The position numbers and the translations under genes are program-made. This document shows positions 1 to 54,511 of a stretch of DNA of 54,511 nucleotides, piece after piece (position 1 is the stretch's first letter; the number at the start of each line of letters is the position of its first letter). Under the pieces are notes generated by a model. The model was given only the letters and a program-made list of their open reading frames with translations, was not told the DNA's origin and did no database searches. Source of the DNA: Planctomycetota bacterium (GTDB lineage: Bacteria; Latescibacterota; UBA2968; UBA8231). The DNA is taken from positions 1 to 54,511 of the forward strand of contig JBLHGI010000003.1 in the NCBI GenBank assembly GCA_047616505.1, in the 5' to 3' direction.

Positions 1-126
1 TGTCCGGGGGGTCCACCACAAGCACCGTGTCCGGGGGATCCACCACAAGCACCGTGTCCGGGGGGTCCACCACAAGCACCGTGTCCGGGGGGTCCACCAC
101 AAGCACCGTGTCCGGGGGGTCCACCA
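1..126. repeat. 27-bp coding tandem repeat, about 4.7 copies visible
   Basis: Unit tgtccggggggtccaccacaagcaccg at 1, 28 (one substitution), 55, 82 and partial at 109; no spacers; encodes VDPPDTVLV on the minus strand. Confidence 0.95.
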
Positions 127-523
127 GACCACCCGTCGGCTGCGTCGCCTTCATCACAATGTGCACGCGCACCATCTGGTCTGGCGCTACGTCCGTCGTC
201 GTCGCTCCGGCATAGGTCAAGTTGCCTAGCTCGTTAAACGCACTCAGGCGCAACAGGCGAGCTGGACCGGCCGATATACCGCGTATCGAACCGCGCGCCA
301 CACCGTCTTCGCCAATATTGAGATTGCCGCGCAGCGAGTCGCCGTCAGCAACGACGAGGTATTCGACCCATGATACCTGTTCGACAACGATCTTGGGTAA
401 CGGCAGCGCAATTTCAAAGCTGCCGGCCTTATTAATCGATTGCGATGGCTTGCTGCGATCGCAGCCCATTAACAGTAGGAAACACATCAGAGGGTAAAGC
501 CCCATACGACATAACAAAGCCAT
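1..523 (-). CDS. Lipoprotein with a beta-sandwich domain and a (VDPPDTVLV)n repeat; C-terminus lies outside the window (not in supplied ORF track)
   Basis: Manual translation from ATG at 523, which overlaps the upstream TGA (TGATG): MALLCRMGLYPLMCFLLLMGCDRSKPSQSINKAGSFEIALPLPKIVVEQVSWVEYLVVADGDSLRGNL...; lipobox LMGC; frame open to position 1. Confidence 0.85.
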   Translation of the reverse strand, partial: MALLCRMGLYPLMCFLLLMGCDRSKPSQSINKAGSFEIALPLPKIVVEQVSWVEYLVVADGDSLRGNLNIGEDGVARGSIRGISAGPARLLRLSAFNELGNLTYAGATTTDVAPDQMVRVHIVMKATQPTGGLVDPPDTVLVVDPPDTVLVVDPPDTVLVVDPPDTVLVVDPPD

Positions 524-1581
524 CACCCCCCCCCCTCTACGCCTTCAAAAACCGCTTCTACCTCGATCGACCCCCGCGGAATACGCAGCGCCTGCATTTC
601 GATAGCCAGTTCAATCGTCTCGTTTTCCGTCAGCGCTATCAGCGCCGAGCCAAACGCCACGATTTGCCCGCCCTCGTCGTAGGCAAAGAGTTCGACAAGG
701 CGATCGCGACCCGGTTTAATCGAGAGCAGTGTCTTCTGCGCCTTCTGGTCGGCCGTGATCAGCAAATCGCCTTGCAACGTATCTAGATCGGCCGCCGCGA
801 TGATATACTGCACGCGGACTACATCCACACCAATAGGCGCGGCGCTAATCTTTAGCACGCCGTCCGTATGTGAGCGCTGCACGAGCAAACGCATCGCGTC
901 CGTAGCGCTCAGCCCCTGGCTATCTGTCACCGTCAAACGGAACACGTACTCGCCCACTTCTCCGGCCACGACCATCGCCTGCGCCGAAGCGGCCCCTCGA
1001 ATGATCAGCGGCGGCCCTTCGATCTGCACCCAAGCGTATTCTAAGCTGGTATCCTCAGCATCTGAGCTACCGCTGCCGTCCAAGAGCACCGCTTCTTGGA
1101 TTTCGGCCTGTAGGTCGCGCCCAGAGCGCGCTATCGGTGCCGTATTCGGCGTGTTATCCGAAGGTTTACCGCCGTTCGGGTCCGTCACCTGCAAGACCAT
1201 CTCGTCGGCAGCGCTCAAGCCTTGGCCATCCGTCACCGTCAGACGAAAGACATAGATGCCCTCTTGCGCGGGCGTTACCTGCGCGCGGCCGCTGCCGGCA
1301 TTCTGTATGCTGATAGATGGACCTTCGACCTGGGCCCAGGAATAATTCAACAAGCTGTTGTCGGCAGCGCCGCTATCCGTGCCATCTAAAATGACGACCT
1401 CGCGCACCTGCGAGCGCAGGTCTTGACCCGCATCGGCACTGGGCGTCTCCGTCAGCGGAGACGAGGTGGGCGGAGATTCACAGGCCCAGAGCGCAAGGAC
1501 TGCCCAAAGCGTAAATCCCATATACAGGGAGTATTTCATAAACCATTCGAGCCACACCAAGTGCAGGGGCTGGGGAAACAC
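523..1581 (-). CDS. Lipoprotein with two PKD/K319L-like Ig domains and a C-terminal beta-sandwich domain
   Basis: Lipobox LWAC; two repeats A.[AS]G.DL...LDG..S...L.Y.W.Q.EGP...G.YVFRLTVTD.QGLSA.D; true start probably the internal MKYSLY. Confidence 0.85.
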   Translation of the reverse strand: MFPQPLHLVWLEWFMKYSLYMGFTLWAVLALWACESPPTSSPLTETPSADAGQDLRSQVREVVILDGTDSGAADNSLLNYSWAQVEGPSISIQNAGSGRAQVTPAQEGIYVFRLTVTDGQGLSAADEMVLQVTDPNGGKPSDNTPNTAPIARSGRDLQAEIQEAVLLDGSGSSDAEDTSLEYAWVQIEGPPLIIRGAASAQAMVVAGEVGEYVFRLTVTDSQGLSATDAMRLLVQRSHTDGVLKISAAPIGVDVVRVQYIIAAADLDTLQGDLLITADQKAQKTLLSIKPGRDRLVELFAYDEGGQIVAFGSALIALTENETIELAIEMQALRIPRGSIEVEAVFEGVEGGG

Positions 1582-1627
1582 CGATGGGGCAGTGTAGAGA
1601 AAACTATTGGGCTGTAAAAGACGCGTT

Positions 1628-2374
1628 TTAAACCGCGCGTCTCATCCTTTTGTTCTTCGGCACAGAATCTTGTTTTTTTAGCGATTTATCTCGCCACTGG
1701 TAGAGTCGGTGCACGGGTAGGGCAATCTGCTTGTGCGAAAAGCCAAGTCTCCAAGTAACGATCTCGCGCCGAAGGGCAAAAAACCACACTCCTACTACCA
1801 ACGCATAGCGACCCCATATGTTCCATTGGGCAAGTATGGCGCTATACCACACCTTGCGTTCGGCAGAAAAATGCGCGCGAAACTCCACCATCAAATCGCC
1901 GCGCATTCGCGTCGGCGGCATGGCGTTGATATGGTCCCAAATAGCGATATAAGACCCCATAAAAAAACTCGTCACATGCGTGGCCCACAGCAAGAGCAAA
2001 ACGCCGACAATCCAGCGGATCTTCCACCAGACGCCCTTCTGTGGCGAAACGGCAAGCAGAGCCGTCGCAGCAATAATATTGAGGTAAATCGCCTCGTAAC
2101 TATGCGCCTGTAGCCGGAGCATGCTCCCATCCAAGCGCTCATAGGCCAATACGAGCGCTCTACCGTGCAGCTCCAATTGTACCGGCAACGACCACGCGCT
2201 AAAGAGCGCATTGAGCGCCGGCTCCAACAAAGCCACATAGAGGGGAGATACCAGCTGCCAAAAGCCAAAGAGCAGACCAGCCATAGCCACAAAACGGGCC
2301 AGAAAGAGTAGGGGGCCGCTCATGGGATTTCCCTCCGCTCTACCACTACGACCTCGCGCACCCAGTACATCCAC
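1628..2374 (-). CDS. Multi-pass membrane protein, exosortase H-associated-like
   Basis: Several TM helices; directly follows the exosortase; likely start MSGPLL (ATG at 2323) overlapping the exosortase stop as ATGA; lacks the catalytic Cys motif. Confidence 0.6.
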   Translation of the reverse strand: MDVLGARGRSGRAEGNPMSGPLLFLARFVAMAGLLFGFWQLVSPLYVALLEPALNALFSAWSLPVQLELHGRALVLAYERLDGSMLRLQAHSYEAIYLNIIAATALLAVSPQKGVWWKIRWIVGVLLLLWATHVTSFFMGSYIAIWDHINAMPPTRMRGDLMVEFRAHFSAERKVWYSAILAQWNIWGRYALVVGVWFFALRREIVTWRLGFSHKQIALPVHRLYQWRDKSLKKQDSVPKNKRMRRAV

Positions 2375-2862
2375 AAGAATAGCACAAAACCGATATTGAC
2401 TAGCACCATGATATAGACGTGAAAGAGCTCTATCTGGGCGGGCACAAAACGCGCGACCAAGCCCATAATAGTCAAACGCAGGGTGCTGTAGACAATAAAA
2501 GCAGGCAGCACGAGCGCCACGCCCTTCGCCTTATCAGCCAACGATGCGGGATAGGCCAGCACAGCAGCCAAACACATGAAAAGCGCGAAGATACCCGTAC
2601 ACTCAAAGGTGACCAAATAGACTATATCGCGCACCGCTAGCTGGCAGACACCCGTCGCGAGCAACGCCTCGCCCAGACGCGCATCGATACCCAGCCCAGT
2701 GAGCAACCAGGCAGCCGCATAAGAGATGGGGTACATGTAGAAGTCGACGAGCGGCATGCGCAAAAGTTCAAATAGTAGCGCTAGCCCCCCTAACCACACG
2801 ACAAAAAGGGCACAGAACTGCAGGCCAGCTCGCTCCTTCCACATCCCCCGTAAAGACTCCAA
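2320..2862 (-). CDS. xrtH: Exosortase/archaeosortase family transpeptidase, most like XrtH
   Basis: Cys-Arg-His triad in the expected order: VTFECTG...AAVLAYPA...STLRL...LFHVY...LWMYW; TTG start with AGAGG upstream; subfamily call is tentative. Confidence 0.8.
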   Translation of the reverse strand: MESLRGMWKERAGLQFCALFVVWLGGLALLFELLRMPLVDFYMYPISYAAAWLLTGLGIDARLGEALLATGVCQLAVRDIVYLVTFECTGIFALFMCLAAVLAYPASLADKAKGVALVLPAFIVYSTLRLTIMGLVARFVPAQIELFHVYIMVLVNIGFVLFLWMYWVREVVVVERREIP

Positions 2863-2905
2863 TATAGTTTCCTCTACACTCTATACCCGATAAAGGCTAC
2901 TCTCC

Positions 2906-3037
2906 TTATACAGGCAACAACCACTGCAGCCCCAGGGGCAGTACCGTACCCAATACGGCGATGAGCAAACCCAATGCACCCAATAGAGCACCGCGACCCA
3001 TCAATAGAAAAAATTCTGCTATACGCGTGCTTAACAT
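2906..3037 (-). CDS. Unannotated 43-aa hydrophobic small protein
   Basis: MLSTRIAEFFLLMGRGALLGALGLLIAVLGTVLPLGLQWLLPV*; AGGGA upstream of the ATG; same strand as, and 43 nt upstream of, the exosortase. Confidence 0.55.
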   Translation of the reverse strand: MLSTRIAEFFLLMGRGALLGALGLLIAVLGTVLPLGLQWLLPV

Positions 3038-3185
3038 GCCGATTTCCCTGTCTATACATAAACCGAAATGCGAGAGCGGCGGCCTCCCTGGCCCTTAAAT
3101 ACTATAGTAGCTCTCTATTCGGTTTATCGGCATCTACAGCACGAGCTTTAGCATTTATCTATAAATCTGGCTTACAGATAAATAC
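3036..3185 (-). promoter_or_regulatory. Structured intergenic leader with two stem-loops, one pairing with the small-ORF start codon
   Basis: ataaaccgaa..gagagc/gctctc..ttcggtttat stem at 3058-3127, extended by atgccgat(3036-3043)/atcggcat(3126-3133); separate 14-bp hairpin at 3151-3185 whose mismatches are G-U pairs on the minus strand. Confidence 0.5.
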
Positions 3186-3248
3186 ACAAAACGACTAAGA
3201 TTATCTTTTGTTGCGTTAGTTAATGAAAAACAAAGAGAAAGGTGATGT

Positions 3249-6200
3249 TTATTTTACCAACATCATGCGCTGTGTTTGCACGCGTTCACCGGCGACCAAG
3301 CGATAGAAATACACGCCACTGGCCAGCGTGGTGCCGCGATCGTCGCGGCTATCCCAACGCAGTCGGTGGCTGCCCGCATCGAGACGGCCTTGGACCAGCG
3401 TGCGCACTTTCTGACCCAGCGCATTAAACACATCCAGCGACGCGAGCGCGTCATTGGGCAAATCAAAGCGGATGAGGGTTTCCGCGTTGAAGGGATTGGG
3501 CATATTCTCGTGCAGAGCAAAGCGCAGCGGTTGCACAGCTAGTAGCTGCGCCCCGTTTAAGCGCGCGCTAATGCGGCCGCCGTTAAAATGCCCTGAAAGC
3601 GCTTTTACCTGCGCTTTGGCATCCGTCGGATAGATGCGGAATAGTTCGCCGTTGCCACTGAGCGGACGCGGGCCGGCAAAGGATACGTGCAGACCGTCCT
3701 CGGCATTGTGGTAGACCATCTCGAAGAGTTCCATCTCCACCGCCATTTCCACCCGGCCCTCAATGCCTTCTAAGACCAGGTCGGCGGCAATGATCTCGCT
3801 GCGATCTTCGAGTTGGACGGCGATAAAATCCGTATGCGATTGCACCGCCAAAAAGCGCTCGCTAACTACGGGTTTTGCGTTGTTGCTCGTTTCGGGCTGC
3901 GGTTGGTTCTGCGAGCTAGACTCCTGCACCGGAAAGCGCGCGATCATGCCCAAACGCCGCTGAATGGCCAACGCGGCATCAAAGGCCGTAATCGAACTAT
4001 AGGGTGCATTCGCATCTAAGTTGGCCACCAGCGAGTCGCGGCCCGTCAATAGGGCATGACCAACGGCATGTGAAAGGATGAGCGCGCCGTCAAAGGCCTG
4101 TAGCACACCGCTGCCGTCGGCATCGCCTAGTACCACGACCTGATGCGTGTCGAGCAGCGCATTGACCGGCCCTGCCATGCTGAGCGGATCGTCGTATTGC
4201 ACGAAGAGCGTGTCGCCGGCCTGGGCTTGCATGACACCATCGTCATTGGCCCCTCCCGCACCAAAAATCGTGGCGAGCTGGCCAAAGAAGATCGTGTCAT
4301 CGACGCTCTGCTCGGTGAGCACCACGCTTTCGCTCTCACCGCTGCGGCTATTCTGCAGCGTAGCGTTAAATACCTCGACGGCGAGCGGATCGATATTGAG
4401 GTCGACGTCTTTGACCTTGACGCGCACGGTATCGCCCGGCTCGGAGATGACCGTCGCTTCCACCGTACCATCGTTGCCCAGCAGCGTCACCGAACCCGAC
4501 GAAGTGTCGTTCCAGTCGGACTCACCGCCATTAAAGGTCAATTGCACCAAGGCCACCTGCGAGGTAATGGCATCGCGCAACTTGTTGACGAAGAAGTTGA
4601 GATTCAGAAAAAGGCCTTTGCTCGTCAACGGCGCCCCCAGGTTGGTGGCCATCACCTTCAGGGTGTCGATGGGCTCGACACTGCCCGCAGAAATGGTATA
4701 ACCCAGAGACCAGGTGCTGGCCAGCGTGCCGCTATTGTCCAGACCGGTAAAGGTCAGCAAGTTGCGATTGAAGGAGATATCCATAACGGATTCGGCCACC
4801 AACATGCCACTAGTCGAATCGATATTGACCGCTAGCGTTAACGGCTGGCCATAAGAAGCCGAGGTCGAGCTAATGGATACTTTCAGATAAGGTGTAACGC
4901 CGAATATGAGATAGGCTTCGCCCGATAGGCTATTAGCACCTTGAGCACCGATGAGCAGGTCGTCCACCCCATCGCCATTGACATCGCCGCCGCTGGACGC
5001 GAGACCGAGATAATCGTTACCAGCAGCACCCAGCACCTCTATGCTTAGAAAATTTGGATTGCCGGAAATTGCAAGATCGATATATGCGGGCAGCGTCTGC
5101 TGACCCCAAACCCCATGGACTGCGCCGGAATACAAGCCATTAGTAGTAGAAGAGAAGGGAGCATCCATTATCAAATCGGCATAGCCATCGCCGTTGTAGT
5201 TGATGGCAGCCACATCCCAGCCCAGATAAGCGTACTCCCCATTGCCATCTATGATGAGGTCGGCAGTGCCGCCAGCTGATAGATCGATAAAATCCGAAAC
5301 GATGGCCGATCCAAAAAATACGTATGTTCGCCCCTCGAATAAGGAGCCGAAGGTCGGCGCTCCGACGATGAGGTCGTCGTAGCCATCGCGATTTACGTCG
5401 CCGCCATCCACGCTATTGGAAAAAAGATCAGCAACAGCATTGCCGCGCACCCTCAGGTCCGCACTCGTCAATAGATCGATATGGGTCGTCGGCGCAGCGC
5501 TACCCAGCACCACGTAGGCTTCGCCCCGATTGTTGCCACCAGTGGCCGCTGAGGCACCGATGATCACGTCATCTATGTCATCGCCGTTCATGTCTAATGT
5601 GGCCAGCGAAGTGCCCGCGCCATCGCCTATAGCTCGTCCAAAGATCTTGACATCCACTGAATCAGTCGCCAGGTCTATAGTGGCCGGCAGACCAGCAGTG
5701 TCACCATAGATGATATAAGTAATACCGGCATTGAGGCGACCGGGCGGCGAGGCATCGGGAGCAGAAACGGCTATATCTATCAAGTTGTCACCGTTAAAGT
5801 CTCCCGTAGCTAAACTCGCACCTAGCAGATCGGCCTCTTCGGCACCACTCAACTCCATATCGGCACTTGTCGAACTAAGATCTATAGAGGCTGGTAGCGT
5901 AGCCTGGCCGAATATTATATAGACCTGTCCGGCGGCGCCGCGACCATAGGGATCAGCTGATCGAGTGCCGATGAGCAAGTCGCCGTATCCATCGTTATTG
6001 ACATCGGCTACTTCCAGCGCGGGATAGCCCAACTCGTCGTTGGCAGTTCGCCCCAGCACCACCATATCGGCCTGAGTTGCCAGGTTCACAGTCGCAGTCG
6101 GGGACGCACTGCCGCGCACTATGTAGATCTTTCCCGCCCTGTAGCGTCCACCTGGTGAGGCGCGGGAAGCACTTATGATCATCTCTGCATATCCATCGCC

Positions 6201-6428
6201 ATCGAGGTCGCCGACTATCACAGCAGCGCCGGTTTCGTCGTTTGCCCCACCTCCCAATAGGCGCACATCGCCATTTCCCGCACCCAGATCAATCGTTGTG
6301 TTGGTTTGGGCATAGCCCCACTCGGCACAGACCAGCACTACTACCCCTACTACCAAGGGCAATAGCATTCCTGTGTCCCGCAGGGCGCGCATCGCTTTAT
6401 TTTTTATTTGATCAATCATTGGATTCAA
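3249..6428 (-). CDS. Secreted FG-GAP (integrin-alpha-like) propeller + cohesin + Ig-like repeat + dockerin + FlgD-Ig/T9SS-like CTD protein
   Basis: Seven GD[LVF][DN]GDG..D[LM]IIGA-type blades; cohesin-like segment (ISFNRNLLTF...GLFLNLNF...FNGG); dockerin LGDADGSGVLQAFDGALIL...ITAFDAALAIQ; NMPNPFN...RMMLVK end; start may be a downstream ATG. Confidence 0.88.
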   Translation of the reverse strand: MNPMIDQIKNKAMRALRDTGMLLPLVVGVVVLVCAEWGYAQTNTTIDLGAGNGDVRLLGGGANDETGAAVIVGDLDGDGYAEMIISASRASPGGRYRAGKIYIVRGSASPTATVNLATQADMVVLGRTANDELGYPALEVADVNNDGYGDLLIGTRSADPYGRGAAGQVYIIFGQATLPASIDLSSTSADMELSGAEEADLLGASLATGDFNGDNLIDIAVSAPDASPPGRLNAGITYIIYGDTAGLPATIDLATDSVDVKIFGRAIGDGAGTSLATLDMNGDDIDDVIIGASAATGGNNRGEAYVVLGSAAPTTHIDLLTSADLRVRGNAVADLFSNSVDGGDVNRDGYDDLIVGAPTFGSLFEGRTYVFFGSAIVSDFIDLSAGGTADLIIDGNGEYAYLGWDVAAINYNGDGYADLIMDAPFSSTTNGLYSGAVHGVWGQQTLPAYIDLAISGNPNFLSIEVLGAAGNDYLGLASSGGDVNGDGVDDLLIGAQGANSLSGEAYLIFGVTPYLKVSISSTSASYGQPLTLAVNIDSTSGMLVAESVMDISFNRNLLTFTGLDNSGTLASTWSLGYTISAGSVEPIDTLKVMATNLGAPLTSKGLFLNLNFFVNKLRDAITSQVALVQLTFNGGESDWNDTSSGSVTLLGNDGTVEATVISEPGDTVRVKVKDVDLNIDPLAVEVFNATLQNSRSGESESVVLTEQSVDDTIFFGQLATIFGAGGANDDGVMQAQAGDTLFVQYDDPLSMAGPVNALLDTHQVVVLGDADGSGVLQAFDGALILSHAVGHALLTGRDSLVANLDANAPYSSITAFDAALAIQRRLGMIARFPVQESSSQNQPQPETSNNAKPVVSERFLAVQSHTDFIAVQLEDRSEIIAADLVLEGIEGRVEMAVEMELFEMVYHNAEDGLHVSFAGPRPLSGNGELFRIYPTDAKAQVKALSGHFNGGRISARLNGAQLLAVQPLRFALHENMPNPFNAETLIRFDLPNDALASLDVFNALGQKVRTLVQGRLDAGSHRLRWDSRDDRGTTLASGVYFYRLVAGERVQTQRMMLVK

Positions 6429-8489
6429 CTATTTCAACAGAGTCATTTTATGCACCGCCCAGAAAGTACCGCTCTCCAAACGATAGAAATACATGCCGGC
6501 GCCCACGCCAGCGCCGAGCTCATCGCGTCCATCCCAGCGCACCACGTGCGCTCCAGCAACCTGCGCACCCTGTACTAAGGTCCGCACTTTCTGGCCCAGC
6601 GCATTAAACACCGTCAACTGCACCAGCCCTTCTTTTGCCAATTCGTAGCGGATCAACGTCTCCGGGTTAAACGGATTCGGCGTATTCGGCAACAGGCGAA
6701 ACTGCTGTGGACGCGGCGCGTTCGCCGCCGCATTCACTCGGCCTACAATCCGCCCATCGTTAAAGCGCGCAGATTCTATCCTCGGCGTCTGCCCCACCCC
6801 ATAGAGCCGCAGCAATTCGCCGCCGCCCGCCAACGGCCTCCCACCCGCCAAGGCAATACGCATGCCTTCCTCGCTCTGGCGCCAGGCGACGAGAAAACCT
6901 GCCGCTTCCGTCTCGACACGACCGCTAAAATCTCGGATAAAAATCTCCCCTGCAACGATGCCATCGCGTTCGGCCAAGTGCACGGTCCAATAACCCTCGC
7001 CACCGACAAGCTCTATGCTGCGTTCCACCACTAGTATTTTCGGCGCGCTGCTGCTCTCGGGCTGCGGATGGTTGGCCGATGTTTTTTCCTGTACCGGAAA
7101 ATGGCCGATCAGCCCGACGCGTTTTTGCAAAACCAAACTGGCGTCAAACGAAGTGACCTGGCCAAAGGGGGCTAGGTCGTCGACGTTGGCGCTGAGCGAA
7201 TCCAAACCCGTCAACGTCGCACTGCCCACGACATGGGCCAGTATCTCAGCCGCATCAAAACCGCGCAACTGGCCGTTGCCGCTGGCATCGCCCCAGGGGT
7301 CGAGCACCTGGCAGGTGTCGCGCACGTTCTCCGCTTGCCCTGTGCCCGCAGCCAAGTCGATATAGTCGGCTAATACCAAGTCGCCGCGCTGTATATTCAG
7401 TGCGCTATCGCCGACGGCACCCGCTCCCGTGCCAAAAACCGTAAAGGCGCGGCCGACAAATATATTTGTGTTATCACCCGTCTCGTTGAGCTGGATCGTC
7501 TCGCTCTCAAGTGTCGTGTTGTTGACGAGAGAAATGATAGCGATATCCACCTGCGCCGTATTCGCATTTAAATCGACATCCACCACGCGCACGCGCAGTG
7601 TGTCGGCTGCCTGCGCCGCATTAGTCACTTCGATTGTACCTAGGGTTCCAAGAATAAAAATCGTCGCCGCGCAGCGCTGGGTCGTATTGCCGTTGGCATC
7701 GAGTGAATCGTCAAAGCAGAAAGATCCTTGCTGGCCCAGTTGTATCTGCACAGTGCCATCGCCGACCGTAAAACCCGGTGAAAAAGCAGCGTTGATCGAG
7801 CCTTCGAACTGACCGCTGGCAACGCCGGTCTCCACCGCCGTAAAGCTCTCGCTATCGCCGTTATTGCTCACCGTGACGAGTAGATTCTCGACGCTGCCGC
7901 CGTTGCGGTTGGCATCGGCGTCTATAATGGTAATAGCGATCGGACCGTTGCTGCCCGTCTGCTGTGGGTCAGTGCTAATGCTGCCGTCTATACCCGTGAT
8001 CTTGAGCGAACCGTTCACCGGTGTCGTCGCTGGCGTGCCCGCGTTCAAGAGCACGTGCTCCAACGTCAACGCCGCCAAGGTCGGCACATAGAACGTACCC
8101 ATCGTAAAACCCAGATTGAAGAGCACCCCATCCGCTGTCAGCGTATCTACTGTTGTCACCCCGGCGACTTTGAGTGTGTCCAGTGCGGGGCCCGATACGA
8201 CAACCGAGACGAAGAAACCGTTGTTGAGCACCCAGTTGTCCAACAGGCCGCCCGTTGTTGACAAACTGTCGAACGTCACCAGTAATGGGTCATAGGTGAG
8301 GAAGACCTCTACCGACACGATCTGCTCTGGGCTGACGCCAGTCAGGCTAATGGGCACCGTTGCGCTGGCGCCAGACGCGACGTTAACGTTGGCGACTTCT
8401 ACCGTCACCGCAGCCCGCACCGGTGCCGTTGCCAACAGAGAGACGGCCAGCGCGCAGAGGACGATATATAGGATTGCCTTGGGTTTCAT
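6429..8489 (-). CDS. Secreted cohesin + 2 Ig-like repeats + dockerin + FlgD-Ig/T9SS-like CTD protein
   Basis: Signal peptide; cohesin (VPISL...LTYDPLLV...GVLFNLGF...LLNAG); two DAD.N...ETG..[ST]..F.G repeats; dockerin WGDASGNGQLRGFDAAEIL...VTSFDASLVLQ; NTPNPFN...KMTLLK. Confidence 0.88.
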   Translation of the reverse strand: MKPKAILYIVLCALAVSLLATAPVRAAVTVEVANVNVASGASATVPISLTGVSPEQIVSVEVFLTYDPLLVTFDSLSTTGGLLDNWVLNNGFFVSVVVSGPALDTLKVAGVTTVDTLTADGVLFNLGFTMGTFYVPTLAALTLEHVLLNAGTPATTPVNGSLKITGIDGSISTDPQQTGSNGPIAITIIDADANRNGGSVENLLVTVSNNGDSESFTAVETGVASGQFEGSINAAFSPGFTVGDGTVQIQLGQQGSFCFDDSLDANGNTTQRCAATIFILGTLGTIEVTNAAQAADTLRVRVVDVDLNANTAQVDIAIISLVNNTTLESETIQLNETGDNTNIFVGRAFTVFGTGAGAVGDSALNIQRGDLVLADYIDLAAGTGQAENVRDTCQVLDPWGDASGNGQLRGFDAAEILAHVVGSATLTGLDSLSANVDDLAPFGQVTSFDASLVLQKRVGLIGHFPVQEKTSANHPQPESSSAPKILVVERSIELVGGEGYWTVHLAERDGIVAGEIFIRDFSGRVETEAAGFLVAWRQSEEGMRIALAGGRPLAGGGELLRLYGVGQTPRIESARFNDGRIVGRVNAAANAPRPQQFRLLPNTPNPFNPETLIRYELAKEGLVQLTVFNALGQKVRTLVQGAQVAGAHVVRWDGRDELGAGVGAGMYFYRLESGTFWAVHKMTLLK

Positions 8490-8506
8490 AATTATATCCG
8501 CAGCGC

Positions 8507-11500
8507 TTAGCGCAACAGCATCAACTTTCTAACCTGGCGAAATTCGCGAGCGCTCGCGCCGGAAGCAGTCGCTTCCAACACATAGAAATACACACCGCTG
8601 GCCACACCGCGCCCGCGCTCATTGTGACCATCCCACTCAACGCGATGCACACCGGCTGGCAATTCACCTGCAACCAGTGTCTGCACGACCTGGCCCAGCA
8701 CATCGTAGATCTGCAGCGACACAGGACCAGCTACGGGAAGTTGAAAACGAATCTGGGTCTGCGGGTTAAACGGGTTCGGGAAATTGGGTTCTAAGGCGTA
8801 AGCCAGCGGCACTAAGTGCACCTGCGCAGCCCCGGCGAGCGGTTGTCCCTGTGTTGTATATCCGGCCTGAATAGCGGCAACCTGATCGACGCGGACGAGG
8901 GCTGTAGCAGCGGCCGGCAAGACTTCGAAGACCAAACGCGCCACCACGTCATCGCCGTCTTTACCAACGGCGCTCTCGCCGCGATAGCTGGCCAGACTCA
9001 GAGTCCCCGGCTCGTCTTCCAACACCGCGAACAGCGCCGCAGCTTGTCCTTCGGCGCGCACAAAACGCGCACTGTCCTGCGGGTAGAGCAAACGCAAAGC
9101 CACGCCCTGCCATTGGTGCAATTCAGCGGCGCGCAGCACCACTACAAACCGACCCGCAGCTATCTGGTCCAGCACCAAATCCAATTGCAGCGGCGACGGC
9201 GTCTCCGCTGCGACCACGCGCGAAGAGCGGTAGCGTATGCCGAAAGAATCGATGAAGGAGAAGAAGTCGGCAAAGTCGATCTTGCCATCCTCGTTAAAAT
9301 CGAACTCGGCGCTAAAACCGGCATCGCCACTCTTGCGGCCAAAGCGTTCGGCCAGCATAAAGAAGTCGGCAAAGCCCACTTCGCCATCGCCATCGAGGTC
9401 GCCGCGGCCTTTTAGCTCCACGGCCAAAGCAACTTCAATCGAATTCACACCTTCGTTTCTGGCTACGTCGATAGCGGTAACCCGATAGACGTATTCCGCC
9501 TGTGCGGAAAGACCCTGATCTACATAGGCGACAGCGGCCAATGGCCCAGCCACCTTTGCAAACTGACCTCCCTGCACGGCGCGATAAATATTGTATCCGA
9601 CTACATCCGCCTCTGCCACGGCCTGCCAATTGAGCTGTACTTTACCCGCGCCGAGCGCTTTTGCGCTCAACCCGGTCGGTGCCGCCGGCGGCGTCTTGTC
9701 GGCCACTGTAAGCGTCGTAAAGCTCAGCTCGGCGCTTTCGCTCGGACCGTTGCCAGCCACGTCAACGGAAGCCGCCTTGTAGCGGTAGGTCGTGCCCGGC
9801 TGCAAGTTGGCCAGCACGACGCGATGCGCCAATTCGGCACCGACGCGACCAACTGCGCGATCGAGTGAGCTGCCGCTGCCAAAGGACACAAAGCCGTCCG
9901 CCCCTTCGTCCGTCGTCCAAGCGATCGTAGCAGTACGGTCGCCGAGGGAAACTACCTGCGGAACCGTCGCAATTTGCGGGGCAACCACATCGGCCGTAGC
10001 GGTCGTTGTAAAGTTGAGCGTCTTACTGCGCTTCGGACCGTTCTCACTGGCGTCGACGACGCCGACCTGGTACTCGTAGCGCGTGCTCGGCTCTAAGTTC
10101 GTCAGCTCTACGCTGTGGCGAGTCGCCAACCCCAGGCCGCTGACGCTGGCATTTAACGCACTCTTACCATAGCGAACATCAGACAACGCCGCCTCGTCCG
10201 TCTCCCAAGAGATCGTCGCCGCGTTTTGGCTTAGCGCCACGACCACGGGTGATGCCAGAAGCTGCGGAGGCGAGACATCGGCACCGGCACTCGTCGTAAA
10301 GGAGAAGGACTCGCTCTGGCTGGGTCCATTGCCCACTGGATCGGCCGAACCCACGCGGACGCGATAGGTCTGACCCGGCTCTAGTTCACTGAGTAGTATT
10401 TGGTGTTCAAACTCGTGCTCGGGTATAAAGGCCACTTCGTCGAGTTGCGAACCGTTTTCTATAAAGAGTCGGCTGTCGCCCACTTCGTCCGTCGTCCAGG
10501 CGATCAGCGCCTCGGTATCGCTCTGCGCTATAATGCGCGGACCAGAAACGATGGAAGGTGCCTTAAAGTCGGCTTCCTCGTCCGTGAAAAAGCTGATATC
10601 GCCGGCCTGTACTAATGGCGCAACTACTTTGCCCGCACCGTTCCCACCTATAACCGTCTCGTTGCCGTTGAGATCGCGCAAAACCAGCGTGAAAAAGTAG
10701 TGCGTGCCACGCACCAAACCCGTAATCGTAATATTGTGGTCTTCGTGCGCCGAATCTACCTCGAAAACGTGTTCGGCTGTCGTGCCCAAGGTCTGCTCCG
10801 TACCGAAGCGCACGCGCGCATAGCACGGTTCGTTGGTGCGCCAGAGCAGCGTCGCCGTGCTGTGACTCGACACAATTTCTGGACGGTGCACAATCAACGG
10901 CGGCGTGTTGTCGCGCTCGGCGTCCGTGCGAAAGGTATAGTCGCGCGAAGTGGTTTCGCCGCCGTCTAGCGAACTCGAAATAACGCGAAAGTGATAGAGC
11001 GTGTTCAACTGCAGACCGGACAAGTACACTTGGCGCTCGCGTACGAATTCGGGACTTTCTACGCGCTCCCCATAACTATCCGTTATACCATACTCGATGG
11101 CGCTATCTGCGGGCTTGTTAGTGTGCCATTTGATCAACGCCGAATTTTGCGTCACCTTGCGCACGCTCAACTGGCTTATGTGCGGCGGTTGAATATTCTC
11201 TATGGCTTCTGTTCTAAAAGTCAGGTCGCGGCTAAGCGTTGGACCGTTACCCGCCGCATCCAACGAAGAAACCTGAAAATGATAGTTCGTATTAGCTTCG
11301 AGATTAGCCAGCGTTACGCGGTGCACAAATTTTAGTTGATCGGAAATTACTTCTAAACCGTAATTCGTATCCGTGCCGTATTCGACGGTGCCTTCGGCCA
11401 GTTCGTTGGTGCGCCATTCGATAATGGCCGAATCGTGTGTGCGTGCCACCACCGCCGGCCCGGCGTAAATGACGGGCGGCGTGTCGTCGGCTGTGGGTCG

Positions 11501-13849
11501 CGTGCTAAAGCTGAAGTTGTCGCTCTGAGACGGACCGTTGCCAAAGGCATCCGTCGATGCCACACGCCCCTGATACGTCGTGCCCGACTCTAAGCCGGTG
11601 ATGATCACGACATGGTGTTGTACTAATTCGATGTCGCCAGCTTGGCGGTCATAATTGGTCGTAGTGCCAAAATCGACGCGACTATCGCTGGCCTCATTAG
11701 TACGCCAAGACACCGTAACCGCATTGTGCGAGCGGTCGATAACAGACGGCACGCTTTCGATGACGGGAGCCTGCGTGTCGCGCAGCGAAGCCGTTTTGAA
11801 GGTGAAATTTTTACTGCGCTTCGGGCCATTGCCCTCTAAGTCGACCATTTGGATGCGTGCGTGATAGGTCGTATTCGGCGTCAACCCTGTGAGCGTCACG
11901 CTGTGTTCGCGCTCAAATTCGGGAATGTCGACGCTGCGACCATAGTCGCCATTGCGTCCAAATTCTATGCGGCCATTGGACGGCTCATCCACCTCCCAGC
12001 CGATCGTAACACGATCCGTGCCGCGAAAGATTACGTAGGGCTTGCGCACAATGCCCGGCGGTCGCACATCGGGATTGCCGCGGGTGACAAACGTATCGTC
12101 CGTACTCTGTACTTCGTTGCCGCTGGCATCGACTGAAGCGGCCTGAAAGTGATAGAGTGTCTGCGCCTCTAACGGCGTTAGCAGTACCCTGTGGTGCTGC
12201 ACCAACTCGTCGCTGGCAGCGAATCGACCATAGGATTCACTGGAGCCATAGTTGACTCGACTAGTCGTTGGTTTGCTCGTGCGCCACTCGATCAGCGCTT
12301 TGAAAGGCGTGCGCAGCGTGACCTTGGGGCTGCTAGTGATAACAGGCGGGCGGTCGTTATTGCCCAACGTGCGGAAAAATCCTCTGCGCAGCGTAGAGGC
12401 ATTACCAGCCGAGTCCGAAGAGCGCACACGATAATAATAGGTCGTACTTGCATCGAGATTTTCCAGCCAAACAGAGTGGCGGAAGACGAACTCATTGATC
12501 ACTAGGCGCTCGGCACCTTGGAAGTCCTCATCCGTACCAAACTCCACGAAACTATTGGACGGCTCATCCGTAGTCCACTGAATCAATGCCCGGTTTTTCG
12601 CCGGCGTAGCCTGTGGACCTTTGACGATGACCGGGGGTTCGTCGTCGGGACGTGCGCGCGTTATGAAGAATCCGCCCTTCCACGCCGAGTTGTTGCCGTC
12701 GTCGTCGGCAGAGCGCATGCGATAGATATAAAAGGTCAGCGGTGAGAGACCTGTTAGCGGCACCCGGTGGTCGATAACTAAGTCTTCTTGCACAAGCGAA
12801 GTGCACTCGGCGATAAGCGGAAAGTGCGATGCAGCATTATCACCAAAATGTGGCATCTCGCCACGATGTAACCAGCGCAACACGGTTTCACCGTCGTCGC
12901 CGTTGCCGAGTTCGTTTAGATCTCTCAGTTCTTCCACAAAGAGGCGAATAATCTCGTCTTCGTTGGCCAAGATCGGACGGATGCTCAGACCACAGTACTG
13001 GACCTGACTATTGCTTTCTTCGTTGGTCTTCCAATACGCCGTACCCGAGTTGTGGCCGATACCGAGTACGATGGGCCCCTCGATAATTTCCGGTGGACGC
13101 TGGTCGGGATTGACCGTTATATATCCTTCTTTGCTCTCGGTATTATTGCCGGCACTATTGGCCACCGTCAGCGCTACAGTATAGGTTCCTCGCGCCTGAT
13201 AGACATGTACTGGGTTCTGCTCGCTACTAGTATCGCCGTCTCCAAAGTCCCAAGCGTAGGTCTCTATATCCCCAGAAGACTGGTCTGTAAAATTCACTTC
13301 CAGCGGCGCAATACCCTCTTGCGGGATCGCTGTGAAATCGGCCTTTATACGCTCGCCTACTACGGTCAACGATCCATTGGTGATGGTGGCCTTGGGCTCG
13401 CCGTTGTTGAGTAATACCTTTTGTATACTAAGAGCAGAGGTCGAGCCGATAGGGGCATCTGTGGCAACTTCAATCTCTATATAAAAGAACGTGCCGTCGC
13501 TAGTGATCTTGTCGCGCGCCGTCGCGGCACCGATAAGTACCTGTCCTTCACTGGCATCACCTTCCGGTAATTGGCGCACATTGGCGGCAACAATCCAGCT
13601 AGCCGATAGCGATCCCGTGCGGCTAACATCGACTCTGTCCAACAATATTACACTAGCGTCAAAACGCATGTCCATATTGCTAGAAAATATTTCGTCACCA
13701 GCGGCCAGCGCGCTAATCTGCACTGGCACGCGCACTTTCTCACCGGGTGCCGCCGTCACTTCCGGCAGGCTGATCTGCACTGCTTCCAGTGCGGGGGCAG
13801 TTAGCAGCAGCGCCATAAAGGCGCTGGCCAACCATCTCAAAGTCACCAT
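8507..13849 (-). CDS. Secreted cohesin + PKD + 12 FN3-like domains + EF-hand dockerin + cohesin-like + FlgD-Ig/T9SS-like CTD protein
   Basis: GGAGG before ATG 13849; PKD YAWDFGDG...NPVHVY; eleven D..PP.I...W.T[DN]E...H.V.L..L...T.Y repeats plus one classic FN3; GDLDGDGEVGFADFF / DFNEDGKIDFADFF; NFPNPFN...KLMLLR. Confidence 0.9.
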   Translation of the reverse strand: MVTLRWLASAFMALLLTAPALEAVQISLPEVTAAPGEKVRVPVQISALAAGDEIFSSNMDMRFDASVILLDRVDVSRTGSLSASWIVAANVRQLPEGDASEGQVLIGAATARDKITSDGTFFYIEIEVATDAPIGSTSALSIQKVLLNNGEPKATITNGSLTVVGERIKADFTAIPQEGIAPLEVNFTDQSSGDIETYAWDFGDGDTSSEQNPVHVYQARGTYTVALTVANSAGNNTESKEGYITVNPDQRPPEIIEGPIVLGIGHNSGTAYWKTNEESNSQVQYCGLSIRPILANEDEIIRLFVEELRDLNELGNGDDGETVLRWLHRGEMPHFGDNAASHFPLIAECTSLVQEDLVIDHRVPLTGLSPLTFYIYRMRSADDDGNNSAWKGGFFITRARPDDEPPVIVKGPQATPAKNRALIQWTTDEPSNSFVEFGTDEDFQGAERLVINEFVFRHSVWLENLDASTTYYYRVRSSDSAGNASTLRRGFFRTLGNNDRPPVITSSPKVTLRTPFKALIEWRTSKPTTSRVNYGSSESYGRFAASDELVQHHRVLLTPLEAQTLYHFQAASVDASGNEVQSTDDTFVTRGNPDVRPPGIVRKPYVIFRGTDRVTIGWEVDEPSNGRIEFGRNGDYGRSVDIPEFEREHSVTLTGLTPNTTYHARIQMVDLEGNGPKRSKNFTFKTASLRDTQAPVIESVPSVIDRSHNAVTVSWRTNEASDSRVDFGTTTNYDRQAGDIELVQHHVVIITGLESGTTYQGRVASTDAFGNGPSQSDNFSFSTRPTADDTPPVIYAGPAVVARTHDSAIIEWRTNELAEGTVEYGTDTNYGLEVISDQLKFVHRVTLANLEANTNYHFQVSSLDAAGNGPTLSRDLTFRTEAIENIQPPHISQLSVRKVTQNSALIKWHTNKPADSAIEYGITDSYGERVESPEFVRERQVYLSGLQLNTLYHFRVISSSLDGGETTSRDYTFRTDAERDNTPPLIVHRPEIVSSHSTATLLWRTNEPCYARVRFGTEQTLGTTAEHVFEVDSAHEDHNITITGLVRGTHYFFTLVLRDLNGNETVIGGNGAGKVVAPLVQAGDISFFTDEEADFKAPSIVSGPRIIAQSDTEALIAWTTDEVGDSRLFIENGSQLDEVAFIPEHEFEHQILLSELEPGQTYRVRVGSADPVGNGPSQSESFSFTTSAGADVSPPQLLASPVVVALSQNAATISWETDEAALSDVRYGKSALNASVSGLGLATRHSVELTNLEPSTRYEYQVGVVDASENGPKRSKTLNFTTTATADVVAPQIATVPQVVSLGDRTATIAWTTDEGADGFVSFGSGSSLDRAVGRVGAELAHRVVLANLQPGTTYRYKAASVDVAGNGPSESAELSFTTLTVADKTPPAAPTGLSAKALGAGKVQLNWQAVAEADVVGYNIYRAVQGGQFAKVAGPLAAVAYVDQGLSAQAEYVYRVTAIDVARNEGVNSIEVALAVELKGRGDLDGDGEVGFADFFMLAERFGRKSGDAGFSAEFDFNEDGKIDFADFFSFIDSFGIRYRSSRVVAAETPSPLQLDLVLDQIAAGRFVVVLRAAELHQWQGVALRLLYPQDSARFVRAEGQAAALFAVLEDEPGTLSLASYRGESAVGKDGDDVVARLVFEVLPAAATALVRVDQVAAIQAGYTTQGQPLAGAAQVHLVPLAYALEPNFPNPFNPQTQIRFQLPVAGPVSLQIYDVLGQVVQTLVAGELPAGVHRVEWDGHNERGRGVASGVYFYVLEATASGASAREFRQVRKLMLLR

Positions 13850-13961
13850 ATATCCTCCGACTCGCTGCATAGTCTCTCGCTACAATATAATATATCGGGA
13901 AGGGTAACTCCAAGGGGCAGTGCACGCGGCTTTCGCACGCGTTTTTTACTCTGATCAAGCG

Positions 13962-13999
13962 GAAGAAGGGGTAGGGGCTCTTGCACCCACCCCTTCTTC
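13962..13999 (-). terminator. Strong intergenic stem-loop after the 1297-aa gene (terminator or mRNA-stabilising hairpin)
   Basis: Minus strand gaagaaggggtgggtgc-aaga-gcccctaccccttcttc, about 17-bp stem, no clear U-tract. Confidence 0.6.
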
Positions 14000-14029
14000 G
14001 TTGTCTTACTTACCGTTGTGGTAGGATCG

Positions 14030-17000
14030 TTAGCGCAGCAGCGTCATCTTGCGCGTCTGCGCAAAATTGCCAGCTTCGATGCGATAGAAGTAGAGACCAC
14101 TCGCCACCGCGTGGCCCAGGTCATTGCGTGCATCCCACTGCACCGTGTACTGACCCACTGTCTGCATACCGTCGACTAACGTGCGCACCTTTTGGCCCAG
14201 CATGTCGTAGACTTCTAGCTTGACCTGCGCCGCTTCTGGCAACGCATAGCGCAACGAAGTCTCCGGGTTAAACGGGTTGGGCCAGTTGGCCGAGAGGTTG
14301 AAGGCCTTGGGCTGCTGGACGATGTGCAGTGCCTCAACCGGAGTAGCACCGATCTGACCGCCGTTGAGCGAAGCCACCTCGATGCGCGGCGACTCGCCGC
14401 CGGCGCCCAACACTTCCAGTTCTACTCTGAGGATGGCACCTTCACCTGCAGCATGCGACTGAGCACCTGCCATAGCAATCAACAGCTCGCCTTCAGCCGC
14501 GTTGGTGGCGACGAGATAGTCGGCCGTATTCGCCGTGTTCTTGACGCCGAGCACGCGGTAGGCCTGCGGGTCATAAGAAATCCTGAACTGGCCCGAAAGC
14601 ACGTCGCGAGTCTCGTCGAGCACGATCGGTAAACTCATGCGCGCGCCCTGCTGCTGCGGCTGACCAAAAGAAATCAGGCGCTCGTCGACGATTTTCTTAT
14701 AGGGGTGCGGGTTGGGAACACCAATCTGCACCGGAAAGGTGTTGATGATCCCGACTACGTATTGCAGCACCTTGGTGGCGTCGAAGGCGGTGATATTGCT
14801 GCTGTCGAAGGGATTGTCACCCGAGCTGGCATCGACGTTGGCCACTGCCTCTTGATACGAGTTAAAGGTGATAAACGTAATCGAACGCTGTAGGATCTGC
14901 GAAGCATCCAACGCGCCGAGTTTGTTGTTATCCGAAGTATCACCCCAGAGCACGCCCTGCACCGTAGCATCAATATCCTGCGGACCGCCGGTAATGTCGG
15001 ATACATCGGCATAACGGACAGTGAGATTATCGTGAGCACTGACCTGAATCGTGCCGTCGCCAGAAGTGGCACTACCGCTACCCGTCGTGGCCGGCGGCGT
15101 GGCGCGGAAGATACCGGTGTTGATGCCGGTCTCCGTCAGCGTAATCGTCTCGACGTCGCCGTTGGTATTATTGGTAACTGTAGCCGTAGCCGTCTCGGCA
15201 GCCGTGGAGCTGACGTTAAGATCGGAATCCGTGACCTGAATACGCAGACCGTCGCCCGACTGGATATCCGAGCTGGCCACAATCACACCCGTGTTGCCGC
15301 CGAGCACGTCGACCGCTGGTGTAGACGTGCGCGTTATGGCGCTGCCGCCCGACGTTACCAAATCGACGTAGTCGACCACGATAGAATCACCGGCTTTGAC
15401 GTCCAGCGGAGCACCGCTTGTCGTCGCCCCAGAGGTAAAGGCCGTAGCAATCGTGCCCGTAAAGTTATTTCCAGTGCCCGTGGCATTCAGCGTCAATGCT
15501 ATGCTCTCGCCACGCGTCGAGCGCACGGTTACCTGCACTGTGCCGCTATTGCCCAAGTCAGCATCCTGCACTGTAACCGTGACGCTTTCACCCGCGTTGA
15601 TCGAAGCAGACGCAGTGGATACCGTGCCGTCACCGCCGCCGACAACACTGATATTGCTCGAAGTTATCGTCGAACTGCCGCCCGAAGCGTTGAGATTGTC
15701 GACGTAGTCGATGACGACTACGTCGTTTACCGCCACGCCGAGCGTGCCATTATTATTGTTGCCCGAGCTACCCGCACCGGAGAAAGCCGTGTTGATCGAG
15801 CCGGTAAACGTGCCGCTGCCCGCCGGGTCTTCCGTCAGCGTGACATCTTCCGTCTCGCCGCTGTTCGCGTTGCGCACCGTAACAATGAGTATGCCGGAAC
15901 CGTTGACACGCGTGTCCTCAGCAATGTCCAAATCCGTCAGCGAAATGCTCAGCACATCGGCGACGGAGATCGAAGCGGGCACGCTGTTGAAGGCGCCGTT
16001 GGTGGCGGTGATGGAGAGAACGTTATTTTCCGGCGTGCCACTACCACCGATCAAGTCGTCGTAGTCGACGATGATCTGGTCGCCAGGCTGCACGTTGAGC
16101 GTGCCATCGCCCTGGCTACCCGGTGCTCCGGAACTCGGTACCACAGCCACGAAGATTCCGCTATTAACCGGCGTCTCTATCAGTGTAATCGTTTCCTTTT
16201 CGACGATGCCGCCAGCACGTTTGACAATCACTTCGACGATAATCGAACCAAAGCCCGTCAAGTCAGCATCCGTAACGACGACCGTCACATCACCGCCGGC
16301 GTTCACGGTCGGCGGAGCAGTGACCACGGTGCCAGTAACACCTGTATCAATTGTAATATTCGAAGAGGTTATCGTAGAAGCACCACCCGAAGAATTCAGC
16401 GGGTCGCTGTATTCAATGACGACTACATCGTTCGGCTTGACACCCAACGTGCCATTGCCCGAAGCCGGCGAAGTGCCGTCATCATAAATGGTGGCAACCG
16501 AGACCGTAAAAGTACCGCTGCCCGCCGGGTCTTCCGTCAACGTGACGACTTCCGTTTCGCTAGTCGTCGTATTGCGCGCCGTAGCACTAACGGAGGCGGC
16601 ACCGCTGATACGCGTGCCAGCGCCGAGATCTGAATCCGTCAGCGAAACTACAATCGACTGCGCAACCTCAACTACGCTCGGCACCGTGAAAGAACCGCTC
16701 GTCGCCGTGATCGAAGATACACCCGCCACCGGAGCGCCCGTGCTACCCACTGGATCATCGTAGCTCACAATAATCTGATCACCGTCTTGCACATTGAGCG
16801 TGCCATTGCCCGCACTGCCCGCTGCGGACGAAGTTGATGCGATCACTGTGCCCACACCCGAACCGTTAAAAACTACCGCGTAGGTTTCCGTATCTATAAT
16901 CGTAATGCCAGAAGCGTTGATGCGACGCACGCTAACGGTGACCTGACCGCTCTGATTGGCCTGGTCGGCGTCCGTCACCGTAATCGTCACATTGCTGCCT

Positions 17001-17923
17001 GCGCTGACCGAAGAAGGCGACGTACTTACCGTACCATCGACACCGGCGACGACATCAATCAAATCCGTCACTGTCGTGCCCGCGTCACCGCTAGCATCAA
17101 AACCGTCGGTGTATTCGCCTTCTAAATCATCAGTCGGTTCAACTTCAAACTTGCCACCTGCAATACCGGTCGTGCCATAAGTCGTGCTGAACCCGCCCGT
17201 AAAGACCGCCGTGTTTAGGCCCGTCTCCGTCAGCATGACCGTCTGCGTTTCTTTGGTTACTGCGCCGCTGTCCTTGCTGCGAAGCGTAACGTTGACCGTC
17301 TCTGCCGCACCGGATGAGGTGTTCAGATCGGCATCCGTCAGCGTCACCAACACACTCTCGCTGGGGCGCACTGGATTCGGCGTCAGCGTCAACGCACCCG
17401 TCACACCCTCGAGCTTAACCGAACCACTCGTCGCCGTAACAGCCGCTTCATTTAAATCCGCCAACGTCAGCGTCAGCGCCGAAGAAGTCGGCGAATTCGC
17501 GGCGGCAGCTTGAAAATTTATAGTGAATAAGGAGGAAGTCCCCGAAGTCGGCAGTGCCGAGCTACTCGAAGCCGCCGCCGCCGAGATGCGCAGCTCCTTG
17601 GTCGTGCCCGAAATGGTGACGATGTTTTGCTCAAGGATCCAGCCGTCAGTGTCAAAACCCAATTGCTGAATGGCAGAAGCTCCCGTGCCAAAGACTTCTA
17701 TAACGCTGCTATCGTATTGCAGCGTTATATCGACACCGACGATACCCGCACCGGCATCGGTCACGGAAATGGGTACCATGCCCGTCTGGCCTTGTGCAAT
17801 TCCAAAATCGGTCGGCGCAGAAATGGTAGCTGCATCTGCCTGGGCGATACTGAGCATCCAGATCATCAGTGCGGCGGCCCATAGGGGGAGAGCCAGCGTG
17901 CGCTTGGTGGCCGCGTGCTTCAT
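14030..17923 (-). CDS. Large secreted cohesin + 7 Ig-like repeats + dockerin + cohesin + FlgD-Ig/T9SS-like CTD protein
   Basis: AGGAG before ATG 17923 (MKHAATKR signal peptide); cohesin (ITLQYDSSVI); seven ~115-aa Ser/Thr/Gly-rich repeats V.[VL]TD.D...G[DN]GTL.V...D...V.Y.D; dockerin WGDTSDNNKLGALDASQIL...ITAFDATKVLQYVVG; second cohesin (ISYDPQAY); NWPNPFN...KMTLLR. Confidence 0.9.
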   Translation of the reverse strand: MKHAATKRTLALPLWAAALMIWMLSIAQADAATISAPTDFGIAQGQTGMVPISVTDAGAGIVGVDITLQYDSSVIEVFGTGASAIQQLGFDTDGWILEQNIVTISGTTKELRISAAAASSSSALPTSGTSSLFTINFQAAAANSPTSSALTLTLADLNEAAVTATSGSVKLEGVTGALTLTPNPVRPSESVLVTLTDADLNTSSGAAETVNVTLRSKDSGAVTKETQTVMLTETGLNTAVFTGGFSTTYGTTGIAGGKFEVEPTDDLEGEYTDGFDASGDAGTTVTDLIDVVAGVDGTVSTSPSSVSAGSNVTITVTDADQANQSGQVTVSVRRINASGITIIDTETYAVVFNGSGVGTVIASTSSAAGSAGNGTLNVQDGDQIIVSYDDPVGSTGAPVAGVSSITATSGSFTVPSVVEVAQSIVVSLTDSDLGAGTRISGAASVSATARNTTTSETEVVTLTEDPAGSGTFTVSVATIYDDGTSPASGNGTLGVKPNDVVVIEYSDPLNSSGGASTITSSNITIDTGVTGTVVTAPPTVNAGGDVTVVVTDADLTGFGSIIVEVIVKRAGGIVEKETITLIETPVNSGIFVAVVPSSGAPGSQGDGTLNVQPGDQIIVDYDDLIGGSGTPENNVLSITATNGAFNSVPASISVADVLSISLTDLDIAEDTRVNGSGILIVTVRNANSGETEDVTLTEDPAGSGTFTGSINTAFSGAGSSGNNNNGTLGVAVNDVVVIDYVDNLNASGGSSTITSSNISVVGGGDGTVSTASASINAGESVTVTVQDADLGNSGTVQVTVRSTRGESIALTLNATGTGNNFTGTIATAFTSGATTSGAPLDVKAGDSIVVDYVDLVTSGGSAITRTSTPAVDVLGGNTGVIVASSDIQSGDGLRIQVTDSDLNVSSTAAETATATVTNNTNGDVETITLTETGINTGIFRATPPATTGSGSATSGDGTIQVSAHDNLTVRYADVSDITGGPQDIDATVQGVLWGDTSDNNKLGALDASQILQRSITFITFNSYQEAVANVDASSGDNPFDSSNITAFDATKVLQYVVGIINTFPVQIGVPNPHPYKKIVDERLISFGQPQQQGARMSLPIVLDETRDVLSGQFRISYDPQAYRVLGVKNTANTADYLVATNAAEGELLIAMAGAQSHAAGEGAILRVELEVLGAGGESPRIEVASLNGGQIGATPVEALHIVQQPKAFNLSANWPNPFNPETSLRYALPEAAQVKLEVYDMLGQKVRTLVDGMQTVGQYTVQWDARNDLGHAVASGLYFYRIEAGNFAQTRKMTLLR

Positions 17924-17980
17924 CGGAGATCTCCTGAAAAAGTTATACACTATGGTGAATATTTATCTACTAATATTCTG

Positions 17981-18008
17981 AATATACTCTTTCACAAATG
18001 AAAAGCAA
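17981..18008 (-). promoter_or_regulatory. Candidate sigma70 promoter for the cohesin-dockerin cluster
   Basis: TTGCTT-16 nt-TATATT on the minus strand within a very AT-rich divergent intergenic region. Confidence 0.35.
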
Positions 18009-18147
18009 GAAAAAGATAAGTTGTTTTGCCAATTGATAAAAAGATATTTTTGTGTTTTTTTTTCATCAAATTTATCTATAATTATATAAGAAATAGATAA
18101 ATTATTTGCTTTTTTACCTCTTTTTCTTAGATTGGGGCTAATCTATT

Positions 18148-18176
18148 TTGACTTTCTGCTAAAATATGAATATGGT
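18148..18176 (+). promoter_or_regulatory. Candidate sigma70 promoter for the response regulator pair
   Basis: TTGACT-17 nt-TATGGT. Confidence 0.55.
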
Positions 18177-18249
18177 AAGTCCCAGTTAATTCAGATTTTA
18201 GCTTCCTACACCCCGCGTAGTGATCCTCCTCGTGCGCACAGAAAGACTT

Positions 18250-19161
18250 ATGGCAGAATCTCCTGACAACGCTGATTCTACGCCTGGGCAAGACCCAGTT
18301 CGTTCTATCTTTGTGCTCGCCGTCGATGACGACGAGCTTTATCTCCAATACTGCCAACGCACCCTCGCACGCTCCCACTTACACATGGATACCGCCCTAG
18401 GGGGACTGGCAGCGATAGAGAAAGTTGGCGCGCAGAGCTACGATATCATCTTGATGGATATCACAATGCCCGAGATGAATGGGCTCGAATGCCTGCGTAA
18501 ACTGCACGAAAACGGCTGCAAATCCGAAGTCATTATCGTTACGGGCAAAAGCGATTTACAAACTGCTGTAGAAGCGATGAAACTCGGGGCTGCCGACTTT
18601 GTAACTAAGCCCTTTGACGCCGAGGCGCTAGTCAGCAAAATAGAAGAACTGGCTATCCGCTCGAGTAGACCCCTTACAGCAGAGGAAGAGTTGGAGCGCC
18701 GGCGCCGCGAAGATCGCCGCCGCGAAAACGACCGCAGACTAGACGATCGCCGTGCTGATCCAACTGGAGACCGACGCCGAGGGAGCCGGAGAAATGACGA
18801 TCGCCGAGAATCCGGAGATCGCCGACTGCGTCACGGCGACCCTGTCATCGCTTATATCCGACAAAACGCGACTGAGATCAACGGGCGACAGGATGTAGCC
18901 ACTGCTATGAGTCTGAATGTCGACCAAGTATCGGCGCGCGTACAGGCAGCTACAGGCCAGTCTTTCCGCCATTGGCTCAACCACTGTCGCCTACAGACAG
19001 CCACTCGACTGTTAGAAGACACCGATATTGAAATCGCCCGCGTCGCTGAGAAGACGGGCTTTGCTACCGTACAGCACTTTAGTCGCGTCTTTAGCAACCT
19101 CAATGGGCTCTCGCCGCGCAAATACCGCCAACAAAGCCGTCAAGTCAGCGTAGATGCATAA
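18250..19161 (+). CDS. Response regulator, REC + Arg-rich linker + AraC-type HTH
   Basis: VDDD, ILMDITMP (phospho-Asp), IVTG, TKPF; C-terminal IARVAEKTGFATVQHFSRVF...G.SPRKYR; start ATG 18250 or GTG 18220. Confidence 0.9.
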   Translation: MAESPDNADSTPGQDPVRSIFVLAVDDDELYLQYCQRTLARSHLHMDTALGGLAAIEKVGAQSYDIILMDITMPEMNGLECLRKLHENGCKSEVIIVTGKSDLQTAVEAMKLGAADFVTKPFDAEALVSKIEELAIRSSRPLTAEEELERRRREDRRRENDRRLDDRRADPTGDRRRGSRRNDDRRESGDRRLRHGDPVIAYIRQNATEINGRQDVATAMSLNVDQVSARVQAATGQSFRHWLNHCRLQTATRLLEDTDIEIARVAEKTGFATVQHFSRVFSNLNGLSPRKYRQQSRQVSVDA

Positions 19162-19242
19162 TTCCGCCGCTTTTTTGCCTATTTTGGCAGAGAGCCGTTA
19201 TTTTACTAGATCACATTGACACTTGAGATGTAGGCGATTGAT

Positions 19243-19998
19243 ATGTCCATAGAATACACAAATACCCCATCTGATAGCTGTTCTATATTGGTGATAGACG
19301 ATGATGACCTCTTCCTGCAGTACTGTCAGCGCGTGCTCAATGATTCCGCAGCACAAGTAGACATAGCGGTCAACGGACTCGAAGGTCTAGAGAAATCGCA
19401 GGCCAATAACTACGATGTCATTCTACTCGACATAGCTATGCCCCACATGGACGGCCTCGAATGTCTGGATAAATTGCAGAAAACCGGCTGTCGGGCCGTA
19501 GTAATTATGGTGACGGGCGGAGGCGATGTGGCTACAGCGGTAGAAGCAATGAAGCGCGGCGCGGCAGACTATATACAAAAACCCTTTGGCCCCGAGAATC
19601 TGCGCACGCGTATAAATGATGCGCTGAACAAAAAGGAACAACGACAGGAAGAATCCGAACAATTCTCGCGCGACCCCGTCGTCGCCTACATACAAAAGAA
19701 CGCCGCTCAGGTAAATGCACGGCAAGACGTAGCCACCGCCCTAGGCCTGAGCTTAGACCAAGTCTCGGCGCGCGTACAGGCAGCTACGGGCCAGTCCTTT
19801 CGCCAATTGTTGCACACCTGTCGACTGAAACGAGCCATGCGCTTGCTAGAAACGACCGAAATGGAAATCGCCCGGATTGCCGAAGAGACGGGCTTTGCCA
19901 CCGTACAGCACTTCAGTCGCGTCTTCAGTAACCTCAACGGACTCTCGCCACGCAAATATCGCCAGCAAAGCCGCCTCGATCCCGTTTCGCTGCACTGA
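19243..19998 (+). CDS. Response regulator, REC + AraC-type HTH (paralogue of upstream gene)
   Basis: IDDDD, LLDIAMP, MVTG, QKPF; AraC C-terminus nearly identical to the neighbour. Confidence 0.9.
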   Translation: MSIEYTNTPSDSCSILVIDDDDLFLQYCQRVLNDSAAQVDIAVNGLEGLEKSQANNYDVILLDIAMPHMDGLECLDKLQKTGCRAVVIMVTGGGDVATAVEAMKRGAADYIQKPFGPENLRTRINDALNKKEQRQEESEQFSRDPVVAYIQKNAAQVNARQDVATALGLSLDQVSARVQAATGQSFRQLLHTCRLKRAMRLLETTEMEIARIAEETGFATVQHFSRVFSNLNGLSPRKYRQQSRLDPVSLH

Positions 19999-20009
19999 GC
20001 CAAGTCTTT

Positions 20010-20675
20010 TTATTCGAACTGCTCCTTAAAGCGCGCGAAGGCCTCGCGTAATTCCACCAATTCGAGCGTTAGAAACTGCACCTGTTCTTCAAGCGTCGCA
20101 ATGCGTTCGTTTTCGGCGCGCACTTCCAGTGCCGCCGCATCCACTGGCCCTTCACTTTCTTCACCTCCCACTTCGGGCTCGCCCATCAAGAGATGGGCAT
20201 AACGCGATTCTTTGCGTCCTGGCTGGCGCGGCAATTGTACCACCAGCGCTCCCTCAGCGCGCTGAGCCAATTCATCCAATACGCGCTCCACTTCTTCCAG
20301 ATCAGAAAACTCGTGCAAGCGACCGCTGCGACCGCGAATTTCGCCCACGGTCTGCGGCCCTCTAAGCATCAGCACGCATAGTGCCGCAACTTGTGGCCGC
20401 TCTAGCGCTAGCTTCTCACCAAAGAGATGATAGTGTTTGGGCACGCGCATCTCGGCACCAGATAGCTGCCGTGCCAGTCCCTTGTCGCGTAGGCTCTCCA
20501 GCGCACGCACGGTCGTTTTTTCATCAAAAGCCACAACGGGGTGGCGATTGGACTTTTGGTTACAGGCCGTCGTCAATCCGTTGAGCGTCAACGGGTAGTG
20601 CTCGGGCGTCGTTATTTCCTTCTCGATTAGCGCCCCCAGCACCCGCACCTCAACAGCATCTAAAAGTGCTTCCAT
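20010..20675 (-). CDS. yceH: YceH / DUF480 family protein
   Basis: EVRVLGALIEKEITTPEHYPLTLNGL..ACNQKSNR.PV, LMLRGPQTVGE, RYAHL; GGAGG before ATG 20675. Confidence 0.92.
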   Translation of the reverse strand: MEALLDAVEVRVLGALIEKEITTPEHYPLTLNGLTTACNQKSNRHPVVAFDEKTTVRALESLRDKGLARQLSGAEMRVPKHYHLFGEKLALERPQVAALCVLMLRGPQTVGEIRGRSGRLHEFSDLEEVERVLDELAQRAEGALVVQLPRQPGRKESRYAHLLMGEPEVGGEESEGPVDAAALEVRAENERIATLEEQVQFLTLELVELREAFARFKEQFE

Positions 20676-20676
20676 A

Positions 20677-21288
20677 TCAATCCTCCCTGGCAAACAGAAC
20701 AAATTCGTAAAAACGATTATTCCCCTCGCAACCGGTAATGCCTGTATATAATTGCTCTGGCAGTGCTATCTCCACACCAAAGACGCATTCGCCACAGCGC
20801 ACGGTCAACGCCATCTCAACCCGTTCTACCTCTAGCGCATAGCGCCGTCCCGCATCAACGGCAAAAGATGCCCAGGCAGCCCGACGCCAGTGCGGTCCCC
20901 GCTCGACACTCCACTTGTGGTGCCAAATATTAATGCCTTCGTCAAAGAGTACGATCTCGATGTGTTCGCGATACTCGCGCCGACCGTCGGCACCTAATTC
21001 CGGCTCGGCTGCCAATACAATCAGCGGGGCCATGCGCTCGTCAAAGCTCATTTCGGCGCATACGCGCAGCGAGGTCTGAGGCTCCTTATAGAGCATACTG
21101 GTATAGGTCTCACCAGCGCGCTCACCCAACATCTGCTCGGGTGTGACATCGGCGGGGACGCGATTGCGAATATGATCGGCCTCTTGTACCCATTCGCCCA
21201 CAGAGTCCCAGCGCGGACTCTTGACCAATAACCAATCTTCCGCGTGCCAACCAGCGGCCGCAAAAGCACCGCTATATAATGCCTCCAT
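20677..21288 (-). CDS. Hypothetical protein, probably concanavalin-like beta-sandwich
   Basis: Operonic with neighbours, GGAGG RBS, beta-rich pattern ending GITGCEGNNRFYEF. Confidence 0.6.
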   Translation of the reverse strand: MEALYSGAFAAAGWHAEDWLLVKSPRWDSVGEWVQEADHIRNRVPADVTPEQMLGERAGETYTSMLYKEPQTSLRVCAEMSFDERMAPLIVLAAEPELGADGRREYREHIEIVLFDEGINIWHHKWSVERGPHWRRAAWASFAVDAGRRYALEVERVEMALTVRCGECVFGVEIALPEQLYTGITGCEGNNRFYEFVLFARED

Positions 21289-21302
21289 AGTTTTCTACAA
21301 TC

Positions 21303-21902
21303 CTATTCTTTGTCAACGCGACCCAAGGCCGGCAAAGCTTCAAAGAGTTGTGCTAAGACCTCTTGTGCTAGTCTATTCTCCACGGCACAAACCCAATCAG
21401 CCCCTCTCTCAGCTTCTCCTAAAGCATCCAACAAAGGTCGCAACTGCTCAAACTCCATCAGCGGATACGGCACATGAGGGTGGAGCCGTGGACCGTGTTT
21501 GCCAATTTGGCGCCGCAATTCCCAGTAGGCTGCTGTAGACGGCAAGGAGAGATAGGCAAAAGCTGCACTCTCTTTTATAAGGTGCCGATTCGACGCCTGT
21601 GCTAACAACCCCTCACCTGCTATAATCAAACCACAAGGGCTCGTAGATAATGCTTTAACCAACAGCTCGGATTCCATACGGCGCAGCTTTTCTACGCCCT
21701 CTTGCTGCAAAAAATCCCACAGCGATTGGCCCACTTGATGTTCCAACCAGCGATCCAAGTCGATCAAAGGCAATCCGGCAAGCGCCGCTACGTCGTGACC
21801 AACCTCTCGATAGACCGCACTCGGCGTGCCACCCAACACAATAGAGCGCGATAACGCAACCGTCGGGTGATAATCGTAATAGCCTCTATCGGGAATCTGC
21901 AT
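21303..21902 (-). CDS. Shikimate-kinase-like protein with degenerate P-loop
   Basis: IDLDRWLEHQVGQSLWDFLQQEG.EKLRRMESELL matches the AroK substrate-binding segment, but Walker A reads LGGTPSAVYREVG. Confidence 0.7.
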   Translation of the reverse strand: MQIPDRGYYDYHPTVALSRSIVLGGTPSAVYREVGHDVAALAGLPLIDLDRWLEHQVGQSLWDFLQQEGVEKLRRMESELLVKALSTSPCGLIIAGEGLLAQASNRHLIKESAAFAYLSLPSTAAYWELRRQIGKHGPRLHPHVPYPLMEFEQLRPLLDALGEAERGADWVCAVENRLAQEVLAQLFEALPALGRVDKE

Positions 21903-21968
21903 AAGCCAAAAAATAACATAGTGGCCAGTTTTATAACAATTGCTAATTTCTTAAGCGACGCATGGAGG

Positions 21969-23087
21969 ATGCCATTGGACAAAATTACAGAAGAAGTACC
22001 GTCGCTACAGTGGTTGCGCGGCGATTTACACAGCCACTGTGAAGATCACAGTCTAATAGAAGCGCATATAGAAGGCGCGGCGGATCGCCTCGACTTTATC
22101 GCCCTGAGCAACCACGCACAGAAACCAATCTTTTTTGAACAACACCGCATGATCGACACCGCGCGGCGTCTAGCGCCCGAACTAACTATCTTCTTTGGGC
22201 TAGAGTGGAATGCCCCTTTGGGCGTCCACGCCAACTTGATTTTTCCACCTGGGCCCAACGAAGCAGAGAACGCCTACGCGTTTGCCCGCGCTCACGACCG
22301 CCTCGGCTCCCAGCGCGAACCCACGCCCGAAGAAGCACTGGCCTCCTTAGCCGAATTACCGGCAGCCGAACGCCCCGTGCTCTTTTTTAACCATCCGGCA
22401 ACGGGCCAGTGGAGCAGCGCAACCATTGCGCGCTATCTGCACGCCGACAGCGCTGGCCTCATCGTTGGTATCGAGGCCCTACACGGGCATCAGTTGCACG
22501 CCAAAATCGCCGCGCTCGATCCCTATGCCTATCCAGGCAGCGCCGTCGGTGGTCTCAGCGACCAGATCTATGCCCGGCATCGCCCCTTTGCCCTACTAAC
22601 TAATTCCGACTTTCACGTGCACAAAATGAGCTATCAGCCCGATTATCCCTTGGGGGTCTTTAACCATGTGCGCATCGGCGTTGAGCCTGGTGCATGGAGT
22701 GCACCCGATCTATTCGCCGCCTTGCGCACAGGGCGCACCTGCTCAGCGCAGGGCCACTGGCTGGACCTGGTCAATTTTCGCGTAGATAACGCGCCGATCG
22801 GCACTGCGTGGCAAGGAGGCCCCGGCCAACTATATATCGCGCTCGACGCGCATGAGGACTTGGGGCAAATAGAGCTGATTGGCTGTCTGCGCGCAGACGA
22901 CGAGACAGCCATCTTGCATTCTTTCGGACCCCAACCAACCCGTCGCATTGAGCTATCCCATGCCATACCAGCCCATGCGCGCGGTTTTGTGCGTCTGCGC
23001 ATTAGCGCTGCCAGCCGCCAACGCCCGGCACCTGGCCCCGATGGACCCAAGCTCTTTCAAACTTCGGCCATTCTATTAGACGCCTGA
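21969..23087 (+). CDS. PHP-domain metallohydrolase (CehA/McbA-like)
   Basis: WLRGDLHSH, DFIALSNH, GLEWN, FFNHP, NSDFH; start ATG 21969 or TTG 21975 after GGAGG. Confidence 0.8.
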   Translation: MPLDKITEEVPSLQWLRGDLHSHCEDHSLIEAHIEGAADRLDFIALSNHAQKPIFFEQHRMIDTARRLAPELTIFFGLEWNAPLGVHANLIFPPGPNEAENAYAFARAHDRLGSQREPTPEEALASLAELPAAERPVLFFNHPATGQWSSATIARYLHADSAGLIVGIEALHGHQLHAKIAALDPYAYPGSAVGGLSDQIYARHRPFALLTNSDFHVHKMSYQPDYPLGVFNHVRIGVEPGAWSAPDLFAALRTGRTCSAQGHWLDLVNFRVDNAPIGTAWQGGPGQLYIALDAHEDLGQIELIGCLRADDETAILHSFGPQPTRRIELSHAIPAHARGFVRLRISAASRQRPAPGPDGPKLFQTSAILLDA

Positions 23088-23089
23088 TC

Positions 23090-23392
23090 TTATTCGATAT
23101 CGCGTTTTAAAACGACTAGCGTCGCCCCCCAACTACCCTCGCCCATTCCCCCCAGACGATACGACTCCACTCCGTCCAAGCGATCCAAGAGCGAGTGCAC
23201 CGTGCGCCGCAAAGCCCCCGTACCTTTGCCGTGCACGACGCGCACCTGATACAGCCCCTTTTCCCGGCAAGCTTGGAAATAATCAGGCAAAAGCGTCTTT
23301 ACGTCACGCGGGTGGAAGGTGTGCAAGTCGAGCGTGCCATCGATCGGCATTTCGACGGGATCATCTTCGCAAAACTCTTCTTCAAAAGCCAT
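23090..23392 (-). CDS. Stand-alone Smr domain protein
   Basis: LDLHTF, VRVVHGKGTGALR, GSWGATLV. Confidence 0.9.
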   Translation of the reverse strand: MAFEEEFCEDDPVEMPIDGTLDLHTFHPRDVKTLLPDYFQACREKGLYQVRVVHGKGTGALRRTVHSLLDRLDGVESYRLGGMGEGSWGATLVVLKRDIE

Positions 23393-23569
23393 ATGCCAAT
23401 TCTACTTCTCCTCTGAGAAAACTTGCGACCTGCTTCTCCGCACGCAGGACCCATGTCGTATTGCGCCGACAGATCTTCCCGGTCCCATATAATAAACAGG
23501 TACCGCAATATTTTCGCGTACCGATAAAACATACAGACCGCGATAACGACTTCTCTTAGCGATGATTGC

Positions 23570-23610
23570 AAAAAGAAGCGGCCCGCTCCCATTGGGAATG
23601 AGTCGCTTCT
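23570..23610 (-). terminator. Rho-independent terminator after the DUF362 gene
   Basis: Minus strand agaagcgactcattccc-aat-gggagcgggccgcttct followed by a T run. Confidence 0.6.
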
Positions 23611-23629
23611 CTACATCTGTTTGTCACAC

Positions 23630-25669
23630 TTATTTCAACAGCGCCATCTTCGCCGTCTGCACCTTGCCCTCGGCCACCAACCGATAAACATACAGGCCGC
23701 TGCCCACGCTCCGCCCCGCTTCGTCGCGTCCATCCCAATGCGTCAAGTGCGGGCCCCCCGGCAAGCTGCGGCTGACCAACTGGCGCACCAGCGCACCGCG
23801 CACGTCGTAGATATTCAGCTCTACCGATCCCGGTGCCGACGTCACATAGGGGATCGCCGTACCCGCATTAAACGGGTTCGGGTAGTTGGCCCCCAGTGCA
23901 AAGGCGTTGGGCGTAGCCTGATTCTCCTCCACCGCCGTCGGCTCCGCCGGACGCGCCAAATGATAGCTGATACCCGGCAGCGTGTCGCCATCTTCGTCGC
24001 CGGCGACCAAACTCAAACCCGCCGCACCAAAGATATTGTAGACCTTGACCAGTACGGGATTATAGCCCGCGCGCAGCGCTACCGGTGCCGCAACGGCATC
24101 CGGCGTTTTGGCCGTGCGATTCCAGGAACCCACTTCCTCGCCGTTGAGCCAGACCTTGGCGCCATCGGACGCACCTAGATACAACGTGCCTTCCTGGTCT
24201 CGTTCCGACTTGATATAGGCAAATGCATAGGTCGCCGAACTCGACGCCACATAGTCGTCGGGCAGCGTCACAAAACGCTCCGTGCTGATGGCCTCTCTCC
24301 AGATTATCGCATCTACCGCACTACCACCAACAGGGGCAATAGATACCCCCTCAACAGCCGTCGCTGCGTCTATGTCAGAAACGGCATAGGGACCATTGAC
24401 CAACCACCGGCGATTGCCCCAGCCCCAGAAATCGGGTTTTGGCGTCTTTTTGAAATTGCGCTGGATCTCGGCAATCGCATCACCCTTTATATCGATATGG
24501 TTCATATCAAAGGTGCCAAAGCCCTTGGCTGCCGACAGCCGCAGATACGCTAGGTCTTCTGGGTTATATCCCATCACCGTCGCACCGACCGCATCTACTG
24601 CTACTGGATCGCCACCGACTATAACGACATTGTGGTTGACATTCTCACCCCACTGCGGCCCGCGACCTTCCGTGCCCCAAAACCCTTCGAGGATGCCATA
24701 ATCCGTCGGCCGATAAGAGAATAGGTCGATAAAACCCCAAGGCACCATCTCATTACCACTGTGGCGATGCAAACCCATTTTCGAGTTATCGTTGGATCCA
24801 TAGGCGCGCTGCATATACGTGCCGACATACTGTTTGTGCAAGAGTGTCACGCCGGGAATATCGTGCGTTTTCATCGGCGCGATATTGACCAGCTTGTCCA
24901 CATCGAGCAGCGTCTTCGAGACAAAGTACCCCTCCGGGCGCTGATACCAACTGATGCCGCTGTGGTTGGGATCGGGTACCGGTAACGGATCGCCGGCGCG
25001 CACGCCTTCCGTGCCCACCCAATCGTCGTAATTGAGATCGACGATATCGACTTCAATGCCGTTGACGCCGTTAAACGTCTCGACTAGTTCTGCATACGAC
25101 AGATTGTCAAACTCTTCCCAATGCACCGTCCAACCGTCTTCCGTCTGGTTGGGGTCCGTGCCACTCTCGCCGACTTTGCTCCACTCGGCACCTCCTTCGA
25201 CGATGGTGATGCGCCGCGCCTGCCCCTCTTCGTTGACGAGATAATCGAGCACGCTCTTAACCACCCGCAGATCCGTCGCCTGGCCCCAATGCGCTTTTCC
25301 ACTATCCCAGAACGCCGTGCGCTTGCGCCCGTTTATGACCAACGGCGCCGTGACGATATTGACTTTGATCGCCACCCAATCGCCCGGCTCGACTACGGCC
25401 GCCAGGTTGCGCGCCGAATCGTCGAGGCGAATGGCACGCTTGACGATAGCATCGACTTGCTCGTAGGAAATAACCTCGTCGCGCGCTGCCGCCGCTTCGA
25501 TACAGTGCGAACAAGCGATCGCCACCTGCGCCTCGCCCAACATCTCCTTATCGACCGTGGGCAACACCTGCGCGCGCTTGCTATCAACCTCTGCGACCGT
25601 GCTCAAATCGATCGCCACCAACGCTAGTATCAGCACGGGTAGCCAAGTTTTTTTCATAGTCCAGTACAT
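23630..25669 (-). CDS. Secreted DUF362-domain protein with jelly-roll domain and FlgD-Ig/T9SS-like CTD
   Basis: VEPGDWVAIKVNIV, TDLRVVKSV, NIAPMKTH..GVTL..K, GTEGRGP, DPVAVDAVG...MGYNP; PTAVEE linker; NYPNPFN...KMALLK. Confidence 0.85.
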   Translation of the reverse strand: MYWTMKKTWLPVLILALVAIDLSTVAEVDSKRAQVLPTVDKEMLGEAQVAIACSHCIEAAAARDEVISYEQVDAIVKRAIRLDDSARNLAAVVEPGDWVAIKVNIVTAPLVINGRKRTAFWDSGKAHWGQATDLRVVKSVLDYLVNEEGQARRITIVEGGAEWSKVGESGTDPNQTEDGWTVHWEEFDNLSYAELVETFNGVNGIEVDIVDLNYDDWVGTEGVRAGDPLPVPDPNHSGISWYQRPEGYFVSKTLLDVDKLVNIAPMKTHDIPGVTLLHKQYVGTYMQRAYGSNDNSKMGLHRHSGNEMVPWGFIDLFSYRPTDYGILEGFWGTEGRGPQWGENVNHNVVIVGGDPVAVDAVGATVMGYNPEDLAYLRLSAAKGFGTFDMNHIDIKGDAIAEIQRNFKKTPKPDFWGWGNRRWLVNGPYAVSDIDAATAVEGVSIAPVGGSAVDAIIWREAISTERFVTLPDDYVASSSATYAFAYIKSERDQEGTLYLGASDGAKVWLNGEEVGSWNRTAKTPDAVAAPVALRAGYNPVLVKVYNIFGAAGLSLVAGDEDGDTLPGISYHLARPAEPTAVEENQATPNAFALGANYPNPFNAGTAIPYVTSAPGSVELNIYDVRGALVRQLVSRSLPGGPHLTHWDGRDEAGRSVGSGLYVYRLVAEGKVQTAKMALLK

Positions 25670-25673
25670 CGCC

Positions 25674-26240
25674 CTATCTCCTCTCGGCGGATAGCCCGGT
25701 GTGCGTCTTTATATCGGCCCAACTCATCTGCTGCACCGCCGTCTGCTCGGCTCCGAGTATCTCCACCTCAAAAAACTCGGCACCCTGCGAGGTGCTCAGC
25801 TCGATATAATCCGTCTCGATGGCCCGCTCAAAGAGCAGGTCTACCCAGGTATTTTCCGCAAATTTATTGTTTACGGCATCGGCCAATACTTCCATATTGG
25901 CGCCCGCCGTCTGCCCATCCTCCCCATACTCGGCATTCCGATAGGCCCACACTTGGTATAGGCCGGCATCCGCCCCCACGCGCAGACGCAAACCCAACAC
26001 GGTATAGGGCACCTCAAACTGGAATACCAGATTGCCCTTATTGGGCCAGATAAACGCGCTAGCTTCGGTGCTGTTATCCGGATAGACACCATCACTGAGC
26101 CAGCCCAACTCGCCCTCGTACTGGTTATAGCCTTGAGTAGCTCTCGTCAGCGCGTCCGGCGCAATATTGCGCTCCGACGCCCAGGCGAAAGCCCCCAGCA
26201 CGACCAGCAGCAGCACGGCCCAACTCATTCGCTTCCACAT
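25674..26240 (-). CDS. Secreted discoidin/galactose-binding-like protein with C-terminal TAVxxxSWxxIK motif
   Basis: GGAGG before ATG 26240 (MWKRMSW signal peptide); NIA...WLSDG...FFEVEILG pattern; ends QTAVQQMSWADIKT. Confidence 0.65.
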   Translation of the reverse strand: MWKRMSWAVLLLVVLGAFAWASERNIAPDALTRATQGYNQYEGELGWLSDGVYPDNSTEASAFIWPNKGNLVFQFEVPYTVLGLRLRVGADAGLYQVWAYRNAEYGEDGQTAGANMEVLADAVNNKFAENTWVDLLFERAIETDYIELSTSQGAEFFEVEILGAEQTAVQQMSWADIKTHTGLSAERR

Positions 26241-26274
26241 GCTACACCTCCATCCCGGTCCGAAGAAACCCCCC

Positions 26275-27381
26275 TCAAAAATCACCGCGCAGCGACCACT
26301 GCAAACGCAAGTCCGATGGATCAGAGACGTCGCCAGGTCCCGCATTCAGGTAACGAGTCGTCCAGCGCGAGACTTCAAAACCCGCCCACAATCCAGAAAT
26401 GACCTGATACTGGCCGTTGGCAAAGAGCACGGCGTTGCGGCTACGCGAGAGAGCCGTCGTACCCAGGTCTTCTTTGCGCACCTGATCCAGACCACCCCCT
26501 GCAGAAAACTGCCACAATTCCACCGGGCGATAGAGCACGTTGGCCCAGCCGCCGCTGCTGCGCAGACCGTCTACCAAACCCGCATTGTAGATCGCGCCGC
26601 CATACTGGTTCATATTGACGCCCGTATACGCTTCTGCCAATAGCGACCACTCTTTGTTGATAACCATTTTCATATCGCCGTTGAGCGACCAGTTATCGTA
26701 TTGTTTATCCTCGTCCGGGCAGTCGCAGCGGCCGTAGTGCACTGAAGTGCCGACGCTCAGGTCGACCCCTATATCCAGATTGCACGCCACCCGCGCCTGC
26801 ACCGCCGGCAGGCCCGAGGCCTCGCCGTCGTCGAGTCCGTCGCCATCGAGATCCCCGCTCAGGTTGCGCGACAGCGCGACGGCCCAATAATAGGCGCCCA
26901 TATTTTGATAAATTTTAACCTGCGGGCGCCGATAGCCGACGTTGCCCACACCCCACATCGCGCTGTAATTGATCGTCGAGGGCACCAGCGGCGATATGAG
27001 ATCCGTCGTCTGCCCCGCCTCCAAAGAGAACGGTCCCAACGGTGCCGTCACATAGGCCTTGCGCAACATCAGGGCATTTTTGTTTTCCGGACTGCTGCCG
27101 TAAAAATCAAACTCTAGCACGCCGCGCATCGGACCGCGATGTATCTTGGCGCCAAAGCGCGACTGGCGCGCCGTCAAATTGAGTGTCGACACCGCGTCGC
27201 CCTTACCGTGCGGTGCTACGTAGAGGATATAGTTGCCATTGCTCGACACGGCGCTGTCGTGCGCCATATCGAGTTTGAAATAACCATACCATTCCACCGT
27301 TGTATCTTCTTTTTCAGCCTGCACCGACCCAGCCAGTGCACCGCTTAAAATTGCAGCGATCAGTATTGCTAAGTATTTCAT
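26275..27381 (-). CDS. Outer-membrane porin, DcaP-like
   Basis: Signal peptide, YGYFKLDM..D, TARQSRFG, LEFDFYG, LRKAYV, AGQT; C-terminal Phe. Confidence 0.75.
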   Translation of the reverse strand: MKYLAILIAAILSGALAGSVQAEKEDTTVEWYGYFKLDMAHDSAVSSNGNYILYVAPHGKGDAVSTLNLTARQSRFGAKIHRGPMRGVLEFDFYGSSPENKNALMLRKAYVTAPLGPFSLEAGQTTDLISPLVPSTINYSAMWGVGNVGYRRPQVKIYQNMGAYYWAVALSRNLSGDLDGDGLDDGEASGLPAVQARVACNLDIGVDLSVGTSVHYGRCDCPDEDKQYDNWSLNGDMKMVINKEWSLLAEAYTGVNMNQYGGAIYNAGLVDGLRSSGGWANVLYRPVELWQFSAGGGLDQVRKEDLGTTALSRSRNAVLFANGQYQVISGLWAGFEVSRWTTRYLNAGPGDVSDPSDLRLQWSLRGDF

Positions 27382-28796
27382 TATTCCATCTCCTTAGGAA
27401 CCGCACCGCGCTCGCGCACGCGCAACTGCGACAAACCCCATACCGCCACTGAACTACCCGCCGCCACAAAGCAGAGGATGCCGGCAAATACAAACGCCGT
27501 CACATACTGACCCGTGACGTCGAAGAGCACGCCACCGACGACCGGGCCCAGTACCCCAGCTACGCCATAGGCGGTGAAGATCCAACCATAGTTAGCACCC
27601 AAGTTTTTCGTACCGAAATAGTCCCCTGTAGCCGAGGGGAAAAGTGCGAAATTACCACCGAAGTTGAGGCCGACCCAGGCCGATGCAAAGAACACAGCCA
27701 CCGTCGATTCGACGCTAACCAGAATCATAAAGGCCATTCCCTGCGCCAAAAACATCATCATCATAGCCCGTGGCCGGTCGATTATATCGCTGATCTTACC
27801 CCAGAAGATGCGCCCCAATGCGTTAAAAATAGCCAGGATGCCCACCGGCTCTACAAAGCGACCAAAGCTGCCCATCCACTCGGGCGCAAAGGTGCGGCCC
27901 TGCAGTAAATTGCTCATCATCGGTTTCCATTGACCGATGGCCATCAGACCCGAAGTCGCGCCAAAGATAAAGGTCAGCCAGAGCATACAGGCCAGCGGCG
28001 TATCGAGCATCTGCCGCCACTCCATCTCTCGGTTCTTTGCCGCTGCCGCTGCTGCCCCTTGCCAACCGGGTGGACTCCAACCTTCGGGTGGGTTGCGCAA
28101 GAGCGTGGCGCCCAATAGCACGCCGACAGCACAGACGACGCCGTGCATCACAAAAAAAGATTTCCAGCCAATGCCAAAACCAGCGCCCGCCTTGACCCCT
28201 AGCGCCACTAAGAGCACGCCAGAGACACCCAATTGCTGACCGCCAGCGCCGGGTGGTAACAACAACGTCGACGCCGGACCGGCAAAAAAGAGCGCACCGG
28301 CACCAAAACCAGCCACGGCCAATCCCGTAATGAGCCCCTTCTTGTCGGGGTACCACTTGCTCGCCGCCGCAATCGGGCAGACATAGGCGAAACCAATGCC
28401 CGCCCCGCCCAACACACCATAGGTCAAGTAGAGCGCCCACGGACGACTGGCATCGACCAAGAGAGCACCCATTATAAAGGAAAGACCGAGCAAGAGACCG
28501 CCAATGCTGGCAACTTTGCGCGGCCCAATGCGGTCTTGTAAACGACCCGCCGGTATCATGGCCATGGCAAAGGACGCCAGAGCAAAGGAAAAGGCCCACT
28601 GCGTCGTGGTGCGACCCCAGCCAAACTCGGCTTCAAGCGGTCGCACAAACACGCTAAATGCATACACTGTGCCCAGTATTACCTGCACGATCAGTGCACC
28701 TGCAACCACCGTCCAACGCCGCATCGGAGCCTCTGCGGCCACCGCCTGCTCGCTGGTTTTACTACCCGCTACACCACCAACTCCCACTTCCATCAT
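27381..28796 (-). CDS. MFS transporter, oxalate/formate antiporter (OFA) family
   Basis: LGTVYAFSVF, GRLQDRIGPR, GIGFAYVCPI...KWYPDKKGLITGLAVAGFGAG, FG.KNLGANYG. Confidence 0.92.
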   Translation of the reverse strand: MMEVGVGGVAGSKTSEQAVAAEAPMRRWTVVAGALIVQVILGTVYAFSVFVRPLEAEFGWGRTTTQWAFSFALASFAMAMIPAGRLQDRIGPRKVASIGGLLLGLSFIMGALLVDASRPWALYLTYGVLGGAGIGFAYVCPIAAASKWYPDKKGLITGLAVAGFGAGALFFAGPASTLLLPPGAGGQQLGVSGVLLVALGVKAGAGFGIGWKSFFVMHGVVCAVGVLLGATLLRNPPEGWSPPGWQGAAAAAAKNREMEWRQMLDTPLACMLWLTFIFGATSGLMAIGQWKPMMSNLLQGRTFAPEWMGSFGRFVEPVGILAIFNALGRIFWGKISDIIDRPRAMMMMFLAQGMAFMILVSVESTVAVFFASAWVGLNFGGNFALFPSATGDYFGTKNLGANYGWIFTAYGVAGVLGPVVGGVLFDVTGQYVTAFVFAGILCFVAAGSSVAVWGLSQLRVRERGAVPKEME

Positions 28797-28831
28797 GTCC
28801 CTCCTGAAAAAATCCTATCCCCTTGACTACA

Positions 28832-28847
28832 TACAATTTCCATGCCA
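28832..28847 (-). promoter_or_regulatory. Sigma54-type promoter for the MFS-porin operon
   Basis: TGGCAT-GGAAA-TTGTA on the minus strand, 35 nt upstream of the start codon; two deviations from TGGCAC-N5-TTGCA. Confidence 0.5.
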
Positions 28848-29027
28848 GGGTTGCAGAGCGAGAACAGGGGGCGCACAGAGGGGGGAAAACGACGGAAGTC
28901 CTTGTGACAGAACGTTCTGGGATTTAACTGTCTCAATTATGAAGCAATAGAGACATCACAGCCTCTGCCGAATGATAAAAAATGGCTATGGCTACACCCG
29001 ACAGACTTTTAGGGCACGGCGGCGGCG

Positions 29028-29042
29028 TGGCACGCTCTTTGC
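29028..29042 (+). promoter_or_regulatory. Sigma54-type promoter for the permease gene
   Basis: TGGCAC-GCTCT-TTGC, exact -24/-12 spacing, about 45 nt upstream of the start. Confidence 0.7.
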
Positions 29043-29086
29043 CGAAACACAGCACGAACGCCCACACTATACAGCGATGAGACCCT

Positions 29087-30100
29087 GTGCTAACGACTTA
29101 TTATCGCGAGCGAATGCACCAGCTCTGGCAGCTCTATAATTACCTAGAGGAAAACCTGCGCGGCACCTATACAGAGCGCGTCTTGGCACAGTTTTTTGAA
29201 CTCTTTTTCCAACTCTGGTACTTCGTTTTAATCGGTGCAATTATCAGCACGCTAGTCTGGTGCTATTTGCCCAAGGCCTGGCTGCGCAGCGTGCTGGAGC
29301 GACGAGCAGCTAGTTCCATCGCTATTGCCAGCCTACTCGGTCTGGTTTCGCCGCTCTGTACCTTTGCCGCTATTCCCATCGTCGGCCGCCTCATCGCCCT
29401 GCGCATGCCCGCCGCACCGCTGATCGCCTTTATGGTGGCCTCGCCGCTAATGAATCCCGCGCTGTTCTTTTATACCACCGGCATCATCAATTTGGAAATG
29501 GCCGTGGCGCGCACGCTCACAGCACTCAGTATCGGCCTACTAAGCGGTGCAGCCGTGCGTTTTGCGCAGGAGCGCGGGCACCTGCGCTTTGACGCGCTGA
29601 CCCTAGAGCGCGTCCCCACCGAACTAAGCACCGCCATGTGGGCACCGGGGCAAACACCCAATTTCACCACTACACTGCGCCGCTTTAGAGAAGACCTGCT
29701 CTTTATCGGCCGCTTCTTTACGTTTGGCATCGCGATCGCCGCGTTGGTGCAGGCTCTTATCAGCGAAGATTTTGTGCGCTTCATGGTCGGTGGCGACTCG
29801 GCGTGGGCCGTGCCCACTGCACTGGCCTTGGGCATCCCCCTCTACGCCTGTGGCGGCGGCACCTTGCCCGTCGTCGAGACGATGATGCGCATGGGCATGA
29901 CCACCGGCGCCGCCCTGGCCTTTTTTATCTCTGGACCAGCCACCAAGTTTTCTACCCTGAGCATGCTCACGGCCGTCTTTGGCAAACGCCTACTCGGTCT
30001 CTATCTAATCGTCATGCTAGGTTCGGCGTTGCTCTGGGGCTATACCTATCCCTTTACAAGCCGTTATCTCGAAACAAAAATCGAATGGTCCGCGCGTTGA
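29087..30100 (+). CDS. DUF318/ArsP-family permease
   Basis: SPLCTFAAIP, AFMVASPLMNP, GIPLYACGGGTLP, GAALAFFISGPAT. Confidence 0.85.
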   Translation: MLTTYYRERMHQLWQLYNYLEENLRGTYTERVLAQFFELFFQLWYFVLIGAIISTLVWCYLPKAWLRSVLERRAASSIAIASLLGLVSPLCTFAAIPIVGRLIALRMPAAPLIAFMVASPLMNPALFFYTTGIINLEMAVARTLTALSIGLLSGAAVRFAQERGHLRFDALTLERVPTELSTAMWAPGQTPNFTTTLRRFREDLLFIGRFFTFGIAIAALVQALISEDFVRFMVGGDSAWAVPTALALGIPLYACGGGTLPVVETMMRMGMTTGAALAFFISGPATKFSTLSMLTAVFGKRLLGLYLIVMLGSALLWGYTYPFTSRYLETKIEWSAR

Positions 30101-30250
30101 AAAAAAGGCGCTGCTCTGGACGAAAACGCAATGCTCTTTAGGTTTATAGCCGCCATTGAAAAAAACAACGCGCTGACCACATTCTGCACGTGGGTTTCAG
30201 TCGTTGATCCGCCCAAATACTTGCCCACACTATAGAAAAGAGATAGATCC

Positions 30251-31501
30251 TTGCTGCCTCTTCTATTTTTATTGCTGACCACCTCGGTTCTCCTTGCCGA
30301 AGACTACCCCCCTGGCACGTTGCAACTCACCCCCCAACTAGACTTAGCGCTGCGCCCCGTAGCAGTCGAGGGGTTGCCCGGTCGCACGCTCAACCTACCG
30401 CCCGGTTTTAAGGTCAAGCTGTTCTCTAAGGAGGTGGATCACGGTCGCTTTATGGCCTTTGACGACAGCGGCGTACTGCACGTAGCCAATATGAATACCC
30501 GCGACTACGGCTATTGGACCTACAGCGACAAGCGCAACGGCAGCGTGCGCGCCTTTCCCGATAAAGACGGCGACGGCCACGCCGATCGCTCCTATGTCGC
30601 CGCCGATCGTTTTCTACAACCGCACAGCGTCGCCTTCTACAAGGGCCAGCTCTACGTCGCCGACCACGATATGATCTATCGCCTCTCCGATAAGGACGGC
30701 GACGGCTACTACGAAGAGCGCAGCGAATTTATCAAAGTGCCCGGCATCATGGGCCGCTCCTCCGAGCACGTGACGCATTCAATCGTATTCGACAAAGAAA
30801 ACGACAAACTCTACCTGCACATCGGCTCCAGTTGCGACGTCTGTCGCGAGGACGACTCCGAGCGCGCCACCATCCTAGAATTCAACGCCGACGGCACGGG
30901 ACGCCGCATTTACGCTTCGGGTCTGCGCAACGCCCTGGGCCTCGACCTACACCCCATCACCGGTGAACTCTGGGCCAGCGGCAACGGCCACGACCGCGAG
31001 GGCATAAAATTACCCCCGGAGTGGATCAACATCGTCCGCGACGGATCGTTCCACGGCTGGCCTTTCGCCTATGCCTACCGCGTCTGGGTCGATTTCACCG
31101 ATGAAGAGTACAAACGCATAGTAGGGCCTCGCACCGCTGCAGATAGCGCTTTAGTCGAACGCGTCGAACGTCCCGTCGCTTTAGTCGGTGCCCATCTCGC
31201 GCCGATGGGTCTGCATTTTTACACGCACGATCAATTCCCATCCCAGTACAAAAATGCCGCCTTTGTCGCCTTCCACAACGGCGTCGGCCACCCGGACCAG
31301 CTCGGTTATAAAGTCTCCGTACTCTTTAGCAAACCAGACGGTAGCGACGCTCGCATCGCCGATTTCCTCACGGGTTTTCACACGGAGAACAAGGGCTATT
31401 GGGCTCTACCTGTGGGCGTGATCAGCGATGGACACTTGTACATCAGCAGCGACCGCATTACGCCGGCTATTTTTCGCGTTGAGTACGATCCTGACAAATA
31501 G
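30251..31501 (+). CDS. Glucose/L-sorbosone dehydrogenase family (PQQ-type beta-propeller), exported
   Basis: LNLPPGFKV.LF, GSSCDVCRE, YASGLRN..G, AHLAPMGL.FY...QFP..YKN.AFVAFH. Confidence 0.88.
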   Translation: MLPLLFLLLTTSVLLAEDYPPGTLQLTPQLDLALRPVAVEGLPGRTLNLPPGFKVKLFSKEVDHGRFMAFDDSGVLHVANMNTRDYGYWTYSDKRNGSVRAFPDKDGDGHADRSYVAADRFLQPHSVAFYKGQLYVADHDMIYRLSDKDGDGYYEERSEFIKVPGIMGRSSEHVTHSIVFDKENDKLYLHIGSSCDVCREDDSERATILEFNADGTGRRIYASGLRNALGLDLHPITGELWASGNGHDREGIKLPPEWINIVRDGSFHGWPFAYAYRVWVDFTDEEYKRIVGPRTAADSALVERVERPVALVGAHLAPMGLHFYTHDQFPSQYKNAAFVAFHNGVGHPDQLGYKVSVLFSKPDGSDARIADFLTGFHTENKGYWALPVGVISDGHLYISSDRITPAIFRVEYDPDK

Positions 31502-31505
31502 GGGT

Positions 31506-31688
31506 GGGGCTGAATACTGCCTTCGGGATAAAGGTGAGCTGGCCTAAAGAAGCTTAGGAGGGTCGAGGCGGGTCCGTACCCGCGGGGCATAAATGCCCTT
31601 CGGCACCTATATCCGACCTGGGGAAATTCGGTAGACTAAAGCGGTTGGGCCTACGCAGACCTTTATCCCTGCGGCAGCATCCAGCCCC
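31506..31688. ncRNA. 183-nt long imperfect hairpin: structured RNA candidate (6S-like geometry) or MITE
   Basis: 30-nt terminal arms ggggctgaatactgccttcgggataaaggt / acctttatccctgcggcagcatccagcccc, further ggcctaa/ttgggcc, central unpaired bubble, inner ggtcg/cgacc stem and two apical hairpins. Confidence 0.4.
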
Positions 31689-31887
31689 TTTATAAAGTTG
31701 GGAGGTGAAATCCGATCTCCCGACACCCCCCATAAAAGCAGAAACTCAAACACCCCCTCACTCGTTCTACGCCTACGAGAAGTTCACTGGGCATTTTTAT
31801 TTCTACCCTCATAACCCCCAAGAACGTCTCTACAACACACTTATATCTCTCCCTCTAGGGCTAACCTCTTTTCCCTAAATTCGGCGA

Positions 31888-32017
31888 GGTGGGATGGGGG
31901 ATGGCCCGTGAGCGGATTTAGATGGCCTTTTTCGCAGGACAGCGAAAAAGGCCATATACCGCGCAGCCCGACGGGATGTTGGGCGAGCACGAGCGAAGGG
32001 CCATCCCCCATCCCACC
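31888..32017. repeat. 130-bp multi-hairpin palindromic element (MITE/REP-like or cis-regulatory RNA)
   Basis: Perfect 20-bp terminal inverted repeat ggtgggatgggggatggccc; perfect 14-bp inner hairpin 31922-31955; third hairpin gcccgac/gttgggc. Confidence 0.7.
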
Positions 32018-32045
32018 GTCCACATCAGAACAGAAACGAAAAAAC

Positions 32046-34376
32046 ATGAAAAAACTGTTAGCACTTCTCACCCTCGCATTCACTCTCCCACTCTCTGCTT
32101 CCGCCCAGGAAGACTACCCACCCGGCGAAATTCACCTCGCCCCCAAGATAGACCTCCACCTCGAACCCGTGCCCATCGAAGGCCTACCCGGCCGCACCCT
32201 CAATTTGCCGCCCGGTTTTAAAGTCAAGCTATTCTCCGACCAAGTGAACAAGGCTCGTTTTATGGCCTTTGACGACAATGGTGTGCTACACTTGGCCAAC
32301 ATGCACACGAGCGGCACCAACCAGTGGTCACCCGACCCCAACCGCACCAGCGATATACTGGCCTTTCCAGACGAAGACGGCGACGGCCGCGCCGATCGCG
32401 TCTATGTAGCGGCCAACGACTTTCTCTGGCCACACAGCGTCGCCTTCTACAAGGGCCAGCTCTACGTCGCCGACCACGATATCATCTATCGCCTCTCCGA
32501 CAACGACGGCGACGGCTTTTACGAAGAGCGCGAGGAATTTCTCGAGGTCCCCGGCATTATGGGTCGCTCCTCCGAACACATCACGCACACCTTGGTCTTC
32601 GACGAGGAAAACGAGAAGCTCTATTTGCACGCCGGTTCCGGCTGCGATCTTTGTCGCGAGGACGACCCCGAGCGCGCCACTATTCTACAGTTCAACGCCG
32701 ACGGCACAGGACGCCGCATCTACGCTTCGGGGCTGCGCAATGCCATTGGCATGGATCTGCATCCCGTCACCGGCGAACTCTGGGCCGCCGGCAACGGCCA
32801 CGACCGCGAGGGAGCGGCTCTGCCGCCGGAGTGGATCAATGTCGTGCCCGATGGCTCTTTTCACGGCTGGCCGCTGGCCTTTGGTTTTCAGAAATGGGTG
32901 GACTTCTCCATCTCGCAGTACCAAAGTGAAATATTCCCACTCACCACTCAAGACAGCGCGCGCGTAGCCAGCATTCGCCGCCCCGTCGCCCTCGTACCAG
33001 CGCATTTGGCTCCCATGGGTTTGCACTTTTACACGCATGATCAATTTCCCGCCCGCTACAAAAATGCCGCCTTCACCGCCTATCGCGCCGGCGTACTCGG
33101 CAACGACGAAGGCTATAAGGTCATGGCGCTTTTTAGCGAACCCGATGGCCGCAACGCCCGCGTCGCCGATTTCCTTACGGGGTTTCGCCCCGACCCACAG
33201 GACAACTCTTTTTGGGGCACGCCCGTGGGACTCATCACCGATGATAAGGGCTTTCTCTACCTGACGAGCGACCGCTTTACCCAAGCCATCTTTCGCATCG
33301 AGGCCAGCCCGCTACAGGGCCTGTGGGAGAATCCCCCGGCCGACACTCTGCTCGCCGAGACGCCGTTGCGCATCAATTCAACGCTGCGTATCATACGCCA
33401 ATTCGACGCGGCCCAGCCGCTGCGCGCAGTGGCCGACTTGAGCGAGTTGGGCGGCCCAGCCGACCTGCCGCTAGAACGCATTGACGACGTCACCTATCGC
33501 CTGCAAACAGAGCTAGCCATTGGCCCCGATAACGGTCGCAAAAAGATTGGCATTTTACTGGAACAAGCGGGCGAGACCACCAGGCTCGTGCGCACACTCA
33601 CCGTGCTGCCAAGACGAGACCACGTTCTCTACGACGATGCGCTGCGATGGAAGCAGAGCGCACTCTTCAGCGCCGAACTCGATCCCACACACGCCGATAC
33701 CATCTTTGCGGGCAGTGCAGCCCTGCGCGTGGTCGCCACGGGCTTTACCATCGAATGGGCCCCGACGACACCCATCGATCCAGCGGGTTATACCGCGCTG
33801 CGTTTCGCCCTACACCCCGGCGATGCCGTTGGCGGTTTCCGCCCTTCGTTCTCGGTAACAGCCAACGGCAATACCAGCCAAGTGCTCAATGTGGTCGACC
33901 AGATTGACCTAGAGAACAAGAGCTGGCAAATGATCGAAGTGCCGTTGGATCAGTTGCTAATTAATGGCCGCATCGAGTCGCTGCGTCTAGTCGGCTCTTT
34001 GCGCGGCACCTTCTATATAGACGAAGTCCGCATGCTAGCCGCCCAAGCACCGAACGGCCCCACGGCCGTCGAAGAAACAGATAATAATAGCGCGCCCACA
34101 TCCTTTGTCTTAGAACCCAATTACCCCAATCCGTTTAACGCCAGCACTACGCTGCGCTACCGCCTCGACACAGCGGGGCCTTTGCGCCTAGATATCTACA
34201 GCCTCAACGGCCAGAAAGTGAGAACGCTGGTGGAAGAGTCACAGCAGGCGGGTTTCTACAGCGTGGAGTGGAACGGCAAAGACGCCAGCGGCCGCAGCGT
34301 AGCCAGCGGCGTTTATCTAGCGCGTTTAGCAGGCAAGGGCACCGCACAGGTGCACAAGATGCTCTTACTGAAGTAA
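32046..34376 (+). CDS. Glucose/L-sorbosone dehydrogenase family protein with extra Ig and CBM-like domains and FlgD-Ig/T9SS-like CTD
   Basis: Signal peptide MKKLLALL at ATG 32046; paralogue of 30251-31501; PTAVEE linker; NYPNPFN...KMLLLK. Confidence 0.88.
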   Translation: MKKLLALLTLAFTLPLSASAQEDYPPGEIHLAPKIDLHLEPVPIEGLPGRTLNLPPGFKVKLFSDQVNKARFMAFDDNGVLHLANMHTSGTNQWSPDPNRTSDILAFPDEDGDGRADRVYVAANDFLWPHSVAFYKGQLYVADHDIIYRLSDNDGDGFYEEREEFLEVPGIMGRSSEHITHTLVFDEENEKLYLHAGSGCDLCREDDPERATILQFNADGTGRRIYASGLRNAIGMDLHPVTGELWAAGNGHDREGAALPPEWINVVPDGSFHGWPLAFGFQKWVDFSISQYQSEIFPLTTQDSARVASIRRPVALVPAHLAPMGLHFYTHDQFPARYKNAAFTAYRAGVLGNDEGYKVMALFSEPDGRNARVADFLTGFRPDPQDNSFWGTPVGLITDDKGFLYLTSDRFTQAIFRIEASPLQGLWENPPADTLLAETPLRINSTLRIIRQFDAAQPLRAVADLSELGGPADLPLERIDDVTYRLQTELAIGPDNGRKKIGILLEQAGETTRLVRTLTVLPRRDHVLYDDALRWKQSALFSAELDPTHADTIFAGSAALRVVATGFTIEWAPTTPIDPAGYTALRFALHPGDAVGGFRPSFSVTANGNTSQVLNVVDQIDLENKSWQMIEVPLDQLLINGRIESLRLVGSLRGTFYIDEVRMLAAQAPNGPTAVEETDNNSAPTSFVLEPNYPNPFNASTTLRYRLDTAGPLRLDIYSLNGQKVRTLVEESQQAGFYSVEWNGKDASGRSVASGVYLARLAGKGTAQVHKMLLLK

Positions 34377-34418
34377 TAGCAGTATCGACGAACTGCTGCA
34401 TGGCCTATATTAGCGGCC

Positions 34419-34871
34419 ATGCAGCAGCTCAATTTCCCCCGCACCTATGCCTTCGACACGCGCCAGACCAACGATAAGCGCGAGATCCTCGACCCACTGC
34501 GCCGCCAGTTTGTCGCCCTGACGCCCGAGGAGTGGGTCCGACAAAATCTGGTGCAGTTCCTCGTGCAGGATATGGGGTATCCGCGCGGCCTCATCGCCAT
34601 CGAGAAATATCTCGAGCTACACGGCACATCCTATCGCGCCGACATCGTCGTACACGACCGCCAAGGTACGGCCCTACTCTTGGCCGAGTGCAAGGAGCCC
34701 AGTGTAAAAATATCTCAGGACACTTTCGACCAGATCGCGCGCTACAACCGCGTATTGCACGCGCGCTACCTGCTCGTTAGCAATGGCCTGGAACACTATT
34801 GCTACGCCATCGACCGCGAAAAAAAGCAGTACCGCTTTTTAGAACAGCTACCGCGCTACGAACAGCTTTAA
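34419..34871 (+). CDS. Stand-alone type I restriction HsdR N-terminal-domain protein
   Basis: DPLRRQFVALTPEEWVRQ, RADIVV, LAECK, FDQIARYN, SNGLEH. Confidence 0.88.
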   Translation: MQQLNFPRTYAFDTRQTNDKREILDPLRRQFVALTPEEWVRQNLVQFLVQDMGYPRGLIAIEKYLELHGTSYRADIVVHDRQGTALLLAECKEPSVKISQDTFDQIARYNRVLHARYLLVSNGLEHYCYAIDREKKQYRFLEQLPRYEQL

Positions 34872-34906
34872 ATGTTCCCGACCTACCAACACACTAAAAG
34901 TCTGGG

Positions 34907-35443
34907 CTACCCCGTGGGGTTGCTCTCTTGCTCAACGCCGAGCGCCACATCTACTTTTCCCAGCACTTCGTCGACAAGCGCTAGCTTTTCTCTAGCCTGC
35001 GACAACAGCATTTCAGCCGCCTCGTAGATCGGCTCCGCCAGCTCAAAGGACTGCTCTTGCTCCACCTGCCAGCCCGCGGCAATTTTTTCGCAAGCCTCTC
35101 GGCGCAATTCTATAGCCGCGCGCATGTCGGCATGCGTCCCACTCAGCTTGCGCGGCGGCGCAATAGCATCTAATTGGACCAATACGGCCACCAAACGCGC
35201 TTCCAATAACAGACAGGCCGCTGCCAAATTCTCCCCTGTCGCCTTCCCTGTAGACCCCACCGCCATTTCGCGCAGCGCCCCTTCGACCGCATTAACTTCG
35301 TCGATGGCCGAATTGATCTCGCTGCGATACACACTCACCACTTCCTCATCCCCATACGGCGTATCCGCTTTGTCGTCGCCGCAGCCAGCCAAGACCAACA
35401 GTCCCACAAAAACAACGCCCTTTAAAACCCGCATTCCTATCAT
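34907..35443 (-). CDS. Hypothetical helical lipoprotein
   Basis: Lipobox LAGC, AGGAG RBS, amphipathic helical composition. Confidence 0.7.
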   Translation of the reverse strand: MIGMRVLKGVVFVGLLVLAGCGDDKADTPYGDEEVVSVYRSEINSAIDEVNAVEGALREMAVGSTGKATGENLAAACLLLEARLVAVLVQLDAIAPPRKLSGTHADMRAAIELRREACEKIAAGWQVEQEQSFELAEPIYEAAEMLLSQAREKLALVDEVLGKVDVALGVEQESNPTG

Positions 35444-35591
35444 ATTTCTCCTAATTTAAAAAAGACACAGACCTTCTAACCGTCGCCGAACTCTTCAACG
35501 ACACGAGTCCACTTATTTTAGTTATCGGCAAAAAGGTGATCCCATTTTATACTATGTCAGTATTTTTATTTTATACGCTGCGGGGGAAAAG

Positions 35592-36545
35592 ATGAAGCCG
35601 AGTGGAAAAATAATGACGGTTAACGGACCCGTCGATTCTTCTGATTTGGGTTTTGTACTGACACACGAACACGTGCTGGTAGATTTTATTGGAGCCGAAC
35701 AAGCCGGCAAACATCGCTACGACGAAGACGAAGCATTTGCGGTGATTCTGCCGCACTTAGAGCGAGCCAAGGAACTGGGCTGTGCAACCTTCGTGGAATG
35801 CACGCCTTCCTATCTCGGCAAGGATCCGCTTCTGCTAAAAAGGCTGTCGGCGGCGACGGGAATACACCTTCTGACCAATACGGGCTATTACGGCGCCGCG
35901 GCCGATCACTACGTACCCGCCCATGCCTATAGCGAAACGGCGGACCAACTCGCAAGGCGCTGGATTGAGGAGTGGGAAGGGGGCATCGACGGCACCGGCG
36001 TGCGACCGGGTTTTATCAAAATCGGCGTCGACCCGCAGCCACTGTCCGAGATCGACGAAAAACTGGTGCGAGCAGCGGCCCGCACACATCATCAAACGGG
36101 TTTGACAATTATGTCGCATACGAGCTTGGCCACGCCGGCGCGCGAAGAAATCGCCGTATTAAAGGAAGAAGGGGTCAGTCCAGCGGCATGGATCTGGACG
36201 CATGCACAGAACGAAACGGACAACGACCAGCACAGAAGAGCCGCCGAGCAGGGGGCTTGGATTGCCTTTGATGGTGCGAATGCCGACCCAGAGCAACTAG
36301 CGCGCGACCTAAAACACCTGCTGGCAATGAAAGAGTACGGGCTACTCAATCACGTGCTGCTCTCGCACGACGCGGGATGGTATCGCCCGGGCGAAGCAAT
36401 GGGCGGGGTCTTTCGGCCCTTTGTAGACCTATTTGAAGTGCTCTTACCCGCGATGCGAGAGCATGGCTTTACCGCTGAGGAACTCGATTTATTGACGGTG
36501 GAAAACCCCCGGCGCGCCTTCTCAATCGAAGTGCGCGCGCCGTAG
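35592..36545 (+). CDS. Phosphotriesterase-family amidohydrolase
   Basis: IMTVNGPV, LTHEHV, GFIKIG, IMSHT, WTHA, LLSHDAG, VENPRR. Confidence 0.92.
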   Translation: MKPSGKIMTVNGPVDSSDLGFVLTHEHVLVDFIGAEQAGKHRYDEDEAFAVILPHLERAKELGCATFVECTPSYLGKDPLLLKRLSAATGIHLLTNTGYYGAAADHYVPAHAYSETADQLARRWIEEWEGGIDGTGVRPGFIKIGVDPQPLSEIDEKLVRAAARTHHQTGLTIMSHTSLATPAREEIAVLKEEGVSPAAWIWTHAQNETDNDQHRRAAEQGAWIAFDGANADPEQLARDLKHLLAMKEYGLLNHVLLSHDAGWYRPGEAMGGVFRPFVDLFEVLLPAMREHGFTAEELDLLTVENPRRAFSIEVRAP

Positions 36546-36571
36546 CGGTCTATCTCATTACAGTAAGTACC

Positions 36572-37525
36572 TTAGTGCAAGCGCCCCCTAAAGTCCTCCA
36601 ACGTAGCCTGCAAGCCATCGATCCGATCCACCTTCGGCCCCCAGCCGAGAATCTCGCGCGCCCGTGTCGTATCTGGCTGGCGAATCTTTGGATCATCTTC
36701 AAAACCCGCGGGCAACGGCTGATAGGTGATCTGGCTCTTATTACCCGTTAAGCTCAAGATCTCTTCGGCCAATTGCTTGATGGAAATTTCCATTGGGTTG
36801 CCAATATTGATCGGCATCGCCTCGTCGCCCATCAAGAGCAACAGCAACCCGTCGACCAAGTCGCTGACAAACTGGAAGCTGCGCGTCTGGCTGCCGTCGC
36901 CATAAATGGTAATATCTTCGCCGAGAATGCCCTGGCGCATGAAATTGGGCAGGCCACGACCATCGTCTAGACGCATACGCGGCCCGTAGGTATTGAAAAT
37001 GCGCACGATACGCGTTTCGACGCCGTGCGTGCGGTGATAGGCCATTACCATCGCCTCGGCAAAGCGCTTGGCTTCGTCGTAAACGCCGCGATAACCGATG
37101 GGATTGACATTGCCCCAATACGACTCTTTTTGCGGGTGCTCCAACGGATCGCCATATACTTCCGACGTAGAGGCCAACAGCAATCTCGCTCCCTTTACCT
37201 TGGCCAAACCCAACGCATTATGCGTGCCCAGCGAACTCACTTTTAAGGTCTGAATGGGCATCTTCAAATAGTCGGCCGGAGAAGCGGGGGAAGCGAAGTG
37301 CATGATATAGTCCAAGCGCCCCGGAAAATCTATATAGCACGTGACATCGTGTTCGATCAGCTCAAAGTCGGGATCGTCTAATAGATGGGCAATATTCTCG
37401 CGCGAACCCGTGAGAAAATTGTCCATAACCACCACCTTATGCCCTTCGGACAGAAAGCGATCGCTCAGATGGGACCCCAAAAAACCGGCGCCGCCGGTAA
37501 TGAGTGTAACTGGTTTATCGGACAC
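36572..37525 (-). CDS. uxs: UDP-glucuronate decarboxylase (UDP-xylose synthase) family
   Basis: [70 protein letters not shown]. Confidence 0.92.
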
Positions 37526-37566
37526 GTTGAACCCTTTCGTTATTCTTAATCATTAGTGCAACCCTC

Positions 37567-38793
37567 TCATTTCCAAAAACCCGACACGGCACCCTCGCGC
37601 GCTACCATTCGCTCTAGGGCCAACAAATTGCGCATCACACAGCGCGGGTGGTGATAGTTTTCCTGGCGCGTCACATGTTCGACAAAACTCACTTTGCGAT
37701 CACCGCTGTACAAGTAGAGCGGGAACCCGTGCTGTTCCAGTGAAAATTTAGCTTCTACATAATCAAAAGTGCGCTCAAACCAGAACGCCGGCCAGTCCCA
37801 GTCCGTATGCTCCATCAGAATGAGACAGCCGATCATCACCTCTTCCTGTAGCCACAGCACCTTGTCGTACTCATAGGCCCCGTGTACATTGAGCGCGCGC
37901 AAAAAACCGCCGTAGACATCGTCCCATGAGACTTCTAAATGACGACGAAAACGCTCGGCGGCCAAATCGAAGAGCACCCGATCGCCTCGACGCATCGCTT
38001 CGGGTAGCAGCATCCACAGCGTTTCGATCGCGTGCCCTAGGTAGATAAACGACTCGTTGGCATCGTCGGGGCGCGAGTAGTCGTGTGCCAACGCTTCGTT
38101 GGTCAGCTGATATTCATCGTTCCAGTAGCGGTTGACGATGGCATCAACCACGCGCTCGGCCAGCGCCTCCAGCTGCGCATCCTCTATCTGTTCTAGCATT
38201 TGCGTCAAAGTCAGGATGAGCACCATATGGCTACCCAACGGCCGCTGCCCCTGGTAACTGAGCGGTATATACCCCTCCTCGACAAAACGATCGGGATCAT
38301 CGAATAGCTCCAGCCCGCGCCACAGTGTATCGAGTGCTATCTGCATGGCTTCGGCATCACCCGTAGCATGCGCATAGGCCTGCATACCCTCCGCCACAAA
38401 GAGCGTCGCATAACCGCGCGGCGTAGCCGGTGACTCAAGCTCGCCGACGCGATTCAAACTCTGCACCCAGTCGCCGTTTTGGTCGCGGCCGTGGCGCAGC
38501 AAGAAATCTTTAGCCTTGCTCGCCACCTCCAGATGTTCCTCGCCGCCGAAGTGGCGGTATAAATAGGAATAAGTCCACAAACCGCGCCCCTGATACCACA
38601 TGTATTTGCTATCGCTAGAGCGCGTGCCGTCGTGGTCGATCGCGCACATAAAACCACCCAATTCGTGGTCGATGCCGTGTCGATGCCAAAAGGGTAGGTA
38701 TTCCCCAAACAAGTACTGCTGGTAGTGGTCACGCAGCGATTTTAAGCTGTGGCGACCAATGTGGGTTCGGGACATGTCCATCTCCAAATGCAA
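37567..38793 (-). CDS. AGE-family (N-acylglucosamine 2-epimerase-like) epimerase
   Basis: LPFW...GIDHELGGF, KYMWYQGR, GHAIE.LW, WDDVYGG, KVLWLQEE, YHHPR. Confidence 0.88.
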   Translation of the reverse strand: MHLEMDMSRTHIGRHSLKSLRDHYQQYLFGEYLPFWHRHGIDHELGGFMCAIDHDGTRSSDSKYMWYQGRGLWTYSYLYRHFGGEEHLEVASKAKDFLLRHGRDQNGDWVQSLNRVGELESPATPRGYATLFVAEGMQAYAHATGDAEAMQIALDTLWRGLELFDDPDRFVEEGYIPLSYQGQRPLGSHMVLILTLTQMLEQIEDAQLEALAERVVDAIVNRYWNDEYQLTNEALAHDYSRPDDANESFIYLGHAIETLWMLLPEAMRRGDRVLFDLAAERFRRHLEVSWDDVYGGFLRALNVHGAYEYDKVLWLQEEVMIGCLILMEHTDWDWPAFWFERTFDYVEAKFSLEQHGFPLYLYSGDRKVSFVEHVTRQENYHHPRCVMRNLLALERMVAREGAVSGFWK

Positions 38794-38850
38794 AAACCGA
38801 CCCCAGGAGGCCGGCTCATTTTAGCACATCGATAGAGGTTTATAGGAACA

Positions 38851-39351
38851 TCAGCGGACGCCTTGCCCTTTTTGTACAACGACCTGACGCGCCAACTCAT
38901 CTACGACTTCCTCAATAGGCACCTTACCCACTTCCCACTGCCCAACGACGACATAGAAAGTGAGGTCCTGATCGGCGGCCGATTCGTGCAGTTGTTCAAT
39001 CTTGCCCTCGGCGACACCGATATCCGAGTCAAAGAGGATGACGATCTCGTCACCCGAATACCAGCGCGCGACTACGTCACTGCGGCGAAAGGGCACCGAA
39101 AATGTTTCTTTGACACGGCGATCCACTTCGCTATAGCCATATTTTTCGTTGAGCTCATGGATCTTGTTCAAATCGATAAAGGCGAGACAACGCGTATCGC
39201 GCGGCATCACGTGACAGAACTTCAAGAAAGCCCCACGGGTCCACATGCCGAAAGTGCTGTCCCAGCTCAGCTCTTTGATCTGATGGCGCAATTCGCGGAT
39301 TTCCGCGTCGTAACCAAAGAGTTTGCCGACCAATTGTTTTAACACATGCAC
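38851..39351 (-). CDS. Small stand-alone GGDEF-like protein, degenerate
   Basis: WDSTFGMWTRGAF, FIDLNKIHELNEKYGY, RRSDVVARWYSGDEIVIL. Confidence 0.75.
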   Translation of the reverse strand: MHVLKQLVGKLFGYDAEIRELRHQIKELSWDSTFGMWTRGAFLKFCHVMPRDTRCLAFIDLNKIHELNEKYGYSEVDRRVKETFSVPFRRSDVVARWYSGDEIVILFDSDIGVAEGKIEQLHESAADQDLTFYVVVGQWEVGKVPIEEVVDELARQVVVQKGQGVR

Positions 39352-39442
39352 CTCTCATTTTCCCGCCCGCCGTTAAAACGAGCACCACTATATAATAGTG
39401 TTAGGGAAAAGCTGCCTCAAGCCCGAAAAAAATCCAGCGCCT

Positions 39443-40804
39443 TTACAGCGCAAAGGCTGCTGGTCCAGGACGGCTAAAAAAGTAGAGTGCCTTTTCGGCC
39501 CGTTGCGAATGCGCCGCCCTATAAGCCTTCTCCCACGCCTGCAAGAACGTTTCGGCTCGTTCACTGTGCACCAAGGCCCAAACGCCGCCACCAAAACCCG
39601 CGCCAAAAGCCGATGCCGCCAGAGCACCCTCTTCGCAGGCCAAGCGCGCCATGTCTTCCGTCTCGGCAATTTGGTTGCCGAGGACCTCTACGCCCATGCG
39701 CTGTGAGCGCCGTATTTGTTCTGCGAAAACCTCGACATGGGCACTGGCCAGCGCTACGGCAGCCGCGTCTATTATTTCCCCGTCTTCTACGAGAAAATGG
39801 CGCAGTCGCTGCGTCAACTCGGCAGCGGAATAGGTCGCACCAGACACGTCGGCCAAGATCGCTTCGAGCTGTGCTGCCGCCTCCGGCCCCGATCCCAGCA
39901 CATCGGCCAAATACACTTCACTCCCTCCCATGGCGGTACGCCAAGCCTCGACGATCGCCCCCACTTGCAGCGCGGCGCGGTTGTAGAGTTCCTGCGCCGC
40001 CCCCGTCTTTTCGGCCACAACACCACAAAAGCCCACGGCAAAAACATAGTCTTCTGGTAGGTCAATTCGCCGTTCTAACCGCGCCGGACAGTAGGCGAAT
40101 TGACCTAATTGACCTGGTTGGGAGCAGAGGATCGCCGTGTGGTCTTCGCTGCCACCAAAGGTGCCCACACCCCGATCTCCTGCTAACTCACCGAAACTCT
40201 GACCGTTTTCCACCGTGCCCAAATAAGCCGCCAGCGCTAGGTCCTCTCGAATATTGCGACGATATATTTCTCGCTCGTGCAGGCCGTTGCGCGCGGCCAA
40301 TACGAGATAGGTCGCCACCATAAAAGCGCTGGAGCTACTCATGCCAGCCGCCGCGGGCAGATCGCTTAGAAAGGCGATATCGACCCCGCGTAAATCACCA
40401 AAATTGCGCGCCAAACGCCGCATCACCGTCATCGGATAATTGGCCCACCCGCTCTCTGGCACGACCAAGTCGGCGGCTAATTCGCAGTCTATGCACTCGT
40501 CTTGCTCCACCGCCGTCACCGTCACACGCGTATCTTCTCGCGCCGCTGCCACCATGCAAAAACCGCGCTCTACCGCCGTTACAATACTGCGACCCCCCGC
40601 ATAGTCCGTATGTTTGCCGAGCACCTCAATGCGCCCCGGCACAAAAAATGCGTACACCACGCTCTCGGATGCCATACCGCGCTGGACCAACGCCTCGGCA
40701 GCACGGGAAAAGAGCGGCGACTTGGCCTCGGCCGCCGCCGCCGAAAGCCCACCTCGCTCTAGCGCCGCCCGCGCCGCGCCAGCCAGCAATTCTCCCCCTG
40801 TCAC
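39443..40804 (-). CDS. Galactokinase-like GHMP sugar kinase
   Basis: PGRIEVLGKHTDYAGG, WANYP, SDLPAAAGMSSSSA, GAGFGG. Confidence 0.88.
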   Translation of the reverse strand: MTGGELLAGAARAALERGGLSAAAAEAKSPLFSRAAEALVQRGMASESVVYAFFVPGRIEVLGKHTDYAGGRSIVTAVERGFCMVAAAREDTRVTVTAVEQDECIDCELAADLVVPESGWANYPMTVMRRLARNFGDLRGVDIAFLSDLPAAAGMSSSSAFMVATYLVLAARNGLHEREIYRRNIREDLALAAYLGTVENGQSFGELAGDRGVGTFGGSEDHTAILCSQPGQLGQFAYCPARLERRIDLPEDYVFAVGFCGVVAEKTGAAQELYNRAALQVGAIVEAWRTAMGGSEVYLADVLGSGPEAAAQLEAILADVSGATYSAAELTQRLRHFLVEDGEIIDAAAVALASAHVEVFAEQIRRSQRMGVEVLGNQIAETEDMARLACEEGALAASAFGAGFGGGVWALVHSERAETFLQAWEKAYRAAHSQRAEKALYFFSRPGPAAFAL

Positions 40805-41610
40805 AGGAGCACCTCCTTGTCCTGTAAACGCTGCGCTACCGCCTGCACGTCACCCTGATCGGAGAGATCCAGCACGGCCGCTGCAAAAATACGCACGGCA
40901 AAGCGCACTCCCAGGTGGTCTATGGCATATTGCACGGCATCGGGCAGTTCAAATTCTCCGCGTGCCGATACTTTGATCGCGCGACAGGCCTCAAAGATGC
41001 GCGCGTCAAAGCGCCAGCAATTCATGCCAACGCCCAGAGGCCCTTTGAGCCCTTGTAGCATCTCGGCCTCCGGCTTTTCGATGATCTGCCGTAAAAAACC
41101 GTCTTCGCCCGCTTCGACAACGGCGAATTTCAATAGACGCTCAGCGGTGATATTGCCCTGACTAAGCATGCTGTCACGAGCAAAAGCTGCCAAGCCCGGT
41201 CCTTCCATAGCACGCAAACCCGCCAACGCCTCCACCGGGTAATAGTTGTCGGAGTTGACGATGGCAAAGGCATCATCGCCGGCAAAGACCTCGGCGGCAA
41301 CGACGGCATCCGCCGTGCCGCGCGGTTGCTCTTGTACGGCAAATTCTATTTCTAGCCGCTCACAGTGCAGCTCTTCGCCGCAGTAGCGCCGCAAAGCATC
41401 GTGTTCCGGTCCAATAACTAGGCAAACGCGGCGATACCCCGCCTCGGCCAACGCGCCCAGCGCATAGTCGAGGAACGGACGCCCGATAGGCATGAGCGCC
41501 TTGATGCCCGTTGCAGCCACTGCGGCCTGCTCCGCGTCGAGATGAGCCTGTGAATTTACGGCGCGCATGCGCGTGCCCAGACCCCGAGCCATAATAACTG
41601 CTTTATCCAT
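40801..41610 (-). CDS. Sugar-phosphate nucleotidyltransferase
   Basis: KAVIMARGLGTRMR, KALMPIGRPFLDY, QEQPRGTADAV, NSDNYY, IIEKP, SARGEFELPDAV; GTGA overlap with the kinase. Confidence 0.9.
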   Translation of the reverse strand: MDKAVIMARGLGTRMRAVNSQAHLDAEQAAVAATGIKALMPIGRPFLDYALGALAEAGYRRVCLVIGPEHDALRRYCGEELHCERLEIEFAVQEQPRGTADAVVAAEVFAGDDAFAIVNSDNYYPVEALAGLRAMEGPGLAAFARDSMLSQGNITAERLLKFAVVEAGEDGFLRQIIEKPEAEMLQGLKGPLGVGMNCWRFDARIFEACRAIKVSARGEFELPDAVQYAIDHLGVRFAVRIFAAAVLDLSDQGDVQAVAQRLQDKEVLL

Positions 41611-41627
41611 ACTCCCCTATTATATCG

Positions 41628-42635
41628 TTACGGTGCGCGAAAACGCGAGGCGCCATCGTCGTCCGTCAGCTCTAGTTTAGCCGTGCCCTTGTCGTCTAAG
41701 TGCAGCGTCGCACGCGTGCGACCGTCCTCATCGTACAGGTCTATACGAGGCCGTCCATCCTGGCGCGTACCCATGCCAGCGCGAAAGCGCTGGCGACTAT
41801 CGAGCAAACCCATCCAGGCAAGCCCCTCGTCCAGTACACCGATCATCGTGCGCGTGCTACCGGCCTCGTCGCGCAGTTCGAGCAGACACATGCCATCGGC
41901 GCGCACGCGCAACGAAGCGCGAGACCGGCCGCTGGCATCCTGTAGTTTTAGCTCGGGTGCATCCTCGTCTCCCAAGCCCTGCTGAAAACGGATGCGCCCC
42001 TCTGCGTCCATGAAACTGAGCATCATGCCACCGTTTTTACCCGGACCTAAACCGGCGCGCGGTTGTCCATCCGCTCCGTAAAAACCCAGCCCCGGCGCCC
42101 CGTCCTCGCCCAGCGCCAAACTCGCTCGCACCGTACCCTCGTCATCACACAGTTCCAATAGAGGAGCCCCGTCCAACCCGACGAGTAGGCGCAGACGGGG
42201 CTGTCCCTCATCGTCGCACAAAACGAGCCCACCTCCCTCTAGCTGCAAACCTAGCTGTAATTGTACTTCCCCCCCCACATTGCGCAGCTCAATGCCTTTC
42301 TCAGCCGACAAACGCATGCGTTCGCGACCGCTGCCATCGCGCAGCACGAGGGCCTGCCCCTCTAAGAGCGGCGGGCGCAATTTGCGCCAGAGTATAAAGA
42401 GCGCCAAGAGCACCACCAGGGCCAACCCTCCGAGGTAGACCGTGCGCTCCAACGCCTTCTGTCGCTGCGCCATCTGCTCTAGAGCGACAGAGAGTTCCTG
42501 CACTGTAGGCGGGCGATGCGGGCGCACGGGCACAGAGCTAGCGGCCTCCTGTGCGGTCGTCGGAACAACGGACAGCCACACAAAAAACAAGAAGATCGTT
42601 CGGCCCAATGCCCGTTGTATGCGATTGATAAGCAT
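41628..42635 (-). CDS. Membrane-anchored protein with about eleven 23-aa beta repeats
   Basis: Signal-like N-terminus, short coiled coil, TM helix, then repeats L.L.D..G..R..L.[LV]..DG.P; start uncertain. Confidence 0.75.
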   Translation of the reverse strand: MLINRIQRALGRTIFLFFVWLSVVPTTAQEAASSVPVRPHRPPTVQELSVALEQMAQRQKALERTVYLGGLALVVLLALFILWRKLRPPLLEGQALVLRDGSGRERMRLSAEKGIELRNVGGEVQLQLGLQLEGGGLVLCDDEGQPRLRLLVGLDGAPLLELCDDEGTVRASLALGEDGAPGLGFYGADGQPRAGLGPGKNGGMMLSFMDAEGRIRFQQGLGDEDAPELKLQDASGRSRASLRVRADGMCLLELRDEAGSTRTMIGVLDEGLAWMGLLDSRQRFRAGMGTRQDGRPRIDLYDEDGRTRATLHLDDKGTAKLELTDDDGASRFRAP

Positions 42636-42711
42636 GCGTGCTTTCTCTATAATCCTTCTGATGATAAAACCTGACCTCTTTCCCTGCAAGCACACCCTAC
42701 GGACCTGAGCT

Positions 42712-44706
42712 ATGCCCCCATCTTTCGATCTGTCTCTTTTGCCCGCTGCCCAATGCCAGTTTACCGTCGTCTCCGATACGCACTATATGATCGACCCGGG
42801 TCGTGCGCCGCTCGAATTCGAATCGCGCCGCCACCAAAGTGGCCGCGCCCTAGCCGCGCTACAGCTGGCCGCCGCACTGCCAAACGATTTCGCCATACAC
42901 TTAGGCGATCTCGTGCAGGAATACCCGGACACACCCAACTTTGCGCGCGCCCTCGATGAGGCCCTGGAGCAATTGCGCGCCAGCGGTTTTACACCCCGCC
43001 ACGTCGCCGGCAACCACGACGTCGGCGACAAACCCGACCCTGCAATGCCCACGCACCCGGTCGATGCCGAGGTGCTCGACCTATATCACCAGCGCTTCGG
43101 CCCTTCGCACTACGCCTTCGACTGCGGCCCCCTGCGCGCCATCGTGCTCAATTCGCAGACCTTTAACACCGCGCTAGCCAGCCAACAGCGCACCTTCTTT
43201 GAAGGCGAACTACAGACCCATACCGACCGCCGCCTAGTCGTATTTCTGCACATGCCTCCTTATTTGTGGAACCCGACCGAACCGCATCAGGGCCACTACG
43301 ATAATATCGGCGAGCCCGATCGCAGCTGGCTCTTAGAGCTCCTGGTGCGCTACGGCGTAGAAATGCTGTTCTGCGGTCACGTGCATTTCTCTTTTTTTGA
43401 TCACCTGCGCAACACGCGTCTGCTCGTCTGCCCCTCTACTTCCTTCACCCGCCCCGGCTTTGGACACCTCTTTGCCAGCCCCAGTGCCCCCGAGCAGGGC
43501 CGCGACGACCAAGCCAAACTAGGCTTCTACTTTTGCCGTCTAGTCGGCGATCGCATCGACCGGCACCTAGTGCGCACGCACGGCGACGAAGACCTAGAGC
43601 AAAGCGAGACGTGCCAAAATGGGACACGCAAAAACGCAACGTACTTTATCACGCGTGTACCCGCCGCTTTACAAGGAGCACCGCTAGGATTGACGCTGAC
43701 CCATCCACTCTGTTCCAGCGCGGAAGTGCCGATCACCTTCCCCTCCGTCGTGCGCCAACGCGTGCGCAACGACTACCCCTTCTTATCCTGCTTGGAGCTA
43801 GGTGCCACCAGCGTGCGCGCGCCGTGGACCGACCTCGAAGACCCGCTGCAAAAGCGCCGTTTGCACATGCTGCGCGCCGAAGGTGTCCGTGTACAAATAT
43901 TCGCGCCCGACTCTAGCGAACTAGACCTGCACTCCCTACTCGACCAACACCCGGACGCCGCCGACCTCTGGGAGCTGCAAATAGCCGGCAGCCCCTGGCC
44001 CGACCAGGCCTGTCTGCTCAAGTTGGCCGACTGCCACCGCCGCACGCGCCTGAGTCTCTCGCCCATACTGCCCGGCGAAAAGGTCTATGGCAAGCAGCAC
44101 CCGCGCACGCGCTTGGGGTTCACCATCGACGAGCTCGTCGAACTCAATGGCCTGCTGGCAGCAAACGAGCTCATACTCGACGCCGTTTGCTGTCGCATCG
44201 AAGGCGATAGCGGGCCGTGGCAAACTATAAATGCCTATAGCGCCCTGCCCGCATTGGCGCAGATCGGCCGCATCGACTGGCTCTTAAGCCTACCCCACTG
44301 CGACGATGAGGCCAATGCCCGTCTGGCCGCCGAAGCACTCTTTGCCACGGCGCGTCTGCCCGGCGCCCAGCTCTTTGTCGACCCCCCCCAAGACCTCGAC
44401 CGCACCATGGACGTGTGCCACGGCCTGCTCGACACCCGCTGCAATCCCAGGCCCGCCTTCCACGCTCTGCGCTCGCTCAATACGCTCTTGCACGTCCATA
44501 GGGGAACGGGGTTCACCGTGGGAGAAGGCTTGGAGTTATTTTCTGCTGGAAAGAGGCTGCAATTAATATTGGATGGAACGGGGCGAAAAACAGAGCCCAG
44601 TGGACAAAGCCGCGTATACGATCTCGTGCGCGGCACCGTAGGGACAGAGAAGAGTGTAGGGACAGAGGAGTCACTACGGCTAATCTGCGATGAGAGCGGA
44701 CCGTAA
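42712..44706 (+). CDS. Calcineurin-like metallophosphoesterase with long C-terminal extension
   Basis: SDTH, HLGDLV, AGNHDVG, FLHMP, FCGHVH. Confidence 0.85.
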   Translation: MPPSFDLSLLPAAQCQFTVVSDTHYMIDPGRAPLEFESRRHQSGRALAALQLAAALPNDFAIHLGDLVQEYPDTPNFARALDEALEQLRASGFTPRHVAGNHDVGDKPDPAMPTHPVDAEVLDLYHQRFGPSHYAFDCGPLRAIVLNSQTFNTALASQQRTFFEGELQTHTDRRLVVFLHMPPYLWNPTEPHQGHYDNIGEPDRSWLLELLVRYGVEMLFCGHVHFSFFDHLRNTRLLVCPSTSFTRPGFGHLFASPSAPEQGRDDQAKLGFYFCRLVGDRIDRHLVRTHGDEDLEQSETCQNGTRKNATYFITRVPAALQGAPLGLTLTHPLCSSAEVPITFPSVVRQRVRNDYPFLSCLELGATSVRAPWTDLEDPLQKRRLHMLRAEGVRVQIFAPDSSELDLHSLLDQHPDAADLWELQIAGSPWPDQACLLKLADCHRRTRLSLSPILPGEKVYGKQHPRTRLGFTIDELVELNGLLAANELILDAVCCRIEGDSGPWQTINAYSALPALAQIGRIDWLLSLPHCDDEANARLAAEALFATARLPGAQLFVDPPQDLDRTMDVCHGLLDTRCNPRPAFHALRSLNTLLHVHRGTGFTVGEGLELFSAGKRLQLILDGTGRKTEPSGQSRVYDLVRGTVGTEKSVGTEESLRLICDESGP

Positions 44707-44834
44707 TAGTTCTGCGAAATAGCGACATCACACGTGGAAAATGACCGTCTTTTGCCACGCCTACCGCTCATGACCTATACACGGCAAATAGCTATCTAAC
44801 GCACTCTAATACACTTATCGATATACCCTATCAT

Positions 44835-44850
44835 TGGCACATAACTTGCA
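44835..44850 (+). promoter_or_regulatory. Sigma54 promoter, perfect consensus
   Basis: TGGCAC-ATAAC-TTGCA in an AT-rich intergenic region; imperfect palindrome at 44733-44759 upstream. Confidence 0.8.
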
Positions 44851-44877
44851 TAGCTCCTCTACAAGGAGAATCGCACC

Positions 44878-44991
44878 GTGTCCAATACCGACAAACCCCC
44901 AACTAATTATATGAGTTTGGCCGCGCCCTGGCTGCTCTTCATAGCACTAATCGTGCTCTTTGGTCGCATAGTCCCAGCCCTATTCCGTTAG
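44878..44991 (+). CDS. Unannotated 37-aa single-TM small protein
   Basis: AAGGAG (44863-44868), GTG start, MSNTDKPPTNYMSLAAPWLLFIALIVLFGRIVPALFR*; immediately downstream of the sigma54 promoter. Confidence 0.7.
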   Translation: MSNTDKPPTNYMSLAAPWLLFIALIVLFGRIVPALFR

Positions 44992-45258
44992 GGGTTTGAT
45001 CGGCCAGCAATCGAGACCGATTCTTTAAGCCTGCCCCAATTCAACAGGCCGCTATGCTCGTTATCGAGTGTGCGCTAACGCATGGTCGCTCGCCAAGCCG
45101 GCAAATAATCCAGTAATCCCCAACTGCGAAACGAATATCCTTTGTCTCTGTTCGGCGAGCATATGCCCACCGCGCCCAACTCAGAGATTGCGCAACGAGC
45201 ACCCATTGCTATACTTGCCCTTATCTGACCTCTTCCACCTAAGACCGGCACAGCGATA

Positions 45259-45870
45259 GTGAAAGAAAAACGCATCCTCTTGCTCTTTGCCCATCCCGCC
45301 TACCACAAATCACGCGTCAACCGCCACCTGCTCGCTGCGGCTCAACAGGTAGAAGGGGTCCACATCCACGACCTCTACGAAGAATACCCCGACTTTCACA
45401 TAGACGTACCGCGCGAACAAAATCTGCTCTTGGAACACGATGTCGTGGTATTTCAACACCCCTTCTACTGGTACAGCTGTCCGGCCCTGCTCAAGGAGTG
45501 GCTCGATCTCGTGTTGCAGCACGGTTTTGCCTACGGCGACGAAGCCACGGCGCTGCACGGTAAATATCTGCTGACAGCAACGACCACCGGCGGCCGCGCA
45601 CACGTATATCAACGCGGCGGCATGAACCACTATACCATGCGCGAATTTCTCGTGCCCTTTGAGCGCACGGCCAGCCTGTGCGGCATGCGCTACCTGCCGC
45701 CCTTTATCGTACACGGCACGCGCGCGATCGACGGCGACGAAGAGCTAATCGACCGCGCACGCCAGTACGGCGAAATTCTCACGCGGCTGCGTGACGGCGC
45801 CATAGATCCAGACGCCCTCAAACTCGACTATCTAAACGATCTACTAGGAGAAACAAACTCCGATGCATAG
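45259..45870 (+). CDS. kefG: KefG/KefF-type NAD(P)H oxidoreductase, ancillary to K+ efflux
   Basis: LLFAHP, HDLYEEYPDFHIDVPREQ, FQHPFYWYSCPALLKEWLD. Confidence 0.88.
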   Translation: MKEKRILLLFAHPAYHKSRVNRHLLAAAQQVEGVHIHDLYEEYPDFHIDVPREQNLLLEHDVVVFQHPFYWYSCPALLKEWLDLVLQHGFAYGDEATALHGKYLLTATTTGGRAHVYQRGGMNHYTMREFLVPFERTASLCGMRYLPPFIVHGTRAIDGDEELIDRARQYGEILTRLRDGAIDPDALKLDYLNDLLGETNSDA

Positions 45871-47740
45871 CGACGGCTTTTTCTGGCAGGCCTTTGTCTA
45901 TCTGACAGCGGCCGTACTCTCCGTTCCCATCGCCAAACGCCTCGGTCTCGGTTCGGTGTTGGGTTATCTGATCGCCGGAGCGATTATCGGGCCCTATGCC
46001 CTCGGCCTCGTCGGCGAAGAGGGACAAGATGTGATGCACTTTGCCGAGTTCGGCGTAGTGATGATGCTCTTTCTCGTCGGCTTAGAACTGCAACCCTCGC
46101 TCCTGTGGCGACTGCGCGGCCCGATCCTAGGGATGGGCGGCATGCAGGTCGGCCTAACGACGTTGGCCATTGCCGGGCTCGCTATCGCCGCTGGGCTCAG
46201 CTGGCAAATGGCGCTGGCCATTGGTCTGACGCTGGCGCTCTCCTCAACGGCCATCGTGCTACAGACGCTCAACGAAAAAGGCCTGATGAAAACGCCCGCG
46301 GGCGAGAGCTGTTTTTCCGTGCTGCTCTTCCAGGACATCGCCGTCATTCCCATGCTGGCCCTGATGCCGCTCTTGGCCTTTGCCGGAGCCGATAGCGCGC
46401 ACGAAGAGCACGCCAGCGCCATCGCCCACCTACCCGGTTGGCAGCAGGCGCTCATCGTGCTCTTGCTGATCGGCACCATCGTCGTCGTTGGCCGCCTACT
46501 CATGCGCCCCATCTTTCGTTTTATCGCCTCGACCCAGCTGCGCGAAATATTTACCGCCACCGCACTGCTACTCGTCATCGGCATAGCTTTGGCCATGCAG
46601 AGCGTTGGCCTCTCGGCGGCGCTAGGCACCTTTGTCGCCGGCGTGGTGCTGGCCGAAAGCGAGTACCGCCACGAATTGGAAGGCGATATCGAACCTTTCA
46701 AAGGCCTGCTGCTCGGCCTGTTCTTTATTTCGGTCGGCGCCAATATCGACTTCGCCCTCATCGGCACCGATCCCGGCCTGATCCTCTCGTTGGTCGGCGC
46801 GCTCGTCGTGGTAAAGCTCTTGGTGCTCTTTGTGACGGGGCGCGTTTTCAAGCTGGCTATGTCGCAGAACTTTCTATTCGCTTTTTCTCTGGCTCAGGGC
46901 GGCGAGTTCGCCTTTGTGCTCTTTTCTTTTGCCGTGCAAAACAGCGTGCTCACGCCCACTGTCGCCAATCCACTCGTAGCCGCCGTGGCCGTGTCGATGG
47001 CGCTGACACCGCTCTTGATGATCATCAACGAAAAGCTAATACAACCGCGCTTTGCCACCGCCCAGTCTCAGCGCGAGCCGGATACCATCGACGAAGAGAA
47101 TGCCGTTATCATCGCCGGCTATGGCCGCTTCGGGCACGTCGTCGGGCGTCTGCTCAAAGCCAACGGCGTCGCCACCACGGTGCTCGACCTCGACCCCGAG
47201 CAGATCGAGATCCTCGGTCGCTTCGGCCACAAGGTCTTCTATGGCGATGCCGGCCGCACCGACCTCTTACACGCAGCCGGTGCCCACAGTGCCAAACTGC
47301 TCCTCCTGGCTATTGACGATCCAGAAAAAACCAACCTGATCGCTAAACAGGTGCGCCAGCATTACCCACAACTGCGCGTTATGGCCCGCGCCGAAAGCCT
47401 ACACCATACCTACGAGCTAATGCATATCGGCATTGATAGCGTGTTCCGCGAGACCTACGATACGGCCTTAGCTATGGGCGTCGAAGCGCTAAAGGCCGTG
47501 GGCTTTCGCGCCTATCAGGCGCAGCGAGCCGCGCGCACCTTTAAACGCCATGATACAGAAGCTATGCGCGATCTCTACCAGCACTGGAAGGACCAAAAAA
47601 ATTATTTGGCGCTGGCCACAGAGCGCGTCAACGATTTAGAGCAGTTACTCACAGAAGACGCGCGCGACCAGCAAAACCACGCCGACCACGCCTGGGATGC
47701 GCCACCGCCTATCAAAGCAAATGAAGAGGATCCGACATGA
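45863..47740 (+). CDS. kefB: KefB/KefC-type CPA2 potassium/proton antiporter with KTN domain
   Basis: LGLGSVLGYLIAG, AEFGVVMMLFLVGLEL, LLFQDIA, SEYRHELEGDIEPFKGLLLGLFF, IIAGYGRFG, FYGDA. Confidence 0.9.
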   Translation: MHSDGFFWQAFVYLTAAVLSVPIAKRLGLGSVLGYLIAGAIIGPYALGLVGEEGQDVMHFAEFGVVMMLFLVGLELQPSLLWRLRGPILGMGGMQVGLTTLAIAGLAIAAGLSWQMALAIGLTLALSSTAIVLQTLNEKGLMKTPAGESCFSVLLFQDIAVIPMLALMPLLAFAGADSAHEEHASAIAHLPGWQQALIVLLLIGTIVVVGRLLMRPIFRFIASTQLREIFTATALLLVIGIALAMQSVGLSAALGTFVAGVVLAESEYRHELEGDIEPFKGLLLGLFFISVGANIDFALIGTDPGLILSLVGALVVVKLLVLFVTGRVFKLAMSQNFLFAFSLAQGGEFAFVLFSFAVQNSVLTPTVANPLVAAVAVSMALTPLLMIINEKLIQPRFATAQSQREPDTIDEENAVIIAGYGRFGHVVGRLLKANGVATTVLDLDPEQIEILGRFGHKVFYGDAGRTDLLHAAGAHSAKLLLLAIDDPEKTNLIAKQVRQHYPQLRVMARAESLHHTYELMHIGIDSVFRETYDTALAMGVEALKAVGFRAYQAQRAARTFKRHDTEAMRDLYQHWKDQKNYLALATERVNDLEQLLTEDARDQQNHADHAWDAPPPIKANEEDPT

Positions 47741-48534
47741 ACGAGCGACAGAAGTATCTATTCGATCTACAGGGCTACGTACTCGTCGAAGATGTGCTGA
47801 GCCCAGAAGATTGCGCAGTCGCCATTGAGAAAATAAAGCAGCGCGCCAAACCTATGGAGAAAACACCCGACGGCTACGACGCCAACGGCACGTGGCAAAA
47901 CGCCGCCGGGCTCTACGAAGCGGGCGAGCCTTTTATAAAGTTGATCGACCACCCCAAGATCACCGAAGTACTCGCGGATATTATCGGCCCTGCGTTGCGC
48001 TGCGAGAGCTGCTACAGCTTCGTGCGGCACAAGAACTGTCCGCCCTTTGAGATGCACGGCGGCCACCGCGGCGGTCGCGTCAACTTTCGCTACTCCGTGC
48101 ACAACGGCCAGATCTACACCGGCCTTACGGTCGTCTCGATTGCCCTACAGGATATTAGCGGCAAAGACGGCGGCTTCGCCTGCATACCGGGATCGCACAA
48201 GTCGGATTTTTCCGTGCCCGCCGAAGACCGCAAAGAGCTCTTCGCCCTAGGCGGTTCGCTGGTGCAAAATATCGCCGCCCCCAAAGGCGCCGCCATTATT
48301 TTCACCGAAACGCTGGCCCACGGCGCCGCCTCGTGGCAAAACGACGAACCGCGCTACGGCCTGTTCTACAAGTTCAACGACCGCGCCGCCATCTATCACG
48401 GACAGGAACCGCGCCGCCCCAGCGCCGAAGCTTTTGCGCAGATGACGGACGCGCAGAAATGCTATTTCAACTTGGCATATCAGGCCTTTGGCCCGGCAGA
48501 AAACCCGCGCAACGACCAGCCGCAGTTTGGTTGA
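47737..48534 (+). CDS. Phytanoyl-CoA dioxygenase (PhyH) family protein, HxG variant
   Basis: YLFDLQGYVL, MHGG, GGFACIPGSHKS, IIFTETLAHG; ATGA overlap with kefB. Confidence 0.85.
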   Translation: MNERQKYLFDLQGYVLVEDVLSPEDCAVAIEKIKQRAKPMEKTPDGYDANGTWQNAAGLYEAGEPFIKLIDHPKITEVLADIIGPALRCESCYSFVRHKNCPPFEMHGGHRGGRVNFRYSVHNGQIYTGLTVVSIALQDISGKDGGFACIPGSHKSDFSVPAEDRKELFALGGSLVQNIAAPKGAAIIFTETLAHGAASWQNDEPRYGLFYKFNDRAAIYHGQEPRRPSAEAFAQMTDAQKCYFNLAYQAFGPAENPRNDQPQFG

Positions 48535-48667
48535 GAGCGGGGCCGGCCAGTAAAGGGTTGTAGCACACCTTCTCAAAGGTTTTTTCCCGAGGGGTGGTGG
48601 GGCGGCAGGGAGTCGAAGCACCAGCGGAGCAACCTCCTCAACGCGCTCGCCTCTATAGGATTAGCTC

Positions 48668-50158
48668 CTATTGCCAAATCCCTTTGTCGCGATAATAGGC
48701 AATACCCATCGCCTCTAAGCGCGCCCCGTGCGCCTTTAACCGCCCTTTAAAATCGTCCCAGTCGCGCGCCTCCTTCGGCGACCACACCACTTCGGCCAAG
48801 GCGCAGGCGCGCGGATAGACCATGTTCGCTACCTCATCGTCTTCCACCGTGCCCTCCGTCCACATATTGCCCTGGCTACCGAGCACGTGTTTGGCTTTTT
48901 CGCCCACTAGTTCAGCCGGCACAGGCTCATAGCTATACGTGTTTTCTAAGGTACTAACACTCAACCGCCCCGGCTCATCTTCTGCATCGTAATGCTTGCG
49001 ATCAAAATAGACGTGCGACTCCGGCACCATAACTACGTCATGGCCCGCATTGGCTGCTTCGATACCCCCCTCTTCACCGCGCCACGACATCACGGCCGCC
49101 TCCTTGGCCAAACCGCCTTCCAAGATCTCGTCCCAGCCAATAGGTTTTTTGCCGCGCGCTGCCAACCACGTAGCAAAATAGCGCACAAAATAGCTCTGCA
49201 GCTCCTCTTCATTTTTCAGACCCTCATCGCGCATGCGCTGTTGGCACTTGGGGCATTCCTTCCAGCGCGTTTTGGGGCACTCGTCGCCTCCTATATGCAC
49301 GTAGTCGCCGGGAAAGAGCGAGAGCACTTCCTCAAAAACGTCTTCTAAAAACGAAAAGGTCGCGTCGTTACCGGCGCAAAACACTTCATCGAAAACACCC
49401 CACTCGTTGACGACTGCAAACGGCCCACTCGCACACGCGTATTCGGGATAGGCCGCCACCGCCGCCTGCGCGTGACCGGGCAGCTCGATCTCAGGTACGA
49501 CCGCTATGTGCAGACGCCGCGCGTATTCAACTACTTCACTCACCTGTTCCCGCGTATAAAAACCACCGTGACGAGTGCCATCTTTTTCTGTGCGCCAAGC
49601 GCTAATATCGGCCAACTTCGGATACTTAGGCACCGCTAGACGCCAGCCCTGGTCTTCTGTCAGGTGCCAGTGGAAAACATTGTATTTGTATTGGGCCATC
49701 CAATCGAGATAGCGCTTTATAAAATCGATGCCGAAGAAGTGCCGACACACATCTAGATGCAAACCGCGCCAGGCAAAGCGCGGCGCGTCTTCTATTTGCA
49801 CACAGGGCAGCTCTATAGCACCCGCCGCTTTTGCGCCCGCAGGCAAGAGTTGGCGCAAGGTCTGCACGCCGTAGAACAGTCCCGCCTGCGCGGCAGCTTC
49901 CACCCGCACACCGTCCGTTTGTACGGAGAGTCGATACCCCTCCTCCGGCAGATCGGCCCCTTCGTCTACCACCAGCTCGATAGCTCCTCGATCTTGCAAC
50001 GGGATAGAAAAACCCGTGGCCTCTTCCAACAGCTGCTGCGCATAAATTCCGACATCGCCCACCTCCCCTATCGCACCGAGACACGCGCCCTCCTGCAGCC
50101 TAAAAACACCTTCTCTCGCTTCTAGCTTTGCCGGCTGCGGTATAATCGAAATACTCAT
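48668..50158 (-). CDS. Beta-N-acetylhexosaminidase, GH20
   Basis: DAPRFAWRGLHLDVCRHF, FHWHLTEDQGWR, PEIELPGHA, HIGGDECP, GNMWTE, YPRACALAEVVW; no signal peptide. Confidence 0.95.
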   Translation of the reverse strand: MSISIIPQPAKLEAREGVFRLQEGACLGAIGEVGDVGIYAQQLLEEATGFSIPLQDRGAIELVVDEGADLPEEGYRLSVQTDGVRVEAAAQAGLFYGVQTLRQLLPAGAKAAGAIELPCVQIEDAPRFAWRGLHLDVCRHFFGIDFIKRYLDWMAQYKYNVFHWHLTEDQGWRLAVPKYPKLADISAWRTEKDGTRHGGFYTREQVSEVVEYARRLHIAVVPEIELPGHAQAAVAAYPEYACASGPFAVVNEWGVFDEVFCAGNDATFSFLEDVFEEVLSLFPGDYVHIGGDECPKTRWKECPKCQQRMRDEGLKNEEELQSYFVRYFATWLAARGKKPIGWDEILEGGLAKEAAVMSWRGEEGGIEAANAGHDVVMVPESHVYFDRKHYDAEDEPGRLSVSTLENTYSYEPVPAELVGEKAKHVLGSQGNMWTEGTVEDDEVANMVYPRACALAEVVWSPKEARDWDDFKGRLKAHGARLEAMGIAYYRDKGIWQ

Positions 50159-50216
50159 TCGTCTACCTCTCCCACTGTTCTAGTTTCATTTAATGCAAAC
50201 GTGCACTGATCGTCCA

Positions 50217-51221
50217 TTAGGCTACTCGGTAGCGCTCGACCACTTCCATATTCACCTTCACGCCCAACCCCGGTCCAGAAGGCACGTCGAAATGCCCCGA
50301 CTCCAACCGCAGGCCGCCATCCAATACATCGGTCTCGCGCGTAAAGGGTAATTCGTCGCAGGGCAGCGTCGCGTTGGGCAAGGTCGCTTGCAAATGCACG
50401 GAATAGGCTGCCAGCACGCCCGTGCACAATCCGCCCATCTGCACCCAGCAGGGCACATCGGCCGCCTCGGCCAGCGCCGCCGCCTTGCGCACTTGCAGCG
50501 CCGAACCACCCAGGTTCGCATAATCGATACACTCGGCCTTTAGCGCGGCCAACACGCCCGCGGGAGCACCCAAGTGCAATGCGATGGGAATATGCGTCTT
50601 CTCGCGCAGCATGCGATACCATTCGAGATTGTTCTTGAGCATGGGGTCTTCAAAAACGGCCACTGTGCCCAAGGGCTCTAACTCGGCGGCCAAGCGCGCC
50701 GCAGCGGGCAACAGAGCAAACTCCGTATTGGGGTCAACGCCGACCGTGTACTCTGGCCCAGCCGCTTCTTTCATCAAGCGCACGGTCTCAACGATATCCC
50801 ACGAGCGCGCCTTGAGTTTGTGATTGCTAAAACCCAAGCGCGCGCCGACCTCGGCTTCGGCCGCCGTTTCGTGCGGTTCCATATGACACGACCAATAGGA
50901 CACGGGCACCTTCTCGCGCACCTGCGCACCAAAGAAACGGTGCAGCGGTAAACCATAGGCCTGACCAGCAATATCGAGCAGGGCGCAGCTAAAGGCGTCG
51001 GGCTGGACAAAGGGATCGAGCGCCAGTGGATCTTCGCCCACTAAGGCGGCCGCCTTTTGCTGGTGGACTGACTTAGTCCCCTGGTATTCGCCCCAACCTT
51101 GCAACCCTTCGTCCGTCCGTATGCGGCACAAGGTGATATCGTAGATCTTGGGAAAATAGCGAGCAATCGGCGGGATCGGCGGGATTTCGACTTCGTAGAG
51201 ATCGACCTGGGTTATTTTCAC
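50217..51221 (-). CDS. Mandelate racemase/muconate lactonizing enzyme family
   Basis: IRTDEGLQGWGE, ALLDIAG, HKLK, VDPN, FEDP, VPSGPGLGV; AAGGAG before GTG. Confidence 0.88.
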   Translation of the reverse strand: MKITQVDLYEVEIPPIPPIARYFPKIYDITLCRIRTDEGLQGWGEYQGTKSVHQQKAAALVGEDPLALDPFVQPDAFSCALLDIAGQAYGLPLHRFFGAQVREKVPVSYWSCHMEPHETAAEAEVGARLGFSNHKLKARSWDIVETVRLMKEAAGPEYTVGVDPNTEFALLPAAARLAAELEPLGTVAVFEDPMLKNNLEWYRMLREKTHIPIALHLGAPAGVLAALKAECIDYANLGGSALQVRKAAALAEAADVPCWVQMGGLCTGVLAAYSVHLQATLPNATLPCDELPFTRETDVLDGGLRLESGHFDVPSGPGLGVKVNMEVVERYRVA

Positions 51222-51476
51222 GATGTATCTCCTTTATATAGCGGCCCACCAAAGATAAGACAAGCCGGCAAAGGCCTCCATCCCTCTCCGATAAGCTGGC
51301 GATCTTTGTCGGATACAGCTTGATAGGGTATGAACGGGTGCGTAGTTTGGTCTGGAATATATGGAGGCGTGCCATGCGTCCGGGCAGTCCGAAAAGCATA
51401 TAACATCTCGTTTGCCATTGCGTTTTTTAAGCGCGAACTAAATGAGTAGCACCTCCGCTTTGTGAAACGAGAATAT

Positions 51477-51952
51477 ATGTCGCAACCCATACGCGTTATT
51501 TCTAGCAAATACGACGGCACCCCACGCGACTATTACGACGCTGAACTACTAGAAGAGATAGAGGGTCTATTGGTGGTGCGCACAGTGCGTGGGACACCGA
51601 TACACTCGAACAAGGCCGGTGTCTCTGCCGCCGAGGACAGCGCTGGTACAATGTCTGGCATCTGCTCGACGGCACGGCCTACGACAACACCTGGTACGCC
51701 AATATTAGTCGCCCCGCTACTTTTGACGGCCAAACCCTGCGCTGGACCGATCTGTATCTGGACGTGCGCTGCCATTTGGATGGCCACCTCGAAGTGCTAG
51801 ACGAAGACGAGTTCGAAGAAGCGCGCCAGACCTTGAACATGCCGACTGAAGTGGTCACCAAAGCCCGGGAAGCGCTCGACGACATAGTACAGTTGGCTCA
51901 GCAGGGCATTTTCCCCTTCGACCACGAAGTGCAGATGCGCCGCTTAAAATAG
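51477..51952 (+). pseudogene. DUF402-family gene with an internal frameshift
   Basis: First frame MSQPIRVISSKYDGTPR...AAEDSA; homology continues in another frame from 51644 as WYNVWH...WYANISRPATFDGQTLRWTDLYLDV...VLDEDEFEE. Confidence 0.75.
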
Positions 51953-51968
51953 AGATTGGGAGTTTTGC

Positions 51969-52772
51969 ATGGCTGATAGATTGGCAGGTAAAGTCGCGAT
52001 TGTGACCGGAGCGGGAGCGCGACAGGGGGACGGCATGGGGGTCGGGCAAGCGACGGCGACTCTATTCGCCAGGGAGGGGGCGAGCGTGCTCGTTGTAGAT
52101 CTGAACGAAGAGAACGCGCGCACCACGCAAAAGGCGCTCGCAGAAGAAGGGCTCACAGCGGGCATTTGTATCGCCGACGTGTCCAAACCAGACAACTGCG
52201 AGCGCTTGGCCAACGAGGCTATACATCAGTTCGGCCGCTTGGATATTCTGGCCAACTGCGTCGGGATTTCGAGCCCCGGCAAAGTCACTGAAATCAGCGA
52301 AGAGGATTGGGACCGCTGCCTCGACGTAGATCTCAAGAGCATGGCGTTTACATCGAAATTTGCCATACCCCAGATGATAAAAAACGGAAGCGGATCGATC
52401 ATTCACATCTCTTCAATCGACGGGATTCGGGCCGGTTTTTCAGCCAATATTCCCTACGCCGCAGCGAAGGGTGGTATCATTTCGATGACGCGCAGTATGG
52501 CCGTCCACCACGGCCGCGAGGGGATTCGCGTCAACTGCATCGCGCCGGGACACCTCTATACGCCAATGGTCAGCGCGGCACTCAGCGCTGAAGATCGAGA
52601 GCTCAGGCGCAAAGCCGGACCGCTCGGAATCGAAGGCACGGCGTGGGACGTGGCGTGGGCGAGCGTTTTTCTCGCCAGCGACGAGAGCCGATGGATTTCC
52701 GGTGTGGTCCTGCCCGTAGACGCAGGGATCTTAGCAGCGACGCCGTTGGGCATGCATCACCATTTGCAATAA
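51969..52772 (+). CDS. Short-chain dehydrogenase/reductase
   Basis: GKVAIVTGAG, FGRLDILAN.VGI, ISS, YAAAKGG, IRVNCIAPG. Confidence 0.93.
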   Translation: MADRLAGKVAIVTGAGARQGDGMGVGQATATLFAREGASVLVVDLNEENARTTQKALAEEGLTAGICIADVSKPDNCERLANEAIHQFGRLDILANCVGISSPGKVTEISEEDWDRCLDVDLKSMAFTSKFAIPQMIKNGSGSIIHISSIDGIRAGFSANIPYAAAKGGIISMTRSMAVHHGREGIRVNCIAPGHLYTPMVSAALSAEDRELRRKAGPLGIEGTAWDVAWASVFLASDESRWISGVVLPVDAGILAATPLGMHHHLQ

Positions 52773-52809
52773 AACGGCGACCAACCTACAGCAAGGAGAA
52801 TCAGCGACG

Positions 52810-53625
52810 ATGTCCTACAAATTTAAGGCGGGAATGATGTACCGAATGCCGACGCACTTTGGCCCCTCACTCGGACCGCGGCAGGGCCCCGACGGCCGCA
52901 AGTTCGCCTGCAAGGACAACCCCAAAACCACGTCGATCTCCATTAGCTTCAGAAGCAACGCAGAACAATTATCCGCTCTGCTACCGCCCGGTTTCTCGCT
53001 GGATGGAGACCCTATTGTAACGGTGTTCGCCTCCTTTATGAAAGAAATCGAATGGTTGGCGGGGCGCGGTTATAATATGCTCGGCGTCACGATCCCAGCT
53101 ATCTACGAGGGAAAAGAAACGGCGAGGGGCCCCTTCTTAACGGTGCTCTGGGAAAGTCTGGCCGATCCGATCATTACCGGTCGAGAAGATATCGGTTTTT
53201 CCAAGATTTATTGCGAGATTCCAGAGCCGCGTTTTTGCAGCGGTAGCGCGGCGGGGTCGGCCGGTTGGCTCGGCTTCAATTTTCTGGACTTCGAGGTCGG
53301 TGACCTAGTCGAGGACTCCTCTGAAAACACAAGTTCGAACGCCGATGGCATGCTCCACTACAAGTACATTCCAAAGACGGGCGTGTGGGGCGAAGCAGAT
53401 AGTGCCTACCCCGTCATTACGCCGACGGGATCAAACGAACGCATTATAGAGAAGTGGCAGGGAAAGGGCTCGATGACCTGGCACCGAGCGCGGTGGGAGG
53501 ATCTGCCGACGTTTTATCCGGTCGTCAACGCCTTTGCAGATTTGCCGATCGAAGAGTACGTGAGTGCTTCGGTCGTACAGTCGATCGGCGGAAAAGACCT
53601 GAGCAACCAGAGGATTCTGAGCTAA
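52810..53625 (+). CDS. Acetoacetate decarboxylase-like family protein
   Basis: YRMPTHFGP, LLPPGF, WLAGRGYN, PIITGREDIGFSK. Confidence 0.8.
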   Translation: MSYKFKAGMMYRMPTHFGPSLGPRQGPDGRKFACKDNPKTTSISISFRSNAEQLSALLPPGFSLDGDPIVTVFASFMKEIEWLAGRGYNMLGVTIPAIYEGKETARGPFLTVLWESLADPIITGREDIGFSKIYCEIPEPRFCSGSAAGSAGWLGFNFLDFEVGDLVEDSSENTSSNADGMLHYKYIPKTGVWGEADSAYPVITPTGSNERIIEKWQGKGSMTWHRARWEDLPTFYPVVNAFADLPIEEYVSASVVQSIGGKDLSNQRILS

Positions 53626-53679
53626 GCATTTCGCCTAGCGTTATTGTACACGACACACACCAAACCAAACTAAATCACT

Positions 53680-54498
53680 ATGACCTTACCCAATTCAGAC
53701 CAGCTCCGCGCCTACCACGAGCAGGGTTACCTGATCCTGCGCCAGGCTTTCAGCCACCAGCGCATTCGCGATCTGCACCAAGCCGTCGAGCACGTAATCG
53801 AACGCGGGCGCACAGGCCATACCGAGCTCAACTGGATAGACCGTGAACAAGGCCTGCCCAATCGCATGAGCCACCTGCTGCACCCCGACAAATACGAGAC
53901 CGCTTTCGCCGATTGGCTGGCCGAAGACCTAGTCCCACAGCTCGAAATATTTCTCGCGGGTCCGGCGCGCCACAGCCTCTTTGGCATGCTGGCCGGCGGC
54001 GGTGGCCAATCCTACACCATGGCATGGCACCGGGATATCGGCAAACCGGGCGCAGCAGACGAGGCGGTTTTTTTGCAAAAGCACCACGGTCGCTCCGTGC
54101 AGTTTAACGCCCCGTTGGTCGCAGGCGATCGCTTTCTGCACATCGTACCCGCTAGCCATTTGCGCGCATCTACCCAAGACGAACTGACGGCGGAGACAGC
54201 CGGAGACGATGCCGATATGCCCGATGCCCTAGTCGTCGAATTAGAGCCGGGAGACATCGCCTATTATAATGCCAACCTCTGGCACCGGGGCTGGAACCCA
54301 GAGGGCGCGAAGCGCTGGACCCTGCACTGCGCCTTCTGGAAAGCAGCCTATCCCGTCATGCGCCACGAGCACGGTCAGCGCGAAGCCCTAACGACGCCGG
54401 GGCACCTAGAGCAAATGCCAGCCGTCGCCGCAGAGTATATACAGCGCTACTTAGAACAGTATCCAACGAGCGATCCCCCCCATCTAACAGACCTCTAA
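53680..54498 (+). CDS. Phytanoyl-CoA dioxygenase (PhyH) family protein
   Basis: YHEQGYLIL, WHRD, VPASH, LEPGD, LWHRG. Confidence 0.88.
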   Translation: MTLPNSDQLRAYHEQGYLILRQAFSHQRIRDLHQAVEHVIERGRTGHTELNWIDREQGLPNRMSHLLHPDKYETAFADWLAEDLVPQLEIFLAGPARHSLFGMLAGGGGQSYTMAWHRDIGKPGAADEAVFLQKHHGRSVQFNAPLVAGDRFLHIVPASHLRASTQDELTAETAGDDADMPDALVVELEPGDIAYYNANLWHRGWNPEGAKRWTLHCAFWKAAYPVMRHEHGQREALTTPGHLEQMPAVAAEYIQRYLEQYPTSDPPHLTDL

Positions 54499-54511
54499 AT
54501 TGGTAACTGGG

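Follow-up and report, generated by a model that had tools for sequence, protein, structure and literature searches.

Adaptor scaffoldins carry both a cohesin and a dockerin. In Clostridium perfringens and Archaeoglobus fulgidus, cohesin-dockerin modules reside on enzymes or on archaeal proteins. Among surface sorting systems, those of the XrtH/IPTL-CTERM type have cargos whose IPTL motif is IPTLxxWG. An IPTL-CTERM domain is carried by the S-layer protein of Methylomirabilis, as outlined in PMC8671808. An inferred cellulosome-like system from the Cloacimonadota lineage ‘Ca. Stygibacter’ includes, as outlined in PMC8542988, a non-catalytic cohesin protein with a T9SS C-terminal domain (CTD) for surface attachment. 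This single giant scaffoldin bears tandem cohesins and CBMs, and the matching account places dockerins on a chitinase, an amylase and peptidases (PMC8542988).

The locus described here is a variant of the non-cellulosomal cohesin-dockerin systems. It occupies one end of contig JBLHGI010000003.1 (assembly GCA_047616505.1), the 54,511-nucleotide stretch analysed and called the window below. The assembly is 84% complete and contains 82,593 open reading frames (ORFs). The lineage is uncultured and marine, and the depositors label it either Latescibacterota or Gemmatimonadota, which presumably puts it in the FCB group, as is the case for Cloacimonadota. The initial annotation described nine co-oriented genes and a divergent regulator pair. 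Both are present in the window: ORF calls place nine co-oriented ORFs on the minus strand, and two divergent response-regulator/AraC genes lie on the plus strand on the upstream side of P1. Because the window starts at the contig end, which falls inside the last gene of the cluster, the locus is incomplete. Its features are as follows.

19243-19998, plus strand: second response regulator with an AraC-type HTH
18220-19161, plus strand: response regulator with an AraC-type HTH, divergent from P1
14030-17950, minus strand: P1, 1306 aa; signal peptide, cohesin (17414-17803), about seven Ig-like repeats, divergent dockerin (14720-14953), cohesin-like domain (14393-14653), T9SS type-A CTD (14033-14287)
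8507-13870, minus strand: P2, 1787 aa; signal peptide, cohesin (13397-13780), PKD, about 12 FN3-like repeats, canonical dockerin (9263-9403), beta domain, T9SS CTD (8510-8785)
6429-8489, minus strand: P3, 686 aa, the minimal member; signal peptide, cohesin (8103-8408), two Ig-like domains, divergent dockerin (7083-7301), beta domain, T9SS CTD (6432-6686)
3249-6428, minus strand: P4, 1059 aa; signal peptide, FG-GAP propeller head, cohesin (4485-4883), Ig-like domain, divergent dockerin (3918-4136), beta domain, T9SS CTD (3252-3506)
2906-3037, minus strand: small single-pass membrane ORF, 43 aa, upstream of the exosortase
2320-2862, minus strand: short exosortase, 180 aa, XrtX/XrtH-like, uncurated
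1628-2374, minus strand: polytopic membrane partner of the exosortase
523-1581, minus strand: lipoprotein, 352 aa, two PKD-type domains and a C-terminal Ig-like domain
2-526, minus strand: second lipoprotein, cut by the contig end within an 8-aa tandem repeat (VDPPDTVL)

The four large proteins share one plan: a signal peptide, an optional head, a cohesin, a rod of Ig or FN3 domains, a dockerin, a small cohesin-like beta domain and a T9SS type-A CTD. Their rods are very unequal in length, with about 1, 2, 7 and 13 Ig/FN3 domains. Several elements of this plan had been recognized at the outset and hold up under profile searches. The FG-GAP propeller corresponds to seven FG-GAP stretches in P4 (Pfam, 163 bits), and the FN3 rod to repeats in P2 that match Pur_ac_phosph_N in nine stretches and fn3 in six (Pfam). 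As had also been proposed, Pfam and NCBIfam searches detect no catalytic family in P1 to P4. A match of P1 to S_layer_anammox reaches 68.5 bits, far under the cut-off of 1400. Contigs from marine metatranscriptomes, which may stem from DNA despite their RNA-library origin, cover parts of P1 to P4 with at least 95% identity, and one such contig, subject to the same reading, covers the exosortase/partner junction.

A cohesin had been claimed for each of the four proteins. This assignment is clear for P2 (46 bits) and P1 (34.7 bits) against the Pfam Cohesin cut-off (PF00963, 24.1 bits), and borderline for P3 and P4, which score 24.4 and 24.6 bits in one search vs 20.3 and 18.9 in another. For P3, the N-terminal domain has a cohesin fold: in the AlphaFold model (mean pLDDT 79.8), it matches 1g1k_A with a TM score of 0.81, an rmsd of 2.5 and 26% identity. 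The domain that follows the dockerin also passes Pfam Cohesin in P1 (24.5 bits in one search, 24.1 in another) and in the paralogous protein C74 (34.4 bits). In all, the locus holds five of the seven Pfam cohesin matches of the genome.

The parallel claim of four dockerins is upheld by Pfam for P2 (Dockerin_1, PF00404, 29.2 bits; cut-off 22.9), and the segments in P1, P3 and P4 yield no Dockerin_1 match even at an E-value of 10. A profile built from these three segments and their orthologues nonetheless matches solved dockerins. Its best hit is the ScaB dockerin of Acetivibrio cellulolyticus (4uyq_B, E 6.8e-7), which aligns over its full length, including a C-terminal FPV motif. In the alignment, the Asp/Asn columns of the calcium loops are invariant and the second calcium loop is lengthened. 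Among the 82,593 ORFs, this dockerin type occurs in P1, P3 and P4 only, a restriction that is valid for the assembled part of the genome given its 84% completeness. Judging from these sequence comparisons, each of P1 to P4 is predicted to have a cohesin, a dockerin and a further cohesin-like domain.

The C-terminal domain originally labelled FlgD-Ig is indeed matched by FlgD_ig in all four proteins. However, it is a T9SS type-A sorting domain, an identity that the initial annotation overlooked. At the extreme C-terminus, TIGR04183 (cut-off 23 bits) scores 36.5 bits in P1, 31.0 in P2, 32.4 in P3 and 32.9 in P4, and the proteins terminate in CTD beta-strands (...KMTLLR, ...KLMLLR, ...KMTLLK and ...RMMLVK, respectively). 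The CTD part of the AlphaFold model aligns to PorU (6za2). The N-termini are hydrophobic and are followed by Ala-X-Ala-like sites, read by eye as Sec signal peptides. Genome-wide, 82 TIGR04183 matches are present (78 above cut-off), along with PorU (652.9 bits; cut-off 420) and SprA (628.8 bits summed; cut-off 200). The best PorV-like match in this 84% complete genome reaches 55.1 bits vs a cut-off of 250. Given CTDs of the T9SS type-A kind, together with genes for PorU, SprA and some 80 cargos of this sort in the genome, we conclude that P1 to P4 are most likely T9SS cargo rather than exosortase substrates. The combination of motif, transmembrane helix and basic tail is absent from their C-termini.

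The exosortase itself is confirmed as such by TIGR04178 (35.1 bits vs a cut-off of 23). Subfamily thresholds are not reached, either for XrtX (NF046081, 40.2 bits vs 170) or for XrtH (TIGR04177, 29 bits vs 86). Cys88, Arg129 and His148, which we take to be the catalytic residues, are invariant in seven aligned sequences. The partner gene probably starts with the ATG at 2323, so that its start codon and the stop codon of the exosortase overlap as ATGA. Although this protein matches no family in Pfam or NCBIfam, it resembles the XrtH-associated family PF28117 in its features (0.91) and structure (TM 0.66-0.84), and all exosortase paralogues and orthologues are paired with it wherever the contig extends far enough. 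A hydrophobic ORF homologous to the 43-aa ORF occupies the equivalent gap in six of seven related loci examined, with mutually identical copies in L014 and L015.

Three exosortase genes are present in the genome, each adjoined by a partner-like membrane ORF; a BLAST search with the partner from the window picks up just the C92 one, and the C218 ORF was assigned by position. The exosortases on these two complete loci are each adjoined by one protein ending in IPFG[GS]EW, a transmembrane helix and RRN. A genome-wide scan for such tripartite tails finds these two proteins only, and neither tail is matched by IPTL_CTERM (TIGR04174) even at an E-value of 10. Exosortase-adjacent cargos of relatives end in IPFGGEK (G021) or IPFQSKW (L019, L020 and L021), which gives a consensus of IPF[GQ][GS][EK][WK] followed by a transmembrane helix and a basic tail. 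This cargo has a homologue in L014, located after the two lipoproteins. By analogy with relatives, the cargo gene that belongs to the exosortase in the window probably sits past the contig end.

This module is like XrtH/IPTL-CTERM systems in having a short exosortase with a polytopic membrane protein akin to XrtH_assoc, and one small secreted cargo whose C-terminus bears an I-P-x-x-x-x-W-like motif, then a transmembrane helix and a basic tail. It differs in the low XrtH and XrtX scores, in the failure of the IPTL_CTERM model to recognize IPFGxEW tails and in a partner that lacks a Pfam or NCBIfam match.

Two lipoproteins had been proposed, and lipoboxes can be read directly from the sequences of both and of their orthologues. 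Orthologues of the 352-aa protein in L007, L010, L012 and L014 are 65-68% identical. The full-length orthologue of the truncated protein (L014, 417 aa) extends into a TolB-like PD40 propeller (propeller_TolB, 225 bits, under the cut-off of 343). The regulator gene adjacent to P1 is kept upstream of P1 in G003 and G020 and not in G021; the second regulator has a 69% identical orthologue in G003.

The linkage of the exosortase genes to the cohesin-dockerin genes was checked in relatives and holds: wherever the contig of a related assembly runs on, the genes keep the order P1-P2-P3-P4-exosortase-partner. P1 to P4 are followed by the exosortase and its partner in G003, G020 and G021, and P2-P3-P4 by the exosortase in L012 to L018; G005 has P1 to P4 on a contig that stops inside P4. 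Four genes with distinct N-terminal cohesins share one order across several genera, and no CAZyme gene lies within the conserved cluster in the related loci compared. Single proteins with a Coh-Ig-Doc-X-CTD build occur in four further genomes (G009, G017, G022 and G024) that have no exosortase match. In addition, G021 encodes a protein of the P1-P4 build elsewhere in its genome, so not every genome has a closed cohesin-dockerin set.

The statement in the initial annotation that no described system has this combination is overstated, given that adaptor scaffoldins also combine both module types. A T9SS-CTD-anchored cohesin scaffold has likewise been inferred in Cloacimonadota, where the cohesin protein is non-catalytic, as it is here (PMC8542988). 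The locus is nevertheless unlike ‘Ca. Stygibacter’ in that every member carries both modules, enzymes play no part and the genes are linked to an exosortase module. Its resemblance to ScaB (PDB 4uyp/4uyq) lies in the presence of cohesin and dockerin on one non-catalytic polypeptide. Unlike ScaB-type scaffoldins, these proteins belong to a diderm host, would be anchored by T9SS CTDs rather than by SLH domains or sortase, and have one distal cohesin each rather than an array; the lengthened calcium loop and the lack of dockerin-bearing enzymes in the cluster are further differences. Like the C. perfringens GH84C cohesin (PDB 2w1n) and the A. fulgidus pair, the modules are used outside cellulose degradation, but here they are on T9SS cargo. 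In fold comparisons of the X-CTD part of the model, the 2w1n structure (cohesin plus FN3) also ranks second (E 9.6e-6), with a high rmsd.

We favor, with a probability of roughly 60%, the explanation that two distinct surface sorting systems co-travel: one exports P1 to P4, which would be tied together by cohesin-dockerin binding, and the other is the short XrtH-like exosortase with its own cargo. By extension from T9SS in Bacteroidota, P1 to P4 would be exported by Sec and then SprA, after which PorU would remove the CTD and the new C-terminus would be attached to the outer-membrane surface. The dockerin and cohesin-like pair would then end near the membrane, with the N-terminal cohesin or head held at graded heights. 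Calcium-dependent mutual binding among the cohesins and dockerins of the set could yield a heteromeric adhesive or S-layer-like coat, and the three locus-exclusive dockerins and the concentration of cohesin matches in the locus point to such self-assembly. The exosortase, its membrane partner and the tiny membrane protein would form a separate module that processes one dedicated IPF-tail cargo of about 270 aa, encoded after the partner or the two lipoproteins in relatives, and would not sort P1 to P4.

The original proposal was instead that the exosortase/lipoprotein module cleaves and anchors the four proteins, which self-polymerize head to tail. Tight and conserved linkage of the exosortase and partner to P1-P4 and the presence of both module types on each protein speak for it. 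However, we consider this model very improbable given the T9SS sorting domains at the protein ends, where no terminal transmembrane helix with a basic tail is found, the PorU and SprA of the genome, the IPF-tail cargos dedicated to this exosortase clade and the same-build proteins of genomes that have no exosortase match. A cellulosome-like scaffold, in which enzymes with dockerins, encoded elsewhere in the genome, plug into the cohesins of the locus, is also improbable, if less severely so. It has the Cloacimonadota scaffoldin as a precedent, and cellulosome-affiliated enzymes have been attributed to Latescibacteria (PMC7081726, citing Farag 2017). Moreover, seven further Dockerin_1 matches lie outside the locus (three above cut-off), two of them in proteins lacking a Pfam CTD match, namely a 2622-aa Big_1/invasin-like protein and a 303-aa CBM96 protein. 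Yet cellulosomes have catalytic subunits with dockerins, and here P1 to P4 are enzyme-free and neither a glycoside hydrolase nor a peptidase domain turns up in the seven other dockerin-bearing proteins scanned, the sole enzyme-like match among them being an FGE-sulfatase-type domain. This model also leaves the dockerins of P1, P3 and P4 without a role and does not fit a conserved cluster that is devoid of CAZyme genes.

A more serious competitor, though still an unlikely one, is that P1 to P4 are independent T9SS adhesins in which the dockerin and cohesin-like domain form an intramolecular or homodimeric base, hetero-assembly does not occur and the exosortase is a co-regulated neighbor. Doc-X-CTD recurs as a three-domain cassette after heads of many kinds, same-build proteins occur singly in genomes that lack the four-gene cluster, and the linker of about 20 residues between dockerin and X domain would permit fold-back. 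However, in the models the dockerin does not pack confidently against the X domain. Both folds model the dockerin poorly (pLDDT about 35-78) and so point to neither an intermolecular nor an intramolecular mode. This alternative also leaves unexplained why four genes with distinct N-terminal cohesins keep their order across several genera.

Co-travel of two sorting systems, the reading we prefer, can be taken further. We speculate, and regard it as doubtful in this strong form, that P1 to P4 constitute a closed, enzyme-free, calcium-dependent network whose graded rods create a multi-tier lattice or fibrillar coat, and that this coat depends, for its assembly or attachment, on a base protein sorted by an undescribed XrtH-like exosortase that reads IPFGxEW-CTERM. 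If this is true, then two unrelated sorting systems would build one surface structure.

The initial annotation proposed nine co-oriented genes coupled to a regulator pair, and this layout is borne out: the nine genes run head to tail on the minus strand at 2-17950, and two response-regulator/AraC genes diverge from them. The assembly (G000, GCA_047616505.1) comprises 459 contigs and is 84% complete. The window is the first 54.5 kb of its contig C3 (JBLHGI010000003.1), and window position 1 is the contig end. The features are as follows:

18220-19998, divergent from P1: two response-regulator/AraC genes
14030-17950, minus strand: large protein P1, 1306 aa
8507-13870, minus strand: large protein P2, 1787 aa
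6429-8489, minus strand: large protein P3, 686 aa
3249-6428, minus strand: large protein P4, 1059 aa
2906-3037, minus strand: small hydrophobic ORF, 43 aa
2320-2862, minus strand: exosortase, 180 aa
1628-2374, minus strand: polytopic membrane protein (exosortase partner)
523-1581, minus strand: first lipoprotein
2-526, minus strand: second lipoprotein, truncated where the contig stops within a 24-nt tandem repeat

Intergenic gaps are short across the nine-gene run. The exosortase stop overlaps the likely partner start (ATGA at 2320-2323, with the Atlas record of the partner beginning at the same methionine), and the first lipoprotein stop overlaps the second lipoprotein start. A scan of 1-19000 gave 14 promoters (10.6 +/- 3.0 by chance) and 27 terminators (19.2 +/- 6.1 by chance), numbers close to random expectation, with no usable boundary and nothing usable in the gap between P4 and the small ORF.

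P1 through P4 (4/4) share one build, namely a cohesin, a rod, a dockerin, a cohesin-like "X" domain, and a C-terminal domain (CTD). As originally claimed, they are enzyme-free by Pfam and NCBIfam, neither of which matches a catalytic family in any of the four. The rod that follows the cohesin consists of one Ig-like domain in P4, two in P3, and about seven in P1, while in P2 it is formed by a PKD domain and about twelve FN3-like domains. P4 additionally carries an N-terminal FG-GAP propeller of 7 repeats. The assignment of a cohesin to each protein is clear for P2 (46 bits) and P1 (34.7 bits; Pfam cut-off 24.1) and borderline by Pfam for P3 and P4, whose scores straddle the same cut-off: 24.4 and 24.6 bits when the genome was searched, 20.3 and 18.9 bits when the whole proteins were scanned. 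For P3, an AlphaFold model built from 26 homologues (mean pLDDT 79.8) predicts a cohesin fold: the N-terminal domain of the model can be superposed on cohesins of solved structure (1g1k_A: TM 0.81, rmsd 2.5, 26% identity).

Of the dockerins proposed for each protein, Pfam recovers the canonical one in P2 (29.2 bits) and gives no match in P1, P3, and P4 even at E 10. The divergent segments of these three proteins can be tied to solved dockerins through a profile, called A3, that joins them with 13 orthologous segments. A search with A3 returned 13 sequences at E up to 10, and the best matches among solved dockerins were the 75-aa chains 4uyq_B and 4uyp_B (E about 7e-7 over their full length), named by their depositors "Cellulosomal scaffoldin adaptor protein B." Four further matches bear the depositor name dockerin, and three short chains from cellulosomal enzymes are presumably dockerin chains as well. 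The Asp/Asn positions in both calcium loops are invariant across A3, and the second of these loops is unusually long.

Behind the dockerin and a proline-rich linker lies the X domain, which is about 100 aa long and of beta type. This domain passes the Pfam Cohesin model in P1 (24.5 bits) and in a paralogous protein on contig C74 (34.4 bits), and falls below it in P3 and P4. It is predicted with confidence to fold in a Doc-X-CTD model, and the modeled X-CTD pair is only loosely like the cohesin-FN3 pair 2w1n. Weak fold leads exist for P1 and P3: the P1 repeats match an anammox S-layer glycoprotein model at 68.5 bits, far under the cut-off of 1400, and the P3 model finds its top Foldseek matches in Ig-domain strings of the Nitrosopumilus S-layer.

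The CTD, annotated at first as FlgD-Ig, occupies the final 85 residues of each large protein. All four tails pass TIGR04183, the curated model of the type-A sorting domain used in type IX secretion (T9SS), with 31-36.5 bits (cut-off 23). The model has 82 matches in the assembly, of which 78 are over the cut-off and six lie on contig C3. The assembly also encodes the sortase PorU (652.9 bits; cut-off 420) and the translocon SprA (628.8 bits summed; cut-off 200), and its PorV-like matches are weak (55 bits vs a cut-off of 250). A terminal transmembrane helix and a basic tail are absent from P1-P4. Given these tails, the presence of PorU and SprA, and the lack of a terminal helix or basic end, P1-P4 are predicted to be T9SS cargo. 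The suggestion that the large proteins are anchored through the exosortase/lipoprotein module was wrong, since their tails are of the T9SS type. In Bacteroidota, PorU cleaves the CTD and the cargo becomes attached to a surface glycolipid; by analogy, P1-P4 would be processed and attached in the same manner. Two more T9SS type-A cargo genes lie in the window at 23630-25669 and 31908-34376. One encodes a DUF362 domain joined to a CTD, and the other a glucose/sorbosone-dehydrogenase-like propeller joined to a CTD, beside a CTD-less paralogue at 30251-31501.

The exosortase passes the superfamily signature TIGR04178 (35.1 bits vs 23) and no subfamily model, with scores of 40.2 vs 170 for XrtX and 29 vs 86 for XrtH. 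Across seven homologues, its Cys88, Arg129, and His148 do not vary. The Pfam and NCBIfam libraries used contain no family that matches the partner. Language-model features (0.91, 213/256) and predicted structure (TM 0.66-0.84) both liken it to the "exosortase H-associated membrane protein" family. The assembly holds three exosortase genes, each adjoining a partner-like membrane ORF. The two copies outside the window lie in these stretches:

C92:1776-4172 (locus L035): exosortase copy
C218:1989-5475 (locus L036): exosortase copy

BLAST with the window partner detects only the C92 partner (29% identity); the C218 partner, a 171-aa ORF, was assigned by position. Each of these two exosortases has one adjacent protein that ends in IPFGSEW or IPFGGEW, a hydrophobic helix, and RRN. 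Of these cargos, one has 274 aa; the second, of 813 aa, is an M4-type metallopeptidase that also carries a choice-of-anchor D domain. No third IPFG[GS]EW-type tail was found in any other ORF of the assembly. In the relative G021, which is complete, the partner is followed by the gene for a 262-aa protein ending in IPFGGEK, a helix, and RRRT, and in three paralogous loci the tail reads IPFQSKW. The curated IPTL-CTERM model does not match the IPFG[GS]EW tails, and an NCBIfam scan of the cargo and partner proteins returned no sorting-domain or partner family. Searching the ESM Atlas with the C92 cargo gave only weak BNR_assoc_N-like neighbours (TM about 0.5, under the bar for naming a family), a predicted likeness that we treat as a lead only. 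We read the exosortase module as a probable one-enzyme, one-cargo system of the XrtH kind, which would use an uncurated signal and act separately from the sorting of P1-P4.

Several features accompany these cargos. The M4 cargo is thermolysin-like, and an OmpA-like lipoprotein precedes the exosortase copy on C92. Two giant proteins (C14:13910-21775 and C71:1-9081), whose Dockerin_1 matches stay below the cut-off of 22.9 (20.3 and 20.0 bits), also contain the beta-sandwich domain of the small exosortase cargos. One giant has 2622 aa, Big_1/invasin domains, and a C-terminal dockerin; the other has 3027 aa, 18 FG-GAP repeats, and an FGE-sulfatase domain.

The cargo gene of the window exosortase itself probably sits just past the start of the window. 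L014 is the one related locus whose contig runs past the second lipoprotein. There this lipoprotein combines an Ig domain and a short repeat with a PD40 propeller of TolB-like type and has no sorting tail. The gene after it, truncated where that contig stops, is homologous to the C92 and G021 cargos. The best PD40 match in our assembly, on contig C210, was considered as the missing end of the second lipoprotein and rejected because it belongs to a distinct protein that has a signal peptide itself. The in-frame tandem repeat of this lipoprotein (window 1-130) varies by relative: it is VDPPDTVL here, and the units in L012, L013, L015, L017, and L018 include PVEE, DGTDPT, PGDDGT, and a TG-rich one of 12 aa. 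Six independent assemblies are interrupted precisely at this repeat, which has the look of a linker that evolves rapidly and thwarts assembly from short reads.

The exosortase stays linked to the four-gene set in relatives, a linkage on which the initial annotation depended. Exosortase orthologues with 55-73% identity are preceded by P4, P3, and P2 in six related loci (L012, L013 in genome G003, L015 in G020, L016 in G021, L017, and L018). The L014 contig begins within the P4 tail and shares identical or near-identical proteins with G020, of which it is not independent. P1 is also present wherever 20 kb was examined (G003, G020, and G021), and G005 carries P1-P4 on a contig that ends inside P4. 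The small hydrophobic ORF is kept in the same gap in 6/7 related loci examined. The two lipoproteins are present in all these relatives except G021, which is also missing the regulator pair found in G003 and G020. Record titles for L012-L018 label one family as either Gemmatimonadota/Gemmatimonadaceae or Candidatus Latescibacterota, an inconsistent phylum label.

P2-P4 are missing from eight further exosortase loci (L019-L026), which comprise paralogues and one archaeal locus. Conversely, proteins with a head-Coh-Ig-Ig-Doc-X-CTD build occur singly in G009, G017, G022, and G024, where there is no exosortase match, and thus this architecture can do without an exosortase. The C-terminal cassette of about 420 aa stands behind varied heads in public data, including FG-GAP, NHL, and PD40. 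Outside the conserved cluster, the window stretches 36572-41610 and 48668-50158 contain sugar-nucleotide genes (an NAD-dependent epimerase/dehydratase with best Pfam match GDP_Man_Dehyd, a GlcNAc 2-epimerase-like protein, a GHMP kinase, and a nucleotidyl transferase) and a GH20 hexosaminidase, which could be linked to surface glycan metabolism.

Self-assembly of P1-P4 through their cohesins and dockerins is plausible. The indirect arguments for mutual binding are that 5/7 cohesin matches in the assembly lie in the locus, that the A3-type dockerin occurs only in P1, P3, and P4 within this 84% complete assembly, and that 0/7 other dockerin-bearing proteins scanned have a hydrolase domain. The single-copy relatives, with one cohesin and one dockerin each, suggest that self-association may be possible. 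Against mutual binding, or neutral on it, we count the poor modeling of the dockerin in both folds, including its low confidence in the Doc-X-CTD fold (which points neither to nor away from intramolecular docking), an extra protein of the same build elsewhere in G021, and the incomplete assembly. A complex prediction for the P3 cohesin (residues 25-168) and the P3 dockerin (residues 392-470), made for one pair with no controls, gave a score of 0.06 (mark 0.32) and is neutral on binding.

Sequence words of 500-9500 recur in six metatranscriptome runs of marine or seawater origin, drawn from three studies. Comparison of four of these runs (two studies) with 1-20000 gave 80 contigs, 67 of them at 99% identity or more. 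The contigs fall on stretches of P1-P4 and on the 1-667 bin; one crosses the P2/P3 junction (8321-8629) and another, of 177 nt, covers 2353-2529 at the exosortase/partner junction. There is no cover at 668-2001, 2669-3335, and 18010-18676, for which the comparison is uninformative. This shows only that near-identical sequence exists in marine RNA libraries, as the contigs may be DNA and cannot define transcript units.

Taken as a whole, the original observation was largely right. To our knowledge, nearly all known cohesin-dockerin pairs hold together enzyme complexes of Gram-positive bacteria that degrade cellulose. Non-cellulosomal pairs do exist, and adaptor scaffoldins hold both a cohesin and a dockerin in one protein; the best match to the dockerins of the locus is such an adaptor scaffoldin chain (PDB 4uyq). 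One report on Cloacimonadota infers a cohesin scaffold anchored by a T9SS CTD together with dockerin enzymes (PMC8542988). That scaffold serves enzymes, whereas the P1-P4 set is enzyme-free. In Methylomirabilis, an S-layer protein has been described that bears an IPTL-CTERM tail (PMC8671808). Searches of the accessible literature, with supplements and subscription papers excluded, found no publication on an enzyme-free T9SS cohesin-dockerin set or on the IPF exosortase tail, and a literature search found none joining Latescibacteria with cohesin and dockerin.

The significance of both systems would follow from sequences of uncultured organisms. The exosortase clade, its partner, and the IPF[GQ][GS][EK][WK] tail fit no curated family model tested, and a one-enzyme, one-cargo system of this kind would be a setting for studying exosortase function. 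If our reading of P1-P4 is true, the locus would supply new orthogonal cohesin-dockerin pairs for protein engineering. It would also represent a conserved, enzyme-free cohesin-dockerin set that is exported by a T9SS to a diderm outer membrane, wherein each member is both plug and socket and the pair would be put to structural or adhesive use.
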